Shown: positions 1 to 64,000 of the stretch, piece after piece
Position numbering within the stretch: the first letter of the stretch is position 1
How the letters are laid out: the number at the start of each line of letters is the position of its first letter
Assembly: GCA_026125385.1 (NCBI GenBank)
Contig: JAHCLG010000004.1
Coordinates: 29,782 to 93,781 of the forward strand
Origin: Legionellales bacterium
Lineage (GTDB): Bacteria > Pseudomonadota > Gammaproteobacteria > JAHCLG01
Direction of reading: 5' to 3'
Length of the DNA: 64,000 nucleotides
Translations under genes and position numbers: made by a program
Notes under the pieces: generated by a model
What the model was told of the DNA's origin: nothing
What the model saw: the letters and a program-made list of their open reading frames with translations, nothing else
Databases searched by the model: none

Positions 1-603
1 GCGCGTTTCTCGATATAAAATATCAGATTGTGCTGTATAATAAATGCCGTTCATAATGGCGGAGTTTTCTTTGACCACTTGGGCCAGGTTATCTGATGTT
101 AGTCTATTTTCTTGATGATTGGTAACAATTAAATGAGAAATAGTATTAAATAAAAATTGTTTTAACGCATCTTGCTGTGCAAGATAATGTTGGTAAACAA
201 TCTCTTTATTTTTAAATTGTGTGTTAATTATGGGACTTAGAATCATGCGATCCAATTTATGCCTTGATTCCCATGCTGCGTTACTTGAGGAGTGAATGAA
301 TTGAAATGGCATTAGCCGAGATTTCATCAGCTCAACTGATTGTTGCAAGTTTTCACGCTGACTTGGATCTGTTGATAAAGCAGGAATAGTTTGATCAAGG
401 TCTTCTAAGCGTATATTCCATTCTTGCAATTTATTCCCTGCCTCTATCCATGCTGGATCTAAAATTATTTTAGGATTTTTATAATATTCCTCCGTTAAGC
501 GATTAAGCTCTGTATTAAAATTTTCAAATTCAGCTTGTATAGCATCTAATGTTGTATCGATATTAGTAGCAGTGGTATTGTTTTTGGATAATGTGTTTGT
601 CAT
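1..603 (-). CDS. hypothetical coiled-coil protein, N-terminal part only (ATG at 603, 3' end runs off the window); effector-like low-complexity sequence
   Basis: Open frame on the minus strand from an ATG at 601-603 (MTNTLSKNNTTATNIDTTLDA...EFENFNTELNRLTEEYYKN...). It is not in the ORF track because it is truncated. No recognisable domain. Confidence 0.35.
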   Translation of the reverse strand, partial: MTNTLSKNNTTATNIDTTLDAIQAEFENFNTELNRLTEEYYKNPKIILDPAWIEAGNKLQEWNIRLEDLDQTIPALSTDPSQRENLQQSVELMKSRLMPFQFIHSSSNAAWESRHKLDRMILSPIINTQFKNKEIVYQHYLAQQDALKQFLFNTISHLIVTNHQENRLTSDNLAQVVKENSAIMNGIYYTAQSDILYRETR

Positions 604-705
604 TGTTTTTTCCCCGTGATAAGTAAACATGCTTTGTCATTAATAGTAGTATGGTATTAATTGAAGGATTTGTAAAATCTTAAGGTTTTATGAATTTGGG
701 AAGGA

Positions 706-1521
706 TTATCGACCAGTGAAGTACGGAACTTGAAATCGCACTCGATCCTCTAAACGCATGGCCGTGAGAAAACCACCCCACACGCAGCCGGTATCAATGG
801 GGAAAATAGTATGAAAATAACTAATACCTTGCAGCGCTGCCCAGTGGCCAAAAATAATATTTAAATCTTGATGGGCGCGATTAGGAATGCTAAACCAAGG
901 ATAATAATTTTTTCGTTGTGAGCCTAAGCCTTCTTTGGATTTTAAATCGATTTGACCTTCGGTGGTACAAAAACGAATGCGAGTTAGGCAGTTGGTAATA
1001 AATCGTAAGCGTTTGACGCCGGTTAATTCTGCTTTCCATTTTTTTGGGGTATCACCATACATGTGTTCAAGAAAATGATGATAGTGTTTTCCTTGCAACG
1101 CTTGCTCGACTTCCTGTGCGCAAGCTAGCGCTAAGTTTAAATCCCATTGGGGGGGCAGTCCGGCGTGGACTAATACATAATTCAACTGAGGATCATAGTG
1201 CAAGAGTTTTTGTTGGCGTAACCAAAAAATTAATTCTTCTTGATCAGGCGCTGTTAAAATCTCGGCAAGAGTATCTTTCTTTTTTAAATCAATAATATTA
1301 TTCGCCAGTGCAATTAAATGTAAATCATGATTGCCTAAAACAATGGTGGTGTGCGGTAGTGATTTAATAAACCGTAGACAGGCTAACGATTGCGGTCCAC
1401 GATTGACTAAATCGCCGGAAAACCATAAGTGATCAACGTGTGGGTCGTAACGAATTAATGCTAGTAATGCTTGCAGCTCTTCAAAGCAGCCTTGCACATC
1501 GCCAATGGCATAGGTTGCCAT
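706..1521 (-). CDS. apaH: bis(5'-nucleosyl)-tetraphosphatase (symmetrical) ApaH
   Basis: N-terminus MATYAIGDVQGCFEELQALL plus GDLVNRGP and GNHD metallophosphatase motifs. Sits in the conserved apaG-apaH position. Confidence 0.9.
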   Translation of the reverse strand: MATYAIGDVQGCFEELQALLALIRYDPHVDHLWFSGDLVNRGPQSLACLRFIKSLPHTTIVLGNHDLHLIALANNIIDLKKKDTLAEILTAPDQEELIFWLRQQKLLHYDPQLNYVLVHAGLPPQWDLNLALACAQEVEQALQGKHYHHFLEHMYGDTPKKWKAELTGVKRLRFITNCLTRIRFCTTEGQIDLKSKEGLGSQRKNYYPWFSIPNRAHQDLNIIFGHWAALQGISYFHTIFPIDTGCVWGGFLTAMRLEDRVRFQVPYFTGR

Positions 1522-1523
1522 CG

Positions 1524-1901
1524 TTAATTAACCGCATTGGGTGCGGCTAAGCGGAAAATGGGAATATCAACTTCAAAATGTTGATTATGATCATCCACCA
1601 TGTGATAACTGCCTTGCATGCTACCAACCGGTGTTTTAATAATTGCACTGCTGGTATATTGGAAATGTTGTCCAGGTTGTAAATGCGGTTGCTCACCCAC
1701 CACACCCACACCGCGTACTTCTTGGATTTCACCATTAGCATCGTTAATAACCCAATGGCGAGATAATAATTTTGCCGCTTCCGTTCCTTGATTGGTAATG
1801 ATAATCGAATAGGCAAAGGTAAAATGTGCATTATGCGGATCGGAATGCTCTGGCAAATATTGTGTGCTGACTTTGATATCAATATGGGGTTGTTCATTCA
1901 T
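1524..1901 (-). CDS. apaG: ApaG (DUF525) protein
   Basis: 125 aa, FTFAYSIIITNQG...GVVGEQP pattern typical of ApaG, lying between ksgA and apaH. Confidence 0.85.
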   Translation of the reverse strand: MNEQPHIDIKVSTQYLPEHSDPHNAHFTFAYSIIITNQGTEAAKLLSRHWVINDANGEIQEVRGVGVVGEQPHLQPGQHFQYTSSAIIKTPVGSMQGSYHMVDDHNQHFEVDIPIFRLAAPNAVN

Positions 1902-1971
1902 CGTTAATATACCTGTAAACTGCGTATCACTCTCTTTAAGATAACGTAAAAAAGAAAGATGTGCCAGTTGT

Positions 1972-2751
1972 TCAACTTAAGTTACTTAATGTCACAAAAT
2001 CTGCTAGCGCAAGCGTTTCAGCACGAGCACCCGGATCAATTCCTGCTTGAATGAACAGGGCTTCATTCACCATTGGTTTCATACTATTGCGAATGGTTTT
2101 ACGTCGTTGATTAAATGCGAGACGCACCAATTCACTGAACTTGGCGAAATCGTTTGCAGGATAGGGCAGGGGATGATGCGGGGTTAAACGCACAATCGCT
2201 GATTCAACTTTAGGTTGAGGATGAAAGGCGGTTGCAGGAACCGTAAATAAATAGTCTGGCTGACAAAAATATTGAATCATCACGCTTAAACGACCATAGT
2301 GTTCGCTATTTGGTTTAGCACACAATCGTTCTACCACTTCTTTTTGCAACATAAAATGTAAATCTTGAATGTGATCAATAAATTTTAAGAAATGAAATAA
2401 TAAAGGAGTGGAAATATTATAGGGCAAATTGCCGAGTAATCGCATAGGGGTTTGCGGTGACGTTAATAAATTAAAATCAAATTTCAAGGCATCGGCTTGA
2501 TGAATAATTAAATTAGCGGGATAGTGACAATTTTTTTGTAATAGCGGGATGACATCACGATCGATTTCGATCACCTGCAAACGTTCTACTTTTGTTAATA
2601 ACGGTTGAGTTAAGGCACCCAGTCCTGGGCCAATTTCAATTAAATTATCCTGCTTGTTAGGTTTTATAGAGTTAATAATGTGGTTAATAATCGTTTGATC
2701 GGTTAAGAAATTTTGACCAAAGCGTTTGCGTGCTTGATGTGGCGATTTCAT
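1972..2751 (-). CDS. rsmA: 16S rRNA (adenine1518/1519-N6)-dimethyltransferase RsmA/KsgA
   Basis: ARKRFGQNFL motif and SAM-binding IEIGPGLGALT. The ATG at 2749-2751 overlaps the pdxA stop (ATGA coupling). The ORF-track start at 2763 is TTG. Confidence 0.9.
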   Translation of the reverse strand: MKSPHQARKRFGQNFLTDQTIINHIINSIKPNKQDNLIEIGPGLGALTQPLLTKVERLQVIEIDRDVIPLLQKNCHYPANLIIHQADALKFDFNLLTSPQTPMRLLGNLPYNISTPLLFHFLKFIDHIQDLHFMLQKEVVERLCAKPNSEHYGRLSVMIQYFCQPDYLFTVPATAFHPQPKVESAIVRLTPHHPLPYPANDFAKFSELVRLAFNQRRKTIRNSMKPMVNEALFIQAGIDPGARAETLALADFVTLSNLS

Positions 2752-3758
2752 TGTATATTCCAAGTTAACGTATAATTAAAATTAGGCTGAATTAATTGTT
2801 GAGCCATGTGGAACGCCGCGATTAAACTTTGGGGATTAGCCTGATTTTTTCCCGCTAAATCGAGTGCGGTTCCATGATCGACCGAGGTGCGAATGATGGG
2901 TAATCCTAAGGTAATATTAACACCCGTGGCGAAATCACTGTATTTAATAATGGGCAAACCTTGATCGTGATACATGGCTAAAATGGCATCGAATTGTGTT
3001 AAATACTTTGGTAAAAAAATGGTATCGGCTGGGAGTGGACCCACTAGTGTGACATTTTTTGCGGGAAATTGCTTAAGTGCAGGTTGAATAATCTCAATTT
3101 CTTCTCGGCCTAATAAGCCATTTTCGCCGGCATGCGGATTTAATCCACAGACGCCAATTCGCGGATGAGCAATTCCAAAACGATGCCGTAAATCATGCTC
3201 CAGAATATGCAGCGTGGTGGTGATTTTGCTAAAGGTGATGTTTTCAGCAATTTCACGCACGGGTAAATGCGTGGTCACTAAAGCGACGCGCAATTGTGAA
3301 TTTGCCAGCATCATCACCGATTGTTTACAACTACACCATCTTGCCAGCCATTCCGTCACCCCGCTAAATTGGGTATCTAGCTGATGAACAGCATATTTAT
3401 GAACAGGATTAGTGACCATGGCTGCAAATTCGCCCGCTAAGGTTTTTTGCGCGGCCACTGTTAAACAATTTAATACATAAGCGGCATTTGCAGTGGTTAC
3501 TTGCCCAGGAATAATCTGCGGATGATGTAATTTAACGGGTAAAACGTAACCAACGCCGGCCTGATGATGAAGTGGCGCCTGCGCAGGATCGTAATATTTG
3601 AGTGTGCAAGGAATGGCGAGTTGTTGACGGTAAAATTTTAATAAATCGATATCCCCGATGACAACGGGCACTGCAGGTAAATCCGGTTGCTGAATTAATT
3701 TCAAACATAATTCAGGACCAATACCTGCAGGTTCACCCGCTGTAACCGCAATTAACAT
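2748..3758 (-). CDS. pdxA: 4-hydroxythreonine-4-phosphate dehydrogenase PdxA
   Basis: TAGEPAGIGPEL N-terminus and HGTA.D..GK motif. Conserved surA-pdxA-ksgA order. Confidence 0.85.
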   Translation of the reverse strand: MLIAVTAGEPAGIGPELCLKLIQQPDLPAVPVVIGDIDLLKFYRQQLAIPCTLKYYDPAQAPLHHQAGVGYVLPVKLHHPQIIPGQVTTANAAYVLNCLTVAAQKTLAGEFAAMVTNPVHKYAVHQLDTQFSGVTEWLARWCSCKQSVMMLANSQLRVALVTTHLPVREIAENITFSKITTTLHILEHDLRHRFGIAHPRIGVCGLNPHAGENGLLGREEIEIIQPALKQFPAKNVTLVGPLPADTIFLPKYLTQFDAILAMYHDQGLPIIKYSDFATGVNITLGLPIIRTSVDHGTALDLAGKNQANPQSLIAAFHMAQQLIQPNFNYTLTWNIQ

Positions 3759-3761
3759 GGA

Positions 3762-4709
3762 TTAATTGTTAACAATATGAATGTAAGAAGTTTCACGTAA
3801 TTTTTTTACCCATTTATCGACCGCTTCACCCATTTTGCGCGCATATAGCATATTTTCCGCTTGTTGCGGAGTGATCGCATTATTACTGCCAGGTTTCGCG
3901 GTTATTTTAATGAGTTTAATTAAGTGAAATCCATTAGCAGTTTTGATAGGGCCGGCAATTTGATTTTTTTTCATCGCTTGCACGGTGGAAGCAAATACCG
4001 TTGGCAAATCGGCAAGCGCGCGAAGACCTAAATCCGTGACATTTAATGAATGCTGTGCGGCTAATTTTTTTAAATCGCCTTGATTTTTTGCTGATTGCAA
4101 TAAGGTTTCAGCTTGGGTTTTTGCGGTTTGCCATTGCAAAGACGATGCATTATCGGCAACAGGAATTAATAAGTCTTGAACTTGATATAATTGATTGGCA
4201 GGATCATGCGGTAATGTTTTTAAAAAGTGATCAACTTCTTTTTTATTTAATACCACAGAAGAACCCACAGCGGCTTGCTGAACTTTACTCACTAAAATTT
4301 GATCGCGTAGTGTTTTTTTATAGGAATCATAGCTAATTCCACTTTTAATGATATAGGCCCGCAGTTGATCAATCGACATATGGTTGGAGGCCGCAATGCG
4401 TTTAATCGCTTGGTTTACATCGTTATCGGTGACTTTAATGCCTGCTTTTTCTGCACTTTGTTTTTGCAGTAACTGATCGATCATATGATCAAGCACTTGT
4501 TGACGTAATTTTTTTTCGGAAGGTACAGGGCTATGCGATTCTTGTAATTGACTACGAATAATTTGTACTTGTTGATTTAATTGCACGTCGGTTATGACAT
4601 CGTGGTTTACATAAGCAATGATGCTATCGAGTGGTTGTGGTTTGGCATAAACCATTATTGCGCTCATCATGCTTAAAAAAAAGATGAATACGTTACTGAT
4701 TCTTTTCAT
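3762..4709 (-). CDS. surA: periplasmic chaperone/peptidyl-prolyl isomerase SurA (short form with a single parvulin domain)
   Basis: Signal peptide, SurA N-domain and one parvulin domain (GFHLIKL). Immediately downstream of lptD. Confidence 0.8.
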   Translation of the reverse strand: MKRISNVFIFFLSMMSAIMVYAKPQPLDSIIAYVNHDVITDVQLNQQVQIIRSQLQESHSPVPSEKKLRQQVLDHMIDQLLQKQSAEKAGIKVTDNDVNQAIKRIAASNHMSIDQLRAYIIKSGISYDSYKKTLRDQILVSKVQQAAVGSSVVLNKKEVDHFLKTLPHDPANQLYQVQDLLIPVADNASSLQWQTAKTQAETLLQSAKNQGDLKKLAAQHSLNVTDLGLRALADLPTVFASTVQAMKKNQIAGPIKTANGFHLIKLIKITAKPGSNNAITPQQAENMLYARKMGEAVDKWVKKLRETSYIHIVNN

Positions 4710-7303
4710 GATCGTGTCCTATGATTTGTAAAAATATCGTTGTAACCAGGAATTTCTGAGGCTAACAAAGAATTGCTTCCCTGATTACCCACTCCACCAA
4801 TGCCTTTTAACATGATTTGGAAATAAATCCGCTTATCGTAAATGCCTTGGTGAAATTGATTAAAGCCCGTAAATTGACGACCCGTCACAACTCGCGCTGC
4901 CCAACAGCAGGTGTCGTATTGTAACCCATAATAAAAACTTTTTGCATTGGCAGAATTCAAGATATTTTCATTTGAGATTAAGCCTAACATGCTGATTTTG
5001 GGCGTAACATACCAATTTGCACCTAAATTCAATAAATTGGCCGAACCTGCTAAGGTAGTTTGATTATTACTGGTGAGTCTCACTGAACGCGTATAGGTGT
5101 AATTGAGGTAAATATCGTAGTATTGGCGATGATGCGAGGACAGCGTGACGGAGCTATCGGTAAAATGGTGTTGATAAGGGTCCCAGGCAATATCGCTGCT
5201 TAATTCCCAATCTTGAATTAAGCTAAAGGTAATTTTACCGACAATGGGTGAGAAGGCTTTGGTGTAATCATAATTGCTGATGAATAAACATTGATCCGTC
5301 GCACAATTATTAATAGTGACTAAGCGATGCTGGAAATAACGAATTTGACCAATACTCACGCGCATTTTTTCGATACCATTATCGCCATTTAAAAATCGCG
5401 AGGTTACGCCGTAAGCGATTTGATTAGCATCGCCAATGCGATCAAATCCAGAAAAGCGATTGTTTCTGAATAATTGATCGTAAGTTAAGGTTTGCAACAA
5501 ACTATCGAATACTGGAATGGTATTTTGATTTTTATAAGGCACATATAAATAATGTAAACGTGGTTCTAATGTTTGAGTAAAGTTTTGGGTCAATAATGAT
5601 AAATTTCGTTGCAAGACCAAACCACTGTCGATGGAAAAAATAGGTAATGTGCGATCTATTTTGGTTTGTGGCCATGTAGGGCTATTGAATAAATCGTATT
5701 GAGTCGCATCCAGTGATAATTGCGGCGTAATGTGTCCTGCTAAAGACGCTACGGGATAACTGAATGTCGGTTGGACATGCCAGCGATAGGCATCGGCATA
5801 AGCAAAACCTGGCGATAAATCCGGTGTTAAATAGTGAGTGGTGTTAGGGTCTATGCCAAAACTGTGGGTAAAACGCACGGCTTGGGAATCTAAGGAAAAA
5901 TTAGCGCCCATAATAGGAAAAGGGGCGACATAATTAGCATCGAATTGCGGTAAACGCGCGTACTGATTAAGAAATACCGGATAGTTAACGGGATGTAATG
6001 TTTGATAGTGTTGTAAAAGTCCTGCTAAAAACCAATCATCACTTTTATATTGAATATAAGCTTGTTGCAATAATTGATTTTGATAATCGGTATTGAAAGC
6101 CGTATTATCGAAATCTTGAAAAAAATAATCATCACTAACGTGATTAAAATCCAATATTGCCGAAACATGACGATTTATTGTAGAGTCTTGATGCCACGAA
6201 ATATAACGACGATCGTGACTAAGTTTTTCTAAATGATTTAATTGGTCAGGTCGCAAGGATGGATATTCACTGGGCAATTTAGCTAAAAATTGGCTGAAAG
6301 CGCGATCGTTGTGAATAAATCCGAGATTTAAATAACCCGTGCTAGATTGAGTTAAATAACGTGTTTGGGTATCCCAAAATATTCCGCGCTTAGTATAAAT
6401 ATTTGGTGTGAGGGTAAAATCGAGATTGGGCATTAAATTAAAATAAATCGGTAACGCCATATTCATTCCCGATTGCGAAGAATAATGAAAGCTGGGATAC
6501 AAAATGCCGGTTTTTCGACGTTTATCAATAGGGAAATTAATATAAGGCAAATACATCACCGGAATATTTTTTAAATACAGCCAAGAATGAGTGGCAACAC
6601 CTCGTCCAGTAGTGCGATTTAACGTTAAGTGTTGTGCTTGCATATGCCAAGAAGTATTTAAGGGGCTACAGGTGCTAAAGCTGGCATTTTTTAAGATAAT
6701 TAATCCTGGATTGACCTGATGGATTAAATAGGCCTTGCCCCAGGCACTAAGCCCCACAATTTTTTGTTGTTGAGGGCTTATTGCTTGTAGATTAGCAGTT
6801 TGATCTAAAGCAAGATGGTAAATACCTTGATGAAAATGCGCTTCTTTAGTATTTAAAATAACTTCTGCCGATTCACCCCGTAACAATCGCCCTGGCGTGC
6901 GTAATATCACATGGCCGCGTAAATGAATGAGATTAATTTTATGCGTTGTGGGATCGCGAATTAATTCTGCTTCATCGGCGGTGATGCGTCGCCCAGGTTC
7001 ACTGACAATAGCGTGTTGTAAAATAGAAGTGCCTTCTTCGGAAAATAAGACTGGCCCAAGTCCTGTGACTTGAATTTTTCCTGCGGCTAAGGGTTCTGTT
7101 GATTGAGGTGCTATGCTTAAATTAGGTTCTTGATAATATCCCTCACACAAATTGCTTTTAACGGCCGGTGTCCAACCCAACAATTGCGCTATCTTTTTAC
7201 TAGCGGTTTGGGTATCCTTGGGAGCAGCAAATAGGGTGGGGATGAGCGCTATGATCATCGCACTGATCCCGAGAAAAATTCGGTGGAAACCGCTTCGTCG
7301 CAT
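4706..7303 (-). CDS. lptD: LPS-assembly outer-membrane protein LptD
   Basis: 865 aa with signal peptide and the LptD/OstA N-domain plus a large beta-barrel. lptD-surA synteny. Confidence 0.9.
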   Translation of the reverse strand: MRRSGFHRIFLGISAMIIALIPTLFAAPKDTQTASKKIAQLLGWTPAVKSNLCEGYYQEPNLSIAPQSTEPLAAGKIQVTGLGPVLFSEEGTSILQHAIVSEPGRRITADEAELIRDPTTHKINLIHLRGHVILRTPGRLLRGESAEVILNTKEAHFHQGIYHLALDQTANLQAISPQQQKIVGLSAWGKAYLIHQVNPGLIILKNASFSTCSPLNTSWHMQAQHLTLNRTTGRGVATHSWLYLKNIPVMYLPYINFPIDKRRKTGILYPSFHYSSQSGMNMALPIYFNLMPNLDFTLTPNIYTKRGIFWDTQTRYLTQSSTGYLNLGFIHNDRAFSQFLAKLPSEYPSLRPDQLNHLEKLSHDRRYISWHQDSTINRHVSAILDFNHVSDDYFFQDFDNTAFNTDYQNQLLQQAYIQYKSDDWFLAGLLQHYQTLHPVNYPVFLNQYARLPQFDANYVAPFPIMGANFSLDSQAVRFTHSFGIDPNTTHYLTPDLSPGFAYADAYRWHVQPTFSYPVASLAGHITPQLSLDATQYDLFNSPTWPQTKIDRTLPIFSIDSGLVLQRNLSLLTQNFTQTLEPRLHYLYVPYKNQNTIPVFDSLLQTLTYDQLFRNNRFSGFDRIGDANQIAYGVTSRFLNGDNGIEKMRVSIGQIRYFQHRLVTINNCATDQCLFISNYDYTKAFSPIVGKITFSLIQDWELSSDIAWDPYQHHFTDSSVTLSSHHRQYYDIYLNYTYTRSVRLTSNNQTTLAGSANLLNLGANWYVTPKISMLGLISNENILNSANAKSFYYGLQYDTCCWAARVVTGRQFTGFNQFHQGIYDKRIYFQIMLKGIGGVGNQGSNSLLASEIPGYNDIFTNHRTRS

Positions 7304-7384
7304 TCACCTAAAACCCTACTTTTGGAAAAATGGGACTGTACCATAAAAAAAGTCATAAACGCAGCTTTTTAGGAAAAATGTATC

Positions 7385-8398
7385 ATGGTGTCGGTGGATT
7401 CCGTAGCAGTGCTTGAACAACGTCAAGCAGATTTAACAGCATGGCTGAGTCAACAGCTTGACATAAATGATCTTGCTATTTTAGCAGACGATTGCAGTTT
7501 TCGACGTTACTTTCGCGTAAAAACGCCTAAAGGCACATTCGTGGCGATGGATGCACCGCCCGATAAAGAAGATTGCCGACCTTTTGTTACTGTGGCCCAA
7601 GTTTTTTCTCACTATGGAATTAAGGTTCCGCGTATCTATGCGCAAAATCTTGAAGAAGGTTTCTTATTGCTCGATGATTTTGGCGATCGCGTTTTACTAT
7701 CGCAATTAAATTCGCAAACGGCAGAATCCTTATATCGTTTAGCGATTGATGAATTATTGCAAATACAAACGATTGAGCAACAGCAACCCTATTTATTTCC
7801 ACTGTATAATGGCGAGTATTTAAGAAAAGAAATTAATTTTTTCCAAGAGTGGTGTTTAGAAAAACATTTATTTCTAACGCTTACTCCAGCAGAACAACGG
7901 ATGATCGATACTACATTCGACGCGCTAATTAAAAATGCGGTAAGTCAACCGCAAGTGTGCGTCCATCGCGATTATCATTCACGCAATTTATTAGTATTAA
8001 ATTCCCAAGGCATTGGGGTTATCGATTTTCAGGATGCCATGTGGGGGCCTGTGACTTATGATTTAGTGTCTTTATTAAAAGATTGCTATATCACTTGGCC
8101 GCAATCGCTAGTAGATAATTTAGTCAATTATTATTATCAACACGCCTACGATCGCCATTTAATCGCCGTAGATAAAGCCACATTTGTGCGTTGGTTCGAT
8201 TTAATGGGCGTGCAACGTCATTTAAAAGCGATTTATCGGTTTGCGTTAAAATTTCGTCGCGATGGTGCGAGCGCGTATTTAGCCGATATTCCGCGAGCAT
8301 TAAATTATGTGTTGGATGTCGCCGCTCGTTATGCAGAATTAACGGAATTTAACGAATATTTGCAGAGCGTGGTGTTACCCACATTAAACCGCAATTGA
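7385..8398 (+). CDS. amgK: anomeric MurNAc/GlcNAc kinase AmgK (aminoglycoside-phosphotransferase fold)
   Basis: APH-family kinase motifs (HRDYHSRNLLV, IDFQDA). Divergent from lptD and followed by a MurU-type nucleotidyltransferase, as in the Pseudomonas lptD-amgK-murU locus. Confidence 0.7.
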   Translation: MVSVDSVAVLEQRQADLTAWLSQQLDINDLAILADDCSFRRYFRVKTPKGTFVAMDAPPDKEDCRPFVTVAQVFSHYGIKVPRIYAQNLEEGFLLLDDFGDRVLLSQLNSQTAESLYRLAIDELLQIQTIEQQQPYLFPLYNGEYLRKEINFFQEWCLEKHLFLTLTPAEQRMIDTTFDALIKNAVSQPQVCVHRDYHSRNLLVLNSQGIGVIDFQDAMWGPVTYDLVSLLKDCYITWPQSLVDNLVNYYYQHAYDRHLIAVDKATFVRWFDLMGVQRHLKAIYRFALKFRRDGASAYLADIPRALNYVLDVAARYAELTEFNEYLQSVVLPTLNRN

Positions 8399-8408
8399 GA
8401 AATAGAGC

Positions 8409-9086
8409 ATGAAGGCAATGATTTTAGCAGCCGGTCATGGTAAACGTATGTTGCCGTTGACTGAGCATACAGCGAAATGTTTATTAAAAATCGGCAAGAA
8501 AAGTTTAATTGAATATCATCTCGAGGCCTTAGCGCGCGCCGGGATCAAAGAAATTATTATTAACGTCGCTAAATGGGCATCGCAAATTCAAACAGCGCTC
8601 GGTGATGGTTCGCGATATGGTGTTACCATTGAATATTCCTACGAAGGTGAAGAACCGTTAGAAACTGGTGGCGGGATTTTACACGCACTACCATTAATAG
8701 GCGATGATCCCTTTTTAGTGATCAGTGCGGATATTTGGACAGATTTTCCATTTGCGCGTTTAATCACCGCTCATCAATCGCCACTGCATTTAATTGTGGT
8801 GCCAAATCCTCCGCATCATCCTCGTGGAGATTTTCAGTTAATAGCCGGGAAATTATCATCAGGGGAACAATCGCGTTATACCTATGCCAATATAGGAATT
8901 TATCATCCTGATTTATTTCGTGAATGGCAAAAATCCAGTTTTCCCTTAGTTGAAATTATTCGCACGGCAATGAATCAACAGTACGCGTACGGTGAATTGT
9001 ATAATGGCACATGGATTGATGTTGGCACGCCACAGCGGTATGATGCGTTACAACGAGAAATGCTCCATCAACAGGAATCTGAATGA
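8409..9086 (+). CDS. murU: N-acetylmuramate alpha-1-phosphate uridylyltransferase MurU (nucleotidyltransferase)
   Basis: MKAMILAAGHGKRMLPLT...KCLL sugar-nucleotidyltransferase signature. Paired with amgK. Confidence 0.7.
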   Translation: MKAMILAAGHGKRMLPLTEHTAKCLLKIGKKSLIEYHLEALARAGIKEIIINVAKWASQIQTALGDGSRYGVTIEYSYEGEEPLETGGGILHALPLIGDDPFLVISADIWTDFPFARLITAHQSPLHLIVVPNPPHHPRGDFQLIAGKLSSGEQSRYTYANIGIYHPDLFREWQKSSFPLVEIIRTAMNQQYAYGELYNGTWIDVGTPQRYDALQREMLHQQESE

Positions 9087-9301
9087 AAAATATTTTTACT
9101 CAACATCCGCATAGTCAAGGAATGAATTATTGGAGTCATTTATGGCGGGCATTTTCTTACAGTTTTCGCATGCTCGGTGCCGCCTGTTTAGGAATTATTC
9201 ATGGTATTTTTCCTTTTATGTGTAAAACATGTTTGAGTGATGCTGCCATTAAAATGGCAAAAGAATTTAATGAGTTTAACGAAAACGATCGTAAGCCGTA
9301 G
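9083..9301 (+). CDS. small hypothetical membrane protein, start overlaps the murU stop (ATGA)
   Basis: 72 aa with a hydrophobic core (MLGAACLGIIHGIFPF). 4-nt overlap with murU suggests co-translation. No known domain. Confidence 0.4.
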   Translation: MKNIFTQHPHSQGMNYWSHLWRAFSYSFRMLGAACLGIIHGIFPFMCKTCLSDAAIKMAKEFNEFNENDRKP

Positions 9302-9615
9302 CCTGGAACGGAGCGCAGCCTGTAGCCTGGAACGGAGCGTAGCCCGTAGCCTGGAACGGAGCGCAGCCTGTAGCCTGGAACGGAGCGCAGCGAAGATCCA
9401 GGATCGAAATTTTAAAATTTCACCAAACCTAAATCCCTTCGCAACAGATATCCAGGTTAACTAATATTAAAATCTCCCATTTAAATTTTATTACATTTTA
9501 ACCTTGAAATGAAATTTGAGATCGATTTATTTTACTGTTTCGTCCTGGATCTTCGCTGCGCTCCGTTCCAGGCTACGGGCTACGCTCCGTTCCAGGCTAC
9601 ACGCTAGGCTACGGC
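9296..9615. repeat. REP/BIME-like composite palindromic element: four tandem about 24 nt units (TAGCCTGGAACGGAGCGCAGCCTG), AT-rich core, two inverted units
   Basis: Direct tandem units at 9299-9395. Their reverse complements lie at 9540-9610 (cgctgcgctccgttccaggctac x2), with a GATCCTGGATC inner inverted repeat. A second copy of the family is at 37925-38085. Confidence 0.8.
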
Positions 9616-10688
9616 TGAGTAATAAAATTACGAATTAATTTGCCAATCCCGTGTGTTTCCACTAAAAATGCATCATGCCCATAGCTGGATTCATATAAAT
9701 GAAATTGACAATTTACCCCGGCTTGTTGTAATAATTCATACAATTCTTGTTGTTGGAAGGGTTCAAATAAGGTATCGGAACTTACGCCAATCACTAAAGT
9801 TTTTGCCGTGATCAATTTTAATAATTCTGTAGGATTATTTGCATTGGCTGCAATATTAAAGTCATCCATGGCTTGAGTTAATAATAAATAACTGTTGACA
9901 TCGAATGAATCAGTAAATTTACGCGCATTATAATCTAAATACGTATGAATATTGCGTTGATTTTCTGGATTTTTTTCTAATTGTAAAAAGCGATGATTTA
10001 ATTCCTGGGTATTGCGATACGTTAAATGCGCTAATTTACGCGCTAATTGAAAACCTAATAATTCTTGAGTTTCTCCTTGCTGCCAGCGTGGATCTAAACG
10101 AATAATGTCACGTTGCATGGTGCGAAGTGCAATATTACTGGGATACGATCGATAACAGGAAGAAATGGAGATCAATTGATTCACCCGTTGCGGATAACGA
10201 GTTGCTAAATCTAGAGAAATCATTGCACCCATTGAAGGGCTGACCACAGCATGCAGCATTGCAATATTTAATTCATCTAATAAACGTATTTGAGATCGAG
10301 TGATATCGCTAATCGTAATATTAGGAAATGTATTACCATAGATTTGTGAGGTTTCAGGATTTTGCGTTAATGGGCCACTGCTGCCATAGCAACTGCCTAA
10401 ATTATTAATACAGATCACAAAAAATTGTTGAGTGTCGATGGGTAAATTCTCTCCGACCATATTTTCCCACCACCCGGGTTGTGGATTAAGAGCATGGGAT
10501 TTAACGTGGGAATGTGTCGATAACGCATGATGAATTAATATCACATTATTTTTTTGCGAATTTAATTTTCCATAGGTCTCAAAAGCCAAGGTTAAATTGG
10601 GTAGCACCTTGCCATTTTCCAAGCGTAAGGGTTCTGGCGAGTGAAAAATATATTTGCCATCCGCGGTTTGTGTTATCCTATTCTGCAT
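9609..10688 (-). CDS. metX: homoserine O-acetyltransferase MetX
   Basis: alpha/beta-hydrolase with the MetX N-terminal pattern (LAFETYGKLN...NVILIHHALS) and nucleophile elbow SMGAM. Confidence 0.75.
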   Translation of the reverse strand: MQNRITQTADGKYIFHSPEPLRLENGKVLPNLTLAFETYGKLNSQKNNVILIHHALSTHSHVKSHALNPQPGWWENMVGENLPIDTQQFFVICINNLGSCYGSSGPLTQNPETSQIYGNTFPNITISDITRSQIRLLDELNIAMLHAVVSPSMGAMISLDLATRYPQRVNQLISISSCYRSYPSNIALRTMQRDIIRLDPRWQQGETQELLGFQLARKLAHLTYRNTQELNHRFLQLEKNPENQRNIHTYLDYNARKFTDSFDVNSYLLLTQAMDDFNIAANANNPTELLKLITAKTLVIGVSSDTLFEPFQQQELYELLQQAGVNCQFHLYESSYGHDAFLVETHGIGKLIRNFITQP

Positions 10689-10720
10689 TTAATACTACCT
10701 GTATTGCTGGGAGTGAGGAA

Positions 10721-11362
10721 ATGGTGTCTCACCAAAGTTTTATTGATCGAATCATTTTGCGTGTCGATTCTGCATTGCGCACTTTAACGGCTAATTATCC
10801 AGCGAGTCAACGTTCTTGTCCTGATCAGGCGATTGCCGAAAAAGAGTTAACAGACAGCGAGCGCAAACTCAGCAAGGCCTTGATGCGGGTGAATCATGCG
10901 GGCGAAGTCAGTGCGCAAGCGTTGTATCAAGGTCAAGCACTCACCGCACGCGATCCGGAAATTCAACAAGCGTTAATGCAGTCGGCTCAAGAAGAGAACG
11001 AGCACCTTCATTGGTGTGAAAATCGTTTGCAAGCATTAAATGGGCGCACTAGCTATTTAAATCCGCTGTGGTATTTAGGGTCGTTTGGTCTGGGTATGGT
11101 GGCAGGTCTCGCTGGCGATAAATGGAGTTTGGGTTTTTTAGCGGAAACCGAAAAGCAAGTGGTCGAGCATTTAGAACATCATCTCGAAACAATCGCCAGT
11201 GCCGATGAAAAATCGCGGGCGATTTTACAACAAATGCAAGAAGACGAAGCCCACCACGCCAGTGTGGCGTTAACGTATGGTGCAGAAGAATTACCCTTAA
11301 TCATTAAAGATGTGATGAGAGTGATGTCGAAAATAATGACGACGACGGCGTATTGGATCTAA
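10721..11362 (+). CDS. coq7: demethoxyubiquinone hydroxylase Coq7 (di-iron)
   Basis: Collinear with Pseudomonas Coq7 (ID RFLLxADSALRTL, RVNHAGEVSAQALYQGQALTAR, EEEHLHWC, DEAHHA). The true start is the ATG at 10721 with a GAGG SD. The ORF-track N-terminal extension overlaps metX and is rejected. Confidence 0.85.
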   Translation: MVSHQSFIDRIILRVDSALRTLTANYPASQRSCPDQAIAEKELTDSERKLSKALMRVNHAGEVSAQALYQGQALTARDPEIQQALMQSAQEENEHLHWCENRLQALNGRTSYLNPLWYLGSFGLGMVAGLAGDKWSLGFLAETEKQVVEHLEHHLETIASADEKSRAILQQMQEDEAHHASVALTYGAEELPLIIKDVMRVMSKIMTTTAYWI

Positions 11363-11505
11363 GAGCCTGTTCAAAATTTCCAATCTTGGTCATAAACTGC
11401 CGATTTTCTGTGCTCCGGAGCTCATTTACTGACGTGTAAACTGCGCTCCGGTGCTCAAAAATCGGCAGTTTATGACCAAGATTGGAAATTTTGAACAGGC
11501 TCTAC
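11363..11505. repeat. about 145 bp near-perfect palindromic element (45 nt identical inverted arms GAGCCTGTTCAAAATTTCCAATCTTGGTCATAAACTGCCGATTTT), MITE-like; possible bidirectional terminator
   Basis: Arms read directly at 11363-11407 and 11461-11505. A solo copy of the arm terminus AAAATTTCCAATCTTGG is at 34231-34247. Confidence 0.75.
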
Positions 11506-11544
11506 GAACCGATTTAAACAGGCAGGTAGAACGATACCAGTGCG

Positions 11545-11940
11545 CTATATTATGTTAGGAATATGGATCAATTGCACGACGTTGCCATCGGGATCGTAGC
11601 AATAAAAACTGGTGGTACCATCGCGATGTTGGCGAGGCTTAGCTTTTATTTTAACGTGATGATGACTTAAAAATTGATACCACGCTTCGACATCTTCCGC
11701 TTTTTTTAATACAAACCCAATATGATCTAAACGTTGTTCGGGGGCAAATAATTTATTACCCAAATAGCGATGTAGCGCTACATTATCGTAACCTGAGCTC
11801 AAATAGACATTATCATCATCGGGCTCCCAATCAATCTCTAATCCTAATAATCGATGATAAAAATCGCGACAGGCATCTAAATCCTCAACAAATAAAGCCA
11901 CATGACGCATGCCTAAATGACTGGGTGGACGAGTCGACAT
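11545..11940 (-). CDS. VOC-family (glyoxalase/bleomycin-resistance fold) protein
   Basis: HVALFVEDLDACRDFY...HIGFVL...YCYDPDGN pattern. Likely start at M15 (ATG 11938-11940). Confidence 0.65.
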   Translation of the reverse strand: MSTRPPSHLGMRHVALFVEDLDACRDFYHRLLGLEIDWEPDDDNVYLSSGYDNVALHRYLGNKLFAPEQRLDHIGFVLKKAEDVEAWYQFLSHHHVKIKAKPRQHRDGTTSFYCYDPDGNVVQLIHIPNII

Positions 11941-12107
11941 GGTAGAATTTTCCGTGAATAAAATTGCTTGAAAGTCTAGCACTTGTTATGATTTCTCTCA
12001 ATCGCTGAACGCTATTCAAGACAAGAATATTAGTTCGGCAATTAAGCCTAACGCTTAAGCGTGAAGAATTTATTTTTCATTTTCAATACGACAATTTCGA
12101 GGATGTT

Positions 12108-12776
12108 ATGATGGATCAAAATCAATTAAAACGCGCAGCAGCGCAAGCGGCATTAGCTTATTTACCGCGCGAAGGTGTGTTGGGTGTGGGAACAGGCACC
12201 ACCACGAATTATCTAATTGATTTATTAGCTCAACATAAGGGCACCATTGAAGCGGCGGTGGCCAGTTCCGAACAAACCGCGCAGCGATTAAAAGCCAGTG
12301 GAATTTCCGTGATTGAATTAGCGCATGCGCATGAAATTAGCGTTTATATCGATGGTGCGGATGAAGTAAACGAAGCGGGATTGTGTCTTAAAGGTGGCGG
12401 TGGTGCACTCACGCGCGAAAAAATTGTAGCAAGTTGCGCAAAACAATTTATTTGTATTGTCGATGACACGAAATTAGTGGATGTATTAGGAAAAAAACAT
12501 CCTGTCTCGATTGAAGTTCTACCCTTAGCGCGTTCTTTTGTTGCGCGCGAAATAGTGAAACTCGGTGGCGAACCGGAATATCGCGAAGGGTTTAAAACCG
12601 ATAATGGCAATATTATTCTAGATATTTATAATTTAAATTTAACCGATCCCTATACGTTAGAAGCAACCTTAAATCATATTCCTGGTGTGGTAGAGAATGG
12701 CATTTTCGTCAAACGGCGGGCGGATATAATTTTAGTAGCGGGTATGCAGGGGGTTAGGGAAATTAAGGTACGATAG
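12108..12776 (+). CDS. rpiA: ribose-5-phosphate isomerase A
   Basis: LKRAAAQAALAYL...VLGVGTGTT...DGADEV...KGGGGALTREKIV are classic RpiA motifs. Confidence 0.9.
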   Translation: MMDQNQLKRAAAQAALAYLPREGVLGVGTGTTTNYLIDLLAQHKGTIEAAVASSEQTAQRLKASGISVIELAHAHEISVYIDGADEVNEAGLCLKGGGGALTREKIVASCAKQFICIVDDTKLVDVLGKKHPVSIEVLPLARSFVAREIVKLGGEPEYREGFKTDNGNIILDIYNLNLTDPYTLEATLNHIPGVVENGIFVKRRADIILVAGMQGVREIKVR

Positions 12777-12803
12777 ATGGTTTGCTCTGAAGAAATCTAA
12801 TTT

Positions 12804-13751
12804 TTATGATTTCAAAACTGCACGGGGAGAAAGTAATTCTTCTCGTTCTTGCATCAATTTTAAAACCTCTTTTGTGCATTGTTCCGTTCTGCTGGGTGCT
12901 TTTTTACCGAAGAGGAAAGCAATAGGAGCGCTTGGTTTAGAAAATGCGTTAGGATAATAGCTTTGAGTAGTTAAAGTCGTGGCCTTAGTAGCATATTCAT
13001 TAGATTTTGTTAAGTTTTCTAAAAATGTGATTTTATTATTTTTAATTGTTATTTGATAATTATAAAATGGAATAAGGAAGTGTTTTTTTAGCCAAGAAAA
13101 GGGGTTGTAGAAATTTTCTGATAGCACTTTGCAATCTCTTATTTTTGTTTTGTATTCCTCAATTTCACTCTTTAATATTCTAATATGTTCTTGAGCCTTC
13201 TCCATAGCACTCAATTGCAACTGTTCATGCTGAGTTAAGCGTTTCGATAAATTATCATTTAATTTCTCTTGGCATAACCGATAATGTGGCTCAAAAGGAT
13301 CTGACCTATTGGTAGTTGTGGGCGCAGTTTCGCTCCGCGTTATTTTAAATTGAAAACTTTGATAAGGTCTTTCTATTAATTGATCACTAATATTAGTTTC
13401 CAGCTCACCGCGTAAATAAAATTGGTGTTTAACATTGTTAAGTTGATGAGTGTGCTTGCCATCTTGATCTAAAATTTTTTCAGCAAAAATCCTTTCTGAT
13501 AAAGTAATTCCATTGAACATATAATGAATATTAATCTCTTTATCAGGCATATTATTTTCAACGCTAATCCGAAAATCGGATGAATATTCGATTGACACTA
13601 GGTAAGTTTGGATTGTTGCAAGTAAGAATTTACCAGTGAGATAATAGTCATCTATAAAGGGATAACCGCTAAGCTGAATTCGTGAAAAATTTTCGTTGCT
13701 ATGTTTTGAATATTCACAACAAATTTCAGTTCCAGGATCTGAAAACGCCAT
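12804..13751 (-). CDS. hypothetical protein (315 aa, central coiled coil, acidic C-terminal stretch QEREELL); no recognisable domain
   Basis: Long ORF in an AT-rich islet, codon usage consistent with its neighbours. No motif I can name. Confidence 0.5.
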   Translation of the reverse strand: MAFSDPGTEICCEYSKHSNENFSRIQLSGYPFIDDYYLTGKFLLATIQTYLVSIEYSSDFRISVENNMPDKEINIHYMFNGITLSERIFAEKILDQDGKHTHQLNNVKHQFYLRGELETNISDQLIERPYQSFQFKITRSETAPTTTNRSDPFEPHYRLCQEKLNDNLSKRLTQHEQLQLSAMEKAQEHIRILKSEIEEYKTKIRDCKVLSENFYNPFSWLKKHFLIPFYNYQITIKNNKITFLENLTKSNEYATKATTLTTQSYYPNAFSKPSAPIAFLFGKKAPSRTEQCTKEVLKLMQEREELLSPRAVLKS

Positions 13752-13944
13752 TATATCACCTCTATACTTTTGTTATTCTGACCATTCATTATTCTTTACC
13801 TTTTTGGTAATTCTCTTATGTCATCTGTTAATTAGATTGTAACCGAACTGTTACAGCAAAGATAACTGGAAATCTGCGCTTGATCATATCAGCTTTTTCT
13901 TACAGTGGCATGTTTTTTGGTTAAGGTTGATACAGTTTTTCAGC

Positions 13945-14400
13945 TTAGATGGAAATAGAGGGCGTAGCGGGGGATAAGAGCTGAGTAAAGTGATTCATTA
14001 CTCGAGATCTCAACTCAGTACCACGAATTCTATTAATAATATTGACCAATATGGGAAGATTTTCAACTTTTGAAAAATCAATATCGGAAATCACTGACAA
14101 ATCCATTTTTGAGGTTTGCATGATTTCTCTGCGAAAGTCGTTTAACGATTGATTAATGGCATCGGCACGATGAGGCTGCTGGATATATAACTGTGGTAAT
14201 AGCGATTGAAATTGTTTGGCTGCGTGGATTGGCAGCACGTTAATTGAAAAGAGTTCATTGTTTATAAATTCTAGGAAGGGATTTAAGTCGACTAAGGAGG
14301 TTTTTTTCTCTTCATGAACAGGACGACGACTTTCTTTGCGGTTAAAAAAGCCAAATAAGTTAATTTTAGATTGCGTTTTAATTTCAGTTTCAATCGACAT
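13945..14400 (-). CDS. hypothetical protein (151 aa)
   Basis: ORF in the same AT-rich islet. No recognisable domain. Confidence 0.4.
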   Translation of the reverse strand: MSIETEIKTQSKINLFGFFNRKESRRPVHEEKKTSLVDLNPFLEFINNELFSINVLPIHAAKQFQSLLPQLYIQQPHRADAINQSLNDFRREIMQTSKMDLSVISDIDFSKVENLPILVNIINRIRGTELRSRVMNHFTQLLSPATPSISI

Positions 14401-14637
14401 AATGGTATTACTTTATTCTCAACAAGTTATAATTAGCGCTAATTCCTTTAGCCCATACTGTTTATTTTACTATAAAAACCTTAAGGTTATATTAAAAATT
14501 GGCAGAATTTTTATGGATCATCCTTAAGTTCTCGTGATGTTCTCCTTTAATGAGATCATATTACCTGATCGGGAAGAAGAGTCAAGGCCAAATAAATGGT
14601 TGCATTTATTATAACTAGTCATAATAGGAAAGATGTC

Positions 14638-14772
14638 ATGACTACCCAAGCAAAGGCGATTCGAGAAGATATACTCCATGCCGTTAATAAACACCCTCAT
14701 GATTTAGTAACCAATACTATGCAAAAGTTTAACGTGACACGTACCACGGTATTGCGTTACATCCATCATTAG
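14638..14772 (+). pseudogene. possible remnant of an HTH regulator (44 aa: ...HDLVTNTMQKFNVTRTTVLRYI); the same frame continues after two stop codons
   Basis: Short ORF with a helix-turn-helix-like pattern 245 bp upstream of ATPase-1. Two in-frame stops (tag taa) are followed by about 37 more sense codons. Weak. Confidence 0.2.
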
Positions 14773-15016
14773 TAAAAGCAGATATTCCGTATTTATCAGC
14801 GCGAAAATCCTCAACTGACGATTACCCATATTAATGCTAATAGCGATATTGTATTCATGATTAAACGCACACTAGCCACTTATTTTTAATATTATATATA
14901 AAAATCAATGAATTATATAAAGCAAGCTCATCCGTCGCACCGTAATGTTGGTTACCGTGCTTGCGCACCTAAAAGTGTGGTGTATAATCATGGTAACGAA
15001 ATCAATGGTGTAACCA

Positions 15017-16138
15017 ATGAATACAAACTATTTCACAACGAAAGTCGCTACTAAGTTAACTTTTTGTAATCGCCAGAACGAAACTAAAGTTCTAGCCAGT
15101 AATATTCATAAAAATCAGCATACCGTAGTGGTGGCGCCGCGCCGCTATGGAAAAACTAGTCTCGTGGAACAGACATTGTTGCAAATGGGACTGTTATATA
15201 CCAGGGTTGATTTATTTTGTGTGGTGTATGAAGAAGATATTTGTCGGAAAATAGCTAAGAGTTTGTCGAAAGTGATCCGCGAAATGGTTACCTTTTCCGA
15301 GCAAGCAGTTCGTTTAGTAGAACAATGTTTTAAATCTGCCTCAATTGGAATTAAAGCGGGAGCAATAGAAATTAAAGTAGAATTTGGAAAAACCAATAAT
15401 GCTATTAGCCAGTTAGAAGATTTATTAGAAGGAATAGAGCATCTGGCACAAAAAAAAAATAGAGCGGTGGTGATATTTTTTGATGAATTTCAAGATGTAT
15501 TAAAAGCAGATGATACAAACAAAATACAAGCCACTATCCGAGCTGTAGCACAACATTCTAAATACGTGACTTATGTTTTTTCAGGCAGTTCGAGAATGAT
15601 GTTGAATAAAATTTTCGATGATAAAAAACAACCATTGTATATGCTTTGCAATAAAATTATCTTGGAAAGAATTAGTTCTGAACATTTTCATCAACATATT
15701 AAAAATGCGGCACAAAAAAAATGGCATATTGAGTTAAAAGATGAAATCATAGATGAAATTTTAATGATCACAGAGTGTCATCCTTATTATGTCAATTTTT
15801 TATGCGATAAATTATGGGATTTCGACATGGCTCCGTCATTGGCACAAATAACCCAATGTTGGGATCAGGCCTTGCTTGAAAATAAAGGAAAAATTATTGC
15901 CGATCTCGAACATCTTAATACTAATAGGACAAAGGTTCTTACTGTGATTGCATTACTGGGTATAGTTAGCGAACCGAATAGCAAAATTTTCTTAGATCAA
16001 GTGAAATTACCACTCTCCAGCACGCAAAATGCTGTGCAATATTTATTAAATCATGATTATCTCTACGAAACCAAGGACGGGCTAAAATTAATAGATCCTT
16101 TGATGAGAAAATTTATTGCAGATAGATATCTCAATTAG
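15017..16138 (+). CDS. orphan Orc1/Cdc6-type ('archaeal ATPase' PF01637-like) AAA+ ATPase, paralog 1
   Basis: Walker A APRRYGKTSL and Walker B VVIFFDEFQ. No C-terminal DUF234. Confidence 0.7.
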   Translation: MNTNYFTTKVATKLTFCNRQNETKVLASNIHKNQHTVVVAPRRYGKTSLVEQTLLQMGLLYTRVDLFCVVYEEDICRKIAKSLSKVIREMVTFSEQAVRLVEQCFKSASIGIKAGAIEIKVEFGKTNNAISQLEDLLEGIEHLAQKKNRAVVIFFDEFQDVLKADDTNKIQATIRAVAQHSKYVTYVFSGSSRMMLNKIFDDKKQPLYMLCNKIILERISSEHFHQHIKNAAQKKWHIELKDEIIDEILMITECHPYYVNFLCDKLWDFDMAPSLAQITQCWDQALLENKGKIIADLEHLNTNRTKVLTVIALLGIVSEPNSKIFLDQVKLPLSSTQNAVQYLLNHDYLYETKDGLKLIDPLMRKFIADRYLN

Positions 16139-16216
16139 TTTTAAACTTAGCAACAAAGCCTAAAATTCAAGTGTGAAGAGTATAGGTTGAAAATCCAGTC
16201 GTATTGAGTCTAGAGT

Positions 16217-19200
16217 TCATAATAATATGCGTTCAATCCCACCCCGATTCACCTTGGCAATGAAATTCTCTTGCCAATGTTCACCCAATAACTGCGCGAT
16301 TAATTCCACAATAATGTAATCTGTGGTGATCCCGGTGCTGGATTGATAATTGCTTAAGCCTTTTACGCAAGCAGGGCAGGTGGTTAAAAGTTTAATATTA
16401 TTATTCACCACTTTATTTTCCCCGGATAATTCACGTATGCCTTTGCTAATTTCCTGCTCTTTACGAAAACGCAATTGATGAGCAATATCAGGGCGAGACA
16501 TGGCTAAGGTTCCGGCATCTCCACAACAACGCTTAGAGGGTAAAATAGGTTGTTGCATTAAGGTTTCAGCAATTTTTAAGGGTTCATAATGTTTAATTGG
16601 TGAATGACACGGGTCATGATATAAATATTGAGTTGATGCAGAAGGTTTAATTTTTACATTTTTTTCAAATAAATATTCATGAATATCCATAATTCGACAA
16701 CCCGGAAAAATTTTATCGAATTGATAATCTTGTAATTGATCGTGACAGGTTCCGCATGAAACAATCACGGTTTTAATATCTAAATAATTGAGGGTATTAG
16801 CAACGCGATGAAATAATACTCGATTACGTGTGCTAATTTCCGTACCTTTTTGCGCATCACCTTCAGCTTTTTGCGGATAGCCACAACACAAATAACCCGG
16901 TGGTAACACCGTAATGATACCTAAATCAAAAAGCATAGCCAAAGTAGCCAAAGCCACTTGACTGAATAAACGCTCAGAACCACATCCAGGAAAATAAAAT
17001 ACCGCTTCGTTTTCTGCAGTTATTTGACTAGGATCGCGTAATAAGGGAATAAATTCTTCATTTTCAATGGTTAATAATTGGCGAATGGGTTTTAATTGCA
17101 TGGAATTCACTAAGGGCTTGCGCATAAAGTGAATAACTTGTTCACGCACAGGCGTTTTTCCAGTGGTAGCTTTTGGTAATGGCTGCTCGTGTAAAAATGG
17201 TTTAATAAATTGATGAATTAAACGTTGCACACGACTGCCCCAATTTAAAAATAATTGCCGCTGCAATTTAATATTCATAGGATTTTGAGCATTTAAATAC
17301 ATCATCGCTAAACGCGTGCCAAGCTTTGGGCGGCGTTGTTGGCGTTGGCGTAAAATTTGGCGCATGCGAATAGAAACATCGCCAAAATCAATATTTACCG
17401 GACAAGGTGCTAAACAATGGTGACAGGTCGTACAATGATCTGCAATATCATTTAAGGCGTCGAAATGTTGTAACGAAATGCCGCGCCGCGTTTGTTCTTC
17501 ATACAAAAATGCTTCGATAATCGCACCTGTCGCTAAAATTTTATCGCGAGGTGAATAAAGTAAATTAGCGCGCGGAATATGGGTTTGACATTTAGGTTTA
17601 CATTTTCCACAACGCAAGCAATCTTTAATAGCTAGATTTAATTCGCCTAATTCGCTGGCTTTTAAAATTAAGGCTTCTTGTTCTAATAAGCTAAAAGAAG
17701 GAGTAAAGGCACGATCTAAAGCATAAACATCTAATAATTTATCGCGATTAAATAAGTGGGTTGGATCGATTTTATTCTTATATTCTGCAAAATGATAAAT
17801 TGCTTGATTACTGACAAAGGGTAACTTAGTAATTCCAATTCCATGCTCACCAGAGATCACCCCATCTAATTCAATCACCTTGCTCATAATGCGTTTTACA
17901 ATTTTTTCTGCGCTATTTAACATGTCATAATCATTCGAATGAACAGGAATATTGGTATGAACATTACCATCGCCTGCATGCATGTGAAGCGCAATAATAA
18001 TTCTGGATTTTCTTATTTGTTGGTGAATGGTATCGAGTTGATTACGTATCGTTAAATAGAGATCACCGGTAAAAATATATTTTAACGGCTTTTCGATGGC
18101 TTCGCGATAGGAGATACGAATGGCATGACGCTGTAATAATTCAAATAATGACTGGCTACCCGAAGTTTCGATGTCTTTAGGTAATAATTTTTTAATATTT
18201 TTTAAAGGACGAGTTAAGTGATCTAAATAGTGTTGCCATAGTTCTTGCGTTCGTGACAATACTTCTTGAGCCGCTGCAATTTTTTGCTGGAGAATATGTT
18301 GAGATTCTTCGTCCTGATTATTGACTAATTTTTTTAAATAATAAGTGACGGCATTAATAATATGCATTTTATTAATAATGGATTGCTCAATATTAATTTG
18401 CTCAATAAAATTACTGTATGCGGTTAAATGATTCAGTGGAATAACCACGTCTTCATTAATTTTAAAAGCATTAGTATGAGCAGCAATCGCCGCAGTTTTC
18501 GATCGATCAAGCCAAAAGCGCGCACGGGCTTGTGCGCTGATGGCAATAAAACCTTCACCATCGCGACGATTGGCAATTTTCACTACGTCAGAAGCCATTT
18601 TTGCTAGAGCATCTTCATCGTCACTGACTAAATCACCAATTAAAATCATTTTGGGTGATCCATTGCGTGAGGCTTTAGTTGAATAACGCACGGCCTTAAT
18701 GTAGCGCTGGTCTAAATGTTCTAATCCTGCCAATAATACAGTTTTTTGATGTTCTAAAAATTCTTTGATTTCAATAATTGAAGAGACAGCCTGACTTAAA
18801 TCATGGCCAAAAAATTCTAAACAAAAGGTACGAATAAAGGCAGGCTGTCGATGTAAAATAAACGTTGCTGAAGTAATAATGCCATCACAACCTTCTTTTT
18901 GAATACCAGGAATGCCAAATAAACATTTATCGGTAACATCTTTGCCCAAACCAGCTTTACGCAATTCTTTTCCAGGTATCGTTATAATTTCAGGTTCTGC
19001 TAAGAGTTTATGATGATGTCCATCACGACGAGTTAAGCGAAATTTCACGGTTTCTTGTAAATGAATTTTTCCAAAATTATGATTTACTCTTTCAACGATA
19101 AGCCAATTACCATCAGCCGTCACCATTTTCCAGCTTGCTAAATTATCAAGTGCCGTACCCCACAATACCGCTTTTTTGCCACCGGCATTCATTGCAATAT

Positions 19201-20017
19201 TACCGCCAATTGTACTAGCATCTTGTGACGTGGGATCAACGGCGAATACGCAGTGATGCTGGGATGCTAACTCAGAAACTCGCCTCGTGACGACTCCCGC
19301 CTCAGCTGTCACCGTTGCCATTGCAGTTTCACACCCTGGCAATATTTGTTGGTGAATGGCGGATAATTTTTCCAATTTTTCTAAATTAATTACTGCAGTA
19401 AAAGGGTGTAGTGGAATGACTCCGCCAGTATAACCCGTGCCACCCCCTCGAGGAATAATGATTAAATTTAATTCATGGCAGGTTTTGACTAATAAGGGAA
19501 TTTCATCCTCTCGATCGGGTTTTAACACCACAAAGGGATATTCGATGCGCCAATCGGACGCATCGGTGGCATGAGAAACTCGCGATAAACCATCAAAACA
19601 AATAGTATCGTGACGTAAAATTTTACTTAAACGTTTTTTGATAATCTTACGTAAATGTCGTTGTTGTTGAAAATGAGTGGCAAAGCGGGCAACAGCTTCT
19701 CGACATTGCTGGACTAATTCGAGCGTCAGTGTATTATTTTCAGCGCGTTGAATAATTTGATCTAGGCGATGATGTAAAGCATGATATAATGATTTCCAAC
19801 GTTTTGGATGTGTTAATAAATCATCCTGAATAAAGGGATTGCGCGTAATTACCCACATATCACCCAATACTTCAAACAACATCCGTGCCGAGCGTCCCGT
19901 TTTTTGTTCATTGCGTAGTTGATTAATGGTTTCCCAAGCATGACTATCGAGAAACCGCACGACAATTTCGCGATCGGTAAAGGAAGTATAATTGTAAGGT
20001 ATTTCGCGTAAACGCAT
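16217..20017 (-). CDS. DUF3683-type giant flavoprotein: FAD-linked (GlcD-like) oxidase fused to GlcF-like 4Fe-4S/CCG domains (YdiJ-like 2-hydroxyacid dehydrogenase)
   Basis: 1266 aa with N-terminal extension, FAD-binding [11 protein letters not shown], ferredoxin Cys clusters ([23 protein letters not shown]) and two CCG cysteine-rich domains. Confidence 0.8.
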
Positions 20018-20085
20018 GCTAATTCGCTAACAAAAATTGATAACAATTAACTTTACACAGTCTACACCGATATTACGAGTTTTTT

Positions 20086-21474
20086 ATGCAAGAACAATTA
20101 TCGTGTTTTAAACGGGAATTAAAAGCAATTTTTCTCTTGGCAAGTCCATTGGTGATGGCGCTGCTGGCGCAAATGGGAATGGATTTTGTCGATACGGTGA
20201 TGATGGGGCGTTTAGGTCCCGATGCCTTGGCAGCAGGCGCATTAGGTGTCGCTATTTTAGGATTTTTATTCGTCGGCTGTATGGGATTTGGCAATGCCAC
20301 CGGAACCTTAATGGCACGTAGCGATAGTGCGGGACGCAAAAAAGTCACCATTTATTTATTGCATCAAGCCTTATGGATTGCTTTTATATTAAGTTTACCG
20401 TGTTTTATTTTATTATGGTTTGTTCCAGATATTTTAATTGCCTGTGATTATAATCCCCAGTTAGTAGAAAAAACTCGTGTGTTTCTTCACGCACTACAAT
20501 GGGAGTTATTACCCGGTTTATGGTTTTTGTGTTTACGTGAATTTGTGAGTGTCGCCAATCGTCCGCGAGTCATTATGATTATTTCCATTATCTCCATTCC
20601 CTTAAATGCCTTAGGTAATTATATACTAATGTATGGAAAGTTGGGTTTACCGGCGCTGGGCATTGCAGGTATTGGTTTATCCACTACCATTGTGAGCATA
20701 CTCGCTTTTTTAGGCGCATTATTTTATATCGCTAGCAATTCACATTTCCGTCGCTATCCTATTTTTCGCCGTTTTTCTTGGCCAAAGTTACACTATATGC
20801 GAGAAATTATTCGCATTGGTTGGCCAATTAGTGTGATGTTATTATTTGAAGTGGGATTATTTGCGCTTGCTTCGTTGATGATTGGGCGTTTTGGTACCAT
20901 TCAATTAGCCGCTCATCAAATCGCACTGCAATGTTCATCCATAGCCTTTATGTTTCCACTTGGAATTGCGCAAGCGACAGCGATTCGCGTGGGACGAGCG
21001 ATGGCAACGAATAATCCGTTATTGGCGCGGCAAGCGGGTTATGCCGGTTTGTGTTTAGGATTGATCTGTGCGAGCACAACATTATTATTTTTCGTCGCCA
21101 CCCCTTATTATTTAGCTCGCATTTATTTACCACCCGACACTCACGTGCATCGCGCCGTATTAACGGTGACCACGACTTTTTTATTAATTGCCGGATTATT
21201 TCAACTCTTCGATGCCATGCAAGTGATCATGAATGGCTGTTTGCGCGGGTTAAAAGATACTTTTATCCCGATGTTACTGGGTCTTATTTCCTATTGGGCG
21301 ATTGGGATCAGTTTCGCTTACCTCTGTGGATTTATCTGGAATTTACAAGGTGAAGGAATTTGGTGCGGTCTTGCCGTGGGAATTTTTGTTTCTGCAATAT
21401 TACTGTGGTTACGCTTTCACTGGAGTACGTCCAAATTAATTCAAGAGTTTCATCACGATAAAGTTGCAGCGTAA
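20086..21474 (+). CDS. MATE-family multidrug efflux transporter
   Basis: 12-TM protein with a MATE/NorM-like N-terminus (LKAIFLLASPLVMALLAQMGMDFVDTVMMGRLG). Confidence 0.8.
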   Translation: MQEQLSCFKRELKAIFLLASPLVMALLAQMGMDFVDTVMMGRLGPDALAAGALGVAILGFLFVGCMGFGNATGTLMARSDSAGRKKVTIYLLHQALWIAFILSLPCFILLWFVPDILIACDYNPQLVEKTRVFLHALQWELLPGLWFLCLREFVSVANRPRVIMIISIISIPLNALGNYILMYGKLGLPALGIAGIGLSTTIVSILAFLGALFYIASNSHFRRYPIFRRFSWPKLHYMREIIRIGWPISVMLLFEVGLFALASLMIGRFGTIQLAAHQIALQCSSIAFMFPLGIAQATAIRVGRAMATNNPLLARQAGYAGLCLGLICASTTLLFFVATPYYLARIYLPPDTHVHRAVLTVTTTFLLIAGLFQLFDAMQVIMNGCLRGLKDTFIPMLLGLISYWAIGISFAYLCGFIWNLQGEGIWCGLAVGIFVSAILLWLRFHWSTSKLIQEFHHDKVAA

Positions 21475-21524
21475 GTTGAGAGCTTATATGATTTAAATGT
21501 TTAGGTGAGGGCGGGATTGTTGCA

Positions 21525-22943
21525 TTGAAACGTTTTTTTAGTTTAATAATAATATGTTGTTGGATTACCGCGGTATTCAGCATAAATTTAGGTACATTAA
21601 CCTTGCGTGATGTCGTAATGTTGGCTTTGCGCAACAATCCGCAGGTGCAGAGTTCAGAACTCAATCGTGTTAACGATAAATATAAAGTTGCTCTGGCGTA
21701 TTATCAGTTTCAACCGCAGTATTCCTTGCAAGGTTCAACATCGTATCAAGATACCAAAAATGCAGGTGTAAAATCGTATTCTAAAAACTCCACCTTAAAT
21801 CCCGCGGTTTCAATTAATAGCCCGTTAGGAACAAATTATAATATCAGCATGAATAATAATTATGTTAATAATTATAATCCGGTGGTCACCGCGACTATCA
21901 CCCAACCTCTGCTGCAAGGTTTTGGCACAGATGTAGTTTTAAATGATTTTTTTACCACGTTGGAAAATGAAAAAATTAATCGTATGGGTTTTCGCGATAC
22001 CATCACGCAAACCATCGTTGATACGGTAAATTTATATAATCAATTAATCTCAGCCCAGCGCAGTTATAAAATTCAACAATTGCAACTAAAAGAATCGGTA
22101 AAATCTGCTGAAGATACGCAAAAATATATTAAAGCAGGAACAAAATCCAACATGGATTATATTCAGGCACAATCGCAAGTGGCCAATGGCCAGTTGAGTT
22201 TAATCAGCAGTCAAAACAGTATTCAACAAGCCAAAATTGCCTTATTACAAGAATTAGGTTTAGAACCCGATACACAGTTTAATATTGTGAATAATTATAC
22301 GCTGCCTGCGCTAAAAATTCCCAGTCAAGAACAAGCCATTCACATGGCACTCGCTTATAATAATAGTTATCAAAGTTTAATTATTCAGCGTAAAGCGTTA
22401 GAACGCGCTTTAATTATTGCGAAAGATGCTGAACGGTGGAAATTAGATTTAAAAGCCACGGCAACTACAGGATCTGCTTCGGGCAGTGGCCCTAATGCTG
22501 GCTTTCGTTCGCTGTTTAATGGCTTAAATAATTCCCGATCTATCGAATTAGATTTAACGGTACCGCTCGATCCTTTGCAATTACGCGCGAATATCGTTAG
22601 TGCCAAAATTGCCTTAGAAGAAAATACGATTAATATTGCTAATACCAAGCGCTCCGTAATTTCGCAAGTGATTAACGCCTATCGCGATTTAGATATTAAT
22701 AAACGGCAAATTGATTTGGCAATCAATGCTGAAAAACTGCAACAACAAGTATTAGATAATTCACTAAAACAAAATAAATTTGGTCGCGTTTCGCAGTTTG
22801 AGGTTAATTCGAATCGGCAACAATTAATTCAAGCACAATTAAATGTAGTAACGGCAGAAAATAATTATTCCAATAGTTTGGAAACATTTAGTCAATTAAT
22901 TGGGGTTAGTTTACAACGTTGGGGATTGAGGTTGCGATATTAA
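21525..22943 (+). CDS. TolC-family outer-membrane efflux protein
   Basis: Signal peptide, LTLRDVVMLALRNNPQV start and two repeated OEP halves. First gene of the OMP-MFP-ABC efflux operon. Confidence 0.8.
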   Translation: MKRFFSLIIICCWITAVFSINLGTLTLRDVVMLALRNNPQVQSSELNRVNDKYKVALAYYQFQPQYSLQGSTSYQDTKNAGVKSYSKNSTLNPAVSINSPLGTNYNISMNNNYVNNYNPVVTATITQPLLQGFGTDVVLNDFFTTLENEKINRMGFRDTITQTIVDTVNLYNQLISAQRSYKIQQLQLKESVKSAEDTQKYIKAGTKSNMDYIQAQSQVANGQLSLISSQNSIQQAKIALLQELGLEPDTQFNIVNNYTLPALKIPSQEQAIHMALAYNNSYQSLIIQRKALERALIIAKDAERWKLDLKATATTGSASGSGPNAGFRSLFNGLNNSRSIELDLTVPLDPLQLRANIVSAKIALEENTINIANTKRSVISQVINAYRDLDINKRQIDLAINAEKLQQQVLDNSLKQNKFGRVSQFEVNSNRQQLIQAQLNVVTAENNYSNSLETFSQLIGVSLQRWGLRLRY

Positions 22944-24121
22944 TGATTACGATTAAAAAAACAGTATGGATGCTTATTTTTTTCAGTCTTGGCTTAACGG
23001 CGTGCTCTTCACCTAATAAAACCAAGAGTATAAGCACAAATATTTATACAGTCAGTGCTCGCGATCAAGTAACGCCTTTGTATTTTACAGGAACAATAGC
23101 ACCCTTAGAAATTGTTAATATTGCTTCACCTGTGGATGGAAATGTTAAAAAACTATATTTTCGATATGGCGAGCGTGTTAAAAAAAATCAAGAATTATTA
23201 TTATTGCAATCTGATAAACTCATGACAGACTATCAAACGGCACTTACTTCATTTTTAGAAGCCAAAGATAAATATTTAGCAAGCAAAGTGCAAATGGAAG
23301 GTACGGAAGAGTTATATCAGGCAGGATTGATTCCAAGAAATGATTATCAAAATGATAAAAGTAATTTAGCTGACAATTATTTGTCGTATACTCAGGCCGA
23401 AAATAAATTAAAAAGCATTTTAAAAAATGCCAAGGGATTTTTAAACGAAGATGCAGATATTACGCAATTAAATTTGGAAGATGAAGCAGAAGTACAAAAA
23501 GCATTAAATGTAAAATTAAACGAGCTTTCTATTCAAGCCAGTAATTATGGAATAATTTTAATGCCAATTAAAGAGGGCGGCAGTAGTAGCGATGATTCAG
23601 CAAAAATATTACGCGAAGGTAGCCAAGTAAAACAAGGACAAACGTTAGTGTCACTGGGCGATTTTAGCGGCTTATCGATTAATATTAATGTCAATGAAAT
23701 TAATATTAATGCCATTAAACCAGGACAGGCGGTGAAAGTAACGGGTGTTGCTTTCCCTGATATTACCCTCGATGGTAAAGTCATGAGCATTGATGTGCAG
23801 GCTGCCGCCGCAGAAAATGGCGGAGGATTACCCACATTTCCAGTAACTATTGTTGTGCCTCACTTAACACCACAGCAACAAGAAACCATTCACATCGGCA
23901 TGAGTGCGAAGGTCGAATTATTTATTCAAAATGGCAAACAAATTATGATCCCGATTAAAGCGATTGTAGAAAAAAATGGCCAGAGTTATGTGCAATTGGT
24001 TACCAGTGAAAATCCGTTAAAAACGCAAGAAGTCTTAGTGCAAACAGGACAGCCCGAAATAAACGATGTAGTGATAAAACAAGGCTTAAAAGTAGGAGAT
24101 AAAATTCTTGTTAACCATTGA
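22943..24121 (+). CDS. HlyD/MacA-family periplasmic adaptor (membrane-fusion) lipoprotein
   Basis: Lipobox LGLTAC, biotinyl-lipoyl plus coiled-coil hairpin plus beta-barrel organisation. The ATG at 22943 overlaps the TolC stop (TAATG). Confidence 0.75.
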   Translation: MITIKKTVWMLIFFSLGLTACSSPNKTKSISTNIYTVSARDQVTPLYFTGTIAPLEIVNIASPVDGNVKKLYFRYGERVKKNQELLLLQSDKLMTDYQTALTSFLEAKDKYLASKVQMEGTEELYQAGLIPRNDYQNDKSNLADNYLSYTQAENKLKSILKNAKGFLNEDADITQLNLEDEAEVQKALNVKLNELSIQASNYGIILMPIKEGGSSSDDSAKILREGSQVKQGQTLVSLGDFSGLSININVNEININAIKPGQAVKVTGVAFPDITLDGKVMSIDVQAAAAENGGGLPTFPVTIVVPHLTPQQQETIHIGMSAKVELFIQNGKQIMIPIKAIVEKNGQSYVQLVTSENPLKTQEVLVQTGQPEINDVVIKQGLKVGDKILVNH

Positions 24122-24779
24122 CATGCAAGGAATATGCAAATGGTATAAATTAGGTGAACACGTTCACCAAGTACTCGATAATGTTAATTTTGCGGTTAAG
24201 CCTGGTGAGCTAGTATCGATCATGGGCGCATCGGGATCGGGAAAATCTACGCTGATGAATATTATAGGTTTGCTTGATCGGCCTAGTTCAGGCGTATATA
24301 AATTAAATGGGCAAGATGTCAGCCAAATTAATCACAGCGAATTGGCTCGTATTCGCAATCAAACGATGGGCTTTGTATTTCAACAATTTTTTTTATTACC
24401 TCGTTTAAGTGCCTTGCAAAATGTGGCATTACCTTTGCAATATTCTCCACATTATATTGCTCACCAACGCGAAGTTTGTTTTTCGATGTTGGAAAAAGTA
24501 GGCATGGAAAAATATGCTAAACAAAAGCCGCATCAATTATCGGGCGGTCAACAACAACGCGTTGCTATTGCACGTGCGTTGATTTTGCATCCGTCAGTGT
24601 TATTAGCCGATGAGCCCACAGGAGCCTTGGATTCTAAAATTGGCCAAGAAGTCATGAATTTATTTATTGAGTTAAATCGCCAAGATAAAGTCACCACCGT
24701 GATCATTACCCACGATGCCAAAATTGCCGATCAATGTGATCGTGTGGTGCATGTTCAAGATGGAAAAATTGTGGATTAA
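24108..24779 (+). CDS. MacB/LolD-type ABC transporter ATP-binding protein
   Basis: Walker A GASGSGKST, signature LSGGQQQRVAIARAL, Walker B LLADEPTGALD. Confidence 0.9.
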   Translation: MLTIDMQGICKWYKLGEHVHQVLDNVNFAVKPGELVSIMGASGSGKSTLMNIIGLLDRPSSGVYKLNGQDVSQINHSELARIRNQTMGFVFQQFFLLPRLSALQNVALPLQYSPHYIAHQREVCFSMLEKVGMEKYAKQKPHQLSGGQQQRVAIARALILHPSVLLADEPTGALDSKIGQEVMNLFIELNRQDKVTTVIITHDAKIADQCDRVVHVQDGKIVD

Positions 24780-24789
24780 GGAAAATTCT

Positions 24790-25989
24790 ATGCTCATTAT
24801 TCCTTACATACGTGAAGCATTTGCAAATTTGCTGTCTTCAAAATTGCGTTCAATTTTAGCCATTATTGGAATATTAGTTGGAACAGGTTCCGTGGTGGCA
24901 ATGGTTTCCAGTGGACAATTAGCCACTGAAGCCGCGCTCGCACAATTTAAAGCATTAGGTACTAATTTATTATCACTGGCTATTTATGGCGGTCAAGATA
25001 GTCAACAAGATTCTGCCAAAGAAAAACCATTTGGTATTAATGAAGCATTAAATATAAAAAACGCCGATCCACAAATTCGTTTGGTCGCTCCCTATGTGAT
25101 TTTGTTTCAAACGGTCACGTTTCAAGGGCACGTCTTAAATAATGGCGGATTAATTGGTAGTGAAGAAAATTTACAAGAAGCGATTAAAATTTCGCTCTCA
25201 CAAGGGCGATTTATTACTCATTTGGATAATAATAATAATTTCTGTGTGATTGGTGCCAATGTCTATCGCGCGATTCGACAATTTACTATTCAAAATGTTA
25301 TAGGTAAACAATTACGGATCGGAGATAATATTTTTACCATCATCGGTGTTGCTGATCAATGGCAGGAAAACTCGTTTTTTAACGAAGATATTAATGATGC
25401 GATTCTTATTCCGATATCGACGGCTTTAATCATGAGTAAATATGCTCATATTCAAAATATTGTGATGCGTTTAAATCCTAATGCTAACATCGATGCCGTT
25501 CATGATGCGATCACAACTTATATTAATCGTGTTTCCCCAGGAAAAAATATTTTTGTCCGTAGCGCACAACAAATTATTGACTCAATGGTCAAACAAAAAC
25601 GTATTTATACTATTTTACTGGGATTGATTGGGGGTATTTCACTATTAGTAGGTGGAATTGGGGTGATGAATATTATGTTGGTATCGGTGGTTGAGCGTAA
25701 ACGCGAAATTGGCATTCGCAAAGCCGTAGGCGCAAATCGTTTTGATATTTGCATGTTATTTTTATTCGAAGCCATTACCTTAGCCTTAGTCGGCGGGTTT
25801 GCGGGAGTGATTTTAGGGGTTATTATTTCTTATATTATTGCTAATTTTGCCCAGTGGCATTTTCAAATTTTCTTGTTACCACCCACCATTGGCTTTACCG
25901 TTTCTGTGGCCACCGGAATATTTTTTGGTTTTTATCCCGCATTTAAAGCTGCTGATTTAGATCCAATCGAGGCATTACGCACGGAATAG
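24790..25989 (+). CDS. MacB/FtsX-type ABC transporter permease
   Basis: N-terminal TM, large periplasmic domain, C-terminal FtsX 3-TM bundle (VERKREIGIRKAVGA). Start re-set to the ATG at 24790. Confidence 0.8.
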   Translation: MLIIPYIREAFANLLSSKLRSILAIIGILVGTGSVVAMVSSGQLATEAALAQFKALGTNLLSLAIYGGQDSQQDSAKEKPFGINEALNIKNADPQIRLVAPYVILFQTVTFQGHVLNNGGLIGSEENLQEAIKISLSQGRFITHLDNNNNFCVIGANVYRAIRQFTIQNVIGKQLRIGDNIFTIIGVADQWQENSFFNEDINDAILIPISTALIMSKYAHIQNIVMRLNPNANIDAVHDAITTYINRVSPGKNIFVRSAQQIIDSMVKQKRIYTILLGLIGGISLLVGGIGVMNIMLVSVVERKREIGIRKAVGANRFDICMLFLFEAITLALVGGFAGVILGVIISYIIANFAQWHFQIFLLPPTIGFTVSVATGIFFGFYPAFKAADLDPIEALRTE

Positions 25990-25994
25990 CAGGC

Positions 25995-26160
25995 TAATAT
26001 CAAACGCACCAAAATGAGAAAATGCATTTTAGTGCGCCACATTTAGAGACATTAGTGACGCACCAAAGTGAGAAAACACATTTGGGTGCGTTTAATTCAG
26101 CCTTATTTATAACGCACCAAATCGAGAAAATGCATTTTAGTGCGTTTACATCCATGGTAT
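25995..26160. repeat. three tandem copies of a near-palindromic about 32 nt motif CGCACCAAAnTGAGAAAAyrCATTTnrGTGCG
   Basis: Copies are readable at 26003-26036, 26059-26092 and 26111-26144. Each can form a hairpin (CGCAC-CAAAATG / CATTTTAGTGCG). The third copy overlaps the GTG at 26140 used by the ORF track as the ATPase-2 start. Confidence 0.7.
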
Positions 26161-27633
26161 AGTAAACGCAGCAAATGGTGTGGGAGATTAGACGTGGATA
26201 GCATTTTCATTGGCAGACAAGCAGAACTCAAGGATTTACAACAACTTAACCGGCGTAAGGTCGCAAATTTAGTCATCATCCAGGGACGACGGCGGATTGG
26301 TAAAAGTCGCCTGATTGCTGAATTCGCTAAGGGGCAAACGTTTTATTGTTTCACTGGCATGGCGCCTAGTCCCGATACCACACCACAGATGCAACTCGAC
26401 GAATTCGCCAGGCAATATGCTGAGCAGTTTCATTTGCCACGCTTTTTGATGAACGATTGGGGAGACCTTTTTACTTTGTTATATAAGTCAGTGGCTAATG
26501 ACAAAGTAGTCATTTTATTTGATGAGATTTCCTGGATGGGATCACTAGATCCTACTTTTCTCGCTAAATTAAAAAATGCTTGGGATACGCAATTTAAAAA
26601 AAATCCTAAATTGATGTTGGTATTATGTGGTTCGGTTTCATCTTGGATTGAAAAAAATATTATTAGCAGTACGTTATTTCTAGGGCGTCCTTCACTTTAT
26701 ATGAAGCTTAATGAGCTTTCATTGCCAGAATGTAACGAATTTTGGAAAGGAGTTAAACATAAAGTAACTGCCTATGAAAAATTTAAATTATTAGCAGTGA
26801 CTGGAGGTGTTCCAAGATATTTAGAATTGATCGATCCTCATCTGACTGCAGAAGAAAATATCAGACATCTATGTTTTACACCCAATGCGCCACTCGTGGA
26901 TGAATTTGAGCGCATTTTCTCCGACATTTTTGGAAATCGTAGTGAAATGTATAAAAAAATTATTCAAAGACTGGTGATTGGTCAAGCAACGTTAGATGAA
27001 ATATTAGCAAGTTGCGGAAGAGAAAAAACGGGAGATTTTAGTGAATATTTAAATGATTTAGAATTAGCAGGATTTGTAGCACGGGATTTTACTTGGCATT
27101 TAAAAAATGGTAAGCAATCAAAATTGAGCCATTATCGGCTTAAAGACAATTATGTTCGGTTTTATTTGAAATACCTAGAACCCAATAAAGCGAAAATTAA
27201 TAAGGGACTTTTTAGAAAGCAATCAGTAACTTCCTTACCCGCTTGGGAAAGTATTATGGGTTTACAATTTCAAAATCTTATTTTAAATAATGATCTCGGA
27301 ATCATTCAAAAGTTAGCTATACCGTTTGAAGATGTGGTTTTTGTTAATCCTTTTTTTCAGCGAAAAACGAAACAGCAAGCAGGATGTCAAATTGATTTAT
27401 TGATCCAAACCAAATTTAATTGTGCCTTTGTGTGTGAGATCAAATTTCATAAGTCAGAACTAAATACTTCAATTATTAATGAAGTGGATGAAAAAATTAA
27501 GAAATTAAAACTACCCAAAAATTTTTCGTATCGCCCCGTCCTAATCCATGTCAATGGCATTCGAGATGCGCTGAAAGAAGAAGGTTATTTTTCCAATATT
27601 ATTGATTTCGGAGAGATTCTCCTCGGTAATTGA
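26140..27633 (+). CDS. orphan AAA+ ATPase (PF01637-like) with a C-terminal DUF234-like domain, paralog 2
   Basis: Walker A GRRRIGKSRL and Walker B VILFDEISW. No in-frame ATG precedes Walker A. The start is GTG at 26140 or, more plausibly, GTG at 26194 (GGAGA SD 6 nt upstream). Confidence 0.7.
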   Translation: MRLHPWYSKRSKWCGRLDVDSIFIGRQAELKDLQQLNRRKVANLVIIQGRRRIGKSRLIAEFAKGQTFYCFTGMAPSPDTTPQMQLDEFARQYAEQFHLPRFLMNDWGDLFTLLYKSVANDKVVILFDEISWMGSLDPTFLAKLKNAWDTQFKKNPKLMLVLCGSVSSWIEKNIISSTLFLGRPSLYMKLNELSLPECNEFWKGVKHKVTAYEKFKLLAVTGGVPRYLELIDPHLTAEENIRHLCFTPNAPLVDEFERIFSDIFGNRSEMYKKIIQRLVIGQATLDEILASCGREKTGDFSEYLNDLELAGFVARDFTWHLKNGKQSKLSHYRLKDNYVRFYLKYLEPNKAKINKGLFRKQSVTSLPAWESIMGLQFQNLILNNDLGIIQKLAIPFEDVVFVNPFFQRKTKQQAGCQIDLLIQTKFNCAFVCEIKFHKSELNTSIINEVDEKIKKLKLPKNFSYRPVLIHVNGIRDALKEEGYFSNIIDFGEILLGN

Positions 27634-27711
27634 GATTGAAAAAATGAATCCCACAATCAGGTACCACCGGCATGGCCGCTAGTACCTGATTTTATCTAAT
27701 GAGAGGTGATG

Positions 27712-27745
27712 AGTGCAGGAGTTTCGCACTTTCAGTGCGCTACTC
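27712..27745. terminator. repeat-family hairpin GCAGGAGTTTCGCACT-TTC-AGTGCGCTACTC followed by a T-run; probable bidirectional terminator between ATPase-2 and fba
   Basis: Stem-loop readable in the sequence. Related copies lie at 32924-32955 and 40631-40675. Confidence 0.5.
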
Positions 27746-27762
27746 TTTTCTGAATTGATTTC

Positions 27763-28827
27763 TTATGCAATCACCGGTTGTAATTTTCCAGCAGAATACA
27801 ATTGATACATGGCCTCCATGCTTAAGACTTTTATTTTGCCCGCATGTCCTGCGCTACCAAACGCTTCAAAACGTGCGATACAAATTTCACTCATGGCTTT
27901 AATCGTTTCTTGTAAATATTTACGTGGATCAAATTCGCTGGGATTTTTCGCCAGAAAACGCCGAATAGCGCCGGTGGAAGCTAAACGCAAATCAGTATCA
28001 ATATTAATTTTTCTTACTCCATGACGAATGCCTTCTTGAATTTCAGCAACAGGCACACCATAGGTTTCGGGAATTTTTCCGCCGTATTCATTAATAATTT
28101 CTAGCCATTCTTGCGGCACCGAAGAAGAACCATGCATCACTAAATGCGTGTTGGGAATGCGTCGATGAATTTCTTTTAACCGAGCAATGGCTAAAACATC
28201 GCCGGTGGGTGGACGAGAAAATTTATATGCGCCATGACTGGTGCCAATGGCAATGGCTAAAGCATCGACGTGGGTTTGTTTGACAAAATCGGCAGCTTGC
28301 TCTGGATCCGTGAGTAATTGATCGCGATGTAATTTACCACTGGCACCCGATCCATCTTCTTCTGCGGCTTCGCCAGTTTCTAACGATCCTAAACAACCTA
28401 ATTCACCCTCTACGGAAACACCACACGCATGCGCCATATCCACGGCTTGTTGAGTAATTTTGACATTATAGTCATAACTCGCGGGTGTTTTCATATCTTC
28501 CATTAACGATCCATCCATCATCACAGAAGAAAATCCTAATTGAATAGAACGTTGACACACCGCAGGAGATGCGCCGTGATCTTGATGCATGCAAACAGGA
28601 ATATCTGGAAATTCTTCGAGTGCGGCATCCATTAAATGTTTAATAAAACGTGGACCCGCGTATTTTCTGGCACCAGCCGAGGCTTGCACAATCACCGGTG
28701 ATTGGGTGCGCTCGGCAGCTTCCATAATTGCACGCATTTGTTCTAAATTATTGACATTAAATGCGGGAACACCATAATGATGTTCAGCGGCGTGATCGAG
28801 TAATTGGCGTAACGTAATTAAGGGCAT
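27763..28827 (-). CDS. fba: fructose-bisphosphate aldolase, class II
   Basis: 354 aa. PAFNVNN and HxDHG zinc-binding motifs of class II FBA. pgk-pyk-fba operon. Confidence 0.9.
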
Positions 28828-28845
28828 AAATAACTCCTAACAAAT

Positions 28846-30279
28846 TTAATAAACATTTCCCACTTCAACAATTTTTAATGAATTGGTGTGGCCGTGTTGA
28901 CCTAATAAATCACCGCGCGTAATAATCACCCAATCGCCTTTTTGCACGATGTTGCGTTTTTCTAATTCAGCAACCGCTGCGCGATTGACTTCTTCTGGTG
29001 ACATGGTGGATAAATCAAATTTTACCGGATAGACCCCACGATATAAATTTATTTTTTGTAAGGTTTGATCACTACGGGTTAATCCATAAATTGGAATTCC
29101 TGAACGAATGCGCGACATCCACAAAGGCGTCGACCCCGATTCTGTTAAAGCAATAATACTTTTAATATTATAATGATTCGCACAATACATGGTAGACATG
29201 GCGATGGCTTCATCAAAACGTTTAATTTCAACTTCCATACGATTTCTGGATTGTAAATTAATGCGATTTTTTTCGGCACCTAAACAAATACGGCTCATTG
29301 CTTGAATGACTTTTACCGGATTGTGTCCGGTTGCGGTTTCTGCCGATAACATCACGCAATCGGTGCCATCTAATACCGCATTCGCAACGTCGAATACTTC
29401 GGCACGTGTAGGAATTGGGTTAGCGATCATGGATTCCATCATTTGTGTAGCGGTGATCACCGGTTTATTGCGATAGCGGCATTGATGAATAATGTGTTTT
29501 TGCACCGCAGGTAATTCGGCATCACCAATTTCAACGCCTAAATCACCACGCGCCACCATGACCCCATCGCTGGCATCAATAATTTCATCGATAGCAGTAA
29601 TGGCTTCGACACGTTCCACTTTGGCAATTACACCAGCGGTGGAACCGGCTTGTGTTAATAACTGTTTGGCTTCTAAAACATCTTCAGCATTGCGTGGAAA
29701 AGATAAGGCTAAATAATCGGTGCCTAATTCTACGGCAATGTTTAAATCGGCTTTATCTTTATCGGTTAATGCTTTTGCCGATAATCCGCCACCTTGGCGA
29801 TTAATGCCTTTATTATTCGATAATTCGCCATCGACTAAAACTTCGCAGTAAATTTTTTGATCGTGAACTTTATCGACTACAAATTCCATTAAGCCATCGT
29901 TTAATAATAAAATATCGCCAGCTCTGACATCATTAGGTAATTCTTTATAATCAATTCCGACTTGCAATTCATCGCCAGCATTGACCTCTAAATTAGCATC
30001 TAAAATAAATTTAGCGCCTTTTTTTAGAGTAATTTTATTATTTTTAAAACGCGCAATGCGAATTTTAGGGCCTTGTAAATCAGACAAAACGCTAATGTGT
30101 TTTTGATGTTTTTTTGCCAATTCTCGCACCATTTGAATGCGTTTCGCGTGATCCTCTTTACTGCCGTGAGAAAAGTTGAGGCGCACCACATCCAATCCGG
30201 CTTTGATCATATTTTCTAAAACCATGGGATCATCAGTTGCAGGGCCTAAGGTTGCAATAATTTTTGTTCGTCTAAGCAT
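28846..30279 (-). CDS. pyk: pyruvate kinase
   Basis: [14 protein letters not shown] start (the ORF-track upstream extension is rejected) and MVARGDLG motif. Confidence 0.9.
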
Positions 30280-31447
30280 GATGAAATTCCTTCGCACGTT
30301 GTTGTAAAATGGCGACGGCGGGTAACGTTTTTCCTTCAATAAATTCTAAAAATGCCCCACCACCCGTGGAAATATAAGAAATATTTTTCGCTATATTAAA
30401 CTTATCAATTGCGGCTAACGTATCACCACCACCAGCAATAGAAAATGCTGAAGAATGGGCAATTGCTTTAGCAAGTGCAGCAGTCCCTTCACTAAACTGC
30501 GGAAATTCAAACACGCCCACTGGACCATTCCATAAAATGGTATGAGCTTTATTGATTAATTCGGTAAATTGAGCACGCGTTTGTGGCCCAATATCTAAAA
30601 TTAAATCATTATCGGCCACTTCAGTGACGGATTTAATGGCAAATGGCGCATCGGCGGCAAAAGCTTTAGCAGTAACCACGTCAACAGGTAATGGAATAGT
30701 AATTTTAGATAATAATTTTTTGGCAGTGGGAATTAAATCAACTTCTACCAAAGATTTTCCAATTGGAAAATCTTTAGCAGCTAAAAAAGTATTGGCAATG
30801 CCTCCACCGACAATTAAATGATCGACGATAGTGGAAAGTGAATCTAATAAGGCTAATTTTGTTGATACTTTTGCACCACCCACAATTGCAACTACGGGTT
30901 TTTTTGGATTATCGAGCGCTTTGCTTAATGCTGTTAATTCCGCTTCTAATAATGGACCTGCACACGCAATCGGTGCAAATTTGGCAACCCCATGCGTCGA
31001 TGCTTGGGCGCGATGAGCGGTGGCAAAAGCATCCATCACAAAAATATCACATAAATTGGCGAGTTGTTGTGCTAAATTATCGTCATCTTTATTTTCACCG
31101 ACATAAAAACGAATATTTTCTAATAAAACAATTTGGCCAGGTTGTAATGTTACGCCCGCTTGCCAATCTGTGATTAAAGACACTTCTTGTTGCAGCGCTT
31201 GCGATAAATAATTAGCAATAGGTTGTAATGAAAATTCAGGATTAAATTCCCCTTCTTGGGGACGGTCTAAATGTGATACTAGAATAATATTGGCACCTCG
31301 TTGCTGCAATAATTTAATCGTAGGCAGTGCTGCTTCTAAACGTTTAGTATTAGTAATGACGCCATTTTGTAATGGGACGTTAAAATCTTCACGAACTAGC
31401 ACCCGTTTATTGCGAACATCAACATCATCTACGACAATAGTATGCAT
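30272..31447 (-). CDS. pgk: phosphoglycerate kinase
   Basis: [11 protein letters not shown] and the GGGA...GKTLP Pgk pattern. Confidence 0.9.
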
Positions 31448-31497
31448 TTTCTCGTTTCCATAATATTTTAAATGAGGGGCATTCTAACCTAAACTTG

Positions 31498-31557
31498 ATG
31501 AAATTGTCAGGAGCGTATATTGTTTTGTTTTTTCAACTTATACTTTTAGGAAAATAA
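31498..31557 (+). other. possible 19-codon upstream ORF (MKLSGAYIVLFFQLILLGK) whose TAA overlaps the tnaA-like ATG (TAATG)
   Basis: Read directly in the sequence. No good SD and no Trp codon, so it is not a TnaC equivalent. Weak. Confidence 0.15.
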
Positions 31558-32921
31558 TGAAAACCATCATCGAACCTTTTCGGATTAAAAGCGTAGAACC
31601 CATCCGCATGACTACTCGCGAAGAACGTCAAGAATTATTACGCCGCGTGGATTACAACTTATTTGGTCTACAATCTCAAGATGTGATAATTGATTTATTA
31701 ACGGACTCTGGTACGTCGGCGATGAGTGCGGAGCAGTGGGCAGCCTTACAACGCGGTGATGAAAGTTATGCAGGTTCCGCCTCGTTTTATCGTTTTGTTG
31801 AAAGCGTTCAAGAATTAATGCCGTTTCGTCACATTATTCCTACTCATCAAGGTCGTGCCGCAGAACGAATTTTAATGTCGATTGTGGGTGGCGAAGGAAA
31901 ACGCATTCCCAATAATACCCATTTTGATACCACACGCGCGAATATTGAGGCCACACACGCGCTCGCGGAAAATCTCGCTATTGCAGAAAGTAATCAACCT
32001 AATACCTTGCATCCGTTTAAAGGTAATATGGATATTGAAAAATTGGATGCGTATTTAGCGCAATATTCACAGCAAGTTCCATTAGTCATGATTACGATCA
32101 CCAATAATGCCGGTGGTGGTCAACCGGTTTCATTAGCCAATATTCGCGAAACCAAACGTATTTGTGAAAAACACGGTAAATTATTATTTATCGATGGTTG
32201 TCGTTTTGCTGAAAATGCGTATTTTATTAAATTACGTGAAGCAGGGTATGAAAATAAGCCTATTAAAGAAATTGTGCGTGAAATTTTTTCTTATGCAGAT
32301 GGCATGACCATGAGTGCTAAAAAAGATGCCTTTGCCAATATCGGTGGATGGCTGGCATTAAATGACGATCAATTAGCCGAACAATGCCGCAATGAATTAG
32401 TGATTAGCGAAGGTTTTCCAACCTATGGTGGTTTAGCTGGACGCGATTTGGATGCCATTGCGCAAGGTTTAAAAGAAATTGTCGCAGAAGATTATTTGCA
32501 TTATCGACTTCGCACCGCGCAATACCTGGGCGATGCGTTAGAAAAAATTGGAGTGCCACACATTAAACCCGTGGGCGCACATGCGGTTTATGTGGATGCT
32601 CGTGCCATGTTGCCGCATATCGATCCTTTAGATTATCCAGGACAAGCGCTCTGTATCGCATTATATGAAATCGGTGGTGTTCGGGCATGTGAAATTGGTA
32701 GTGTAGTATTTGGTAAACAACCCGATGGCAGCGAAAAACCCGCAGACATGGATTTGGTACGGTTAGCATTTCCACGTCGAGCTTATACGCAAAGTCATTT
32801 TGATTATGTCATCGAATGTTTGCAGGAATTATATTGCCAGCGTGAAAAATTACGTGGGGTAAAAATTGTTTGGCAACCGCGTTTTTTACGTCATTTTACC
32901 GCGAAATTTTCACCACTCTAA
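31557..32921 (+). CDS. tnaA: beta-eliminating lyase, tryptophanase/tyrosine phenol-lyase family (closer to tryptophanase)
   Basis: Collinear with E. coli TnaA and TPL: PFRIKSVEP, DLLTDSGT, PTHQGRAAE, SAKKDA PLP-lysine region, C-terminal LRHFTAKF. Confidence 0.8.
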   Translation: MKTIIEPFRIKSVEPIRMTTREERQELLRRVDYNLFGLQSQDVIIDLLTDSGTSAMSAEQWAALQRGDESYAGSASFYRFVESVQELMPFRHIIPTHQGRAAERILMSIVGGEGKRIPNNTHFDTTRANIEATHALAENLAIAESNQPNTLHPFKGNMDIEKLDAYLAQYSQQVPLVMITITNNAGGGQPVSLANIRETKRICEKHGKLLFIDGCRFAENAYFIKLREAGYENKPIKEIVREIFSYADGMTMSAKKDAFANIGGWLALNDDQLAEQCRNELVISEGFPTYGGLAGRDLDAIAQGLKEIVAEDYLHYRLRTAQYLGDALEKIGVPHIKPVGAHAVYVDARAMLPHIDPLDYPGQALCIALYEIGGVRACEIGSVVFGKQPDGSEKPADMDLVRLAFPRRAYTQSHFDYVIECLQELYCQREKLRGVKIVWQPRFLRHFTAKFSPL

Positions 32922-32923
32922 AC

Positions 32924-32998
32924 AGGAGTTTCGCACCAGTGCGCTACTCCTGGTTATAACAAAGTTATGGTAGTTTATGAAAAGTTATGGTAGTTTAT
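32924..32998. repeat. hairpin of the CAGGAGTTTCGCAC family (probable tnaA terminator) followed by an 18-bp tandem direct repeat AAAGTTATGGTAGTTTAT x2
   Basis: Read at 32924-32955 and 32958-32996. Confidence 0.55.
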
Positions 32999-33032
32999 AA
33001 AAAATTCATAACATTAGCTAAGATTGTTATAT

Positions 33033-34220
33033 ATGGATCCACGCACTAACCCATATGCCCCTGGCGCAGGTACGCAACCACCCGAGTTGGCGGGGCGAGA
33101 GGACATTATCGAAAAAGCGGCTATTGCCTTAGATCGTTGCCGCAACGGGCTATCTGCGCGGGGAATTGTTTTGGTCGGATTGCGTGGAGTGGGAAAAACC
33201 GTATTGTTAAATCGAATTGCTCAAGAAGCACAAGCTAACGATTTTGCGGTAGTAACAATTGAAACACCTGAAAAACGCTCATTACCTGCATTACTTATAC
33301 CAGCATTACGCGCCGTATTATTGAGACTTAATCGCGTAGCCGCCATGGGTCAATTAGCCCAAAAAGCATTGCGAGTACTGGGTGGTTTTGTGACAGCAAT
33401 GAAAGTGAAATATGATGATGTCGAGTTTGGAGTCGATCTAGGTAAACAACCAGGTATTGCGGATTCCGGCGATTTGGAACATGATTTAGTAGAACTTTTC
33501 CTTGAAATAGGAAAAACAGTTCAAGCTCACCATACGGCCTTGGCATTATTTATCGATGAAATTCAGTATATTAAAGAAGATCAATTTGCGGCATTAATTA
33601 TGGCACTGCATAAATGCGCGCAACAACGCCTTCCTGTATTATTAATTGGAGCGGGATTACCACAATTAGTGGGGCAAGCAGGGCGTGCAAAATCCTACGC
33701 TGAACGCTTATTTGAATATCCTGAAATTGGCCCTTTAAGTGAAATTGCTGCAAAAGCAGCGCTTGAAGTGCCGGCCAAAAAGCTGAAAGTTAAGTTTGCA
33801 AAAGTTGCCTTGGACGAAATTTTAAAACAAACACAATCCTACCCCTATTTTATTCAAGAGTGGGGTAAACACAGTTGGCAAGTGGCGCAACGATCACCTA
33901 TTACACTTAACGATGTAAAGTTAGCGACAGAGTTAGCCATCACTGAACTTGATATGAGTTTTTTCCGTGTGCGTTTTGATCGTTTAACACCTCAAGAAAA
34001 AAAATATCTGAGGGCGATGGCTGAATTAGATTTAAATTTACGCCGTTCGGGCGATATTGCGCATTTGCTAAAACGTGAAGTCCAAGCCGTGGCACCAACC
34101 CGTGCAAGTTTAATTGCCAAAGGAATGATTTATAGCCCAGCGCACGGCGATAATGCGTTTACTGTGCCTTTATTTAGTGATTATATAAAGCGAGTAATTC
34201 CAGAATTAGAAATACTCTGA
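33033..34220 (+). CDS. orphan AAA+ (AAA_16/Orc1-like) ATPase, paralog 3
   Basis: Walker A GLRGVGKTVL and Walker B ALFIDEIQY. The ATG at 33033 is used; the ORF-track start at 33024 is TTG. Confidence 0.7.
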   Translation: MDPRTNPYAPGAGTQPPELAGREDIIEKAAIALDRCRNGLSARGIVLVGLRGVGKTVLLNRIAQEAQANDFAVVTIETPEKRSLPALLIPALRAVLLRLNRVAAMGQLAQKALRVLGGFVTAMKVKYDDVEFGVDLGKQPGIADSGDLEHDLVELFLEIGKTVQAHHTALALFIDEIQYIKEDQFAALIMALHKCAQQRLPVLLIGAGLPQLVGQAGRAKSYAERLFEYPEIGPLSEIAAKAALEVPAKKLKVKFAKVALDEILKQTQSYPYFIQEWGKHSWQVAQRSPITLNDVKLATELAITELDMSFFRVRFDRLTPQEKKYLRAMAELDLNLRRSGDIAHLLKREVQAVAPTRASLIAKGMIYSPAHGDNAFTVPLFSDYIKRVIPELEIL

Positions 34221-34273
34221 TGACCATGTAAAATTTCCAATCTTGGCCTGATCAAGTGCTGATTCCTTGCGCT

Positions 34274-34822
34274 TCAGCGTGGGGTAACATCCGTGAAAGT
34301 ACATGTCACCGTTGCTCCTGGCCCTGTCATGATAGGAGGATTGGCGTGAACAATCATTGAAATGGCTTGAGGCTGCCCAGTTGTATTCTGTAAAGGAAGT
34401 CCTGACGGATATGGAGGAGTTCCCGATAAGTTTATTACCGTACTAGAAAAGTCACCTAGTCGAAAACACGTACCAGCAACGATGGGGGAGGATGCTACAC
34501 TTAATGATACACCGTTAAAAGGAGCGTTTATTTGGCAATTGTAAGTGTAGTTTACATCAGGCCCAAGTTGCCCAAAAATATGTGATCTACCCTTCACTGA
34601 GCATTGGGCTGTCGCATTCATACCATCGACCGGAATGTCTGTACAAGAATCGGGTATTGGTGGATTAGCCATGGTGGTTATGTTGCCAGTCATAGAATTC
34701 ATAGAAGGAAGTGTGATAGTAATAGGGCCAGCCGTGCAATCAACTGGTGCATCCGCTGCTAGTGACATGGAACTTAAAGACGTCAAACCTAAAATCATGA
34801 TACAAGCAGCAATGGTTTTCAT
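34274..34822 (-). CDS. secreted hypothetical protein (signal peptide; Cys/Thr/Pro/Gly-rich, 182 aa)
   Basis: N-terminal MKTIAACIMILGLTSLSSMSLAADAP signal peptide, 8 mature-domain Cys and low-complexity T/P/S/G composition. No known domain. Confidence 0.5.
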   Translation of the reverse strand: MKTIAACIMILGLTSLSSMSLAADAPVDCTAGPITITLPSMNSMTGNITTMANPPIPDSCTDIPVDGMNATAQCSVKGRSHIFGQLGPDVNYTYNCQINAPFNGVSLSVASSPIVAGTCFRLGDFSSTVINLSGTPPYPSGLPLQNTTGQPQAISMIVHANPPIMTGPGATVTCTFTDVTPR

Positions 34823-35043
34823 TATCCTATCCTATTTTTTGTTTAATTATTTAAACTATAGCATAAATCATGATTTGTGAATACTTGCGTCTTGCGTTTT
34901 GCAACTTACGGCGTTCTATCATAAAACTTTCTCCTGCGGCCAAACAGCAAGATACTGTAACACATTGATTTAAAATTTTTTTATTTAGGGGTAATTGATA
35001 GGTGCTATGGTAAATGAGAAACCTCCATGGAACACCGAGAATA

Positions 35044-35646
35044 TCACCAACCCACTCGTAGCACTTGACCGGTTTGCAAACCTTCGACACATTTCTCAAA
35101 GGCCGCTGCAACCACTTGCGCTTCTACCGGCGGATAACCGCGGAAATACGTTTCATACGCCGGCAAGGATTCTTTGACTACCGTGGGACTGACTAAATTA
35201 ATGCGTAAACTACGCGGCATTTCAATGGCGGCACCGGTCACAAATCCTTCTAACGCCCCATTTACCATCGCAGCTGAAACGCCATAGCGAATGGGATCGC
35301 GATTTAACAAGCCACTAATCAGGGTAAATGAACCTCGATCGTTTACATGATTGAGACCGTGTAAGACTAAATTCACTTGTCCCATTAATTTATTCTCTAA
35401 ACCAATTTTGAATAACTCCGGTGTCATAGCGGTTAAGTCGTCGAAATGGACGAGCCCTGCGGCACACACCACGGCATCGACCGACCCAATTTTTTCATAG
35501 AGGGTTTTAATTGAATGTGCGTCGCTTAAATCCACTTGCGCATCACCGGAATGGGCATTGGCGACGACAATTTGGTGACGTTCACTTAAGTTTTTAACAA
35601 TCGCCTGACCAATTGTGCCCGATCCGCCTACCACTAATATTTTCAT
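35044..35646 (-). CDS. short-chain dehydrogenase/reductase-like NAD(P)-binding protein
   Basis: MKILVVGGSGTIGQAI Rossmann motif. 200 aa. Confidence 0.7.
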   Translation of the reverse strand: MKILVVGGSGTIGQAIVKNLSERHQIVVANAHSGDAQVDLSDAHSIKTLYEKIGSVDAVVCAAGLVHFDDLTAMTPELFKIGLENKLMGQVNLVLHGLNHVNDRGSFTLISGLLNRDPIRYGVSAAMVNGALEGFVTGAAIEMPRSLRINLVSPTVVKESLPAYETYFRGYPPVEAQVVAAAFEKCVEGLQTGQVLRVGW

Positions 35647-35732
35647 GATTGTCTCCTTAAATTAATAAATTCTGGCTTAAGCTCATGAGCTTCGGTATAC
35701 TTTCTGCCTTTCTAATCTTAAGTAATCAAACC

Positions 35733-36161
35733 ATGGATCATCAAGTTATCGAATTTATTCATAATCACTGGGTGCTGGTTGCTATGGCCATAACCCTGAT
35801 GATAATTATTATCGCTTATGAATTCATTTCAGCACAAGGCGGCGGGCAGAAGGTTTCCACCGCAGAAGCCATTCGATTAATCAACAGTAGCGATGCTGTA
35901 ATTCTCGACATACGGGATGAATCGGTATTTAAACAGGGGCATGTGTTAAATGCGTTGCACTTTCAGGCCAACGACGTTGAGAAGCAAATCAAAAAATTAA
36001 ATAAACATCGTGAAAAACCCATCATCATTTGCGATCAATATGGTCAGCAGGCAGCTAAATTTGTTAAACAATTAAAAGCGCAAGGTTTCACCGACGTACG
36101 AATATTACAAGGTGGTATGCAAGCTTGGCAAAGTGAAAATTTGCCTATGGTTACAGAATAA
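35733..36161 (+). CDS. membrane-anchored rhodanese-domain protein (YibN-like)
   Basis: N-terminal TM followed by a rhodanese domain (IICDQYGQQA active-site Cys region). Conserved position before grxC-secB-gpsA. Confidence 0.8.
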   Translation: MDHQVIEFIHNHWVLVAMAITLMIIIIAYEFISAQGGGQKVSTAEAIRLINSSDAVILDIRDESVFKQGHVLNALHFQANDVEKQIKKLNKHREKPIIICDQYGQQAAKFVKQLKAQGFTDVRILQGGMQAWQSENLPMVTE

Positions 36162-36194
36162 GTTAGCCTTATTATTTTGAGTGGATAAAAAATC

Positions 36195-36446
36195 ATGGCA
36201 GAAATTATTATTTATACCAAAAGTACCTGTCCTTATTGCATACGGGCACGCCAATTATTGCAGCAAAAAAATGCAACATTTACCGAGATTAGTGTGGATA
36301 ATGATCCTGAAAAACGCCGTGAGATGGAACAACTCAGTAACCGCCATACGGTTCCACAAATTTTTATCAACCAACAACACATTGGTGGTTGCGACGATTT
36401 ATACGCGCTCGATAGTGAAGGTAAATTAGACGAATTACTAGCTTAA
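36195..36446 (+). CDS. grxC: glutaredoxin 3
   Basis: CPYC active site (IIIYTKSTCPYCIRA), TVPQIFI and GGCDDL motifs. Confidence 0.9.
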   Translation: MAEIIIYTKSTCPYCIRARQLLQQKNATFTEISVDNDPEKRREMEQLSNRHTVPQIFINQQHIGGCDDLYALDSEGKLDELLA

Positions 36447-36467
36447 TTTTTACAAGGGGAAATAATC

Positions 36468-36923
36468 ATGGTGAATGATGCTAACACTGATAATAAACCA
36501 GAATTTGCAATTCAACGAATTTATGTCAAAGATTTATCCTTTGAATCTCCCAATGCACCAGAAGTATTTCGTGGTGAATGGAAACCTGAAGTTAAATTTG
36601 AATTGAATACATCGCATAATGAATTAAGCGATAACAATTACGAAGTCACTTTAGCAGTAACTGTCACGGCAGAAGTTGACAAAAAAGTGGCATTTTTAGT
36701 GGAAGTAAAACAGTCTGGAATTTTCACTATTTCAGGCATCGAGGGCGAACAAAAAGAAGGAATTCTTGGTAGTTTCTGCCCAACCATTTTATTTCCTTAT
36801 TTGCGCGAAACGGTTTCCGATATCGTCACACGCGGCAGCTTCCCACAACTGTATTTAGCTCCCATTAATTTCGATGCTGTGTATGCAGAGCATTTGAAAC
36901 AAAAGAAAAATGGTGGGCAATAA
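36468..36923 (+). CDS. secB: protein-export chaperone SecB
   Basis: FAIQRIYVKDLSFE...PTILFPYLRE is a typical SecB pattern. Confidence 0.9.
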   Translation: MVNDANTDNKPEFAIQRIYVKDLSFESPNAPEVFRGEWKPEVKFELNTSHNELSDNNYEVTLAVTVTAEVDKKVAFLVEVKQSGIFTISGIEGEQKEGILGSFCPTILFPYLRETVSDIVTRGSFPQLYLAPINFDAVYAEHLKQKKNGGQ

Positions 36924-37923
36924 TAATTTGTCTTCATCCATTGCAGTGCTTGGCGCAGGTTCTTGGGGAACTGCGCTAGCCATTGCCTTGGCGCGTAAAC
37001 ATCATCAGGTTTTTTTGTGGGGGCGCGATGCGTCACACATCGCCAACTTACAACAGACCGGTTGTAATCAAAAATATTTACCCAATGCAAATTTTCCAGC
37101 GAATTTAATTCCACATGCCGATCTTGAATGGGTATTACAACACGTTGTTGGCGTGTTAATTGTGATCCCTTCTCATGGTTTCAGCGCTTGTTTGGCTCAA
37201 TTAAAACCGTTGCTAAAAAAACATCATCAACTTGCTTTCGCAACCAAGGGGCTCGATCCTGATTCAGGAAAATTTTTACATGAATTGGTGATTGAGTATT
37301 TAGGGCAACGCGATATCGCGGTTTTATCGGGGCCTTCTTTTGCTGCGGAAGTTGCTGAACAAAAACCCACGGCAGTGACCATTGCAGCTAATTCTCTTCG
37401 TTATGCGCAACAATGGCAGGCGTATTTTCATACGCCGTATTTTCGCGTATATACCTCAACCGATTTAGTGGGTGTTGCGATTGGTGGTGCGGTTAAGAAT
37501 GTTTTAGCAATTGCCGTCGGGATCAGTGATGGTTTAGGGTTTGGCATGAATGCGCGTGCTGGATTAATGACGCGTGGATTTACCGAAATGCGGCGTTTAG
37601 GTAAAGCATTAGGCGCAGAAGAAGAAACACTCTTAAATTTAGCTGGATTAGGCGATTTAATTTTAACCTGTAGCGATAATCAATCGCGTAATCGACGATT
37701 TGGTATCGCCTTAGGCGAAGGGAAATCTCTGATTGAAGCGAAACAAATGATAGCTAGAACCATTGAGGGAATTAATACTAGCCAAGAAATTTTTCAATTA
37801 GCGACGCAATACCAGATTGAAATGCCGATCTGCGAACAAGTTTTCCAAGTATTATATCACCACCAAACCGTGCAAAAAGCAGTGCAAACGTTATTAGCTC
37901 GTATTCCTAAAGATGAAAATTGA
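36910..37923 (+). CDS. gpsA: NAD(P)H-dependent glycerol-3-phosphate dehydrogenase
   Basis: IAVLGAGSWGTALA Rossmann motif and the GpsA C-terminal domain. Confidence 0.9.
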   Translation: MVGNNNLSSSIAVLGAGSWGTALAIALARKHHQVFLWGRDASHIANLQQTGCNQKYLPNANFPANLIPHADLEWVLQHVVGVLIVIPSHGFSACLAQLKPLLKKHHQLAFATKGLDPDSGKFLHELVIEYLGQRDIAVLSGPSFAAEVAEQKPTAVTIAANSLRYAQQWQAYFHTPYFRVYTSTDLVGVAIGGAVKNVLAIAVGISDGLGFGMNARAGLMTRGFTEMRRLGKALGAEEETLLNLAGLGDLILTCSDNQSRNRRFGIALGEGKSLIEAKQMIARTIEGINTSQEIFQLATQYQIEMPICEQVFQVLYHHQTVQKAVQTLLARIPKDEN

Positions 37924-37924
37924 C

Positions 37925-38085
37925 GTAGCTGTAGCCTGGAACGGAGCGCAGCGGAGATCCAGGATCCAGAGCATCTTTAAAACACCGATCCTGGATCTCC
38001 GCTGCGCTGCGTTCCAGGCTACCCTGCGCTGCGTTCCAGGTTACACTGCGCTCTGTTCCAGGCTACATCAATTAATTAAATCCTA
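37925..38085. repeat. second REP/BIME-like element of the GTAGCCTGGAACGGAGCGCAGC family (palindrome plus two extra units), in the convergent gpsA/trmL spacer
   Basis: GTAGCCTGGAACGGAGCGCAGCGGAGATCCAGGATC ... GATCCTGGATCTCCGCTGCGCTGCGTTCCAGGCTAC, followed by two degenerate inverted units. Confidence 0.8.
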
Positions 38086-38530
38086 GCTGGCGCCAGGCTT
38101 CAAATAAAATAATCGCGCAGGCATTGGATAAATTTAAACTGCGATTATTGGGTTTCATGGGAATGCGGATACAGGTATTTTGCTGATTAAACTGCTCAAT
38201 TATATTATTAGGCAAACCACGCGTCTCTGCGCCAAATAATAAAATATCATTGTCTTGATAATTCACCTCGGTATACATTTTTTTACCCTTTGTCGAACAG
38301 GCAAAAATTCGTTGCGAGGAAGTTTGCAAAAAAAATTCATCGATAGTTTCATGAATCTTAACATTGGCTAAATCATGATAATCTAATCCAGCGCGACGTA
38401 ATTGTTTATCTTCTAAGGCAAATCCTAGCGGTTTAATTAAATGTAAATGAGCACCACAATTAGCACATAAACGAATAATATTTCCCGTATTGGGAGGGAT
38501 TTCAGGTTCTAATAAAGCAACGTGTACCAT
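38072..38530 (-). CDS. trmL: tRNA (cytidine34/uridine34-2'-O)-methyltransferase TrmL (SpoU family)
   Basis: LEPEIPPNTGNIIRLCAN motif, as in E. coli TrmL/YibK. Confidence 0.85.
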   Translation of the reverse strand: MVHVALLEPEIPPNTGNIIRLCANCGAHLHLIKPLGFALEDKQLRRAGLDYHDLANVKIHETIDEFFLQTSSQRIFACSTKGKKMYTEVNYQDNDILLFGAETRGLPNNIIEQFNQQNTCIRIPMKPNNRSLNLSNACAIILFEAWRQLGFN

Positions 38531-39303
38531 TAGTTTGTGTCAATCCCGCTTAAGACATCCTCTTCTTCCGCACTAGTGGCATGATTTTCGCTGGTGGCAG
38601 TCGTGGTTGAACGAGCGTAATTTTGCTGGATCATTTTTTGTCGACGTTGGAAATAAGCGTCGCGGAAAAACACATACGGATCAAGTGCTGCTTGATCGAC
38701 AACTTCTTCAGCACTGAGCAAACTGGCGCGATAATTTAATCCGTCCAAGGCTAATAGTGAATAAGTGACTTTCGATTTTAAATGAGGATAAATGGTAAAG
38801 GCATAATAATCGACTGGAATGCCGATGGCATCGCGCACTGTACTGGGGCCGAGAAACGGGATCACTAAATAGGGTGAGCGAGTCCAACCCCAGCGTGCTA
38901 AGGTTAAACCAAAATCTTCGCTATGCGGTTTTAATCCCATGTGTTTTGCCGTATCGAAAATTCCACCCACACCAATGGTGGAATTAATGGCAAAGCGACC
39001 AGTATCATGCAGAGCTTGTGCTGGATTTATTTGTAATAAATCATTCGCAACAGTAGGAATTTCCGCTAAATTATTAAAAACATTGGTAACCCCTGCGCGC
39101 ACCGTCCATGGTAATAATTTTTGATAAACTTCGGCAACGGGTTTTAAAAATGTGGTATCGAGATCTTCGTTGAATTGATAACTTTGACGATTAAATGCTT
39201 CGTAGGGATCACTGGGATCTTGAGGGGAATTCTTTACGGTGGCGCAAGCCGATAATACTAAACTCACCAAGCACAAACTGCATGTTGTCAGAAATGATTT
39301 CAC
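38530..39303 (-). CDS. mlaA: MlaA/VacJ-family outer-membrane lipoprotein
   Basis: Lipobox LSAC, NDPYEAFNRQSYQFN and the VacJ core pattern. Confidence 0.8.
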   Translation of the reverse strand: MKSFLTTCSLCLVSLVLSACATVKNSPQDPSDPYEAFNRQSYQFNEDLDTTFLKPVAEVYQKLLPWTVRAGVTNVFNNLAEIPTVANDLLQINPAQALHDTGRFAINSTIGVGGIFDTAKHMGLKPHSEDFGLTLARWGWTRSPYLVIPFLGPSTVRDAIGIPVDYYAFTIYPHLKSKVTYSLLALDGLNYRASLLSAEEVVDQAALDPYVFFRDAYFQRRQKMIQQNYARSTTTATSENHATSAEEEDVLSGIDTN

Positions 39304-39352
39304 GTTAAACCCTCACTCAAAAACCCTATGTGCTTTTGTATCAGTGATGGGC

Positions 39353-40609
39353 TTAAGAATCAAGACTTAAACAAATTAATCCATCGGCAAGTTTAGGATC
39401 GAACCAGGTGGACTTCGGTGGCATAATCGCGCCCTGATCGGCAATTGTCATTAATTCCTCAATGCTGGTGGGATAAAGGCTAAATCCAGCTACCGCTTCG
39501 CCGCCATCAACTAAATCTTCAATGTCATCGATACTGTGTTGACCACCCACAAACTCAAGGCGTTGATCAGTCCGCGAATCCATAATGCCTAAAATATCTT
39601 GTAAAATATGACGATCTAATAAACTGACCGCTAATTTCGCGATAGGATCGGCATGTTTGATTAATTGTTCTGGGAACTCTAAACGGAACCAACGTGAATC
39701 GAGATATAAACCGATTTCAAGGGGATGTTTAGGCGTAATTGCCTCATCTTCTTCGTGGATATCGCAAATTTCTTCAATGCGTTTTAAAAAATCGGAATAA
39801 GTTAATTGACCGAAATTTAATACTAGACGATTATAACTTAAAATTTTTAATTGATCGCTTGGGAATAAGGCCGCTAAAAAATAATTATGTGCGCCATGTT
39901 GATGCTTTAAATTTTTTGCTCGCATTTCTGCAACTTGTGCGGCGGCAGCCGTGCGATGATGCCCATCGGCAATATATAAAAAATTAATATTATTAAATAA
40001 TAAGCTTATTTGGTGAATAATATTAGGATTATCAATGACCCAAAATTCGTGCTGTATTTCATCATCATCAAAGGTGGAAAAGTTGGGGGCTTGTTGTGTA
40101 ATAATCGTGGTGATTAAATCGTTAATTTTCGGTTGTGAACGATAGGTGAGTAATACCGGTGAAACTTGCGCATTAACAGAAGTAATATGCCGCACGCGAT
40201 CCAATTCTTTGGCGGGTCGGGTTAATTCGTGTTTAATCACGCGATTATTTAAATAGGCATCGATGCTAACCGCTGCCACTAAACCTGTCTGTGCATGATC
40301 ATCAGTGGTTAAACGATAAAGATAATAATAGGGTTTGGGATCGGGTTGTAAAATGCCGGCTGCAAGTAGTTGCCGGTAATTTTCCATGCCTTTGGCGTAG
40401 ACACGTGGATCGTATTGATCGATATCAAAGCTTAAATCGATTTCAGGTTTTGAAACATGCAAAAAATTCCACGGCCGATTGCGGGCAAAATCGTAAGCTT
40501 CAATACGATTAATGACATCATAGGGTGGAGCAATGATTTCATCGACATATTCGCTTAACGGGCGAATACCAGCAAATGGGTTAACTAAATTCATAAATCC
40601 CTTACTCAC
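39353..40609 (-). CDS. DUF1015-family protein
   Basis: 418 aa; the start MSKGFMNLVNPFAGIRPLSEYVDEIIAPPYDVI is characteristic of DUF1015. Confidence 0.6.
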   Translation of the reverse strand: MSKGFMNLVNPFAGIRPLSEYVDEIIAPPYDVINRIEAYDFARNRPWNFLHVSKPEIDLSFDIDQYDPRVYAKGMENYRQLLAAGILQPDPKPYYYLYRLTTDDHAQTGLVAAVSIDAYLNNRVIKHELTRPAKELDRVRHITSVNAQVSPVLLTYRSQPKINDLITTIITQQAPNFSTFDDDEIQHEFWVIDNPNIIHQISLLFNNINFLYIADGHHRTAAAAQVAEMRAKNLKHQHGAHNYFLAALFPSDQLKILSYNRLVLNFGQLTYSDFLKRIEEICDIHEEDEAITPKHPLEIGLYLDSRWFRLEFPEQLIKHADPIAKLAVSLLDRHILQDILGIMDSRTDQRLEFVGGQHSIDDIEDLVDGGEAVAGFSLYPTSIEELMTIADQGAIMPPKSTWFDPKLADGLICLSLDS

Positions 40610-40630
40610 TTTTTCCTTTTATTAAGCTTA

Positions 40631-40675
40631 GCATGAGAACAGGAGTTTCGCACTTTCAGTGCGAAACTCCTGGAG
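40631..40675. promoter_or_regulatory. perfect hairpin CAGGAGTTTCGCACT-TTC-AGTGCGAAACTCCTGG (best-conserved member of the repeat family) in the DUF1015 upstream region
   Basis: Read directly. 15-bp perfect stem. Confidence 0.6.
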
Positions 40676-40860
40676 AATAAAATAGCGCAAAAATCCAGGG
40701 CGTGTTGACAATTTTATTGTGCTGGCGGTATCTCGTTAATTTATGGTGTTTCGTTGTTCATTTTTCTGCGTGTCAAGGTTACGCTAGTGTGCAAAAATCA
40801 ACGAGCTATGGCTCATTACAACGAATTGTCAACACCCCTACCACAGCGACATTTTGTGCA

Positions 40861-41334
40861 TTATTCTTGATGTTCTTGATGATTCAACGCAATTTCAACT
40901 TGCTCTTGCACGCGACGACGAAATTCTAAGGGTTTTTCAATTAATGAATAACGATCGCGCGTGCCTCCCGTACCACACACAATAATCGTACCATAATTAA
41001 AAATACGTCCTAAAATTCCCTGATCAACTTGAATGCCTTCAATTTTTTGTAAAAATGTTTCGACCGATTGACGACGAATAAAACCAATTTTAACTAAAAC
41101 GCGTTTATTGGTGAGGGCAAATTCAGAAGTGGTATAGCGGATCAGTGATTTTAGAAAATCATAAATCGCGACTATAAAGGTAATAATTCCAATCAATGCT
41201 AAGAGCTTATGCAAAGAAACTAATATTAAAGTAAGTGCTAACCAAATACACGCGGTGAAAAAAATAATTTTATGTGTTTTAGCGCGATACAACACATGTT
41301 CACTGACTAATAAATTATTATCAATATAACTCAT
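40861..41334 (-). CDS. YdbS/YdbT-like membrane protein with bacterial PH (bPH_2) domain
   Basis: Two N-terminal TM helices then the FALTNKRVLVKIG...TIIV pattern. Immediately downstream of parC. Confidence 0.6.
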   Translation of the reverse strand: MSYIDNNLLVSEHVLYRAKTHKIIFFTACIWLALTLILVSLHKLLALIGIITFIVAIYDFLKSLIRYTTSEFALTNKRVLVKIGFIRRQSVETFLQKIEGIQVDQGILGRIFNYGTIIVCGTGGTRDRYSLIEKPLEFRRRVQEQVEIALNHQEHQE

Positions 41335-41336
41335 AA

Positions 41337-43586
41337 TTACATACTCCCTACTTGTAATGAGTCTACTTTTTCAAAACCACGCGGTAATTTATGACCACGG
41401 CGTCCGCGCTCTCCATGATAATGTTCTAAATCACTTAATTTTAACGTTAGTTTACGTTTTCCAGCAAAGAGAGTTAATTTATCATTTTCACCCATAATGG
41501 CGATATCGCGTAAAAATTCTTCGCGAGATTTAGCGCGATCCGCTGGAATATTTATAATTTTATTACCTTTGCCTTTATTTAATTGTGGAAGTTCCGCTAC
41601 TGGGAAAACTAGCATCCTACCTTCGTTGGTGACACTGATTAAATAGTTTGCTTGAAAATCTTGAATGACGCGTGGTGGTAAAATTAAGCAGCCTTCTGGG
41701 GCTTTAATAATGGCTTTACCATTTTTATTTTTACAATATAATTCTTCGAGTTTAACAATAAATCCATATCCAGCATCACTGGCTAATACAATTAATTGTT
41801 CACTACTACCACTGATCATGCCTACAAATTCTGCGCCTAGAGGAGGGGATAAACGTTTCGTTAAAGGTTCGCCCTGACCGCGCGCTGACGGTAACATGTG
41901 ATTAGGAATAGAATAAGAACGACCCGTAGTATCGATATAAACAGATTGTTCATTGCTTTTAGCCAGGGCGCTGATTAAAAACTCATCTCCAGCTTTATAA
42001 CTTAATTTAGTGGGATCAATATCATGGCCTTTAGCAGAACGCACCCAACCTTTTTTGGATAAGACAATGGTAACAGGTTCAGTAGGGATTACTTCAATGT
42101 CATTTAATGCTTGTGCTTGTTCGCGTTCGACAATCGGCGTGCGTCGTTTATCGCCATGTTCAGCAATATCCGCTTCGATTTCCGATTTAATTAATGCAGT
42201 TAACCGTTGCGCTGATTTTAAGGTGTTTTCTAAGGTATCGCGTTCTGCACTGAGTTCTTGTTGTTCCGCGCGAATTTTAATTTCTTCGAGTTTGGCTAAT
42301 TGCCGTAATTTAATTTCTAGAATCGCTTCTGCTTGACGTTCGCTTAAATGATATTTTTTTATCAATGCCTGTTTGGGATCGTCTTCCGTGCGGATAATAT
42401 GAATCACTTCATCAATATTTAAAAAAGCAATTAGTAAACCATCTAATACGTGTAAGCGATCTAAAACTTTATGTAAGCGATGTTGTAAACGGCGTTTGAC
42501 GGTTTCTTTACGAAACTCGAGCCATTCTTGAATGATTTGTAATAAATTTTTTACTTGTGGCCGACCATTTAATCCGATGACATTAAAATTAACGCGATAA
42601 GTGCGCTCTAAATCGGTGGTAGCAAAGAGATGCGCCATTAATTTTTCGATATCGACTTTATTATTGCGGGGCTCAATCACTAAACGCGTGGGATTTTCAT
42701 GATCGGATTCATCGCGTAAATCTTCGACCATGGGTAATTTTTTCGCCTGCATTTGTTGGGCGATTTGTTCCATGATTTTATTACCCGAGACTTGATGCGG
42801 TAAGGCAGTGATTACAATGGCATCGTCTTCTAAGGCATAAACGGCGCGCATGCGAATACTACCATTACCCGTTTTATAAAGTTGTTTTATATCGGCTTTA
42901 GAGGTAATGATTTCTGCGGAAGTAGGATAATCGGGGCCTTTAATAATTTTGGTAATATCACTTAAGACAGCTTGCGGATTTTCTAAGACATAAATACAGG
43001 CTTTGCCGACTTCGGTTAAATTATGCGGTGGAATGTCGGTAGCCATGCCCACGGCGATGCCGGTGGTTGGATTTAATAACACGTTGGGTAAGCGCGAGGG
43101 TAATACTTTGGGTTCGTCTAAGGTACCATCAAAATTCGCGGTAAAATCGACCGTGCCTTGATCGAGTTCGCTTAAGAGTACGCTAGCATAGTGCGATAAT
43201 TTTGCTTCCGTGTAACGCATGGCGGCGAACGATTTCGGATCATCTGGCGATCCCCAATTACCTTGACCAATAATTAAAGGGTAACGATAGGTAAATGATT
43301 GCGCCATAATCACCATGGCTTCATAACACGCACTGTCGCCATGAGGATGAAATTTACCTAAGACATCTCCGACGGTGCGCGCTGATTTTTTAAATTTTGC
43401 ACTGGCCTTTAAGCCGAGCTCGCTCATGGCATAGACAATTCGACGTTGTACGGGTTTTAAGCCATCGCCAATGTGTGGCAGCGCGCGATCTAAAATCACA
43501 TACATTGAATAATCAAGATAGGCTTTTTCAGTAAATAATTTTAAGGGAATATTTTCTACAGTATCATTAAATTCAACCATGCTCAT
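41337..43586 (-). CDS. parC: DNA topoisomerase IV subunit A
   Basis: GyrA/ParC catalytic Tyr region ([10 protein letters not shown]), DGLKPVQRR; follows parE. The start is re-set to ATG 43584-43586 with an AGGAAA SD. Confidence 0.9.
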
Positions 43587-43600
43587 ACATTCATTTCCTG

Positions 43601-45490
43601 TTAAACTTCGGCTAAATCGCCTTTGGTTTCTAACCAATTTTTACGATCATTGGCGCGTTTTTTGGCTAATAACATATCCATCATTTGCTGGGTATCATCA
43701 CCCTGTTCTAGCGTTAGACGCATTAAACGGCGAGTGTCTGGAGACATTGTGGTTTCGCGCAATTGTTGAGGATTCATTTCACCTAATCCTTTGAAACGTT
43801 GCACACTGATTTTTCCTTTTTTATGTTCAGCGGCAATGCGATCGAGGATGCCTTGTTTCTCGGCATCGTCTAAGGCGTAAAAAACTTCTTTACCGAGATC
43901 GATGCGATAAAGCGGTGGCATGGCAATAAATACATGACCGGCTTCTACGAGTGCGCGAAAATGTCGCATGAAGAGGGCACATAATAACGTTGCAATGTGT
44001 GAGCCGTCGGAATCGGCATCGGCTAAAATACAAATTTTTCCATAACGCAAAGACGATAAATCGCTAGCACCTGGTTCTAAACCAATGGCGATAGAAATAT
44101 CTTGAATTTCTTGCGAGCTTAAAATTTGATTGGAATCGACTTCCCAAGTATTCAAAATTTTTCCGCGTAACGGCATGATGGCTTGGGTTTCGCGATCGCG
44201 GGCTTGTTTGGCAGAGCCGCCTGCCGAATCACCTTCCACCAGAAATAATTCGCCACGCATGGGATCTTGGCTCACACAATCGGCTAATTTTCCGGGTAAT
44301 GCAGGACCACTGGCAATTTTTTTACGTTCGATTTTTTTGGCTAATTTTAAACGTTTTTGCGCATTGTGAATGGCCATTTCTGCAATACTTTCACCAATGC
44401 TGGCGTGTTGATTTAACCATAAACTAAAAGCATCTTTCGTCACACCGGAAACAAAGGCTGCGCATTCGCGTGAGGATAAGCGTTCTTTGGTTTGTCCCGC
44501 AAATTGCGGATCGAGTAATTTAACAGCTAATATATAGCAACAATTATCCCAAATATCTTCCGCGGTAATTTTTACTCCGCGAGGCAATAAATTGCGGAGT
44601 TCACAAAATTCACGAATGGCTTCGAGTACGCCAGTGCGTAATCCATTGACATGGGTGCCACCTTGCGGCGTGGGAATGGTATTAACATAACTTTCGGCGA
44701 TCACTTCACCGCCTTCAGGTAACCATAAGACAGCCCATTCAGCACATTCATTATTACTGGTAAAATTGCCAATAAATGGCTCTTCGGGAATTTTTAGAAA
44801 ATTACCTAAACTATTGATTAAATATTCACCGACACCATTTTCAAAATACCACTCTTCTTGTTCTTGATTAATTTTATCGGTTAAAGAAATGCGTAAACCT
44901 GGACATAAAACCGCTTTGGCGCGTAAATAATGTTTAAAGCGTGAGAGCGAAAATTTTACGGTATCGAAAAATTGAGGATCAGGCCAAAAACGAATGGTGG
45001 TGCCATTATCGCGTTTAGTAGTGGTACCCGTTTCTTTTAATTTTCCCGTTTTTTCACCTTGGGCAAAACTCATCGTGTAAATTTTTCCCTGTTTACGCAC
45101 GGTGACATCTAAGCGCAGGGACAAGGCATTCACTACCGAAACCCCAACACCATGTAAACCGCCCGAAAACCGATAGTTTTCGTTAGAGAATTTCGCTCCA
45201 GAATGAAGACGAGTTAAGATTAATTCGACACCCGATACTTTGTGTTTAGGATGAATATCGACGGGCATGCCGCGTCCATCATCGCTGACTTCTAACGAAC
45301 CATCTTCGTGTAAAGTCACTTGAATGTGTTTAGCAAAACCACTCATGGCTTCATCCACACTGTTATCGACGACTTCATGGGCAAGATGATTGGGGCGCGA
45401 GGTATCGGTATACATCCCCGGGCGTTTGCGCACCGGTTCTAAGCCACTTAAGACCTCAATAGATTCCGCATTATAAGTAGTTGTGCTCAT
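43601..45490 (-). CDS. parE: DNA topoisomerase IV subunit B
   Basis: GHKL ATPase, TOPRIM and EGDSAGGS motifs. 629 aa (ParE size, no GyrB insert). Confidence 0.9.
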
Positions 45491-45691
45491 AGAATTTAGA
45501 TTTCAGGATGAGAAAAAACGTATTCTAACAACCGTGGGAAGAAATAAGCAATTTTATTCGTTTGCTAAATGCTCGGGGGGATAATCTCTTATTTACCGAC
45601 TATCGTACAGAAAAAAGTGCGGTTAGCTCTTGCGCTGTCGGCAAAATCCCTCTACACTACGGCTTAATTGAGTAGACAGCTATAAGTCTAT

Positions 45692-46957
45692 ATGCCAGCA
45701 CAAAACTTAACACAATGGCTTCACTATATTAAAGCCATGCATCCAACCACAATCGACCTAGGTTTGGATCGAATTAAAGCCGTTGCCGAACGCTTGAAGG
45801 TAACTCGTTTTAATTGTCCAGTGATAATGGTAACCGGCACCAACGGTAAAGGCTCCACGGTGACGAGTTTACGTTCGATTTATCACGCCGCAGGGTATCG
45901 CACCGGTAGTTTTACGTCACCGGAATTATTACGTTATACCGATCAAATCCTGCTGAATAACCAAGAGGTGAGCGAGTCCGCATTGTGTTCGGCATTCGCG
46001 TCAATCGAAGTGGCGCGTGGCGCGATAACGCTTACGCCGTTTGAATTTTTAACCTTGGGCGCACTGTGGTTATTTCAGCAAACACCGTTAGATATTGTTT
46101 TGCTGGAAGTGGGAATGGGCGGGCGCGACGATGCGGTGAATATTGTCGATGCCGATATCGCCATTATTACCACAGTCTCGTTAGAACATCAGCAATGGTT
46201 AGGCGATAGCATTGAAGCTATAGCAGAACATAAAGCGGGCATTATGCGCGCAGAGAAACCGGTTATTTGTGGCATGCCAGCACCGCCACATGCCATTCTA
46301 AGCCAAGCGCAACGTTTAAAAGCACCGTTGTATCGTTTAGGGAAAGAGTTTTCTTATGACATGGCCAATGAAAATTGGCGATGGAATTTGGGGGAAGTTT
46401 GTAAATTTTGTCAATTGCCGTTTTGCCGTCTCGACTTGGATAATGTCGCGATCGCATTAATGGCAATCACTATTTTAGAGGATACTATGAACGTTAATAA
46501 ACCAGCCATTTATCAAGGAATTCAAGCAGCAGAATTACCAGGAAGGTTTCAGGTGATGGATGATGAAGTGACTACCGTATTTGATGTCGCGCATAATCCA
46601 CAATCGTGTGAAAATTTAATGCAAAAAGTAAAACAAAATTTTCCCAATAAACGCATTCGTGCGGTCGTGGGAATGCTAAAAGATAAAGACATTCCCAAAT
46701 GTTTGAAGACTTTTCAACAACACGTGGTGAAATGGTATATCTCGGGTCTTGATGTTGAACGAGGAGCTTCCTGCGAAAAATTACAAAAAATCTTAAAACA
46801 ATTAGAGGTAGATGATTATCTCAGTTTCCCAAGCATAGAAGATGCACTCCAACACGCCAAAGACGATTGTGAAGACAATGAAATTGTTTTAGTTTTTGGT
46901 TCGTTTATTACCGTCGCTAAAGGTTTACACGCCAGCAAACACGAACATGCCGCATAA
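45692..46957 (+). CDS. folC: bifunctional folylpolyglutamate synthase/dihydrofolate synthase
   Basis: Mur-ligase fold with VTGTNGKGST P-loop. Confidence 0.85.
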   Translation: MPAQNLTQWLHYIKAMHPTTIDLGLDRIKAVAERLKVTRFNCPVIMVTGTNGKGSTVTSLRSIYHAAGYRTGSFTSPELLRYTDQILLNNQEVSESALCSAFASIEVARGAITLTPFEFLTLGALWLFQQTPLDIVLLEVGMGGRDDAVNIVDADIAIITTVSLEHQQWLGDSIEAIAEHKAGIMRAEKPVICGMPAPPHAILSQAQRLKAPLYRLGKEFSYDMANENWRWNLGEVCKFCQLPFCRLDLDNVAIALMAITILEDTMNVNKPAIYQGIQAAELPGRFQVMDDEVTTVFDVAHNPQSCENLMQKVKQNFPNKRIRAVVGMLKDKDIPKCLKTFQQHVVKWYISGLDVERGASCEKLQKILKQLEVDDYLSFPSIEDALQHAKDDCEDNEIVLVFGSFITVAKGLHASKHEHAA

Positions 46958-46969
46958 AAAGTTTAGAGG

Positions 46970-47012
46970 TTGTTGGGTTGAGGAGCACCGAAACCCAACA
47001 GCTTTATGCGCA
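46970..47012 (+). terminator. hairpin GTTGGGTT-(12 nt)-AACCCAAC downstream of folC
   Basis: Read at 46972-47000. No strong T-run follows, so the call is weak. Confidence 0.3.
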
Positions 47013-47168
47013 AATATCTGATACCCATTGCTCTAATATTCAATAACTTCCACACCCAAGCAAAGAAAACCCGTATCGTGAATTGTCATGGTTATATTAT
47101 CTATTCTTGCTTGATTTGTAACCACATTGTAGCATATAATTTACTATATACTATGGGAGTTTAAACAT

Positions 47169-47426
47169 ATGAAAAACAGTATTGTTAGGGCGCGTGTCAA
47201 CCAAGATTTAAAACAAGATGTTGATCATATTTTAGGAGATCTCGGTCTCACCATGTCCGACGCCATCAATGCCTTATTTAAGCAAATCAAATTACATAAT
47301 GGTTTACCCTTTGAAATTAAAGTGCCAAATAAGGTCACTCATAAAACATTACAAGAAAGTGCTAAAGGGAAAAATCTAAAATCATTTAATTCTATAAACG
47401 ATTTATTTAATGACTTGGAAAATTGA
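47169..47426 (+). CDS. dinJ: DinJ/RelB-family type II antitoxin
   Basis: Collinear with E. coli DinJ (VRARVNQDLKQDVDHILGDLGLTMSDAIN...LPFEIKVPN). Confidence 0.85.
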   Translation: MKNSIVRARVNQDLKQDVDHILGDLGLTMSDAINALFKQIKLHNGLPFEIKVPNKVTHKTLQESAKGKNLKSFNSINDLFNDLEN

Positions 47427-47431
47427 TTACG

Positions 47432-47701
47432 ATGCGGATTATTGAGCGTTCTAATCAGTTTAAAAAGGATTTTAAAAAAATAGTCAAACGGGGGAAAAAT
47501 ATCGAAAAAATAAAAACAGTAATTCAATTGCTAAGCTATGGCGAAAAACTTGCTGAGAAATATCGAGATCATTTTCTTGTTGGTCAATATAAAAATACTC
47601 GCGAGTGTCATATTGAGCCGGATTGGCTGCTGATTTATGTGCTAACTGAAACTACGTTGCGACTTGAGCGGACAGGGACGCATGCAGATTTATTTAATTA
47701 G
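47432..47701 (+). CDS. yafQ: YafQ/RelE-family type II toxin (mRNA interferase)
   Basis: Strong match to E. coli YafQ (HIEPDWLLIYVLTE...LRLERTGTHADLF). The ATG at 47432 is 5 nt after the dinJ stop. Confidence 0.85.
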   Translation: MRIIERSNQFKKDFKKIVKRGKNIEKIKTVIQLLSYGEKLAEKYRDHFLVGQYKNTRECHIEPDWLLIYVLTETTLRLERTGTHADLFN

Positions 47702-47955
47702 ATTAAGAGATAACGGGTTTTTTAATTTTAACTTCTCGGTAGTCATCTGCATATTGGCAACGCCTCATCACGCGCCTCATCAAGCATTTTTCAGGTGTTT
47801 TTATTTTTTATTTAAAAAATATGCATATGAAACATAAGCCAACAGATTACACCTGCTAGTAACTTTTTCCCTCATATTTCCAGTATGCTTGACTAACTCT
47901 TAATGTCATCCTCTTTGTTAAGATAATAATTAAATTATTGGCAAGGAGATTTTTT

Positions 47956-49143
47956 ATGTTTTTCAATTATTTGCAAAATAAACAAAAAAAAGAAGATATG
48001 CAAGAAGAGCAAGAGAAACTTAAAAATGAAAAAGCAGCCGAATTAAAAAAAATCGAAGAAACGTTAAATCAAATTACTCAACAAGACCCTATAAAATCCA
48101 AAAAATATTCTAAGATTATTAGTGATCTGCAGTTCAATAGTAATGATAATTATGATCAGTTTATGAAAAAATTATCAATATTATTAGACCAAAATGTTGC
48201 CGTAGATTACACCCTGGTTTGCTTGCTTGTGGATGCAATAAAGCCTTTGCATGAAAATCGTTTTTTTAAAATGATAAAAGCAAATTTATATCGATATTTA
48301 TTAACAAACTGGTTTATTAATGTAAGTCATCGATTAAATGAATCTTCAAACCCAGTTGTGATAAATTTATTCAGTGAAGCCTATAAAAATTACCAAGAGA
48401 TTCAAGAAGAGGTGCTTGAAATAATCAGTAAGTCGAAAAATGCACAACAACCTGAAAATGAAGATGAAGAAGAAGGTGTTCGACAAAATTGTTATAGTGA
48501 ACAGTATGAGTTATTGCACTGCTATTCAGGTCAATATTTTTTACTTTTGTATCGAGGCGATATTGATAATTCAATTTGTGCCCTTGCTAATTTTTCTGCA
48601 GATGATATCTCCAAACTGATTTCGATTATTAATGAAAACGAGCAGGTTGGAAATTGGCTTTCACAAGAGGCGATCAAAAAAATTAATTTACTTGCAAAAA
48701 AACCTAGTCAATCTCAACATACGCTTTTTTCTTATCTGGATGTAAAAGCTTTTCTGAAGTTGCTTCCGAATAGTACTCACCATGAGTTAAGAAGTAAATT
48801 GGTCTTAGATGAACTTTTAAGATTAGATTGTCAAATGGGAAAGCTGATAAATGCTTTAATTAATGATCCCACAGAGCAGCTATTTCCTAACGAGTTATTT
48901 ATTTATAAAGCAAATGATCCGAGACTTTCGGTAGAGTTAGCGTTTCACCCGGGTTTAAGACACTACTTGGTAAAAAACTATGAAGAAGCAAACACTCCAC
49001 TACAGCAGGCCGCAGAGGAGGCCTCCACAGAAAACGCTAAACATCCTAATGCCTATTCATTCAAGTTAATGGCAATGCAGAATGAGCAATATTTAGCAAT
49101 GCCTAAAATAACCAGTTCAAAGACACCTAAACCTAATTCTTAA
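47956..49143 (+). CDS. hypothetical protein, effector-like (no signal peptide, low-complexity K/E-rich N-terminus, acidic block near the C-terminus)
   Basis: ATG at 47956 with an AAGGAG SD. C-terminal LQQAAEEASTEN...KTPKPNS resembles the Glu-rich C-terminal signals of Dot/Icm substrates. No domain recognised. Confidence 0.5.
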   Translation: MFFNYLQNKQKKEDMQEEQEKLKNEKAAELKKIEETLNQITQQDPIKSKKYSKIISDLQFNSNDNYDQFMKKLSILLDQNVAVDYTLVCLLVDAIKPLHENRFFKMIKANLYRYLLTNWFINVSHRLNESSNPVVINLFSEAYKNYQEIQEEVLEIISKSKNAQQPENEDEEEGVRQNCYSEQYELLHCYSGQYFLLLYRGDIDNSICALANFSADDISKLISIINENEQVGNWLSQEAIKKINLLAKKPSQSQHTLFSYLDVKAFLKLLPNSTHHELRSKLVLDELLRLDCQMGKLINALINDPTEQLFPNELFIYKANDPRLSVELAFHPGLRHYLVKNYEEANTPLQQAAEEASTENAKHPNAYSFKLMAMQNEQYLAMPKITSSKTPKPNS

Positions 49144-49225
49144 ACAGGTTAACCTACATAAAAAACTCGCACTAAAGATTTGCTAATGTTATCCTTTTGC
49201 CAAGTTAACCCCATAGGACAATTCT

Positions 49226-51208
49226 GTGATCCGACTCGTGCGTTTAGGTTGGTTATTACTCTTCATTGCAAGCATTGCCTTGGCCGAAGTGCCAAGTCAT
49301 CCTCATCGCGATAATACCACGTTATGGAATTTGCGCGATGCCGATATTCACAGTGTGATTGCAGAAGTGGCGAAAGTCACCGGCAAAAATTTTATTGTGG
49401 ATCCCAGGGTGCAAGGTAAAGTGACCATTATTTCAGCCACCCCGCTCACGAAAGACGAAGTCTATCCCGTATTTTTATCGTTACTGCGCGTGAATGGTTA
49501 TGCCGCAATTCCAGATGGACATACCATCAAGATATTACCTATGATCAATGCGCTACAAGAAAATACGCCAGTTGGAAATACTCATTTACAACCTAAAGAC
49601 GCGATGGTAGTTAAAGTGATCGCGGTTAAAAATAAATCGGCAGAACAACTTGTTCCCGTGTTGCGTCCATTAATTCCACCGAGTTCAAGTTTAAGTGCCT
49701 ATTTACCCTCGAATTCGTTAATCGTTTCCGATACCGCCGCCAATATTGCGAAAATTACGCATTTAGTTCACGAGGTGGATACCGCCAATCAGAGTGGTGT
49801 TGATATTGTGCCATTGCAAAATGCGCTGGCTTCCGATGTGGTGAAAGAATTAGTGACGATGATGAATATGGCCAGTCCCGGCATGCCACAACTGGCTTTA
49901 GCGGCAGACGATCGCACGAATAGTATTATCATGAGCGGTAATATCACTCAGCGAGCGCGGGCACGATTATTAATTCAACAACTCGATGCGATTAATAGCA
50001 ATGGCGGAAGTGGTAATACGCAAGTCGTGTATTTGCATTATCAAACGGCTAAAAATTTAGTGCCGATTTTAGCGGGAATTGCCCAAGCGAGTTTTGGCGA
50101 AGATGCCACTCTCAATACTCATACTCAAAAAATTACCGACACCTCCGAAAAAAATAAACCCGAACAAGAAAGCATGAATGCGAGTATTAGTGCGAAAGGC
50201 AAACATGTGGAAATTGAATCTGATCCTTCCACTAATTCATTAATTATTTCTGCACCCAATAATGTGATGCGCACGTTACGCAGTGTGATTAATCGTCTCG
50301 ATTTGCGTCCAGCACAAGTGTTAGTGGAAGCAGCGATTGTGGAAATTGACGAAACGAAATTAAAACATTTAGGCATTCAATGGGGTACAAGCAAATTACC
50401 TGGTGATACTAATCCTGTTTTATCAAGCGATCCAGAATTTAGTCAACTCACCGGTGGCTTAGGGGTTGGTTTTATTCATAACGGCGATATGCGCGCAATG
50501 ATCACGGCGTTAGCACGCGATGGCTCCACTAATATTTTATCTACCCCCGATATCATCGTATTAGATAATCAAACGGCCGATATTAAAGTTGGGAAAAAAG
50601 TACCCTTTATTACTGGCTCCTATAGCACCGCAGCCGATGGTTCACTCAATAATCCTTATACCACCACCCAGCGTGAATATGTCGGACTCGAATTAAAAGT
50701 TACGCCACAAATTAATCAAGGTAATGCGGTAAAATTATTAATTCAACAAGGCAATGAATCGATAGTGGATGGATCATCTAGCAATCAAAATCCTAATCCA
50801 ATTACCGATGAAAGTGATATTAAAACTTCAGTGATTGTTAATAACGGTGAAATTCTCGTACTGGGTGGTTTAATGAGTAACCAAATGGTGGAAATTTTAC
50901 ATAAATTACCCATCTTAGGTGATATTCCTGGCGTGGGGTTACTTTTCCGTGATAAAGAACATGATATGGAGAAAAAAGATTTAATGGTATTTTTACGTCC
51001 GGTGATTTTACGCAATGATAATCAAAATATTAATGTCACCGATGGTAAATATGATTATATTCGCACACGCCAATTACAACAATTGGATCAATTTGGTTAC
51101 CCGCTTAATTATGGTGGACAACCCAGTATTTTACCGCCTTTGCACGGGCAAGCTCAATTACCTTCACCTTTTGTGAGGATGCCAATTCATGGTGATGGAA
51201 TTAACTGA
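49226..51208 (+). CDS. gspD: type II secretion system secretin GspD
   Basis: Signal peptide, N0-N3 domains, secretin domain (VIVNNGEILVLGGL...LPILGDIPGVGLLF). Confidence 0.9.
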   Translation: MIRLVRLGWLLLFIASIALAEVPSHPHRDNTTLWNLRDADIHSVIAEVAKVTGKNFIVDPRVQGKVTIISATPLTKDEVYPVFLSLLRVNGYAAIPDGHTIKILPMINALQENTPVGNTHLQPKDAMVVKVIAVKNKSAEQLVPVLRPLIPPSSSLSAYLPSNSLIVSDTAANIAKITHLVHEVDTANQSGVDIVPLQNALASDVVKELVTMMNMASPGMPQLALAADDRTNSIIMSGNITQRARARLLIQQLDAINSNGGSGNTQVVYLHYQTAKNLVPILAGIAQASFGEDATLNTHTQKITDTSEKNKPEQESMNASISAKGKHVEIESDPSTNSLIISAPNNVMRTLRSVINRLDLRPAQVLVEAAIVEIDETKLKHLGIQWGTSKLPGDTNPVLSSDPEFSQLTGGLGVGFIHNGDMRAMITALARDGSTNILSTPDIIVLDNQTADIKVGKKVPFITGSYSTAADGSLNNPYTTTQREYVGLELKVTPQINQGNAVKLLIQQGNESIVDGSSSNQNPNPITDESDIKTSVIVNNGEILVLGGLMSNQMVEILHKLPILGDIPGVGLLFRDKEHDMEKKDLMVFLRPVILRNDNQNINVTDGKYDYIRTRQLQQLDQFGYPLNYGGQPSILPPLHGQAQLPSPFVRMPIHGDGIN

Positions 51209-52721
51209 AACGCAATTGCAGGAATTAATTAATCACAGCGATTTAAATTATTTGCGCACGCACATGACCTATCAATTTGCTAAACAGCAAGGCGTGCTAA
51301 TATTGATGAACGCATTTAAACAATTATATGTTTTAATTCACGCCCACACCGATGCCGATGCCATTGCAGAAATTCGCCGGTATTTTAACCAAGAACTTCA
51401 CATATTTACACTATCATCTCAACGTTTTACCGAATTATTACCAAAACTTTTTGGGCATTCGAATGCCAAAGCCGCGGTAGAAAATTTAGAAGAAGATTTA
51501 GATTTAAATGATTTAGTTGAACATATTGCCGAAACAGCAGAACTCTTAGACGATCAAAACGATGCTCCCATCATTCGTTTAATGAATGCCTTATTTATCC
51601 AAGCCATAAAATCACAAGCATCCGATATTCATATCGAAACTTATGCGAAAAATATGATAGTGCGGTTTCGCATTGATGGAGTATTGCGCGATATTTTACA
51701 ACCTCGTCGTGCTTTAGCGCCTTTTGTAACATCGCGGATAAAAGTCATGGCCAAATTAGATATTGCGGAAAAACGTTTGCCCCAAGATGGTCGAATTAGT
51801 CTAAGCATTGGAGGTCATAATATTGATGTGCGAGTGTCGACATTACCTTCCAATGATGGTGAGAGAATTGTTCTGCGAATTCTCGACAAAAATACCATTC
51901 GCTTAGATTTAAATGATTTAGGGATGAATGGATCTCAATTAGATTTAATGAAAGAATTAATTCAAAAACCGCATGGCATTATTTTAGTGACTGGCCCTAC
52001 TGGCTCTGGAAAAACTACCACACTCTATGCGGTACTCAGCCAATTAAATGAAATTTCTCGCAATATTTTAACCGTAGAAGATCCGATTGAATTTGATTTA
52101 CCTGGCATTGGTCAAACGGCGGTGAACCCCAAAGTTGAAATGACTTTTGCGCGGGGTTTACGGGCAATTTTACGCCAAGATCCTGATGTGGTGATGGTGG
52201 GAGAAATTCGCGATGTCGAAACCGCAGAAATTGCCGTGCAAGCCAGTCTCACTGGACATTTAGTATTATCCACCTTGCACACCAATACTGCCATTGGTGC
52301 GATTACGCGATTACGCGATATGGGGATTGAACCATTTTTAATTGCTTCGAGTTTGGTGGGTGTGATTGCTCAACGCTTAATTCGTTTATTATGTCAGGCT
52401 TGCAAAGAAGCGTATCAACCTAGTGCAGAAGAATGTCAACTCTTAAACATTAAACCCACGCAATTACTGTATCGTGACGTTGGCTGTAAACAGTGCGATA
52501 ATTTAGGCTATCGCGGACGTGCGGCAATTTATGAAATTATTCCCATTGACGATACGTTAAAACAATCCATTCACGAAAACTATGGCGAACAACAAATGAT
52601 AAATACCATTCGTGAAACTTATCCAAGTTTGCTTACCAATGCTTATCAACAAGTGATTGCAGGTAATACTACTCTCACCGAAATTATTCGAGTCACAGGA
52701 ATGCAAGATGCCCGCATTTGA
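51189..52721 (+). CDS. gspE: type II secretion ATPase GspE
   Basis: Walker A GPTGSGKTT, Asp/His boxes and the tetracysteine motif (CQACK...CKQCDNLGYRGR). Confidence 0.9.
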   Translation: MVMELTETQLQELINHSDLNYLRTHMTYQFAKQQGVLILMNAFKQLYVLIHAHTDADAIAEIRRYFNQELHIFTLSSQRFTELLPKLFGHSNAKAAVENLEEDLDLNDLVEHIAETAELLDDQNDAPIIRLMNALFIQAIKSQASDIHIETYAKNMIVRFRIDGVLRDILQPRRALAPFVTSRIKVMAKLDIAEKRLPQDGRISLSIGGHNIDVRVSTLPSNDGERIVLRILDKNTIRLDLNDLGMNGSQLDLMKELIQKPHGIILVTGPTGSGKTTTLYAVLSQLNEISRNILTVEDPIEFDLPGIGQTAVNPKVEMTFARGLRAILRQDPDVVMVGEIRDVETAEIAVQASLTGHLVLSTLHTNTAIGAITRLRDMGIEPFLIASSLVGVIAQRLIRLLCQACKEAYQPSAEECQLLNIKPTQLLYRDVGCKQCDNLGYRGRAAIYEIIPIDDTLKQSIHENYGEQQMINTIRETYPSLLTNAYQQVIAGNTTLTEIIRVTGMQDARI

Positions 52722-53919
52722 ATATAAAGCCATTGATAAACACGGTGAAACGGTGCAAGCAATTACCGAGCATGATTCTGCGCGTAGCGTGCGTCAAATG
52801 TTGCGAGCGGAGGGATTAATACCCTTGGAAATTAAGCCCATTCATCAAAAATCGCTGCAATTAACCGGTCGGCAATATCGCTTAAAAACTTCAGAATTAA
52901 GTTTAATAACACGACATTTAAGTGTCTTGTTAAATTCATCGATGCCATTAGCCGAAAGTTTAACTACGGTTGCTGAACAACTTCACCAAGCTCGCGCCAA
53001 AGCAATTATATTAGGCGTGCGCAGTAAAATTCAGGAAGGGTTTTCTTTCGCAACCAGTTTGAATTATTATCCTCAAGCCTTTCCTCTGATTTATCGTGCG
53101 GCGGTGGCTGCTGGTGAAGAAACAGGACGTTTGGATCACATCTTAGAGCAGTTAGCAGATTATGTCGATCAACAGCAAAGCATTAAACAAAAAATTCAAC
53201 AAGCGATGATTTATCCCAGTTTAATGTTGATTATTTCATTCACTATTGTCACCTTTCTAATGATTTATGTCGTTCCAAAAATGATTGCAGTATTTCAACA
53301 AAATGATCAACAACTACCCTGGGTTACCCACCTCCTATTAACAATCAGTCATGTTATTCATTATGATGGTTGGTGGTTGGTATTATTATTGGTTTTGCTA
53401 ATACTGGGTTTTCGCTATTTATTATTACAACCCCTATGGCGTGAACGATGGCACCGAGCGTTATTAAGCATTCCAATATTAAATCGCTTTTTATGTTTAA
53501 TTGATACCGCACGTTTTGCTCATACCTTTGCAATTTTAGCGCAATCAGGTACTGATATTTTAAAATGTGTCCGCGAGAGCCTGAATGTTGTCAAATTAAT
53601 TCCATTACAACACGCTTTGTCTAAAGCGAGCCAACAGATTGCTGAAGGTAGCTCAATTTATCAAGCATTTAAACACATTGATTTTTTTCCGCCATTATCG
53701 TTGCATTTAATTGCCAGTGGCGAAAATAGCGGACGCTTAGCGCTGATGTTAGAACGCGCAGCACTCATGCAAGATCGTGATATTGAACGTTATGTTAATA
53801 TGAGTTTAACTTTATTTGAACCTATTTTAATTTTAGTGATGGGATGTATCGTATTATTTATCGTTCTAGCCGTATTATTACCAATTTTTTCACTCGATCA
53901 ATTACCGGGGTTAACATGA
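52708..53919 (+). CDS. gspF: type II secretion inner-membrane platform protein GspF
   Basis: MPAFEYKAIDKHGE start and duplicated GspF/PilC domain. Overlaps the gspE end. Confidence 0.9.
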   Translation: MPAFEYKAIDKHGETVQAITEHDSARSVRQMLRAEGLIPLEIKPIHQKSLQLTGRQYRLKTSELSLITRHLSVLLNSSMPLAESLTTVAEQLHQARAKAIILGVRSKIQEGFSFATSLNYYPQAFPLIYRAAVAAGEETGRLDHILEQLADYVDQQQSIKQKIQQAMIYPSLMLIISFTIVTFLMIYVVPKMIAVFQQNDQQLPWVTHLLLTISHVIHYDGWWLVLLLVLLILGFRYLLLQPLWRERWHRALLSIPILNRFLCLIDTARFAHTFAILAQSGTDILKCVRESLNVVKLIPLQHALSKASQQIAEGSSIYQAFKHIDFFPPLSLHLIASGENSGRLALMLERAALMQDRDIERYVNMSLTLFEPILILVMGCIVLFIVLAVLLPIFSLDQLPGLT

Positions 53920-54329
53920 AAAAGCAACAAGGTTTTACTTTAATTGAAATTATGGTGGTTGTGGTTATTTTAGGTATTTTAGCTGCAATTGTGGTACCAA
54001 AGATTTTAGATCGCCCAGAACAAGCACGCTTAGTCAAAGCGCAACAAGATATACAATCCATTGCTGAAGCATTAGATCTTTATAAATTAGATAATGGAAA
54101 TTTGCCTACTACCGATCAGGGGTTGCAAGCGCTGGTGTCTAAACCCACCAGCGATCCCATTCCTAATAATTGGCATTCCTATTTAAAATCACTACCAATA
54201 GATCCGTGGGGGCATCCTTATCAATATTTAATTCCAGGTCAACATGGAGAATATGATTTATTTTCTTACGGCCCGCAGGGTCAAGGCAGCGAGCAAGGTC
54301 TTATTGGAAATTGGACTAATGCCAAATAA
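53916..54329 (+). CDS. gspG: major pseudopilin GspG
   Basis: MKKQQGFTLIEIMVVVVILGILAAIVVP prepilin leader plus the GspG box. ATGA overlap with gspF. Confidence 0.9.
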   Translation: MKKQQGFTLIEIMVVVVILGILAAIVVPKILDRPEQARLVKAQQDIQSIAEALDLYKLDNGNLPTTDQGLQALVSKPTSDPIPNNWHSYLKSLPIDPWGHPYQYLIPGQHGEYDLFSYGPQGQGSEQGLIGNWTNAK

Positions 54330-54801
54330 AAAAATTAATCATGGTTTTACCTTGATTGAAATGATGATCGTGGTGGTTATTCTCGGCATTATTGCTACTA
54401 TGGCTGTGCTTGCGATGGGGAATATCGATAGTGAAAGTAATATGAAAACAGCCGCTTTGAAGCTGAATGCCTTAATGCAATTTGCCAAACAATATGCCAT
54501 GCTCAAGCCGCAACAACTGGGATTAATGATTGATGATCATGATTATCAATTTGTCGCTTTTCATCCCGATAATGCTAATAAACCGTGGCAAATCATTTCA
54601 ACTTCTCCATTAAATGGTCTTCATGTCTTGTCGGATCATTTAACGATTAAAATACTCAACCGTGATGCTATTCCTCCTATTGTTTTTTATAGTACGGGAG
54701 AAATTACACCCTTTACTTTAATTATTGAAAATGCCAAACATACAATGGGCTATAAAATAGTAGGCTTAGCCAATGGTAACATTGCTTTGCAAAAAGCATG
54801 A
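54319..54801 (+). CDS. gspH: minor pseudopilin GspH
   Basis: MPNKKINHGFTLIEMMIVVVILGI class III leader. Confidence 0.8.
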   Translation: MPNKKINHGFTLIEMMIVVVILGIIATMAVLAMGNIDSESNMKTAALKLNALMQFAKQYAMLKPQQLGLMIDDHDYQFVAFHPDNANKPWQIISTSPLNGLHVLSDHLTIKILNRDAIPPIVFYSTGEITPFTLIIENAKHTMGYKIVGLANGNIALQKA

Positions 54802-55127
54802 AAAATAACAGGGGCTTTACCTTAATCGAAGTTTTAGTGGCAACATTAATTGTAGCCATTGCACTATTGGCGATTGTGATGGCAACGAGGCGTTCCGTAC
54901 AAGATTTAAATTATGTGAGCAATAAAACAATGGCGCATTGGCTAGTATTAAACATTGCTAATAACATACAATTAAAATTATTAACACCCCCTCAACAAGG
55001 CGATGAAATGGTGTTTAATCAAACTTGGCATTGGGAAGTGCGCGATCAACAAGCGAATTATCAAATTAATGTTTATTCCAAAACCGATGGCAAACGCTAT
55101 GAACACATACTCATTCCAGCGTCATAA
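54798..55127 (+). CDS. gspI: minor pseudopilin GspI
   Basis: MKNNRGFTLIEVLVA leader, about 110 aa. Confidence 0.8.
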   Translation: MKNNRGFTLIEVLVATLIVAIALLAIVMATRRSVQDLNYVSNKTMAHWLVLNIANNIQLKLLTPPQQGDEMVFNQTWHWEVRDQQANYQINVYSKTDGKRYEHILIPAS

Positions 55128-55704
55128 TGGATTTACCTTAATAGAAATTATTATTGCTCTGCTAATCTTTGCAATTATTGCGAGTATATTAATGGTTGTC
55201 TTAGAGCAATCGATCGCAACGCAAGAGGATTTTAATCATCATGCTGAAACACTTTCTTCATTACAATGGTGTTTTTATCGTCTAGAAAATGATTTAACCC
55301 AAGTCGTCGATAGACCCATTAAACTTTCGAATGGAAAAATCGAACCGGCGTTGAGTTTAAGCATTCAACCCTTCCTAGAATTACAATTAACTCGGCTCGG
55401 TGTTGTGAATCCATTAGCGGTTGCTAAGCGCAGTATTATGCAACGTGTGGTCTATCAATTTAATCATCATCAACTGTGGCGACTCAGTTTTTCAACACTC
55501 GATCGTGATGTGAATGCTGTTCCTAATAAAATTTTATTATTAGATGGTCTCGATAGTTTTCACCTGACGGTACTTGATCAACACAATAAATGGTTAAGTA
55601 GCTGGCCATTTTATAGCAATCCTGATATGTCTTTACCAAAAGCGGTGAAAGTCACACTTTGCTTACAACCAAGGCGTTGTATCGATAGGATTTTTAGCCT
55701 ATGA
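55099..55704 (+). CDS. gspJ: minor pseudopilin GspJ
   Basis: ...RHNGFTLIEIIIALLIFAI leader. The start is re-set to the ATG at 55099. Confidence 0.75.
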   Translation: MNTYSFQRHNGFTLIEIIIALLIFAIIASILMVVLEQSIATQEDFNHHAETLSSLQWCFYRLENDLTQVVDRPIKLSNGKIEPALSLSIQPFLELQLTRLGVVNPLAVAKRSIMQRVVYQFNHHQLWRLSFSTLDRDVNAVPNKILLLDGLDSFHLTVLDQHNKWLSSWPFYSNPDMSLPKAVKVTLCLQPRRCIDRIFSL

Positions 55705-56603
55705 AAAAACAACAAGGGAGTGCGCTGCTAACTTCATTACTTATTGTGATGATTGTGGCGAGTATGGCAGTTATGATGTTGTTAAAAACACGTATTGCCA
55801 TTACTCGCACGCGGATGATGTTTAATGTCGAAAATGCTGAAATTATCAGTCAAGCCGCCAATGATTGGGCAATAAAAAAATTGAATCACCCCATTAACCT
55901 GCAAACAACGAGTGAAATGATCCAGCAATTTCCCCAACACTATCATTATTCATTAAATGGCTTCAACGTTAATGTCGTATTAATGGATGCAGAAGCAAAA
56001 TTTAATATTAATAATATTACCAATCCTCAACAATTATCTTCTTTTATTATGTTAGCGAATCAACTCTGGAAGGGGAAACTAGCAGGGCAAGAAATTAGTA
56101 AAATTGCCAGTGCGATATTAAGCTACCTTAGTACGGATGTGCCTAGTCAACAAAATTTAATTAATCCCGCGATGAGTAATTCACGATGGTTGGTGAATAT
56201 TTCAGAATTACGCTTAATTGATAAAATAAATGCACAGCGTTATTTAGCCTTAGTACCCTACGTTATCGCCTTACCTAAAATAACACCTATTAATATTAAT
56301 AGCGCGAGTAAAATGGTCTTCACCAGTTTAGGGATGACCCTCGAGCAAGCACAAGCCGTTGTTGAATATCGTCAGCAGCACCAAGGATTTCACAGTATAG
56401 CAGAATTTATGAGCTTACCTTATTTACACGAATTAAATATTCCCTTAAATCAGCTTACCTTGTATAGTAATTATTTTATGTTAAAAATCACGCTGCAAAT
56501 TGATAATCAAACACTCACCATTTACCGATTATTGCAGCGCTCTATACAAAATGGCAAAGTCACAGTTACCGTCATCTGGCAAAGTAATGGGAGTGCAACG
56601 TAG
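55701..56603 (+). CDS. gspK: minor pseudopilin GspK
   Basis: MKKQQGSALLTSLLIVMIVA start (no Glu+5, typical of GspK), about 300 aa. Confidence 0.8.
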   Translation: MKKQQGSALLTSLLIVMIVASMAVMMLLKTRIAITRTRMMFNVENAEIISQAANDWAIKKLNHPINLQTTSEMIQQFPQHYHYSLNGFNVNVVLMDAEAKFNINNITNPQQLSSFIMLANQLWKGKLAGQEISKIASAILSYLSTDVPSQQNLINPAMSNSRWLVNISELRLIDKINAQRYLALVPYVIALPKITPININSASKMVFTSLGMTLEQAQAVVEYRQQHQGFHSIAEFMSLPYLHELNIPLNQLTLYSNYFMLKITLQIDNQTLTIYRLLQRSIQNGKVTVTVIWQSNGSAT

Positions 56604-57817
56604 TGGAACGGTATTTATTATATTTAACCGATTTAACAGCGAGTGCTGTTGATGTCTTACACGTAGCTGCCAATGGCGAGCCCATGCAATATTACCCGCA
56701 AATGGCGAGTGACAAGCTAGCGCAACTTCATCTACCCATCACCATTATTTTGCACAGTCGATTTTTTCGTTTACAAACAGTAGCATTGCCAAAAGTAAAA
56801 CCTCATCTACGGTTACAAGCATTACCCTTTGCTATTGAAGAAAAAGTATTAAGCCCTATCGCAGATTTATTTTTTCCAGTCTTTACCCCACTTAATCACG
56901 ATCCCCTCGTATGTGCAATAATTAACCGTACACATATGGATGAGCTTGTGCGTTGGATAACGCAACAGGCGATCCGTGTGCAGGCCGTGCTGCCCGATCT
57001 GTTATTAATTCCATACGATCGCTTACAGCCGAGTGTATTGTGTTATCAACATTATTATCTAGTCCGCAACGCAGAGTGGCAAGGATTTCTTGCTGATCAG
57101 GAGAATTGGCAAACGCAATTAGCCTTATCTACTAAAGTATTTTCTAATTCGGCAACCACAATATCAGCAGAGACGGTTGCAAAGGAAAAAGTGGCTAAAA
57201 TTCACGTCTACGATTTTTCTCAGCAATTTTCTTTTAATGATCCTGACATTGACTGGCACGAAACTCCAGCGTCTCCCTTATATTTATTCGCAAAACACGT
57301 AGAACAATATTCATCAGCCAATTTTTTACAAGGCGACTATCAACTCAAGCGTGAAAAAAATCAGCGTGAGCGCAAAATTAAAATACTTGCTATCTTAGCT
57401 ATTATTTTAATCGTGGTTTTTTCCATTAGCAAAACGCTGCAATGGTGGTATTTAACCCGTCAATTAAGCATCGTCCAAAACCATATTGCCACGCTGTATT
57501 ATCAGCTATTTCCGCAAGCGACCAGTGTGATAAGCCCGCGTTTACGAATTGAACGTGAGTTGAATGGTCTTAATCAGCATAATCCGAATCAATTATTTTT
57601 TAATCTACTGTCGGGCGTGGCATCAACTCATCAATCCGTGACCATGCTCTCTCTGCAATTTCAGGATAATAAACTGGTCTTACATGTCAAAACACAGCTT
57701 TTGCGGGAAATGACGCAATTTTTGAGTGATTTGTCGCACTCGGGATTACACTTCAGTCATTCATTACAAACCAAACCTAATGAAGTATTAGCCACAATTA
57801 CTCTCGGAGGCGTATGA
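56603..57817 (+). CDS. gspL: type II secretion protein GspL
   Basis: Size, position, central TM (ILAILAIILIVVF) and cytoplasmic actin-like N-domain. Confidence 0.7.
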   Translation: MERYLLYLTDLTASAVDVLHVAANGEPMQYYPQMASDKLAQLHLPITIILHSRFFRLQTVALPKVKPHLRLQALPFAIEEKVLSPIADLFFPVFTPLNHDPLVCAIINRTHMDELVRWITQQAIRVQAVLPDLLLIPYDRLQPSVLCYQHYYLVRNAEWQGFLADQENWQTQLALSTKVFSNSATTISAETVAKEKVAKIHVYDFSQQFSFNDPDIDWHETPASPLYLFAKHVEQYSSANFLQGDYQLKREKNQRERKIKILAILAIILIVVFSISKTLQWWYLTRQLSIVQNHIATLYYQLFPQATSVISPRLRIERELNGLNQHNPNQLFFNLLSGVASTHQSVTMLSLQFQDNKLVLHVKTQLLREMTQFLSDLSHSGLHFSHSLQTKPNEVLATITLGGV

Positions 57818-58299
57818 TGAATTTATTGAAACAACGTTGGCAAGCTTATAATTCACGTGAGCAATTGTTTTTATTGCTTGGCACTATCGCCATTGTATTG
57901 TTTAGTGGCTATTCATTATTACTATCGCCACTTTATCATCATCTTGAAACGTTAAAAAAATCTTTAACTGAACAACAACAATTATTGGCTTGGATGCAAG
58001 CAAAACAACCTTTATTAAACGTTAAACAGCAGGCAATTACTCGCGAAAAAATATCAACGGATGAATTATTGACTCGATTGAGTCAACTCTTTACCCAGGA
58101 ACGATTTAACGCGCAATTAAGTGCAGAAGAAAATGGTCAAATTAAAATAATATTTAAAACGATAAGTTTTGATCGTTTTATCGACTGGCTAACTAAGCTG
58201 GATCAAAAAATTTATTTTAAAATAATAAATTTAAATATCCAACGATTGGATCATCCTGGAATGGTGGATATTGAGTTAGAACTGGCGACTTCAACCTGA
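57814..58299 (+). CDS. gspM: type II secretion protein GspM
   Basis: 161 aa, N-terminal TM, last gene of the operon. Confidence 0.7.
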   Translation: MMNLLKQRWQAYNSREQLFLLLGTIAIVLFSGYSLLLSPLYHHLETLKKSLTEQQQLLAWMQAKQPLLNVKQQAITREKISTDELLTRLSQLFTQERFNAQLSAEENGQIKIIFKTISFDRFIDWLTKLDQKIYFKIINLNIQRLDHPGMVDIELELATST

Positions 58300-58322
58300 A
58301 TTGAAGGAATTTAAACAGGCTT

Positions 58323-58643
58323 TTATTCGCCCCATACCGGCGCATCAATTAAAGCCATCGCTTTTTGTGCTTTTGCTAAACCTTGTGCCGCGGATTTATC
58401 GATCCACATTCTGGCTAAATTAATATTTTTAGGTGTGCCTAAACCGTAATAATACATATATCCCAGGGCATATTGTGCCTCAGCACTGCCGTGAGCTGCA
58501 GCAGGTTGCAGTTGTTTAAATGCTAATTGATAGTTTTGTGCTTTGAAGTTGGCTTCGCCGAGTTGATAAGATTGTTTCAATGGAGTGGTGGCGCACGCGG
58601 ACAAGCCGATGACCAGTAATGCGGTTATAATCGATTTTATCAT
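58323..58643 (-). CDS. Sel1-repeat (TPR-like) lipoprotein
   Basis: Lipobox VIGLSAC and two Sel1 repeats (AEAQYALGYMYYYGLGTPKN). The ATG at 58641-58643 overlaps the gspC stop (ATGA). Confidence 0.7.
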   Translation of the reverse strand: MIKSIITALLVIGLSACATTPLKQSYQLGEANFKAQNYQLAFKQLQPAAAHGSAEAQYALGYMYYYGLGTPKNINLARMWIDKSAAQGLAKAQKAMALIDAPVWGE

Positions 58644-59107
58644 GGTAAATTTCCTTTCCAAATGGGAGCGAATTGTAATTTTAATTCGGGTAAATCCAAA
58701 CGTTGTAAATGGCCTTGATAATTGAGTATCACCGCAGAGGTTTGAATTTGCTCGATGATAGCACCATTTGCCAAATGGTCACCTATACTATAGACCTGTT
58801 GTTGGCCATTTTCCAATTGAATAATGGCTTGGGCATTTTTGCCGCTCATCACCCCAATTAAGCGAATATTTAAATTAGTTTGCGGTAACGCCGATTGTGG
58901 ACTTATACCAAAAACATGAAAATGGGCAATATTTTCTGCGGAATAGGTTGGCTGAGTGGGAGTGGTTGAGCGATTAATAGGTGCAGTAGTGGTAGTTATA
59001 GTCCGAAAAAAAAGTATGGTATTGATGATTACTATCAAGATTAATGAGAGCATCACGATGCTTGTAAATTCAAACCAATACTGTGGTAAAAATTGTTTAT
59101 AATGCAT
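58640..59107 (-). CDS. gspC: short GspC-like type II secretion protein (TM plus HR domain, no PDZ/coiled-coil)
   Basis: N-terminal TM, Thr-rich linker, the conserved HxFG motif (AHFHVFGIS) and a GspD-binding HR-domain pattern (LNIRLIGVM...AIIQ..NGQQQVYSIGD...GAII). Confidence 0.5.
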   Translation of the reverse strand: MHYKQFLPQYWFEFTSIVMLSLILIVIINTILFFRTITTTTAPINRSTTPTQPTYSAENIAHFHVFGISPQSALPQTNLNIRLIGVMSGKNAQAIIQLENGQQQVYSIGDHLANGAIIEQIQTSAVILNYQGHLQRLDLPELKLQFAPIWKGNLP

Positions 59108-60254
59108 GGTTTACTCGTGTTAGTTTGGATAATTGATTGAGTTTTTGTGTCGCACTGAGTGGGTGCGAGTATTGTTTGCTCGCAATCAGTACCTTGAATA
59201 ATTCACCCATTTCATGCGGCATTAATAAACGTTGAATTTCTTGAGACAATTTTAGCATATCATAATCGGAGGTCGAGTGATTTTCTTGGGCAAGGTTTAA
59301 AATATTCAAATTTAATAAATAATTAGCTTGAGTTAAAAATCCTTCTAAGGTAAATCCTTGCTCAGCAAGTGCATAAGCAAGCGTCGTGAAATCCACATGA
59401 GCAGTAATATCTTGCAAGCCTGGGTAATAAAAAGGATCATCGTGATTTAAATGGCGATAATGACACATTAAGGTGCCTTGATTGCGCTGTGGATGATAAT
59501 ATTCCTGGCGAGAAAATCCATAATCGATTAGTAATACCACACCTTGGTGAAGTTGTTGAAAAAGACTCGCACACCACAGCGATAAATTTAAATTGATTTC
59601 AGAGCTATAGTGATTAGGCAACGTGTTAAATAAGGATAGTATTGGTGCGGTTAATGTAGGATTTTCGTATAAGTGCCATTTAAATTGATTATTTTCCATG
59701 GTTACACCCATTTCATAAATAATTTGATTATTGATATGAAAACGTTGTATGGGCATGGCATCTAAAACTTCATTGGCGATAATTAAACCATTCATAGGTT
59801 TTTCTAATAACGTATCTAACCAAATAACTTGAGGAAATTGGCTTAATAATTGTTGTTGTCGTTGACGCAAATCGGGGCTAATTTCAAGAATATAATAATA
59901 CTTAGGTAAGGCTTGGTGTTTTTGTAATGCGGTTAAAATATCAAAACATAATTTACCTGTTCCTGCGCCAAATTCAAAAATACAGGCATCATCCAGGTTA
60001 TGGGAAATTTCTAAAAATTGTTGAGCTAAACATTGTCCGAATAACCTCGAAATTTCAGGTGCGGTAATGAAATCACCTACCGCACCGAATTTATCTAAGC
60101 CGGCATGATAATAACCAAGTCCTGGTTGATACAATGCCATCTGCATGAAGTCGTAAAACGAAATAAAATGTTCTTGCTGAATTTTTTCGCGAATTAATTG
60201 ACTTAATTCTTCACTGTGAGCGCTGGCGCTAGTAGAAGGTTTGGGTAATTGCAT
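59097..60254 (-). CDS. DUF185/MidA-family class I SAM-dependent methyltransferase (NDUFAF7 homolog)
   Basis: FYDFMQMALYQPGLGYY...GDFITAPEIS and FEFGAGTGKL motifs. Confidence 0.75.
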   Translation of the reverse strand: MQLPKPSTSASAHSEELSQLIREKIQQEHFISFYDFMQMALYQPGLGYYHAGLDKFGAVGDFITAPEISRLFGQCLAQQFLEISHNLDDACIFEFGAGTGKLCFDILTALQKHQALPKYYYILEISPDLRQRQQQLLSQFPQVIWLDTLLEKPMNGLIIANEVLDAMPIQRFHINNQIIYEMGVTMENNQFKWHLYENPTLTAPILSLFNTLPNHYSSEINLNLSLWCASLFQQLHQGVVLLIDYGFSRQEYYHPQRNQGTLMCHYRHLNHDDPFYYPGLQDITAHVDFTTLAYALAEQGFTLEGFLTQANYLLNLNILNLAQENHSTSDYDMLKLSQEIQRLLMPHEMGELFKVLIASKQYSHPLSATQKLNQLSKLTRVNHAL

Positions 60255-60258
60255 GGTG

Positions 60259-61668
60259 TTATCGATTCATGATTTTTAAGAAAAACTGCGTTAGTTTACC
60301 ATAAGGTGGATAAACAAGACGATTTAAACGCCACTTAGATTGATAAAAAACCGCTTTCGCATGGCTGAACCGCAAAAATCCTTCGCGACCATGATAGCTT
60401 CCGAGTCCACTTAAACCGACACCACCAAAGGGTAAATCGGTTTGAGCAATATGTAATAACGTGTCGTTGATGGTAACACCGCCACTTAGTGTGCGCGTAA
60501 GAATGTTATGAATTTTTTTCCGATCATGCTCAAAATAATACAAGGCTAATGGGTGTGGGCGTTGTTGAATGTAATTAATAGCCTCCTCTAATTGTTCATA
60601 AGTAATAATAGGCAACAAAGGACCAAAAATTTCTTCTTGCATGATAAGCATCGTATCGTTAACCTGATAAATAAGATGCGGTGCCATTTTATAGGCGGGT
60701 AAATCGTCAGCGCTTAAATTAATAATGATAGCTTGTTTATTTTTAGCATCGTTTAAATAGTCTTGTAAGCGTTGATAATGATGTTGATTGATGATTGCCG
60801 TGTAATCATCATTTTTTTTAAGATGAGGATAAAAACGTTGTACGGTTTTTTTCATGAGTTCAATAAATTCGGATAAACGGGCTTTAGGCAATAAAACATA
60901 ATCCGGTGCAATACACGTTTGACCACTATTCATTAATTTTCCCATGACAATACTTTCACAAGCAGCGGCTAAGGGATAAGTTTCGCCAATAATACAAGGA
61001 GATTTACCGCCTAATTCTAAGGTAATGGGCGTTAAATGTTGACTGGCTGCTGCCATAATTAATTTACCCACTCGCGTTGAGCCTGTGAAAAATAAATGAT
61101 TAAATGGTAAATGCGCAAAGGGTTTGGCAAGACTGCCATCATCTTGACAGCCATAAACCCACTCTTTGCCTAAATAATTTTTTAGTAATTCTGTCATTAC
61201 CGTAGCAAAATGGGGCGTTAATTCAGAAAACTTAATCATGACGCGATTACCCGCAGCTAATGCCGCGCACAGTGGAGCGATAGTTAAATAAAGTGGGTAA
61301 TTCCAAGGGACAATAATCCCAATCACACCTAGAGCTTGGTGAAAAACTCGCGATCGGCCTGGTAAAAACCATTGACTCGTTTTACGCTTTTCTGGTTTTA
61401 TCCATTTTGGTAAAGATTTAATATGATAATCTAGAGTTTGCAAACTGGGAAAAATTTCAACAAGCTTCATTTCTGTTTGGCTACGATAATTAAAATCTGC
61501 TTGAATGGCTTGAATAATTTGCGTTTGGTTTTCTTTAATTAATTGACGTAATTTTTTTAATTGGAATAAACGTTGATTTAATGAAGGATTATTTTCTTGC
61601 AAAAAAAATGCTTTTAATGCAGAAAATGCTTGAGCTAATGGTGTCGTGATGAATGGGTCGTGTTCCAT
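60259..61668 (-). CDS. NAD(P)-dependent aldehyde dehydrogenase (class 3 / coniferyl-aldehyde DH-like)
   Basis: ALDH fold with catalytic Cys region (ELGGKSPCII...GQTCIAPDYVL) and Glu motif. Confidence 0.8.
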   Translation of the reverse strand: MEHDPFITTPLAQAFSALKAFFLQENNPSLNQRLFQLKKLRQLIKENQTQIIQAIQADFNYRSQTEMKLVEIFPSLQTLDYHIKSLPKWIKPEKRKTSQWFLPGRSRVFHQALGVIGIIVPWNYPLYLTIAPLCAALAAGNRVMIKFSELTPHFATVMTELLKNYLGKEWVYGCQDDGSLAKPFAHLPFNHLFFTGSTRVGKLIMAAASQHLTPITLELGGKSPCIIGETYPLAAACESIVMGKLMNSGQTCIAPDYVLLPKARLSEFIELMKKTVQRFYPHLKKNDDYTAIINQHHYQRLQDYLNDAKNKQAIIINLSADDLPAYKMAPHLIYQVNDTMLIMQEEIFGPLLPIITYEQLEEAINYIQQRPHPLALYYFEHDRKKIHNILTRTLSGGVTINDTLLHIAQTDLPFGGVGLSGLGSYHGREGFLRFSHAKAVFYQSKWRLNRLVYPPYGKLTQFFLKIMNR

Positions 61669-61685
61669 GATCCTATTATCCTAAG

Positions 61686-62366
61686 TTAACGCCGGCAGAA
61701 GAGTAAATCCCAAACCCCGTGCCCTAATTTCTGACCACGGCGTTCAAACTTGGTGAGTGGGCGAGAAGCGGGGCGTGGTGCAAATTGGTTTAGTCCCGCA
61801 AGATTGCTAAATGTTGTTTGCCGAGATAAAACTGCCATCATTTGTAATGCGTAATCTTCCCAATCCGTTGCTAAATGTAGTGTACCGCCTATTTTTAATT
61901 TGGGGGTAATTAATTGAATAAAGTTTTCATTAATTAAGCGGCGTTTATGATGACGTTTTTTATGCCAAGGATCAGGAAAAAAGATGTGGATGGCATCTAA
62001 GGAGTTATCCGCAATTGCCTGTTTAAGCACTTCCACCGCATCGTCACAAAAAATGCGAATATTCGTCAATTGGTGATGCTGGATGAGTTTAATGAGGTTG
62101 CCAACCCCAGGCCGGTGCACTTCAATGCCGATAAAATCGTGTTCGGGCATGTTTTGCGCCATACTTGCAAGTGTTTCACCATTGCCAAAACCAATTTCTA
62201 AAATGAGCGGCGCTTGGCGTTTAAAAATGCTCGTGAAATCAAGAGGGTGATCGGTAATTGTTAGCCCATATTCCGCAAAAGAATGGGTTAAGGCATGGTC
62301 TTGACTGGGAGTTAAACGGCCATTTCTGCGCACAAAACTGCGAACAGTACGATAAAAAGTATCCAC
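61686..62366 (-). CDS. trmB: tRNA (guanine46-N7)-methyltransferase
   Basis: LEIGFGNGE SAM motif plus the TrmB pattern. GTG start at 62364-62366 with an AAGGAAA SD. Confidence 0.85.
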   Translation of the reverse strand: MDTFYRTVRSFVRRNGRLTPSQDHALTHSFAEYGLTITDHPLDFTSIFKRQAPLILEIGFGNGETLASMAQNMPEHDFIGIEVHRPGVGNLIKLIQHHQLTNIRIFCDDAVEVLKQAIADNSLDAIHIFFPDPWHKKRHHKRRLINENFIQLITPKLKIGGTLHLATDWEDYALQMMAVLSRQTTFSNLAGLNQFAPRPASRPLTKFERRGQKLGHGVWDLLFCRR

Positions 62367-62378
62367 AAATTTTCCTTA

Positions 62379-62612
62379 TTATTTCATTGCTACGATGTGC
62401 GAAACCTGAAGTTGATCGCCTGGTTTTAACCGGGTTTGCGCGAATAAGCTGTGTGGGACGACTAAACCATTGCGTTTAAGGGCAAAATCTTCACCTTCGA
62501 GATTAAGCTTAGTAATCAATTGCGCAATGCTGGCATCTGCCGCCAGTTCAACTTTTTTGTCATTAACAAAGATGTTCAAGACTGGGCTACCTTTGGTTAC
62601 GGATGACATCAC
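62379..62612 (-). CDS. ThiS/MoaD-like beta-grasp protein lacking the C-terminal Gly-Gly (ThiS relic?)
   Basis: ThiS-like pattern (LNIFVNDKKVEL...SIAQLITKL...FALKRNGLVVP....RLKPGDQLQV) but it ends ...HIVAMK* instead of GG. Directly upstream of trmB with no thiG between. Confidence 0.5.
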   Translation of the reverse strand: MMSSVTKGSPVLNIFVNDKKVELAADASIAQLITKLNLEGEDFALKRNGLVVPHSLFAQTRLKPGDQLQVSHIVAMK

Positions 62613-62691
62613 TTAATGATAAACAATTCATGCTAGCTTGCCAACTTGTGATTTAGTGTTAACTAGATTATTCTCATGCCTTGCTTAATTT

Positions 62692-63480
62692 TTGGAGAAG
62701 ATGATGCACTGCCAAGAAATCGACTACTCAATCCAAGGTCATGATTTTCAATATGTTGAAATTGAATTGGATGCTGGAGAAACCGTAATTGCAGAAGCGG
62801 GTTCCATGATGTATATGGAAGACGGGGTTTCCTACGAAGCAAAATTAGGCGATGGCTCTAACCCAAAGTCAGGGATTTTAGATAATTTGTGGGGAGCGGG
62901 GAAGCGTTGGCTGGCAGGCGATACTCTTTTCTTAACTCATTTTACCAACCAAGCGCAAACTAAGAAAAAAGTAGTGTTTGCGGCACCTTACCCGGGTGCG
63001 ATTATTCCGCTTAATCTTAAAGAACATAATGAGAATATTATTTGCCAAAAATCGGCTTTTCTATGTGCCGCGAGGGGTACGCAAATTACGGTTACGCTGA
63101 CTAAAAAATTCGGTGCCGGATTATTTGGCGGGGAAGGATTTATTTTACAAAAAATTATGGGTGACGGTTTGGCCTTTATCGCCGCAGGGGGAGCGATTGT
63201 AAAAAAACAATTAAATAATGAAACCTTAAAAGTCGATGCGGGTTGTATTGTTGGCTTTGAGTCACAAATTGATTACGATATTGCACGCGCTGGTAATTTA
63301 AAATCGATGATTTTTGGCGGCGAAGGATTATTTTTAGCAACCTTAAGTGGCACTGGCACCGCCTGGTTACAATCAATGCCATTTTCGCGTTTGTGTGATC
63401 GCATTATTGCGAGCGCGCCTGCGGAAGGTGGAAAATCGGTAGGCGAAGGGTCAATTTTAGGAAATTTATTTAAAAATTAG
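62692..63480 (+). CDS. AIM24/DUF124 (TIGR00266) family protein
   Basis: 262 aa, Gly-rich beta pattern ([16 protein letters not shown]...[15 protein letters not shown]) typical of this family. Confidence 0.65.
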
Positions 63481-63491
63481 GAATCACTATC

Positions 63492-64000
63492 ATGAAAACA
63501 ATATTGAAGTTATTAGGCATTACCTTAACACTGATTGTTGTGTTATTTATTACCGCAGCCGTGTTGGTTTACCACTACATCAATGCTGATCAGATTAAAA
63601 AATTTTTAAGCGATCAAATTTATGCGCGCACAGGGCGTCATTTAACGATTCAAGGAAAAATGGATTGGTCATTTTTTCCGTGGCTTGGCATTAAAATCCC
63701 ACAAGTTGATTTAGAAAATGCCAAAAATTTTGCTCCTGCTAATTTTGCTGCAATCAAAGAAGTGGATGTTAAATTTAAATTGCTACCCTTATTTACTGGG
63801 AAAATTGCAATAGGTAATATTAAAATCATTGGATTGCAATTAAATTTAGCGAAAAATGCCCAGGGCATCACCAATTGGGATGATATTCTCAACTATCTGC
63901 CAACTCGCAATCCACGTGGTAATACCGCCGCGTTATCTTCAACAAATCAAAGTTCATCGTCTAAAACTATTTCTTTATCCGCAATTGCGGCAAAATATCC
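63492..64000 (+). CDS. AsmA-family protein, N-terminal part (runs off the window)
   Basis: MKTILKLLGITLTLIVVLFITAAVLVYHY signal-anchor followed by an AsmA N-domain pattern. Open to the window end. The ORF-track minus-strand ORF 63650..63892 is antisense to it. Confidence 0.6.
   Translation, partial: MKTILKLLGITLTLIVVLFITAAVLVYHYINADQIKKFLSDQIYARTGRHLTIQGKMDWSFFPWLGIKIPQVDLENAKNFAPANFAAIKEVDVKFKLLPLFTGKIAIGNIKIIGLQLNLAKNAQGITNWDDILNYLPTRNPRGNTAALSSTNQSSSSKTISLSAIAAKY

Follow-up and report, generated by a model that had tools for sequence, protein, structure and literature searches.

The interval between rpiA and a DUF3683 oxidoreductase gene (12777-16216) in the 64-kb stretch of DNA that we analyzed, hereafter the window, is probably (we estimate roughly 60%) a composite and not a system: a variable gap that would have been filled with three functionally unlinked pieces. 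These are (i) a self-contained ATPase cassette, which would consist of a dyad leader/promoter of ~85 nt and a 373-aa ATPase_2 AAA+ protein; (ii) two apparently species-restricted orphan genes, ORFs A and B, on the strand opposite the ATPase gene; and (iii) an HTH-like ORF of 44 codons, probably what is left of a small winged-helix gene.

Anatomy, composition, and variability of the interval

Conserved genes flank the interval: rpiA (12108-12776, plus strand; PF06026, E = 6e-56) on the left and a DUF3683/FAD-binding/4Fe-4S/CCG oxidoreductase gene, assigned by its Pfam domains (16217-20017, minus strand), on the right. Between them, where the original prediction placed them, lie ORF A (315 aa, KIT27_02560; 12804-13751, minus strand), ORF B (151 aa, KIT27_02565; 13945-14400, minus strand), and the ATPase gene (373 aa, KIT27_02570, MCW5588527.1; 15017-16138, plus strand). 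All three had been considered uncharacterised, and NCBI lists each as hypothetical. Two further plus-strand features are a short HTH-like ORF, seen in translation (14638-14886), and a dyad-symmetric element (14935-15016) directly 5' of the ATPase start.

The segment had been described as more AT-rich than the genes that bracket it, and a windowed GC check bore this out. Its GC is 0.339, compared with 0.394 ± 0.017 for the other non-overlapping 3.44-kb segments (z = -3.3), and is the lowest in the window (next-lowest 3.44-kb segment, 0.356); smaller dips of this kind are seen at 22-23.7 kb and at 46.5-49.4 kb. Codon-usage scores for ORF A, ORF B, and the ATPase gene are 0.01-0.15, against 0.36 ± 0.11 for other genes of the window. 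The segment is compositionally deviant, with atypical codon usage. We looked within it for an integrase, a tRNA, and convincing flanking repeats, and found none.

The convergent rpiA/DUF3683 pair is common to two distant relatives, L004 and L006, whose rpiA is 55% identical to that of the window. In L006 the gap is ~330 bp and empty; in L004 it is 4.26 kb and holds sensor genes (MCP, FIST, and histidine kinase) unrelated to those studied here. Relatives of the DUF3683 oxidoreductase in Gamma- and Betaproteobacteria are 52-62% identical, the best being 59-62%; a search for a close relative of the genome gave none, and the junction is thus compared at long evolutionary distance. Between these two relatives, the junction varies.

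The ATPase is a member of the ATPase_2 family with a C-terminal winged helix

The ATPase had been called an Orc1/Cdc6-type protein with clean Walker motifs and no partner domain; the motifs stood, but the other two statements did not. Across 33 homologs, the motifs for Walker A (APRRYGKTS) and for Walker B (FFDEF) never vary; the orthogroup has further invariant motifs, N-terminal FCNR, HPYYVN, and C-terminal DP. The ATPase has 1,486 homologs, with a top identity of 70%. The protein matches PF01637 (ATPase_2) at 33.9 bits, just over the cut-off of 33.2, and all 33 aligned homologs match this model. Searched against the PDB, the family profile retrieved 2fna (2.8e-10), aligned over the ATPase part, and 2qen (5.7e-5), aligned end to end over residues 16-369, including a C-terminal winged helix. 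No Orc1/Cdc6 model of Pfam or NCBIfam was matched at E up to 1, and neither 2fna nor 2qen, the closest solved relatives, is Orc1 or Cdc6.

The ATPase has the same domain order as 2FNA (a Sulfolobus SSO1545-type hypothetical protein) and 2QEN (a Pyrococcus Walker-type ATPase), namely an AAA+ P-loop, a helical lid, and a C-terminal winged helix, and it shares the Walker A GK[ST] and Walker B DE motifs of the PF01637 "archaeal ATPase" family. Unlike the solved members, it comes from a bacterial orthogroup, found so far in Legionellales-type MAGs, and its gene stands alone behind a dyad. We note that membership in PF01637, a functionally uncharacterised family, tells little about its role. The resemblance to Orc1/Cdc6 initiators lies in an AAA+ domain followed by a winged-helix DNA-binding domain and, superficially, in an AT-rich-centred dyad 5' of the gene, much as orc1 lies beside ORB-flanked origin DNA. 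However, the ATPase dyad is only ~85 nt, abuts the start codon, and contains a -10-like box; nothing suggests an origin function for it. Bacteria use DnaA as their initiator. In Methanococcales, candidate initiators match both Arch_ATPase and Cdc6 models (PMC4009838). We infer that the window protein would act as an ATP-dependent DNA-binding switch.

The ATPase gene stands alone in unrelated contexts

Orthologs of the ATPase occur in Legionellales, Coxiellaceae, and Francisellaceae MAGs, with identities of 58-70% in seven fetched loci and of 52%, 46%, and 37% in L169, L171, and L173. In six of seven genomes the gene is AT-richer than its flanks; its low GC is for this reason a family trait and not a sign of recent arrival in the interval. 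In ten other genomic contexts the gene is solo, and these contexts are all different, with unrelated neighbours (among them feoC/X, FKBP/ShlB, kdsA/eno, acyl-CoA synthetase/gyrA, 4HBT/msrAB, ubiB/577-aa ORF, thiolase/hemD, and glmS/pyrD). Relatives of ORF A or B were beside none of these ten, and the domain-less neighbours in ortholog loci show no relatedness to one another. Judged by its behaviour elsewhere, the ATPase is probably independent of ORFs A and B. Elsewhere it does not co-occur with them, as neither has a detected homolog, and it may still have recruited them in this lineage only.

The original prediction took an ATPase beside unknown proteins for the layout of a defence or addiction module or, equally, of secreted-effector cargo. 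In a module of this type, the ATPase would sense an invader or plasmid loss and ORFs A and B would be a co-acquired effector and its partner. The low GC and atypical codon usage of all three genes agree with such a module, as do several similarities of the ATPase: weak matches of its family to PADLOC mad8 (1.5e-9; 35.8 bits) and, for 31 of 33 members, to the PADLOC candidate family PDC-S01 (best 2.4e-8), a sub-threshold nSTAND1 match, and a PHROG of undefined function (3e-13). The PADLOC similarities are confined to the level of the P-loop region. PDC-S01 profiles span 375-412 positions, a length like that of the ATPase, but their best stretch on the window protein covers residues 23-57 only. 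MADS is an operon of eight genes (bioRxiv 10.1101/2023.03.30.534895), whereas the ATPase scores low against mad8, has no other mad genes around it, and sits among housekeeping genes in the ten other contexts, with no recurring partner. ORFs A and B, described originally as domain-less, and the HTH-like ORF gave no significant match to Pfam, NCBIfam, PADLOC, or PHROGs, and ORFs A and B matched no defence or toxin-antitoxin model. Furthermore, the genes lie on opposite strands, 616 nt apart, and conservation of the ATPase across the seven loci is unlike that of arms-race genes. The window also holds a genuine toxin-antitoxin pair, relB/dinJ-yafQ (47169-47701; YafQ, 6e-34), which looks quite different. 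We therefore consider a defence or addiction module highly improbable.

A conserved dyad accompanies the ATPase gene

The dyad element extends over roughly 85 nt and comprises the boxes GCACC (14937), GGTTACC (14950), GCACC (14965), GGTGT (14979, running into TATAAT at 14983-14988), GGTAAC (14992), and GGTGT (15007), so that a -10-like box is embedded in it. It occurs once in the window. Upstream of the ATPase gene it is clear in six loci with unrelated contexts, and it is rearranged or degenerate yet recognisable in L167, L169, L171, and L174; nine of the ten other loci have a recognisable element. Positions T1, A2, and T6 of the -10-like box are retained in all orthologs examined except L173. 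The -35 region is poor, and a promoter scan missed the site.

The window element folds at -33.1 kcal/mol (z = -5.3). In an alignment drawn from an evidence base of 6-10 related sequences, 76.5% of cells are paired and nine pairs carry double changes, a result reached by 0 of 500 shuffles, with slid controls at 25-45%. Hairpin potential is kept through compensatory changes in part of the locus set; L001 and L164 lack the full hairpin (z = -1.4 and 0.5), and the divergence of L167, L171, and L174 is too great for the covariance model to fit them. The only matches of this model in 256 kb were the sites upstream of the ATPase gene, and no Rfam family matched the element.

Since the dyad accompanies the gene into new contexts, it would most simply be the ATPase gene's own control site. 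We consider two versions of such control: (i) autoregulation, in which the dyad would be an operator over the internal -10 box, bound by the winged helix of the ATPase itself; and (ii) insulation, in which read-through transcripts would have their ribosome-binding region (GGUG) hidden by a fold-back hairpin, leaving the internal promoter as the only source of translatable mRNA. Seven of ten relatives have a co-directional gene upstream at a distance of 44-165 nt. The stop codon of the upstream gene in L165 and L174 is only a few nucleotides from the first GCACC box. Transposase genes of the IS10/IS50 type are protected by fold-back against outside read-through, as described in the Tn10 literature. 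The likeness lies in a gene that often follows another co-directionally, and in an inverted repeat around or behind an internal promoter with its 3' arm over the ribosome-binding region. In contrast to IS10/IS50, the cassette has neither a transposase nor terminal inverted repeats, and its hairpin is not complete at every locus; a mechanism of this type is suggested by sequence only.

Another idea is that the cassette alone is a mobile element that brings its own control region, either selfish or conferring immunity by a single gene, and is PDC-S01-like or STAND-like; ORFs A and B would then be bystanders. Solo insertion within conserved operons or clusters (pyrG-kdsA-[ATPase]-eno-ftsB in L164; ubiE-SCP2-[577 aa + ATPase]-ubiB in L167) fits this idea, as do the accompanying upstream element, the weak PDC-S01, mad8, and nSTAND1 similarities, and distant relatives (21-30% identity) on plasmids and two phage contigs. 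The AT-richness of the ATPase gene relative to its flanks also fits. However, the protein is an AAA+ domain plus a winged helix with no effector domain, and the PADLOC matches fall far short of full length. A transposase, an integrase, terminal repeats, and a conserved 3' boundary were looked for and none was found. Conservation equals that of core genes: between a Coxiellaceae MAG and the source MAG, the ATPase is 58% and rpiA 51.5% identical, the ATPase being at least equally conserved. Such an element has, in our view, a slim chance of being correct.

Orphan ORFs A and B and a putative winged-helix relic

For ORF A, neither a search of 5.8 billion clustered proteins nor a full phmmer (HMMER) scan, which covered 1.84 billion representatives, returned anything but ORF A itself; ORF B matched only itself in a word-indexed search, the sole search behind its orphan status. 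Both products are soluble, with no signal peptide or TM segment. Structure prediction by single-sequence AlphaFold (AF2) gave pLDDT values of 45 for ORF A and 47 for ORF B; the models are unusable as a whole, and the sole confident part is a long helix at residues 154-214 of ORF A. ORF B is predicted to be all-helical and is basic (pI 9.1).

One reading is that the interval is an AT-rich spacer, mostly junk between convergent genes, and that ORF B is a spurious or decaying frame within it; ORF A could be one too, though with less likelihood. This would account for the absence of detected homologs, the low AF2 confidence, codon-usage scores (0.01 for A, 0.12 for B) as low as those of random short ORFs nearby, the weak SD of ORF B, and the apparently truncated HTH ORF next to it. 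However, at 34% GC, 315 and 151 codons without a stop are very unlikely to arise by chance: ORFs of at least these lengths arose in 0 of 3,000 and in 0.5% of interval shuffles, so both are longer than chance. ORF A (GC 0.327, GC3 0.259) has a strong SD (GAGGTGAT) suitably spaced before its ATG, and the NCBI pipeline calls both ORFs. We regard the spurious reading as improbable; ORFs A and B would rather be young or fast-evolving lineage-specific genes.

Alternatively, ORFs A and B could be substrates of the Dot/Icm (type IVB) system, with the ATPase as an unrelated neighbour. The MAG is labelled Legionellales, almost all of which have a T4BSS with strongly lineage-specific effectors (PMC8896642). 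Like such effectors, both ORFs are orphan, soluble, and AT-rich and lie in a variable spot between core genes; ORF A adds a long coiled-coil-like helix and, at -14 to -11, a Glu patch with LLSP..VLKS after it, positioned like the E-block of the consensus signal FSSDDVLLEEEEEEEESSLLSSLKL (PMC5802825). The C terminus of ORF A had been described as acidic, but its last 30 residues are net basic (5 acidic and 6 basic; pI 8.6), and the last 30 of ORF B have a pI of 12. DotM bound acidic-overall peptides only, and did not bind Lem8, in which Lys and Glu are balanced (PMC5802825). The effector idea is weak because both tails are net basic and not acidic and Glu-rich; in addition, neither ORF has a eukaryote-like domain, the window holds no dot/icm genes, and any given orphan gene has modest prior odds of encoding an effector. 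We think this reading unlikely.

The HTH-like ORF runs for 44 codons with a good SD (14638-14772), meets TAG TAA, and continues for 36 open codons to 14886. It matches HTH_11 below threshold (E = 0.012; 15.9 bits against a cut-off of 25), as it does HTH_DeoR and HTH_7. It shows no similarity to the FeoC of L001 or to anything on plasmids, and NCBI leaves it unannotated, with locus tags passing from 02565 to 02570. It had been called a decayed HTH gene: the in-frame stops are there, but with HTH matches below threshold it is plausibly the relic of a small winged-helix gene of ~80 aa.

Discussion

We favor a composite of unlinked pieces, which would make the interval a case of ordinary lineage-specific gap filling, together with a modestly interesting ATPase cassette. 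Species-restricted orphan genes of the kind seen here are the pool that supplies type IVB effectors in Legionellales.

Composition and setting of the islet

Between rpiA (12108-12776, plus strand) and the gene for a DUF3683/FAD/Fe-S oxidoreductase (16217-20017, minus strand) lie ORF A (12804-13751, minus strand, 315 aa), ORF B (13945-14400, minus strand, 151 aa), a short HTH-like ORF (14638-14772, plus strand) and the ATPase gene (15017-16138, plus strand, 373 aa), a gene order and a set of ORF sizes that agree with the original prediction. The prediction had called this islet AT-rich and had proposed a windowed GC calculation as a check, which we ran. The islet (12777-16216; 3,440 bases) has a GC content of 0.339, against 0.394 ± 0.017 for non-overlapping windows of the same size (z = -3.3), and it is the lowest of all, the others being at least 0.356. 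By gene, GC is 0.327 for ORF A, 0.364 for ORF B and 0.340 for the ATPase, with 0.433 for rpiA and 0.381 for the oxidoreductase gene. Codon usage was scored in frame alone; we dropped the margin of frame discrimination from this test because it is inflated by stop codons of the other frames. ORF A (0.01), ORF B (0.12) and the ATPase (0.15) score 2-3 SD under 50 other genes of the window (0.36 ± 0.11). Based on GC content and codon usage, the compositional break is real, and so is the island-like character of the segment. Smaller GC dips occur at 22-23.7 kb and 46.5-49.4 kb.

Hallmarks of mobility were absent: we found no tRNA within the window and no integrase among its ORFs, and the islet DNA had no match among plasmids and phages. 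Promoter and terminator scans gave site numbers no higher than in shuffles. As candidate boundaries we obtained only short repeat pairs of low identity, which we rejected; the sole flanking repeat is a weak direct repeat of 35 nt with 74% identity (12038-12072 and 16150-16184). Its copies lie upstream of rpiA and just past the ATPase stop codon, so that it brackets rpiA together with the islet, and it may well be due to chance.

We also looked for the junction in other genomes. Among one genome per species plus JGI metagenomes, the oxidoreductase led to no close relative, the best matches being 59-62% identical. In two of the nearest genome matches, L004 and L006, rpiA is likewise convergent to the oxidoreductase gene, both being distant relatives with 55% identity in rpiA. 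The gap is about 330 bp in L006, with no convincing gene, and 4.26 kb in L004, where it holds an MCP, a FIST-domain protein and a histidine kinase. Since the convergent pair is kept while the gap contents differ, the adjacency probably predates the cargo, and what fills the gap would vary from lineage to lineage.

Several other features of the window were noted in passing. The stops of a coq7-like gene and a glyoxalase gene flank a near-perfect 146-nt palindrome (11362-11507), whose stem includes at least 46 perfectly paired bp. It folds as DNA at -71 kcal/mol (z = -18) and, on either strand, matches MIR7807, a plant miRNA model, under the gathering score. The window has no second copy and the fetched loci have none; a MITE-like insertion and a long terminator acting in both directions are possible readings. 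An OEP/HlyD efflux pair is found at 21525-24121. A type II secretion protein M gene (57814-58299; PF04612, 3.6e-25) ends a co-directional run at about 49-58 kb that is probably a gsp/lsp cluster.

Two orphan genes and a probable gene stump

No domain had been recognised in the 315-aa and 151-aa proteins, and our searches bear this out: neither has a meaningful match in Pfam, NCBIfam, PADLOC or PHROGs. ORF A matched nothing except its own record (KIT27_02560, 'MAG: Legionellales bacterium') in a word-indexed search of 5.8 billion clusters and a full phmmer scan of 1.84 billion representatives, and ORF B matched only itself (KIT27_02565) in the word-indexed search. When the islet was shuffled, stop-free runs of at least 151 codons arose in 0.5% of trials and runs of at least 315 codons in 0/3000. 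Lengths this rare suggest that both are likely real, or recently real, genes. The Shine-Dalgarno sequence is strong for ORF A and weak for ORF B. Both products are soluble proteins without a hydrophobic segment. Structure prediction, a check originally proposed, gave poor single-sequence AlphaFold2 models of the two orphans (pLDDT 45 for ORF A, 47 for ORF B), with only a long helix of ORF A (154-214) attaining a pLDDT of about 70-77. A TGTAAC-N6-GTTACA inverted repeat lies between the two ORFs (about 13838-13856), possibly by coincidence.

Could these orphans be secreted effectors, as the setting in Legionellales invites? The T4BSS is near-universal across the order (PMC8896642), and a Glu patch of ORF A at -14 to -11 (E at -14, -12 and -11, with L/V at -3/-4) coincides with the usual position of an E-block. 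The C-terminus of the 315-aa protein had been described as acidic; its last 30 residues are in fact net basic (5 acidic and 6 basic residues, pI 8.6), and the tail of ORF B has a pI of 12. DotM recognises solely C-terminal peptides that are acidic overall (PMC5802825), which makes the E-block argument weak for such tails. We saw no dot/icm genes among the window ORFs examined. That ORFs A and B are effectors is possible, orphan status and taxonomy being the only points in its favour.

The HTH-like ORF was thought to be a gene remnant with in-frame stops. A good ribosome-binding site precedes its 44 codons; past the TAG TAA that closes them, the frame is open for 36 further codons, to 14886. 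Its best domain matches are sub-threshold (HTH_11 at 15.9 bits against a cut-off of 25; also HTH_DeoR and HTH_7). PADLOC gave no match, and NCBI annotates nothing between locus tags 02565 and 02570. Because feoC lies 119 nt upstream of the closest ATPase ortholog (locus L001), we considered a decayed feoC and rejected it: BLASTP gave no alignment, and tblastn on plasmids reached only E = 10. A remnant of a small winged-helix gene is a reasonable but unproven reading.

The ATPase belongs to the ATPase_2 family and carries a winged helix

The ATPase passes the gathering cut-off of PF01637 (ATPase_2; 33.9 against 33.2 bits), and 33/33 aligned homologs match the same model (best 1.1e-11). The clean Walker motifs originally noted hold up, P41-R-R-Y-G-K-T-S48 and F154-x-D156-E157-F-Q being invariant in the alignment of these homologs. 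Residues invariant in this alignment include an N-terminal FCNR, Walker A PRRYGKxSL, Walker B FxDEFQ, GSxR, HxxYxN and a C-terminal DP. The protein had been taken to have no partner domain. A profile built from the alignment matches two ATPase_2 proteins of solved structure, PDB entry 2fna (2.8e-10, residues 13-235) and entry 2qen (5.7e-5), the latter over residues 16-369 against 14-348 of 350 with the C-terminal winged helix included; it also gives faint winged-helix matches to RPA32C and TubR at 301-355. As the 2qen alignment runs through the winged helix, the ATPase is not a bare AAA+ domain.

The label 'Orc1/Cdc6-type' could not be maintained. No Orc1/Cdc6 model of Pfam or NCBIfam (e.g. 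TIGR02928, Cdc6_C) matched the ATPase at E <= 1, and the sole related match, the RFC large subunit, scored 16.8 bits against a cut-off of 280. Candidate initiators of Methanococcales match Arch_ATPase and Cdc6 models alike (PMC4009838), so the label is understandable at the superfamily level. By its sequence, the protein is a new member of a family that is known but functionally blank. To our knowledge, no part of the PF01637 family has a known function.

A homolog search returned 1486 matches, including a tight orthogroup of about 373 aa with 45-70% identity in MAGs labelled Legionellales, Coxiellaceae, Francisellaceae or Gammaproteobacteria. Relatives on plasmids or phage contigs are only 21-30% identical. 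The window ATPase itself (MCW5588527.1) was not returned, because the 90% clustering groups it with a 39-aa representative, a fragment labelled 'glycine betaine ABC transporter'. Looking up genomic context by exact sequence yielded no record for either the ATPase or ORF A. A second ATPase_2 protein is encoded in the window (26140-27633, 497 aa; PF01637, 1.4e-12). We rejected the idea that the two are recent paralogs; they give no significant pairwise alignment, and the 497-aa protein is thus of a separate subfamily.

The ATPase has no recurring neighbour

We fetched ten other contexts of ATPase orthologs, seven at 58-70% identity to the window protein (59% for L174) and three more divergent (L169, 52%; L171, 46%; L173, 37%). 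With the upstream neighbour named first, the gene lies between feoABC and two unknown ORFs in L001, FKBP and ShlB in L003, pyrG-DUF29-kdsA and eno-ftsB in L164, an acyl-CoA synthetase gene and gyrA in L165, 4HBT and msrAB in L166, ubiB and a 577-aa ORF followed by SCP2 and ubiE in L167, a thiolase gene and hemD in L169, small unknown ORFs on both sides in L171, a giant ORF and MIP in L173, and glmU-glmS and pyrD in L174. No neighbour recurs across the ten, and none of these loci holds a relative of ORF A or ORF B. We also considered a conserved partner among the domain-less neighbours (442, 569, 577, 420 aa and others), and all-vs-all BLASTP gave nothing below E = 0.1. No conserved 3' boundary of the cassette was found. 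In 6/7 genomes the flanks of the ATPase gene are less AT-rich than the gene itself; low GC thus characterises the gene family and is not evidence that the gene arrived with ORFs A and B. Between this MAG and a Coxiellaceae MAG, the ATPase is at least as conserved as rpiA (58% against 51.5%). In two loci the gene interrupts widely conserved clusters, pyrG-kdsA-[ATPase]-eno-ftsB in L164 and ubiE-SCP2-[577-aa ORF + ATPase]-ubiB in L167, positions that suggest insertion rather than an ancestral arrangement.

The layout of the islet had been read as that of a defence or addiction module. PADLOC gave only P-loop-level matches to the ATPase, mad8 and PDC-S01, the former weak (35.8 bits, residues 29-194), and matched neither a mad gene nor anything else in ORFs A and B. 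MADS is an eight-gene operon, mad1-mad8 (bioRxiv 10.1101/2023.03.30.534895), whereas the islet offers a weak mad8 match alone and not the complete operon. Neither does it resemble a type II toxin-antitoxin system: 193 nt separate ORFs A and B, neither of which matches a toxin or antitoxin model, whereas the genuine pair of this window, relB/dinJ-like plus YafQ (47169-47701; YafQ, 6e-34), overlaps by 4 nt. With an ATPase that keeps no neighbour in ten contexts and two unmatched ORFs beside it, the defence or addiction reading is not supported, and as the parts are unlinked, the islet loses most of its appeal as a candidate of that kind. The genuine pair lies in a second AT-rich islet past folC (46958-49200, GC about 0.31-0.32), where an 85-aa relB/dinJ-like ORF (47169-47426) is followed by the YafQ gene (47423-47701) and a 401-aa domain-less ORF (47938-49143) with a Ser/Thr/Pro/Lys-rich tail.

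A conserved dyad element precedes the ATPase gene

DNA alignment revealed that about 85 nt upstream of the ATPase start are conserved despite the unrelated contexts. In the window this element (14935-15016) consists of GCACC at 14937, GGTTACC at 14950 and GCACC at 14965, a central 9-nt AT-rich spacer at 14970, GGTGT at 14979 running into TATAAT (14983-14988), GGTAAC at 14992 and GGTGT at 15007, followed by the ATG at 15017; its halves are mirror images of each other. Simple patterns find it once in the window, and a covariance model matches only ahead of ATPase orthologs in 256 kb. Rfam gave nothing at 14935-15016 (E <= 1) and nothing at gathering scores in the whole window. T1, A2 and T6 of the -10-like box are kept in every ortholog except that of L173 (37% identity), where three direct repeats of ATGTTACATAAA (4940-4990) replace the upstream GCACC/GGTWACC dyad. 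L169 and L174 carry the element in rearranged form, and in L167 and L171 it has partly degenerated. In L164, an insert of about 85 nt (5927-6012) interrupts the conserved ATPase leader and separates its GGTAAC box from the start codon; this insert has perfect 17-nt terminal inverted repeats, GTAACAGCTCAGTCCCC...GGGGACTGAGCTGTTAC, and resembles a small palindromic mobile insertion.

We see two possible readings of the dyad. In one, it is an operator covering an internal promoter and is recognised by the winged helix of the ATPase itself, which would account for the joint movement of site and gene. Uncompensated flips of the central base of GGTWACC lean toward such protein recognition. In the other, the dyad is a fold-back hairpin by which read-through transcripts would have their GGUG ribosome-binding region hidden. 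In 7/10 relatives the upstream gene is close by and points the same way, and only a few nt separate its stop codon from the first GCACC box in L165 and L174. As RNA, the window dyad folds at -33.1 kcal/mol (z = -5.3), and those of L003 (z = -6.4), L166 (-4.7) and L165 (-3.0) also fold well; the dyads of L001 (z = -1.4) and L164 (z = 0.5) do not. Over six dyad sequences, a small sample of related sequences, 76.5% of cells pair and nine pairs have changed on both sides, values reached by 0/500 shuffles; slid controls gave 25-45%. Many G-U pairs on the sense strand lean toward an RNA role.

Two further comparisons were made. With its AT-rich centre upstream of the ATPase, the dyad superficially recalls the origin DNA beside orc1 genes, but it spans 85 nt, directly adjoins the start codon and lacks ORB-like boxes. 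Integron R''/R' boxes are RYYYAAC/GTTRRRY; by inspection the GGTAAC and GTTACC boxes misfit this consensus, and we rejected an attC-like site.

Discussion

The original observation largely stands, but the islet is composite: it combines an ATPase_2 cassette that is autonomous, a pair of orphan genes and what is probably the stump of a gene. Our most novel proposal treats the ATPase gene and the dyad ahead of it as one autonomous cassette with a single gene, in which an ORC-like AAA+/winged-helix protein is paired with a recognition palindrome and an internal promoter of its own. This cassette would have spread among Legionellales-type bacteria to many different sites on the chromosome. It could serve as a new selfish, immunity or chromosome-organising element, and the orphan genes of this islet may have gathered around the site where it landed. 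We consider this proposal as a whole improbable, at roughly one chance in eight.

For the biology of these bacteria, the junction is a small, clean example of a variable gap, empty or filled with sensor genes in distant relatives and with orphan genes here. The two strict orphan proteins of an uncultured Legionellales bacterium are candidates for effector translocation screens. The ATPase represents a conserved, uncharacterised ATPase_2 orthogroup of Legionellales, Coxiellaceae and Francisellaceae MAGs, always solo and with a dyad element of about 85 nt. As a gene that probably carries its binding site along with it, it lends itself to simple experiments, and the conserved dyad is the one feature of the islet that deserves a small experiment.

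Follow-up and report, generated by a model that had tools for sequence, protein, structure and literature searches.

Three P-loop ATPase genes with family-specific upstream repeats in a Legionellales genome: candidate single-gene cassettes, one matching the defence candidate PDC-S27

The described system closest to one of the genes analysed here is PDC-S27, a phage-defence candidate of PADLOC that was found by guilt-by-embedding (Payne et al., bioRxiv 10.1101/2024.01.29.577857) and that PMC12988326 describes as a fusion of an ATPase with a PD-(D/E)xK domain. The same paper states that PDCs are frequently located outside defence islands, and PMC12881386 reports that one PDC-S27 representative did not protect E. 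coli B from T4, T5 or T7. Further comparisons are offered by the 'archaeal ATPases' of PF01637, with solved structures from Sulfolobus (SSO1545, 2FNA) and Pyrococcus (PABY2304, 2QEN) whereas the copies described here are bacterial, and by the Orc1/Cdc6 initiators (TIGR02928), whose structures (PDB 2qby, 2v1u, 1fnn) are among the top or high fold matches.

The window, i.e., the whole 64,000-nt stretch of DNA analysed, comes from a Legionellales MAG and holds three intact P-loop ATPase genes within 20 kb:

15017..16138, + strand: ATPase1 gene, 373 aa; AAA+ domain, then a probable C-terminal winged helix; PF01637-type, without a nuclease domain
26194..27633, + strand: ATPase2 gene, 479 aa; AAA+/STAND-like ATPase, winged helix, C-terminal PD-(D/E)xK (DUF234-like) nuclease domain
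33033..34220, + strand: ATPase3 gene, 395 aa; AAA_16-type AAA+ ATPase, helical lid, C-terminal winged-helix-like domain

Domain searches bore out an earlier note on this DNA, which had placed an N-terminal P-loop ATPase in three ORFs at these positions, and the neighbours of all three agree with its description of each gene as a singleton amid housekeeping genes. Its coordinates for ATPase1 and ATPase3 stand, but the start it gave for ATPase2, 26140, falls within the third upstream palindrome; the real start is the GTG at 26194, and the 479-aa product is identical to an NCBI protein. Both Walker motifs, A and B, are intact in all three genes and do not vary within any of the families (PRRYGKTS/FFDEF in ATPase1, GRRRIGKS/LFDEIS in ATPase2, GLRGVGKT/FIDEIQ in ATPase3). 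The genes are not the orphans they had been called: with 1,486 (ATPase1), more than 7,565 (ATPase2) and more than 8,000 (ATPase3) relatives, these are large, uncharacterised, horizontally spreading families. Nor are all three unrelated to one another, given that remote homology links ATPase1 to ATPase3 (profile E 7e-13 and 2e-8; BLASTP 2e-4); for ATPase2, neither BLASTP nor profile comparison detects sequence similarity to ATPase1 or ATPase3.

ATPase1 lies in a low-GC islet adjoining a DUF3683 oxidoreductase gene. The protein scores 33.9 bits against Pfam ATPase_2 (cutoff 33.2), and its family profile matches 2FNA (2e-10) and, over the full length, 2QEN (2e-5). Residues 303-357 give weak, sub-threshold matches (E 0.2-0.7) to winged-helix-type DNA-binding proteins, and the C-terminus is probably a winged helix. 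Its relatives, the best at 70% identity, include MAGs labelled Legionellales, Coxiellaceae and Francisellaceae. ATPase3, with a tryptophanase gene on one side and a hypothetical gene on the other, matches AAA_16 (E=8e-17), and the best Foldseek matches of its structure model (pLDDT 73) are Cdc6/Orc1 2qby_A, 2fna and RuvB. This protein is identical to NCBI protein P0241 and has relatives 73-80% identical across phyla, a level of identity that is unusual for arms-race genes and speaks against a role in conflict.

ATPase2 is located between a macB efflux operon and fba-pyk-pgk, convergent with fba. The PADLOC model PDC-S27 matches it over the full length (E=5e-85), and by this sequence criterion we assign ATPase2 to PDC-S27. 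The suspected nuclease fold of its C-terminus was recovered, by sequence and in the structure model, as a divergent DUF234/PD-(D/E)xK domain; D401...E415-x-K417 is invariant in the family and maps to successive beta strands in a model of high confidence. The suggestion that such proteins could be defence-related has, for ATPase2, a link that already exists in PADLOC, and we consider a defence role plausible. As a point against it, in a PADLOC scan none of the four neighbouring ORFs of the window that have no Pfam match (0/4) matched a defence model.

Homologues at differing sites in other genomes support mobility, in agreement with the mobile gene class proposed earlier: homologues 60-80% identical occur in unrelated contexts, in many cases inserted as a lone gene within or between conserved housekeeping operons. 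Those of ATPase1 were found in the kdsA|eno and FKBP|ShlB intervals, and those of ATPase2 in the tolR|tolA interval (L250/251), before glyQS (L252), after der and an AAA_14/DUF4143 gene (L084), adjoining a two-component system (L001), and after an integrase with MqsA-like and RelA_SpoT genes alongside (L254). ATPase3 homologues follow grx or share an island with HicA, IS66 and RES-Xre; relatives are carried by 116 plasmids and 57 IMG/VR (prophage-like) contigs. On the latter, 5/57 have a Peptidase_S24 CI-like repressor gene adjacent or nearby, which in four cases is co-oriented with the ATPase, and others are near an integrase, a MazF toxin or a GmrSD-like gene. None of 80 fba-anchored gammaproteobacterial loci contains any of the three ATPases. 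All nine flanking housekeeping proteins checked (9/9) are singleton 90%-identity clusters among ~15 billion proteins, so that a close relative of this MAG is not available.

The genes are accompanied by the following elements:

14948..15016, + strand: ATPase1 putative promoter/operator; layout kept upstream of homologues
25990..26193, + strand: ATPase2 putative promoter/operator; three palindromes, -10 box, lone half-site, ribosome-binding site
27655..27696, + strand: terminator-like hairpin directly 3' of ATPase2, then UUUUAU; -19.4 kcal/mol, z -5.7
32961..33032, + strand: ATPase3 putative promoter/operator; motifs recur before homologues

Upstream of ATPase1, TTGGTTACC (14948-14956), an inverted repeat CACC..GGTG (14963-14988) that overlaps TATAAT, and GGTAAC (14992-14997) form a layout common to 66-68% identical homologues in loci L082 and L083, which differ in genomic context. 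The earlier note held that each gene abuts a repeat and named none for ATPase1, yet this gene has one, at 14948-14997; the repeats that it did name are all present, at slightly shifted coordinates. The ATPase2 cassette starts 1 nt past the macB stop codon with a triple 54-nt unit (25990-26144) containing three palindromes CGCACCAAA-N14-TTTNGTGCG (26005-26036, 26059-26090 and 26113-26144), followed by a TATAGT -10 box (26158-26163), a lone half-site CGCAGCAAA (26167-26175) and a GGGAG ribosome-binding site (26182-26186). Both architecture and sequence recur before the homologues in L001, L084 and L254, and other ATPase2 subfamilies keep the architecture with different half-sites. Across 236 loci searched, this palindrome is restricted to the region upstream of ATPase2 homologues, and the same architecture is present in 10/10 independent full-length loci of the family (identity at least 51%), with at least five classes of half-site (CGCACCAAA, GGAGACAAA, AGCAGCAAA, ACGACAAA and GACAYTAAAAT). 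At least 5 of these 10 (the window, L001, L084, L254 and L091) carry a lone half-site past the -10 box, and the winged-helix residues of the family differ across operator classes and are similar inside the CGCAC class; a 31%-identical partial match, L099, has no palindromes. Before ATPase3, an 18-nt direct repeat AAAGTTATGGTAGTTTAT occurs twice (32961-32978 and 32981-32998), with an inverted partner TTCATAAC at 33005-33012 and CTAAGATTG at 33018-33026, and GTTAT..(G)TTTAT, ATAA(C/G) and TAAGAT/TAAGGT recur before 58-77% identical homologues in unrelated contexts.

An exact repeat of at least 10 nt within 110 nt upstream was found in 47% of the ATPase1 family (n=78; Fisher p=5e-15, Mann-Whitney p=1e-17), 55% of the ATPase2 family (n=11; p=2e-4 and 3e-5, respectively) and 18% of the ATPase3 family (n=39; p=0.056 and 6e-5), compared to 8.5% of 414 control upstream regions; at this 10-nt threshold, enrichment in the ATPase3 family is weak. 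Upstream 9-mers are shared by 2-3% of pairs with less than 40% protein identity but by 73% of those with 70-90%, and the conserved upstream sequence could in part be ordinary promoter conservation. A conserved partner gene able to encode a separate regulator was not found in the homologue neighbourhoods. The upstream palindromes and direct repeats look like cassette-borne operators that change with the protein subfamily and probably serve autoregulation. Since each gene brings a promoter with private repeats, the nearby repeats are for the most part the genes' own control regions and not insertion scars. The proposal that the flanking repeats are REP-like insertion markers does not accommodate upstream repeats that are family-specific, move with the gene and overlap the promoter.

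As a working model, which we rate slightly better than even, we propose that these are three independently acquired single-gene cassettes with their own promoters, an ATPase switch under autorepression and a role in conflict or defence. Each cassette would consist of an AAA+ ATPase of the PF01637/AAA_16 (Orc1/Cdc6-, STAND-like) fold class with a winged-helix domain, supplemented in ATPase2 by a predicted C-terminal PD-(D/E)xK nuclease and a terminator-like hairpin directly downstream, and its promoter appears to lie among two to four copies of a short repeat that is specific to the protein subfamily. The data show intact genes, their fold class, the nuclease motif, changing genomic positions, occurrence on plasmids and prophage-like contigs, and repeats that stay linked to the gene and diverge along with it. 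We infer that the protein uses its winged helix to bind these repeats and acts as a repressor of its own promoter, which would hold down the amount of an ATP-dependent switch protein that may be toxic. Some cue would then cause the ATPase to change its nucleotide state or to oligomerise, and in ATPase2, the PDC-S27 candidate, the switch might license the nuclease against DNA in the service of conflict or defence. The winged helix of STAND proteins belongs to the nucleotide switch and does not read DNA; hence the DNA-binding element of the cassette proteins is putative.

The alternative that retains most weight, although we regard it as unlikely, is that these are ordinary chromosomal ATP-dependent regulators (STAND/MalT type) or Orc-like DNA binders that act on their own genes and on those of the host, without a conflict role. 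Operator-like repeats in promoters, winged-helix domains, the lack of an effector domain in ATPase1 and ATPase3, the housekeeping neighbours and the one negative phage assay of a PDC-S27 representative are all compatible with such regulators. This explanation is at odds, however, with homologues that each sit at a different place with no conserved neighbour or regulon context, with the invariant nuclease active site of ATPase2, with relatives on plasmids, prophage-like contigs and TA/integrase islands, and with near-identity across phyla, which implies horizontal spread.

Rather improbable, in our estimate, are selfish homing-like or addiction cassettes in which the ATPase-nuclease, or the ATPase alone, would further its spread or retention, e.g., through cleavage of cassette-free alleles or post-segregational toxicity, with the palindrome array doubling as a recombination or mobility site. 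Such behaviour would account for precise single-gene insertions in conserved operons (tolR|tolA, kdsA|eno) with no integrase nearby, for the position of the palindromes at the extreme left end of a cassette that encodes a nuclease domain (ATPase2), and for the many homologues on very short contigs, if these reflect assembly breaks at variable loci. However, a nuclease is absent from ATPase1 and ATPase3, neither target-site duplications nor empty-site alleles were observed, the recognition sites are in the promoter of the cassette itself and not on both flanks, and the family has no known precedent of this kind.

A similar and slightly lower standing is accorded to the model of the earlier note, in which selfish ATPase genes insert beside REP-like hairpins and the repeats are insertion boundaries or target sites. 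The repeats concerned are:

27716..27745: CAGGAGTTTCGCAC..GTGCG host palindromic repeat, copy 1 (imperfect), between convergent ATPase2 and fba
32923..32952: CAGGAGTTTCGCAC (CAGGAG) host repeat, copy 2; -17.1 kcal/mol, z -4.6
40640..40672: CAGGAGTTTCGCAC (CAGGAG) host repeat, copy 3 (perfect); -26.3 kcal/mol, z -7.5
34230..34246, + strand: 17 nt identical to the arms of the inverted repeat 11352-11513 (fragment)

The CAGGAGTTTCGCAC motif has 5 matches in the window against 0.21 expected, and two of the three hairpins flank ATPase genes; the ATPase2 cassette begins immediately after macB, the 17-nt fragment is 10 nt past the ATPase3 stop codon, and the cassettes do enter many sites. Against this, the hairpin is present in 0/236 loci searched, among them 2 ATPase1-, 11 ATPase2- and 59 ATPase3-homologue loci, and the copy at 40640 lies away from any ATPase, between two minus-strand genes. 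Copy 2 begins 2 nt past the stop codon of the tryptophanase gene (tnaA) and copy 1 lies 17 nt past that of fba, like host terminators or REP elements, whereas the upstream repeats accompany the cassettes, not the sites, and are kept in unrelated contexts. The 'solo MITE-arm' reported at 34231 does match the element arms in sequence but is a fragment and not a full arm. In the working model favoured above, the hairpins and the fragment are host-genome intergenic repeats, unrelated to the cassettes. The hairpin resembles REP elements and intrinsic terminators in being a short, GC-cored, stably folding palindrome that is intergenic, dispersed and near gene 3' ends, and differs from REP elements in that three copies were seen in 64 kb and no RAYT transposase is present in the window.

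Finally, remnants of integrated plasmid or phage replication modules, with Orc1/Cdc6-like initiators and iteron- or ORB-like repeats, are very improbable: the fold does resemble Cdc6/Orc1 bound to origin DNA, the repeats adjoin the genes as at archaeal origins and both plasmids and prophage-like contigs carry relatives, but the 'Orc1/Cdc6-class' label holds at the fold level only (32 bits against a family cutoff of 181), the cassettes measure ~1.5-1.7 kb and lack any further replicon gene, the mobile-element neighbours are immunity, toxin-antitoxin or terminase genes and not replication genes, and the repeats overlap the -10 box in an operator-like manner.

The ATPases share with Orc1/Cdc6 the order of AAA+ core, lid and C-terminal winged helix, an N-terminal hxGRxxE motif and gene-adjoining repeats; they differ in a sequence match limited to the N-terminal P-loop, in the lack of a replicon context and in repeats that overlap promoters. 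ATPase3 reaches 20.7 bits against PF01637, under the cutoff of 33.2, and fits AAA_16 better. Compared to STAND NTPases (NB-ARC/CED-4, Avs-type sensors, MalT-type), the proteins are much smaller and lack a long sensor repeat domain at the C-terminus, and all their scores against nSTAND Pfam models are under cutoff. In the keyword-searched passages of the PDC-S27 papers, subfamily-specific operator palindromes and housekeeping-operon insertions are not mentioned. With PDC-S27 itself, ATPase2 has in common the single gene, the architecture of an ATPase with a PD-(D/E)xK domain and the full-length model match.

For the window itself the result is modest: the three P-loop ATPase genes are ordinary members of known, abundant and widespread families of uncharacterised proteins, and the hairpins near them are not insertion scars. 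What is new and testable lies at the level of the families, namely arrays of putative operators specific to each subfamily, and the precise insertion of single genes into core operons. An earlier note on this DNA was largely correct, and its suggestion of mobility is supported, with the exception of its model of insertion at REP-like hairpins. The features concerned are as follows.

11352-11513: MITE-like element
14948-15016: repeat region upstream of ATPase1
15017-16138, + strand: ATPase1 (373 aa)
25990-26193: repeat region upstream of ATPase2
26194-27633, + strand: ATPase2 (479 aa)
27655-27691: terminator-like hairpin of ATPase2
27716, 32923 and 40640: copies of the CAGGAGTTTCGCAC hairpin, a palindrome of the CAGGAG type
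32961-33032: repeat region upstream of ATPase3
33033-34220, + strand: ATPase3 (395 aa)

The sequence derives from a metagenome-assembled genome (MAG) of a "Legionellales bacterium". NCBI proteins encoded on a 127,011-bp contig match ATPase2 and ATPase3 at 100% identity, and the flanking proteins carry the accessions MCW5588526-544. The exact ATPase1 protein is absent from the protein collection, which returned no match of at least 90% identity; between the neighbours of ATPase1 the accession run skips one number (MCW5588526 to ...528), which may be the ATPase1 gene. [quoted passage not shown] The start of ATPase2 had been set at 26140, within the third upstream palindrome, and is corrected here to a GTG codon at 26194, giving the 479 residues of the NCBI model.

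Each gene is, as proposed, a singleton among annotated housekeeping genes. ATPase1 neighbours a DUF3683 FAD/FeS oxidoreductase gene; 5' of ATPase2 lie a MATE pump gene and the OEP-HlyD-ABC-MacB efflux operon; fba-pyk-pgk and the tryptophanase gene occupy the ATPase2-ATPase3 interval; and ATPase3 is followed by a hypothetical gene and by SDR, rhodanese and secB genes. No further paralogue of the three ATPases was found in the window, ARAGORN detected no tRNA gene that could have anchored an island, and none of four neighbouring ORFs lacking a Pfam match, scanned against PADLOC, matched a defence model. An islet at 12804-14800 (GC 32-35%) encodes two hypothetical proteins (315 and 151 aa) without a Pfam or PADLOC match, and the 616-nt gap 5' of ATPase1 contains a 44-codon ORF (14638-14772), also without such a match, in which visual inspection suggests the N-terminal part of an HTH protein; another low-GC stretch (32%) lies at 47000-49000.

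ATPase2 matches over its full length the PADLOC phage-defence candidate PDC-S27 (HMM PDLC04984; E=5.3e-85, 284 bits; residues 23-457 of the long ORF against profile positions 4-435 of 474) and has the defining composition of that candidate, an ATPase fused in a single gene to a domain of the PD-(D/E)xK superfamily, in agreement with the description of PDC-S27 in PMC12988326. It also scores above the cutoff of Pfam ATPase_2 (PF01637; 48.4 against 33.2 bits). The residues D401 and E415-x-K417, invariant in the family alignment, fall in the C-terminal 100 residues and, in an AlphaFold model of high confidence (pLDDT 91, pTM 0.88), are located on the consecutive strands E398-406 and E410-416. The earlier guess of a DUF234-like PD-(D/E)xK C-terminus was therefore right, in the sense of a divergent relative and not a curated member: Pfam DUF234 (PF03008) matches this region at 13 bits (E=0.14, profile positions 1-93 of 100), below the gathering cutoff of 22.5, but is matched by 35 of the 47 family members at E<=1 (best 4.9e-5; NERD is matched by 2). 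Searches of PDB sequences, single-sequence and profile-based, returned nothing significant for ATPase2 or ATPase3, leaving fold comparison alone as informative, and the sole result of the PHROGs search was phrog_6841, a family of unknown function. No partner gene is conserved across the ATPase2 homologue loci.

ATPase1 is marginal for PF01637 (33.9 against 33.2 bits); its family profile matches 2FNA (2e-10) and 2QEN (2e-5, full length), and its C-terminus shows weak sub-threshold matches (E 0.2-0.7) to DNA-binding proteins of the winged-helix type. ATPase3 belongs to AAA_16 (PF13191; 62.7 bits against a cutoff of 32.6, E=8e-17, full profile 1-167), falls under the PF01637 cutoff (20.7 against 33.2 bits), and has Cdc6/Orc1, 2FNA and RuvB as the folds closest to its model (pLDDT 73). 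The three proteins had been called unrelated, which overstates the case: ATPase2 has no detectable sequence relation to either of the others, and ATPase1 and ATPase3 are remote homologues.

Nor are these genes orphans, the term first used for them: there are 1,486 relatives of ATPase1, more than 7,565 of ATPase2 and more than 8,000 of ATPase3. PMC12988326 ranks PDC-S27 and the related ATPases of the PF01637/AAA_16 kind with the most abundant of the "defence candidates" predicted for bacteria and archaea. Relatives of ATPase3 at 73-80% identity occur in MAGs labelled Deltaproteobacteria, Bdellovibrionota, Verrucomicrobia and Gammaproteobacteria, and the mean column identity of the family alignment is 82%. 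For each of the three ATPases, the genomic contexts of close homologues are all different.

ATPase1 homologues: kdsA/eno interval; FKBP/ShlB interval
ATPase2 homologues: between tolR and the tolA-tolB-pal genes; 5' of glyQS; after an integrase gene, with MqsA-like and RelA_SpoT genes; after der and an AAA_14/DUF4143 gene; beside a two-component system
ATPase3 homologues: after grx; in an island with HicA, IS66 and RES-Xre

Moreover, relatives of ATPase3 are present on 57 IMG/VR contigs and 116 plasmids, and in only one curated phage genome. On five of these IMG/VR contigs a gene for a Peptidase_S24 CI-like repressor adjoins the ATPase gene or lies near it (co-oriented in four), and in other cases the ATPase gene is found near an integrase, MazF or GmrSD-like gene, or 5' of terminase genes. 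Relatives of ATPase2 occur on 9 IMG/VR contigs and those of ATPase1 on none. None of 80 fba-anchored gammaproteobacterial loci carries any of the three ATPases; these loci come from distant Gammaproteobacteria only (76-79% identity), fba being too conserved, and the collection holds no close relative of the MAG, given that all nine flanking housekeeping proteins checked are singleton clusters. The differing contexts, the relatives on IMG/VR contigs and plasmids, and the lack of all three genes at the fba-anchored loci support the earlier idea of repeated independent insertion, and these genes are horizontally mobile.

Several of the comparison loci deserve separate mention. An ATPase2 (PDC-S27) homologue, with its palindromes, lies between tolR (ExbD) and tolA, 3' of ruvCAB-tolQ (L250, 5897-7538; also L251), so that a single gene interrupts a core operon, and no recombinase is encoded close by. 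The pyrG-kdsA-eno region of L083 (6499-9134) contains two small insertions, a DUF29 gene (pyrG|kdsA) and an ATPase1 homologue (kdsA|eno), whose 5' leader has an additional inverted repeat, its arms 17 bp long, GTAACAGCTCAGTCCCC...GGGGACTGAGCTGTTAC. Such one-gene insertions raise the question of how the cassettes move. At L084 (6496-9536) an AAA_14 + DUF4143 ATPase gene, presumably of the PDC-S01 architecture, is immediately 5' of the ATPase2 homologue, so that lone ATPase cassettes cluster in a second genome too. No conserved partner gene was found at the ATPase3 homologue loci; about 40 nt 3' of two homologues, on the same strand, are ORFs of 174 aa (L085, 9221-9745) and 769 aa (L089, 9223-11532), mutually unrelated, without a Pfam match or a counterpart in the window, which could be partners that vary from locus to locus.

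The CAGGAGTTTCGCAC hairpin is a repeat of the host's intergenic DNA, and the 64-kb window has three elements (strand matches: 5, expected 0.21). One copy begins 2 nt past the stop codon of tnaA, another sits where ATPase2 and fba converge, next to the terminator-like hairpin that ATPase2 has of its own, and the copy at 40640 is perfect and far from any ATPase gene. The hairpin is absent from the 236 loci compared, including 2, 11 and 59 loci with homologues of ATPase1, ATPase2 and ATPase3, respectively, and no transposase (RAYT) gene is among the annotated genes at 12.8-37 kb. Its absence at homologue loci, its presence away from the ATPases and the linkage of the upstream repeats to the genes all speak against the notion that REP-like hairpins mark the sites of insertion. 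Likewise, the "solo MITE-arm" reported after ATPase3 is a 17-nt exact match (34230-34246) to the interior of the arms of the 11352-11513 element and has no second arm, whereas a MITE has terminal inverted repeats between target-site duplications. That element itself is MITE-like: its terminal inverted repeats, 56 nt long and 93% complementary, enclose a 50-nt centre. Elsewhere, arrays of 22-24-nt tandem units (GTAGCCTGGAACGGAGCGCAGCCT) at 9263-9613 and 37920-38066, 28 kb apart, form long inverted repeats with arms of up to 71 nt and 92% complementarity. Rfam contained no known RNA family for the repeats, and weak miRNA-like matches at 37936-38017 merely reflect the array hairpin.

The upstream repeats, by their distribution, belong to the ATPase genes. 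The three palindromes of ATPase2, CGCACCAAA-N14-TTTNGTGCG, are also found 5' of homologues of 68-71% identity (L001, L084 and L254), where the -10 box comes after the final palindrome and a single, unpaired half-site immediately precedes the ribosome-binding site; the conservation of this unpaired half-site argues for recognition by a protein rather than for hairpin formation. In more distant homologues the architecture is kept and the half-sites are changed.

L091-096: GGAGACAAA..GTCTCC
L097/098: AGCAGCAAA..TTTGCTGCT
L250: ACGACAAAT..ATTTGTCGT
L252: GACAYTAAAAT

The architecture is present in all 10 independent full-length ATPase2-family loci of at least 51% identity and absent from L099, a partial match of 31% identity, and the CGCACCAAA palindrome was not found elsewhere in the 236 loci compared. 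A looser pattern, CGCACCAAA-N12-16-TTTGGTGCG, gave 13 matches in viral contigs, with no ATPase nearby, and these are treated as chance since most are one terminator-type-looking hairpin, AAAACGCACCAAACGACGTCAAATCAGTTTGGTGCGTAAAA, in near-identical flanks on ten IMG/VR contigs (L237-L249). The direct repeat of ATPase3 consists of two copies of AAAGTTATGGTAGTTTAT, accompanied by an inverted partner and a TAAGAT box; ATPase3 homologues have this arrangement too, and the ATPase1 layout TTGGTWACC / CACC..GGTG-TATAAT / GGTAAC is likewise found again at homologues of ATPase1. Of the ATPase1-family loci sampled broadly by a metagenome alignment scan (25-41% identity among the matches listed), many have 2-4 idiosyncratic repeats around a TATAAT-like box.

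Upstream regions with an exact repeat of at least 10 nt within 110 nt
ATPase1 family (n=78): 47%; Fisher p 5e-15, Mann-Whitney p 1e-17
ATPase2 family (n=11): 55%; Fisher p 2e-4, Mann-Whitney p 3e-5
ATPase3 family (n=39): 18%; Fisher p 0.056, Mann-Whitney p 6e-5
Control upstream regions (n=414): 8.5%

Furthermore, the fraction of pairs with upstream 9-mers in common rises with protein identity, from 2-3% below 40% identity to 73% at 70-90%. The simplest reading is that the encoded ATPase binds its own promoter, to which the differences in winged-helix residues between operator classes lend weak support. The ATPase1 operator (14963-14982, GCGCACCTAAAAGTGTGGTG) and the ATPase2 operator (26005-26013, CGCACCAAA) share the half-site GCACC-AAA, which could be cross-talk of two PF01637 proteins or a coincidence.

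All three genes are cassettes composed of a promoter with a putative operator and an ORF, to which ATPase2 adds the terminator-like hairpin. The occurrence of subfamily-specific palindromes in all sampled members of at least 51% identity predicts sequence-specific DNA binding and autorepression. We infer that the winged helix would mediate this autorepression, that the ATPase would act as an ATP-dependent switch, and that the nuclease might be activated in a conflict or defence role. A role in defence is suggested by the origin of PDC-S27 through "guilt-by-embedding" at BREX, DISARM and type I RM loci, by anecdotal mobile-element neighbours and by the analogy with STAND/Avs logic. Two results weaken it: no defence gene was found among the four neighbouring ORFs scanned in the window, and the one heterologous test of a PDC-S27 representative was negative for T4, T5 and T7 (PMC12881386). 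Private operators are a possible explanation of that result, and the matched pairs of protein and DNA site could be used to work out specificity.

With respect to known systems, the proteins share with Orc1/Cdc6 initiators the succession of an AAA+ core, a lid and a winged helix at the C-terminus, whereas the association of such initiators with an origin or replicon is replaced here by singleton genes amid housekeeping genes. The term "Orc1/Cdc6-class" is thus apt as a description of fold and not of membership, none of the three approaching the TIGR02928 cutoff of 181.3 bits (32.1 bits for ATPase3, over residues 18-82 only; no match for ATPase1 or ATPase2), and a role as replication initiators is rejected because on mobile elements these genes adjoin immunity, toxin-antitoxin or terminase genes. 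A bolder proposal, which we consider improbable, is that single-gene PF01637/AAA_16 ATPases, including PDC-S27, are autonomous self-repressing cassettes of ~1.6 kb whose private palindromes would be operators recognised by the encoded protein and possibly also the sites of precise, integrase-free insertion into conserved operons (for example tolR|tolA, kdsA|eno and macB|fba). If true, they would represent a type of mobile gene that is neither an IS element nor an integron cassette nor a homing endonuclease gene.

Follow-up and report, generated by a model that had tools for sequence, protein, structure and literature searches.

A toxin–antitoxin pair and an orphan gene between folC and the type II secretion operon of a Legionellales bacterium

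What fills the space between folC and the type II secretion system (T2SS) operon of this bacterium, known from a MAG labelled Legionellales by NCBI, and are its contents an insertion that includes a secreted effector? A preliminary description of the sequence had proposed a small accessory insertion carrying a DinJ/YafQ toxin–antitoxin (TA) pair and a likely Dot/Icm substrate. Our analysis of the 64-kb stretch of DNA around the locus (the window) leads us to a related reading that we consider probable: a variable folC–gspD slot in a conserved backbone, holding two independent lineage-specific cargos, one of them the TA module and the other an orphan gene.

On its left the slot is bounded by the conserved gene folC (45692..46957, plus strand; MCW5588552.1), which encodes a dihydrofolate synthase/folylpolyglutamate synthase (NF008101, 430 bits against a cutoff of 360; TIGR01499, 319 bits). 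The conserved right border is the secretin gene gspD (49226..51208, plus strand; TIGR02517, 517 bits against a cutoff of 351), the first gene of a gspD-M type II secretion operon whose genes E, F, G, H, J, K, L and M, 3′ of gspD, were confirmed with Pfam. The spacer between them measures 2,268 bp (46958-49225) and contains, where the preliminary description had placed them in some 2.3 kb, dinJ, yafQ and an open reading frame (ORF) of 395 amino acids (aa), all three already annotated alike by NCBI. Its AT-richness, also described earlier, is pronounced: with a GC of 0.329 against 0.391 ± 0.023 for equal-sized stretches it is the lowest 2.27-kb stretch of the 64 kb, and its codon use is atypical. 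Directly 3′ of the folC stop lies a hairpin with a 14-bp stem (46966..47005, plus strand; RNA fold −23.4 kcal/mol, z = −5.3), the sequence of which occurs once in the window and which none of 200 shuffles equalled in folding; a scan for consensus terminators did not pick it up, and it is probably a terminator or stabiliser of the folC transcript with a weak U-tract.

That the first two cargo genes are a DinJ/YafQ pair collinear with that of E. coli is upheld by family matches above cutoffs and by full-length alignments to solved structures, on the strength of which we regard the pair as a normal, complete RelB/DinJ–YafQ module. The 85-aa product of dinJ (47169..47426, plus strand; MCW5588553.1) is a predicted ribbon-helix-helix (RHH) antitoxin of the RelB/DinJ family. 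TIGR02384 RelB_DinJ covers its residues 1-83 (70 bits, cutoff 45.65), Pfam RelB PF04221 matches it as well (E = 1.3e-14; 54 bits, cutoff 22.4), and E. coli DinJ (PDB 4ML0_A/4Q2U_A, E = 5e-12; identity 27/85, 32%) aligns with it collinearly from end to end. Assignment as an orthologue of E. coli DinJ (NF008412 equivalog) was rejected at 18.3 bits against a cutoff of 96; judged by these models the protein is a member of the family and no orthologue of the E. coli antitoxin. The 89-aa product of yafQ (47432..47701, plus strand; MCW5588554.1) is predicted to be a YafQ-type ribosome-dependent mRNA endoribonuclease toxin of the RelE superfamily, with 116.5 bits to Pfam YafQ_toxin PF15738 (cutoff 30), 88.8 bits to TIGR02385 RelE_StbE (cutoff 27.9) and a score for the subfamily TIGR00053 marginally under its cutoff (85.9 against 87.25 bits). 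It aligns collinearly with E. coli YafQ (PDB 4ML2, E = 2.6e-21; identity 45/89, 51%), and in the alignment H47, H60, D64, H84 and F88 are identical, five out of five, to E. coli H50, H63, D67, H87 and F91, of which we take the first four to be catalytic and F91 to be the C-terminal Phe, with catalytic or stacking roles.

The TGA of dinJ (47424-47426) is followed by five nucleotides, ttacg, and then by the yafQ ATG at 47432; the 5-nt spacing noted earlier is correct if translation of yafQ starts there, and translational coupling of the two genes is suggested by this gap. NCBI gives a 91-aa product from an earlier start, and we favour the ATG at 47432 because the closest homologues are 89 aa long. 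Pairs of RelB (86 aa) and YafQ (89 aa) in the same gene order occur on unrelated contigs, with identities of 50% and 65%, and the RelB encoded beside the closest YafQ homologues has 50% identity to DinJ. Identity to YafQ reaches no more than 69% among these nearest homologues, which are spread over many phyla, a pattern that fits a horizontally mobile module.

A sigma-70-like promoter, TTGATT-18-TATAAT (47111..47140, plus strand), agrees with the consensus at 10 of 12 positions and lies 29 nt 5′ of dinJ; promoter-like sites in the region are not above chance (9 found against 13.4 expected), so it is by its position that we assign this one to dinJ. Over its −10 hexamer lies an imperfect palindrome, TAGCATATA-N6-TATATACTA (47130..47153, without strand), with 9-nt arms and one mismatch. 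Operons of the relBE and dinJ-yafQ type are autoregulated through their RHH antitoxin, and by analogy the palindrome is a candidate DinJ(-YafQ) operator that may serve autorepression. The module is apparently active and probably autoregulated: free YafQ, a RelE-fold, ribosome-dependent mRNA endoribonuclease, would arrest translation, the C-terminal region of DinJ would bind and neutralise it, and the N-terminal RHH dimer of DinJ would probably repress the operon at the palindrome.

The third gene (47956..49143, plus strand; MCW5588555.1, locus tag KIT27_02710) is a real coding gene. A run of 401 stop-free codons has a chance probability of ~7e-15 at such composition, GC falls in the order GC1 > GC3 > GC2 as in neighbouring genes, and a Shine–Dalgarno sequence, AAGGAG (47943-47948), stands 7 nt 5′ of the ATG at 47956, in an AT-rich spacer after yafQ (47702..47955, plus strand; GC 0.319) that also contains a promoter-like site (47903-47930). 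The gene has a GC of 0.321 against 0.395 ± 0.032 for window genes, and its codon use lies ~1.9 SD from theirs. It encodes a 395-aa soluble protein, predicted to be all-helical, with a pI of 5.6; the K/E-rich N-terminus pointed out previously is present and is predicted to form a single long helix (residues 2-41), and the tail is basic, S/T/P/K-rich and predicted to be disordered. No hydrophobic N-terminal segment and no transmembrane-grade stretch was found (maximum KD19 = 1.46), in agreement with the reported lack of a signal peptide. The protein matched only itself among 5.8 billion proteins, and again only itself by full phmmer against 1.84 billion cluster representatives (E ≤ 0.001); no significant match was found in Pfam, NCBIfam, PADLOC or PDB, there was one marginal PHROG match (E = 0.006), and an AF2 single-sequence model (pLDDT 42) was unusable. 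From its sequence we class it as a candidate for an accessory protein, or one directed at the host, that is specific to its lineage. Similar codon bias is seen in further orphan-like genes of the window, at other intergenic sites (12804-14400).

Comparison with relatives bears on whether the slot itself is variable. The folC–gspD arrangement is common to only one relative, L001, and a distant one (FolC 52%, GspD 59% and ParE 78% identical), in which folC followed by gspD-M is kept. Its folC–gspD spacer is 685 bp long and holds, on the opposite strand, a gene for a 191-aa lipoprotein unrelated to the orphan; the content of the slot is therefore not universally conserved. A second relative, L002, has an ATPase gene 3′ of folC; the parE–folC gap is variable too in both L001 and L002, and in Aquicella and other Legionellales folC lies in an entirely different neighbourhood. 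The contig with a closer FolC (L010, 70% identical) is too short to reach the region downstream of folC. The proposal of a small accessory insertion accordingly stands in part: low GC, codon use and the non-homologous cargo of L001 agree with it, but the hallmarks of a mobile element are absent, with no tRNA in the window, no significant direct or inverted repeats flanking the spacer, and no integrase, transposase or other recombinase ORF within it, so that the case for insertion is a comparative one, drawn from a single distant relative with the shared gene order. We infer that the content of the slot changed by gain here rather than by loss elsewhere.

One explanation of the orphan, a live possibility somewhat short of probable, is that it is a non-secreted, lineage-specific cytoplasmic protein (a regulator, a scaffold or a young gene) that plays no part in host interaction and sits in a slot that tolerates insertions. 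It has no recognised secretion signal and no domain matches, the orphan-like genes elsewhere in the window show similar codon bias, and the equivalent slots of relatives hold unrelated small hypothetical genes, all of which are consistent with this explanation; against it, large intact orphan ORFs in AT-rich DNA of host-adapted Legionellales are frequently secreted (PMC8896642, PMC2701608).

That the orphan is a Dot/Icm substrate of any kind is possible yet somewhat doubtful. A type IVB secretion system (T4BSS) has been reported in almost all Legionellales, with effectors that are highly lineage-specific (PMC8896642), and no single feature predicted L. pneumophila effectors better than a restricted taxonomic distribution and low G+C (PMC2701608); the orphan comes from a Legionellales host and shares its distribution and low GC with many effectors. 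It has Pro at −3 and tiny or polar residues at 13 of the last 20 positions, which fits older, weak descriptions of the signal (the C-terminal tiny/polar/−3 feature alone gives an AUC of 0.6; PMC2701608), and an acidic patch, EE..AAEEASTE, at −53 to −37 from the C-terminus. These generic predictors are non-specific. Set against them, the orphan has no similarity to known effectors among the 1.84 billion representatives (E ≤ 0.001) and no eukaryotic-like domain in Pfam, and no dot/icm genes lie in the 64-kb window. The consensus of the PmrA-type tandem box in L. pneumophila is cTTAATatT-N2-cTTAATatT. Allowing up to one mismatch, TTAAT-N6-TTAAT was absent from 47702-47955, a result that also counts against an effector, with the caution that the consensus is that of L. 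pneumophila and may not suit this lineage.

The preliminary description had based its effector proposal on a Glu-rich block within the last ~45 residues, reminiscent of the acidic E-blocks of Dot/Icm substrates. The string in question, LQQAAEEASTEN, is present (residues 349-360, −47 to −36 from the C-terminus), but it contains only three Glu; its region is one of 15 six-residue windows of the protein with at least three Glu, the densest acidic block being mid-protein (PENEDEEEG, 166-174). Glu occurs in the C-terminal part only at −53, −52, −42, −41, −37 and −19. The Dot/Icm signal is described as the final 20-30 residues of a substrate, and the scoring of E-blocks is confined to the last 30 (PMC11602083); DotM binds only Glu-rich tails of low overall pI, and Lem8, with a net charge of 0, is unbound (PMC5802825). 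The last 30 residues of the orphan hold one Glu and four Lys, and the last 26-30 have a net charge of +3 and a pI of 9.7-9.8, whereas the validated E-block peptides of CegC3, Lpg1663 and OSM have computed net charges of −7 to −10 and a pI of ~4. In the C-terminal 30-50 aa there is thus neither a Glu cluster within the last ~30 residues nor a low pI, the likeness to an acidic E-block does not hold, and the orphan is very unlikely to be an E-block, DotM-dependent substrate. With the E-block argument gone, the likely effector becomes only a possible one, a status that rests on its being an orphan, its low GC, its Legionellales host, Pro at −3 and its S/T/polar tail. If it is a Dot/Icm substrate, its signal would be of a non-E-block kind and probably adaptor-dependent. 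More specifically, it might be a new lineage-restricted substrate with a basic, S/T/P/K-rich, non-E-block signal and no relative in ~15 billion predicted proteins, which we think unlikely; if true, this deep-branching, uncultured clade of Legionellales would have an effector of a fold or function not seen before.

Its neighbourhood raises the question of whether the orphan belongs to the type II secretion operon, as a divergent GspC, a GspN or pilotin-like factor, a co-transcribed chaperone or a T2SS substrate. The orphan ends 82 nt before gspD, both genes run in the same direction and the gap holds no terminator (z = −0.8), so read-through co-transcription is possible, and gspC is absent from its usual place 5′ of gspD. 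On the other side, the orphan is without the signal peptide or transmembrane segment that GspC, pilotins and T2SS substrates require, it has no T2SS family match in Pfam or NCBIfam, a gene for a T2SSC-domain protein lies elsewhere (58640-59107, minus strand), and gspD-M of L001 is complete without a homologue of the orphan. Membership of the T2SS is largely refuted and highly improbable, and the earlier view that the position 5′ of gspD is coincidental agrees with the T2SSC-domain protein being encoded elsewhere and with the unrelated gene in the L001 slot. It is likewise most improbable that all three genes work together as a single tripartite TA system or defence island, with the 395-aa protein as an effector or sensor under DinJ–YafQ, since adjacency on one strand, a common low GC and the lack of a convincing terminator 3′ of yafQ (z = −0.9) are outweighed by a 254-nt gap, an orphan with a Shine–Dalgarno sequence and promoter-like site of its own, no PADLOC match for any of the three proteins, homologous RelB–YafQ pairs that elsewhere are two-gene units in unrelated contexts with no conserved third partner, and no orphan homologue beside any TA pair anywhere.

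We therefore return to the variable slot with two independent cargos. The backbone would be trmL-mlaA-DUF1015-bPH2-parC-parE-folC-gspD...M in a deep-branching Legionellales lineage, with the orphan probably expressed separately from the TA operon. Its product would be made in the cytoplasm as a helical, mildly acidic protein with a disordered basic tail, and the single class most plausible for it is that of lineage-specific host-interaction proteins, as a possible Dot/Icm substrate. The locus is of limited practical value: its TA pair is routine, already annotated correctly by NCBI, and the orphan is one among very many uncharacterised Legionellales-specific ORFs, which would matter only if it were translocated, as one more unique effector and as an example of a non-acidic signal from an early-branching lineage. 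Mildly useful is the parC-parE-folC-gspD...M backbone with several intergenic slots that hold different orphan genes in each relative; in this clade such slots are where accessory genes, possibly host-directed ones, build up.

Among known systems, the slot resembles small genomic islets with TA modules in its conserved flanks, its non-homologous cargo in relatives, the lowest local GC and a promiscuous TA pair; unlike them it lacks an integrase, a tRNA target, an IS element and direct repeats, and for that reason no mechanism of mobilisation can be named. Compared with Dot/Icm E-block effectors such as CegC3 and Lpg1663, the orphan shows no sequence similarity, no Glu cluster in its last 30 residues and a basic rather than strongly acidic tail, with no T4BSS seen within the 64-kb window; it is like them in its Legionellales host, orphan distribution, G+C below that of the genome, lack of a Sec signal, helical, coiled-coil-like N-terminus and polar disordered tail with Pro at −3. 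The closest relatives of the TA pair are metagenomic pairs of other phyla and not those of enterobacteria, a difference from E. coli DinJ–YafQ (4ML0, 4Q2U, 4ML2), with which it nevertheless shares an antitoxin-first bicistronic operon, here for proteins of 85 and 89 aa, and a DinJ with a predicted RHH N-terminal half and toxin-binding C-terminal half.

The folC-gspD interval (46958-49225) is bordered on the left by folC (45692-46957; NF008101, 430 bits, cutoff 360) and on the right by gspD (49226-51208; TIGR02517, 517 bits, cutoff 351). Its 2,268 bp hold three plus-strand genes, which lie on a 127-kb contig of a metagenome-assembled Legionellales genome and whose products NCBI lists as MCW5588553.1 (RelB/DinJ antitoxin), MCW5588554.1 (YafQ toxin) and MCW5588555.1 ('hypothetical protein KIT27_02710', 395 aa); the features ascribed to the interval in a preliminary description are, as a whole, present. 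Directly 3' of the folC stop codon is a hairpin with a 14-bp stem (46966-47005; -23.4 kcal/mol, z = -5.3) that occurs in a single copy in the window and has no proper U-tract. This hairpin is probably the folC transcript terminator; an alternative interpretation is that it could be a leftover of a recombination or insertion target.

The first two genes were identified correctly in the preliminary description as a DinJ/YafQ toxin-antitoxin pair, as judged from family scores above cutoffs, collinearity with the E. coli proteins and the retention of YafQ residues. The 85-aa product of dinJ (47169-47426, plus strand) passed TIGR02384 (70 bits, cutoff 45.65) as well as Pfam RelB and aligned end to end with crystallised E. 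coli DinJ (E = 5e-12; 27/85 residues identical); because its 18 bits on the equivalog model for E. coli DinJ fall below the cutoff of 96, we regard it as a family member and not as an orthologue of E. coli DinJ. The 89-aa product of yafQ (47432-47701, plus strand; Pfam YafQ_toxin, 116.5 bits, cutoff 30) shares 51% identity with E. coli YafQ and keeps the counterparts of H50, H63, D67, H87 and F91. The dinJ TGA (47424-47426) and the yafQ ATG (47432) are separated by 5 nt, as originally described. The YafQ product in NCBI has 91 aa, implying that translation begins at a non-ATG codon that overlaps the dinJ stop or directly follows it (47423-47434); since almost all of the 120 closest homologues have 89 aa, the ATG at 47432 is supported as the true start. 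Upstream of dinJ lies a promoter-like site (TTGATT-18-TATAAT, 47111-47140), and an imperfect palindrome overlapping its -10 box, TAGCATATA-N6-TATATACTA (47130-47153), is proposed as a candidate autorepression operator by analogy with how RHH antitoxins work. Among the matches listed, the nearest YafQ relatives were at most 69% identical, and those that were labelled came from Spirochaetes, Chloroflexi, Kiritimatiellae and Bacteroidota; relatives with available context formed RelB(86)-YafQ(89) pairs whose neighbourhoods were unrelated and whose members were 50% and 65% identical to those of the window. The module, which belongs to a well-known kind and is already annotated correctly in NCBI, looks like an ordinary, horizontally promiscuous type II system, seemingly intact.

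The 395-aa ORF (47956-49143, plus strand) is a real gene: a Shine-Dalgarno sequence (AAGGAG, 47943-47948) stands 7 nt upstream of the ATG at 47956, the chance of a 401-codon open frame at the local base composition is about 7e-15, and its positional GC pattern (GC1 0.44, GC2 0.26, GC3 0.27) is that of neighbouring genes. Its product matched only itself in a word-indexed search of 5.8 billion proteins and in an exhaustive phmmer search of 1.84 billion cluster representatives, nothing significant was found in Pfam, NCBIfam, PADLOC or PDB sequences, and PHROGs gave a single marginal match to a function-unknown family (E = 0.0064); by these searches, it is a strict orphan. A single-sequence AF2 model reached a pLDDT of 42 and had no Foldseek match in the PDB at E <= 0.001, and such matches as were returned were discarded as noise at this pLDDT and TM scores of at most 0.26. 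The protein (pI 5.6) is predicted to be helical throughout, beginning with one long helix (residues 2-41), with an acidic linker (PENEDEEEG) mid-protein and a basic, S/T/P/K-rich tail. Neither a signal peptide nor a transmembrane segment was found, in line with the absence of a Sec signal noted earlier. A Tat signal in an upstream TTG-extended form (MARRFF...) was rejected because its hydrophobic stretch spans only ~8 residues before a highly charged segment, and the extended start is also disfavoured by a Shine-Dalgarno sequence that serves the ATG at 47956. The gene is one among many uncharacterised Legionellales-specific ORFs and is of low interest unless translocation is shown.

Effector status is, at most, a moderate possibility for this orphan protein. 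The generic effector-like features left are its orphan distribution, low G+C (0.321 against 0.395 +/- 0.032), a Pro at -3 and a tail rich in tiny and polar residues. No dot/icm genes occur within the 64-kb window, and no tandem TTAAT (PmrA-like) box was found upstream of the gene. The T4BSS is reported to be nearly universal at the order level in Legionellales (PMC8896642), and in the prediction of L. pneumophila effectors taxonomic restriction and G+C perform well while the C-terminal feature alone is poor (AUC 0.6; PMC2701608). We consider it rather unlikely that the protein is a Dot/Icm substrate of some kind, and very improbable that it is an E-block/DotM-dependent one. The preliminary description had likened its C-terminal region to the E-block, the Glu-rich C-terminal signal of Dot/Icm substrates, a resemblance that does not hold. 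The stretch it quoted, LQQAAEEASTEN, sits at -47 to -36 from the C terminus, and the final 70 positions have Glu at -69, -53, -52, -42, -41, -37 and -19. The Dot/Icm signal comprises the last 20-30 residues of a substrate, and scoring of E-blocks is confined to the last 30 (PMC11602083). DotM binding of Glu-rich tails requires a low overall pI, and a Glu/Lys-balanced tail, such as that of Lem8, is unbound (PMC5802825). Validated E-block peptides have a net charge of -7 to -10 and a pI of about 4, whereas the last 30 residues of the orphan protein contain one Glu and four Lys, with a net charge of +3 and a pI of 9.7. E-block likeness is therefore absent, since the quoted stretch falls outside the scored residues and the tail is basic.

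Two adjacent minus-strand hypothetical genes elsewhere in the window (region 12804-14500), ORF151 (13945-14400; KIT27_02565) and ORF315 (12804-13751; KIT27_02560), share the atypical codon use of the orphan gene. About 75-95 nt upstream of ORF151 stands TTAATATAACCTTAAGGTTT, followed by TATAGT/TAAAAT, which we take to resemble the tandem PmrA box that effector genes carry in Legionella and Coxiella. At 90% identity each of the two proteins is alone in its cluster, and no Pfam or PHROG match was obtained for either. ORF315 ends in ...MQEREELLSPRAVLKS, with Glu at -14, -12 and -11, positions that would suit an E-block better than any in the 395-aa protein, although the peptide as a whole has no acidic character (pI 6.4). 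As effector candidates, these two genes may be preferable to the orphan gene.

The proposal that the interval is a small accessory insertion stands in part. In its favour, the spacer is the lowest-GC 2.27-kb stretch of the window (0.329; mean 0.391, SD 0.023), codon-usage fit is below average in all three genes, and the same slot in a relative holds non-homologous content; against it, no tRNA, recombinase or flanking repeats were found at the spacer, and repeat, tRNA and Rfam scans of it revealed no element boundary and no RNA gene. In L001 (GCA_964352985.1), the closest relative with usable context (identity 52% for FolC, 59% for GspD and 78% for ParE), folC is likewise followed by gspD, with an unrelated spacer gene: the order is parC-parE-[three extra genes]-folC-[191-aa lipoprotein, minus strand, 685-bp spacer]-gspD...M. 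In a second relative, L002 (GCA_964352905.1), the order is parC-parE-[two small ORFs]-folC, then an ATPase gene (11425-11877) at the contig end; this gene is similar to ATPase genes of the window and stands directly after folC, at the position of the spacer studied here. None of the extra genes of either relative resembles the window spacer content. In Legionellales at a greater distance (Aquicella siphonis, other MAGs), folC adjoins folKP-folB or hemB and gspD is absent within 10 kb of it. Together, these comparisons indicate that having folC next to gspD is characteristic of this clade and that the space between is a variable slot. A third contig, L010 (FolC 70% identical), has only 1,565 bp, with flanks that do not align to the window, and a FolC search of genome contigs recovered distant genomes (at most 39% identity) and not the window's own clade; direct comparison of the slot covers one distant relative, L001. 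A gain here would be the more parsimonious reading, given a promiscuous toxin-antitoxin module and an orphan gene. The conserved backbone has several variable slots, of which this is one, since the parE-folC gap is only 201 bp in the window but is occupied by three additional genes (153 aa, an amidase and 218 aa) in L001 (6556-8820) and by two small ORFs in L002 (9229-9983), and L002 carries a gene for a 370-aa multi-TM hypothetical protein (3757-4869) between bPH_2 and parC. Three orphan-type P-loop ATPase genes (15017-16138, 26140-27633 and 33024-34220; Pfam ATPase_2, AAA_14 and AAA_16, with weak STAND-like matches) are scattered amid housekeeping genes of the window, two of them with atypical codon use; in this lineage, such genes look like a recurrent type of accessory cargo in intergenic slots.

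The 82 nt that separate the orphan gene from gspD, downstream of it, contain no terminator, and transcriptional read-through is therefore possible. Adjacency to gspD nevertheless appears coincidental, as previously suggested: the orphan protein has none of the features expected of T2SS components or substrates, and the same contiguous gsp operon in L001 comes without a homologue of it. A divergent GspC was ruled out by the lack of a TM segment and by a short T2SSC-domain protein encoded elsewhere (58640-59107), on the strand opposite to the gspD operon and convergent with it just downstream, as is a 112-aa Sel1-repeat protein (58323-58661). Elsewhere in the window, a 182-aa protein (34274-34822, minus strand) starts with a clear signal peptide (MKTIAACIMILGLTSLSSMSLAADAP...), has no Pfam match and is encoded by the gene whose codon usage deviates most in the window; it is a possible candidate for a lineage-specific exported protein or T2SS substrate. 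The T2SS genes of the window (49226-59107) form one contiguous plus-strand operon, gspD-E-F-G-H-(I)-J-K-L-M, which is otherwise complete across the genes scanned (all but gspI). In L. pneumophila, by contrast, the lsp genes are scattered across several loci, and the contiguous operon of this clade would be the more canonical arrangement.
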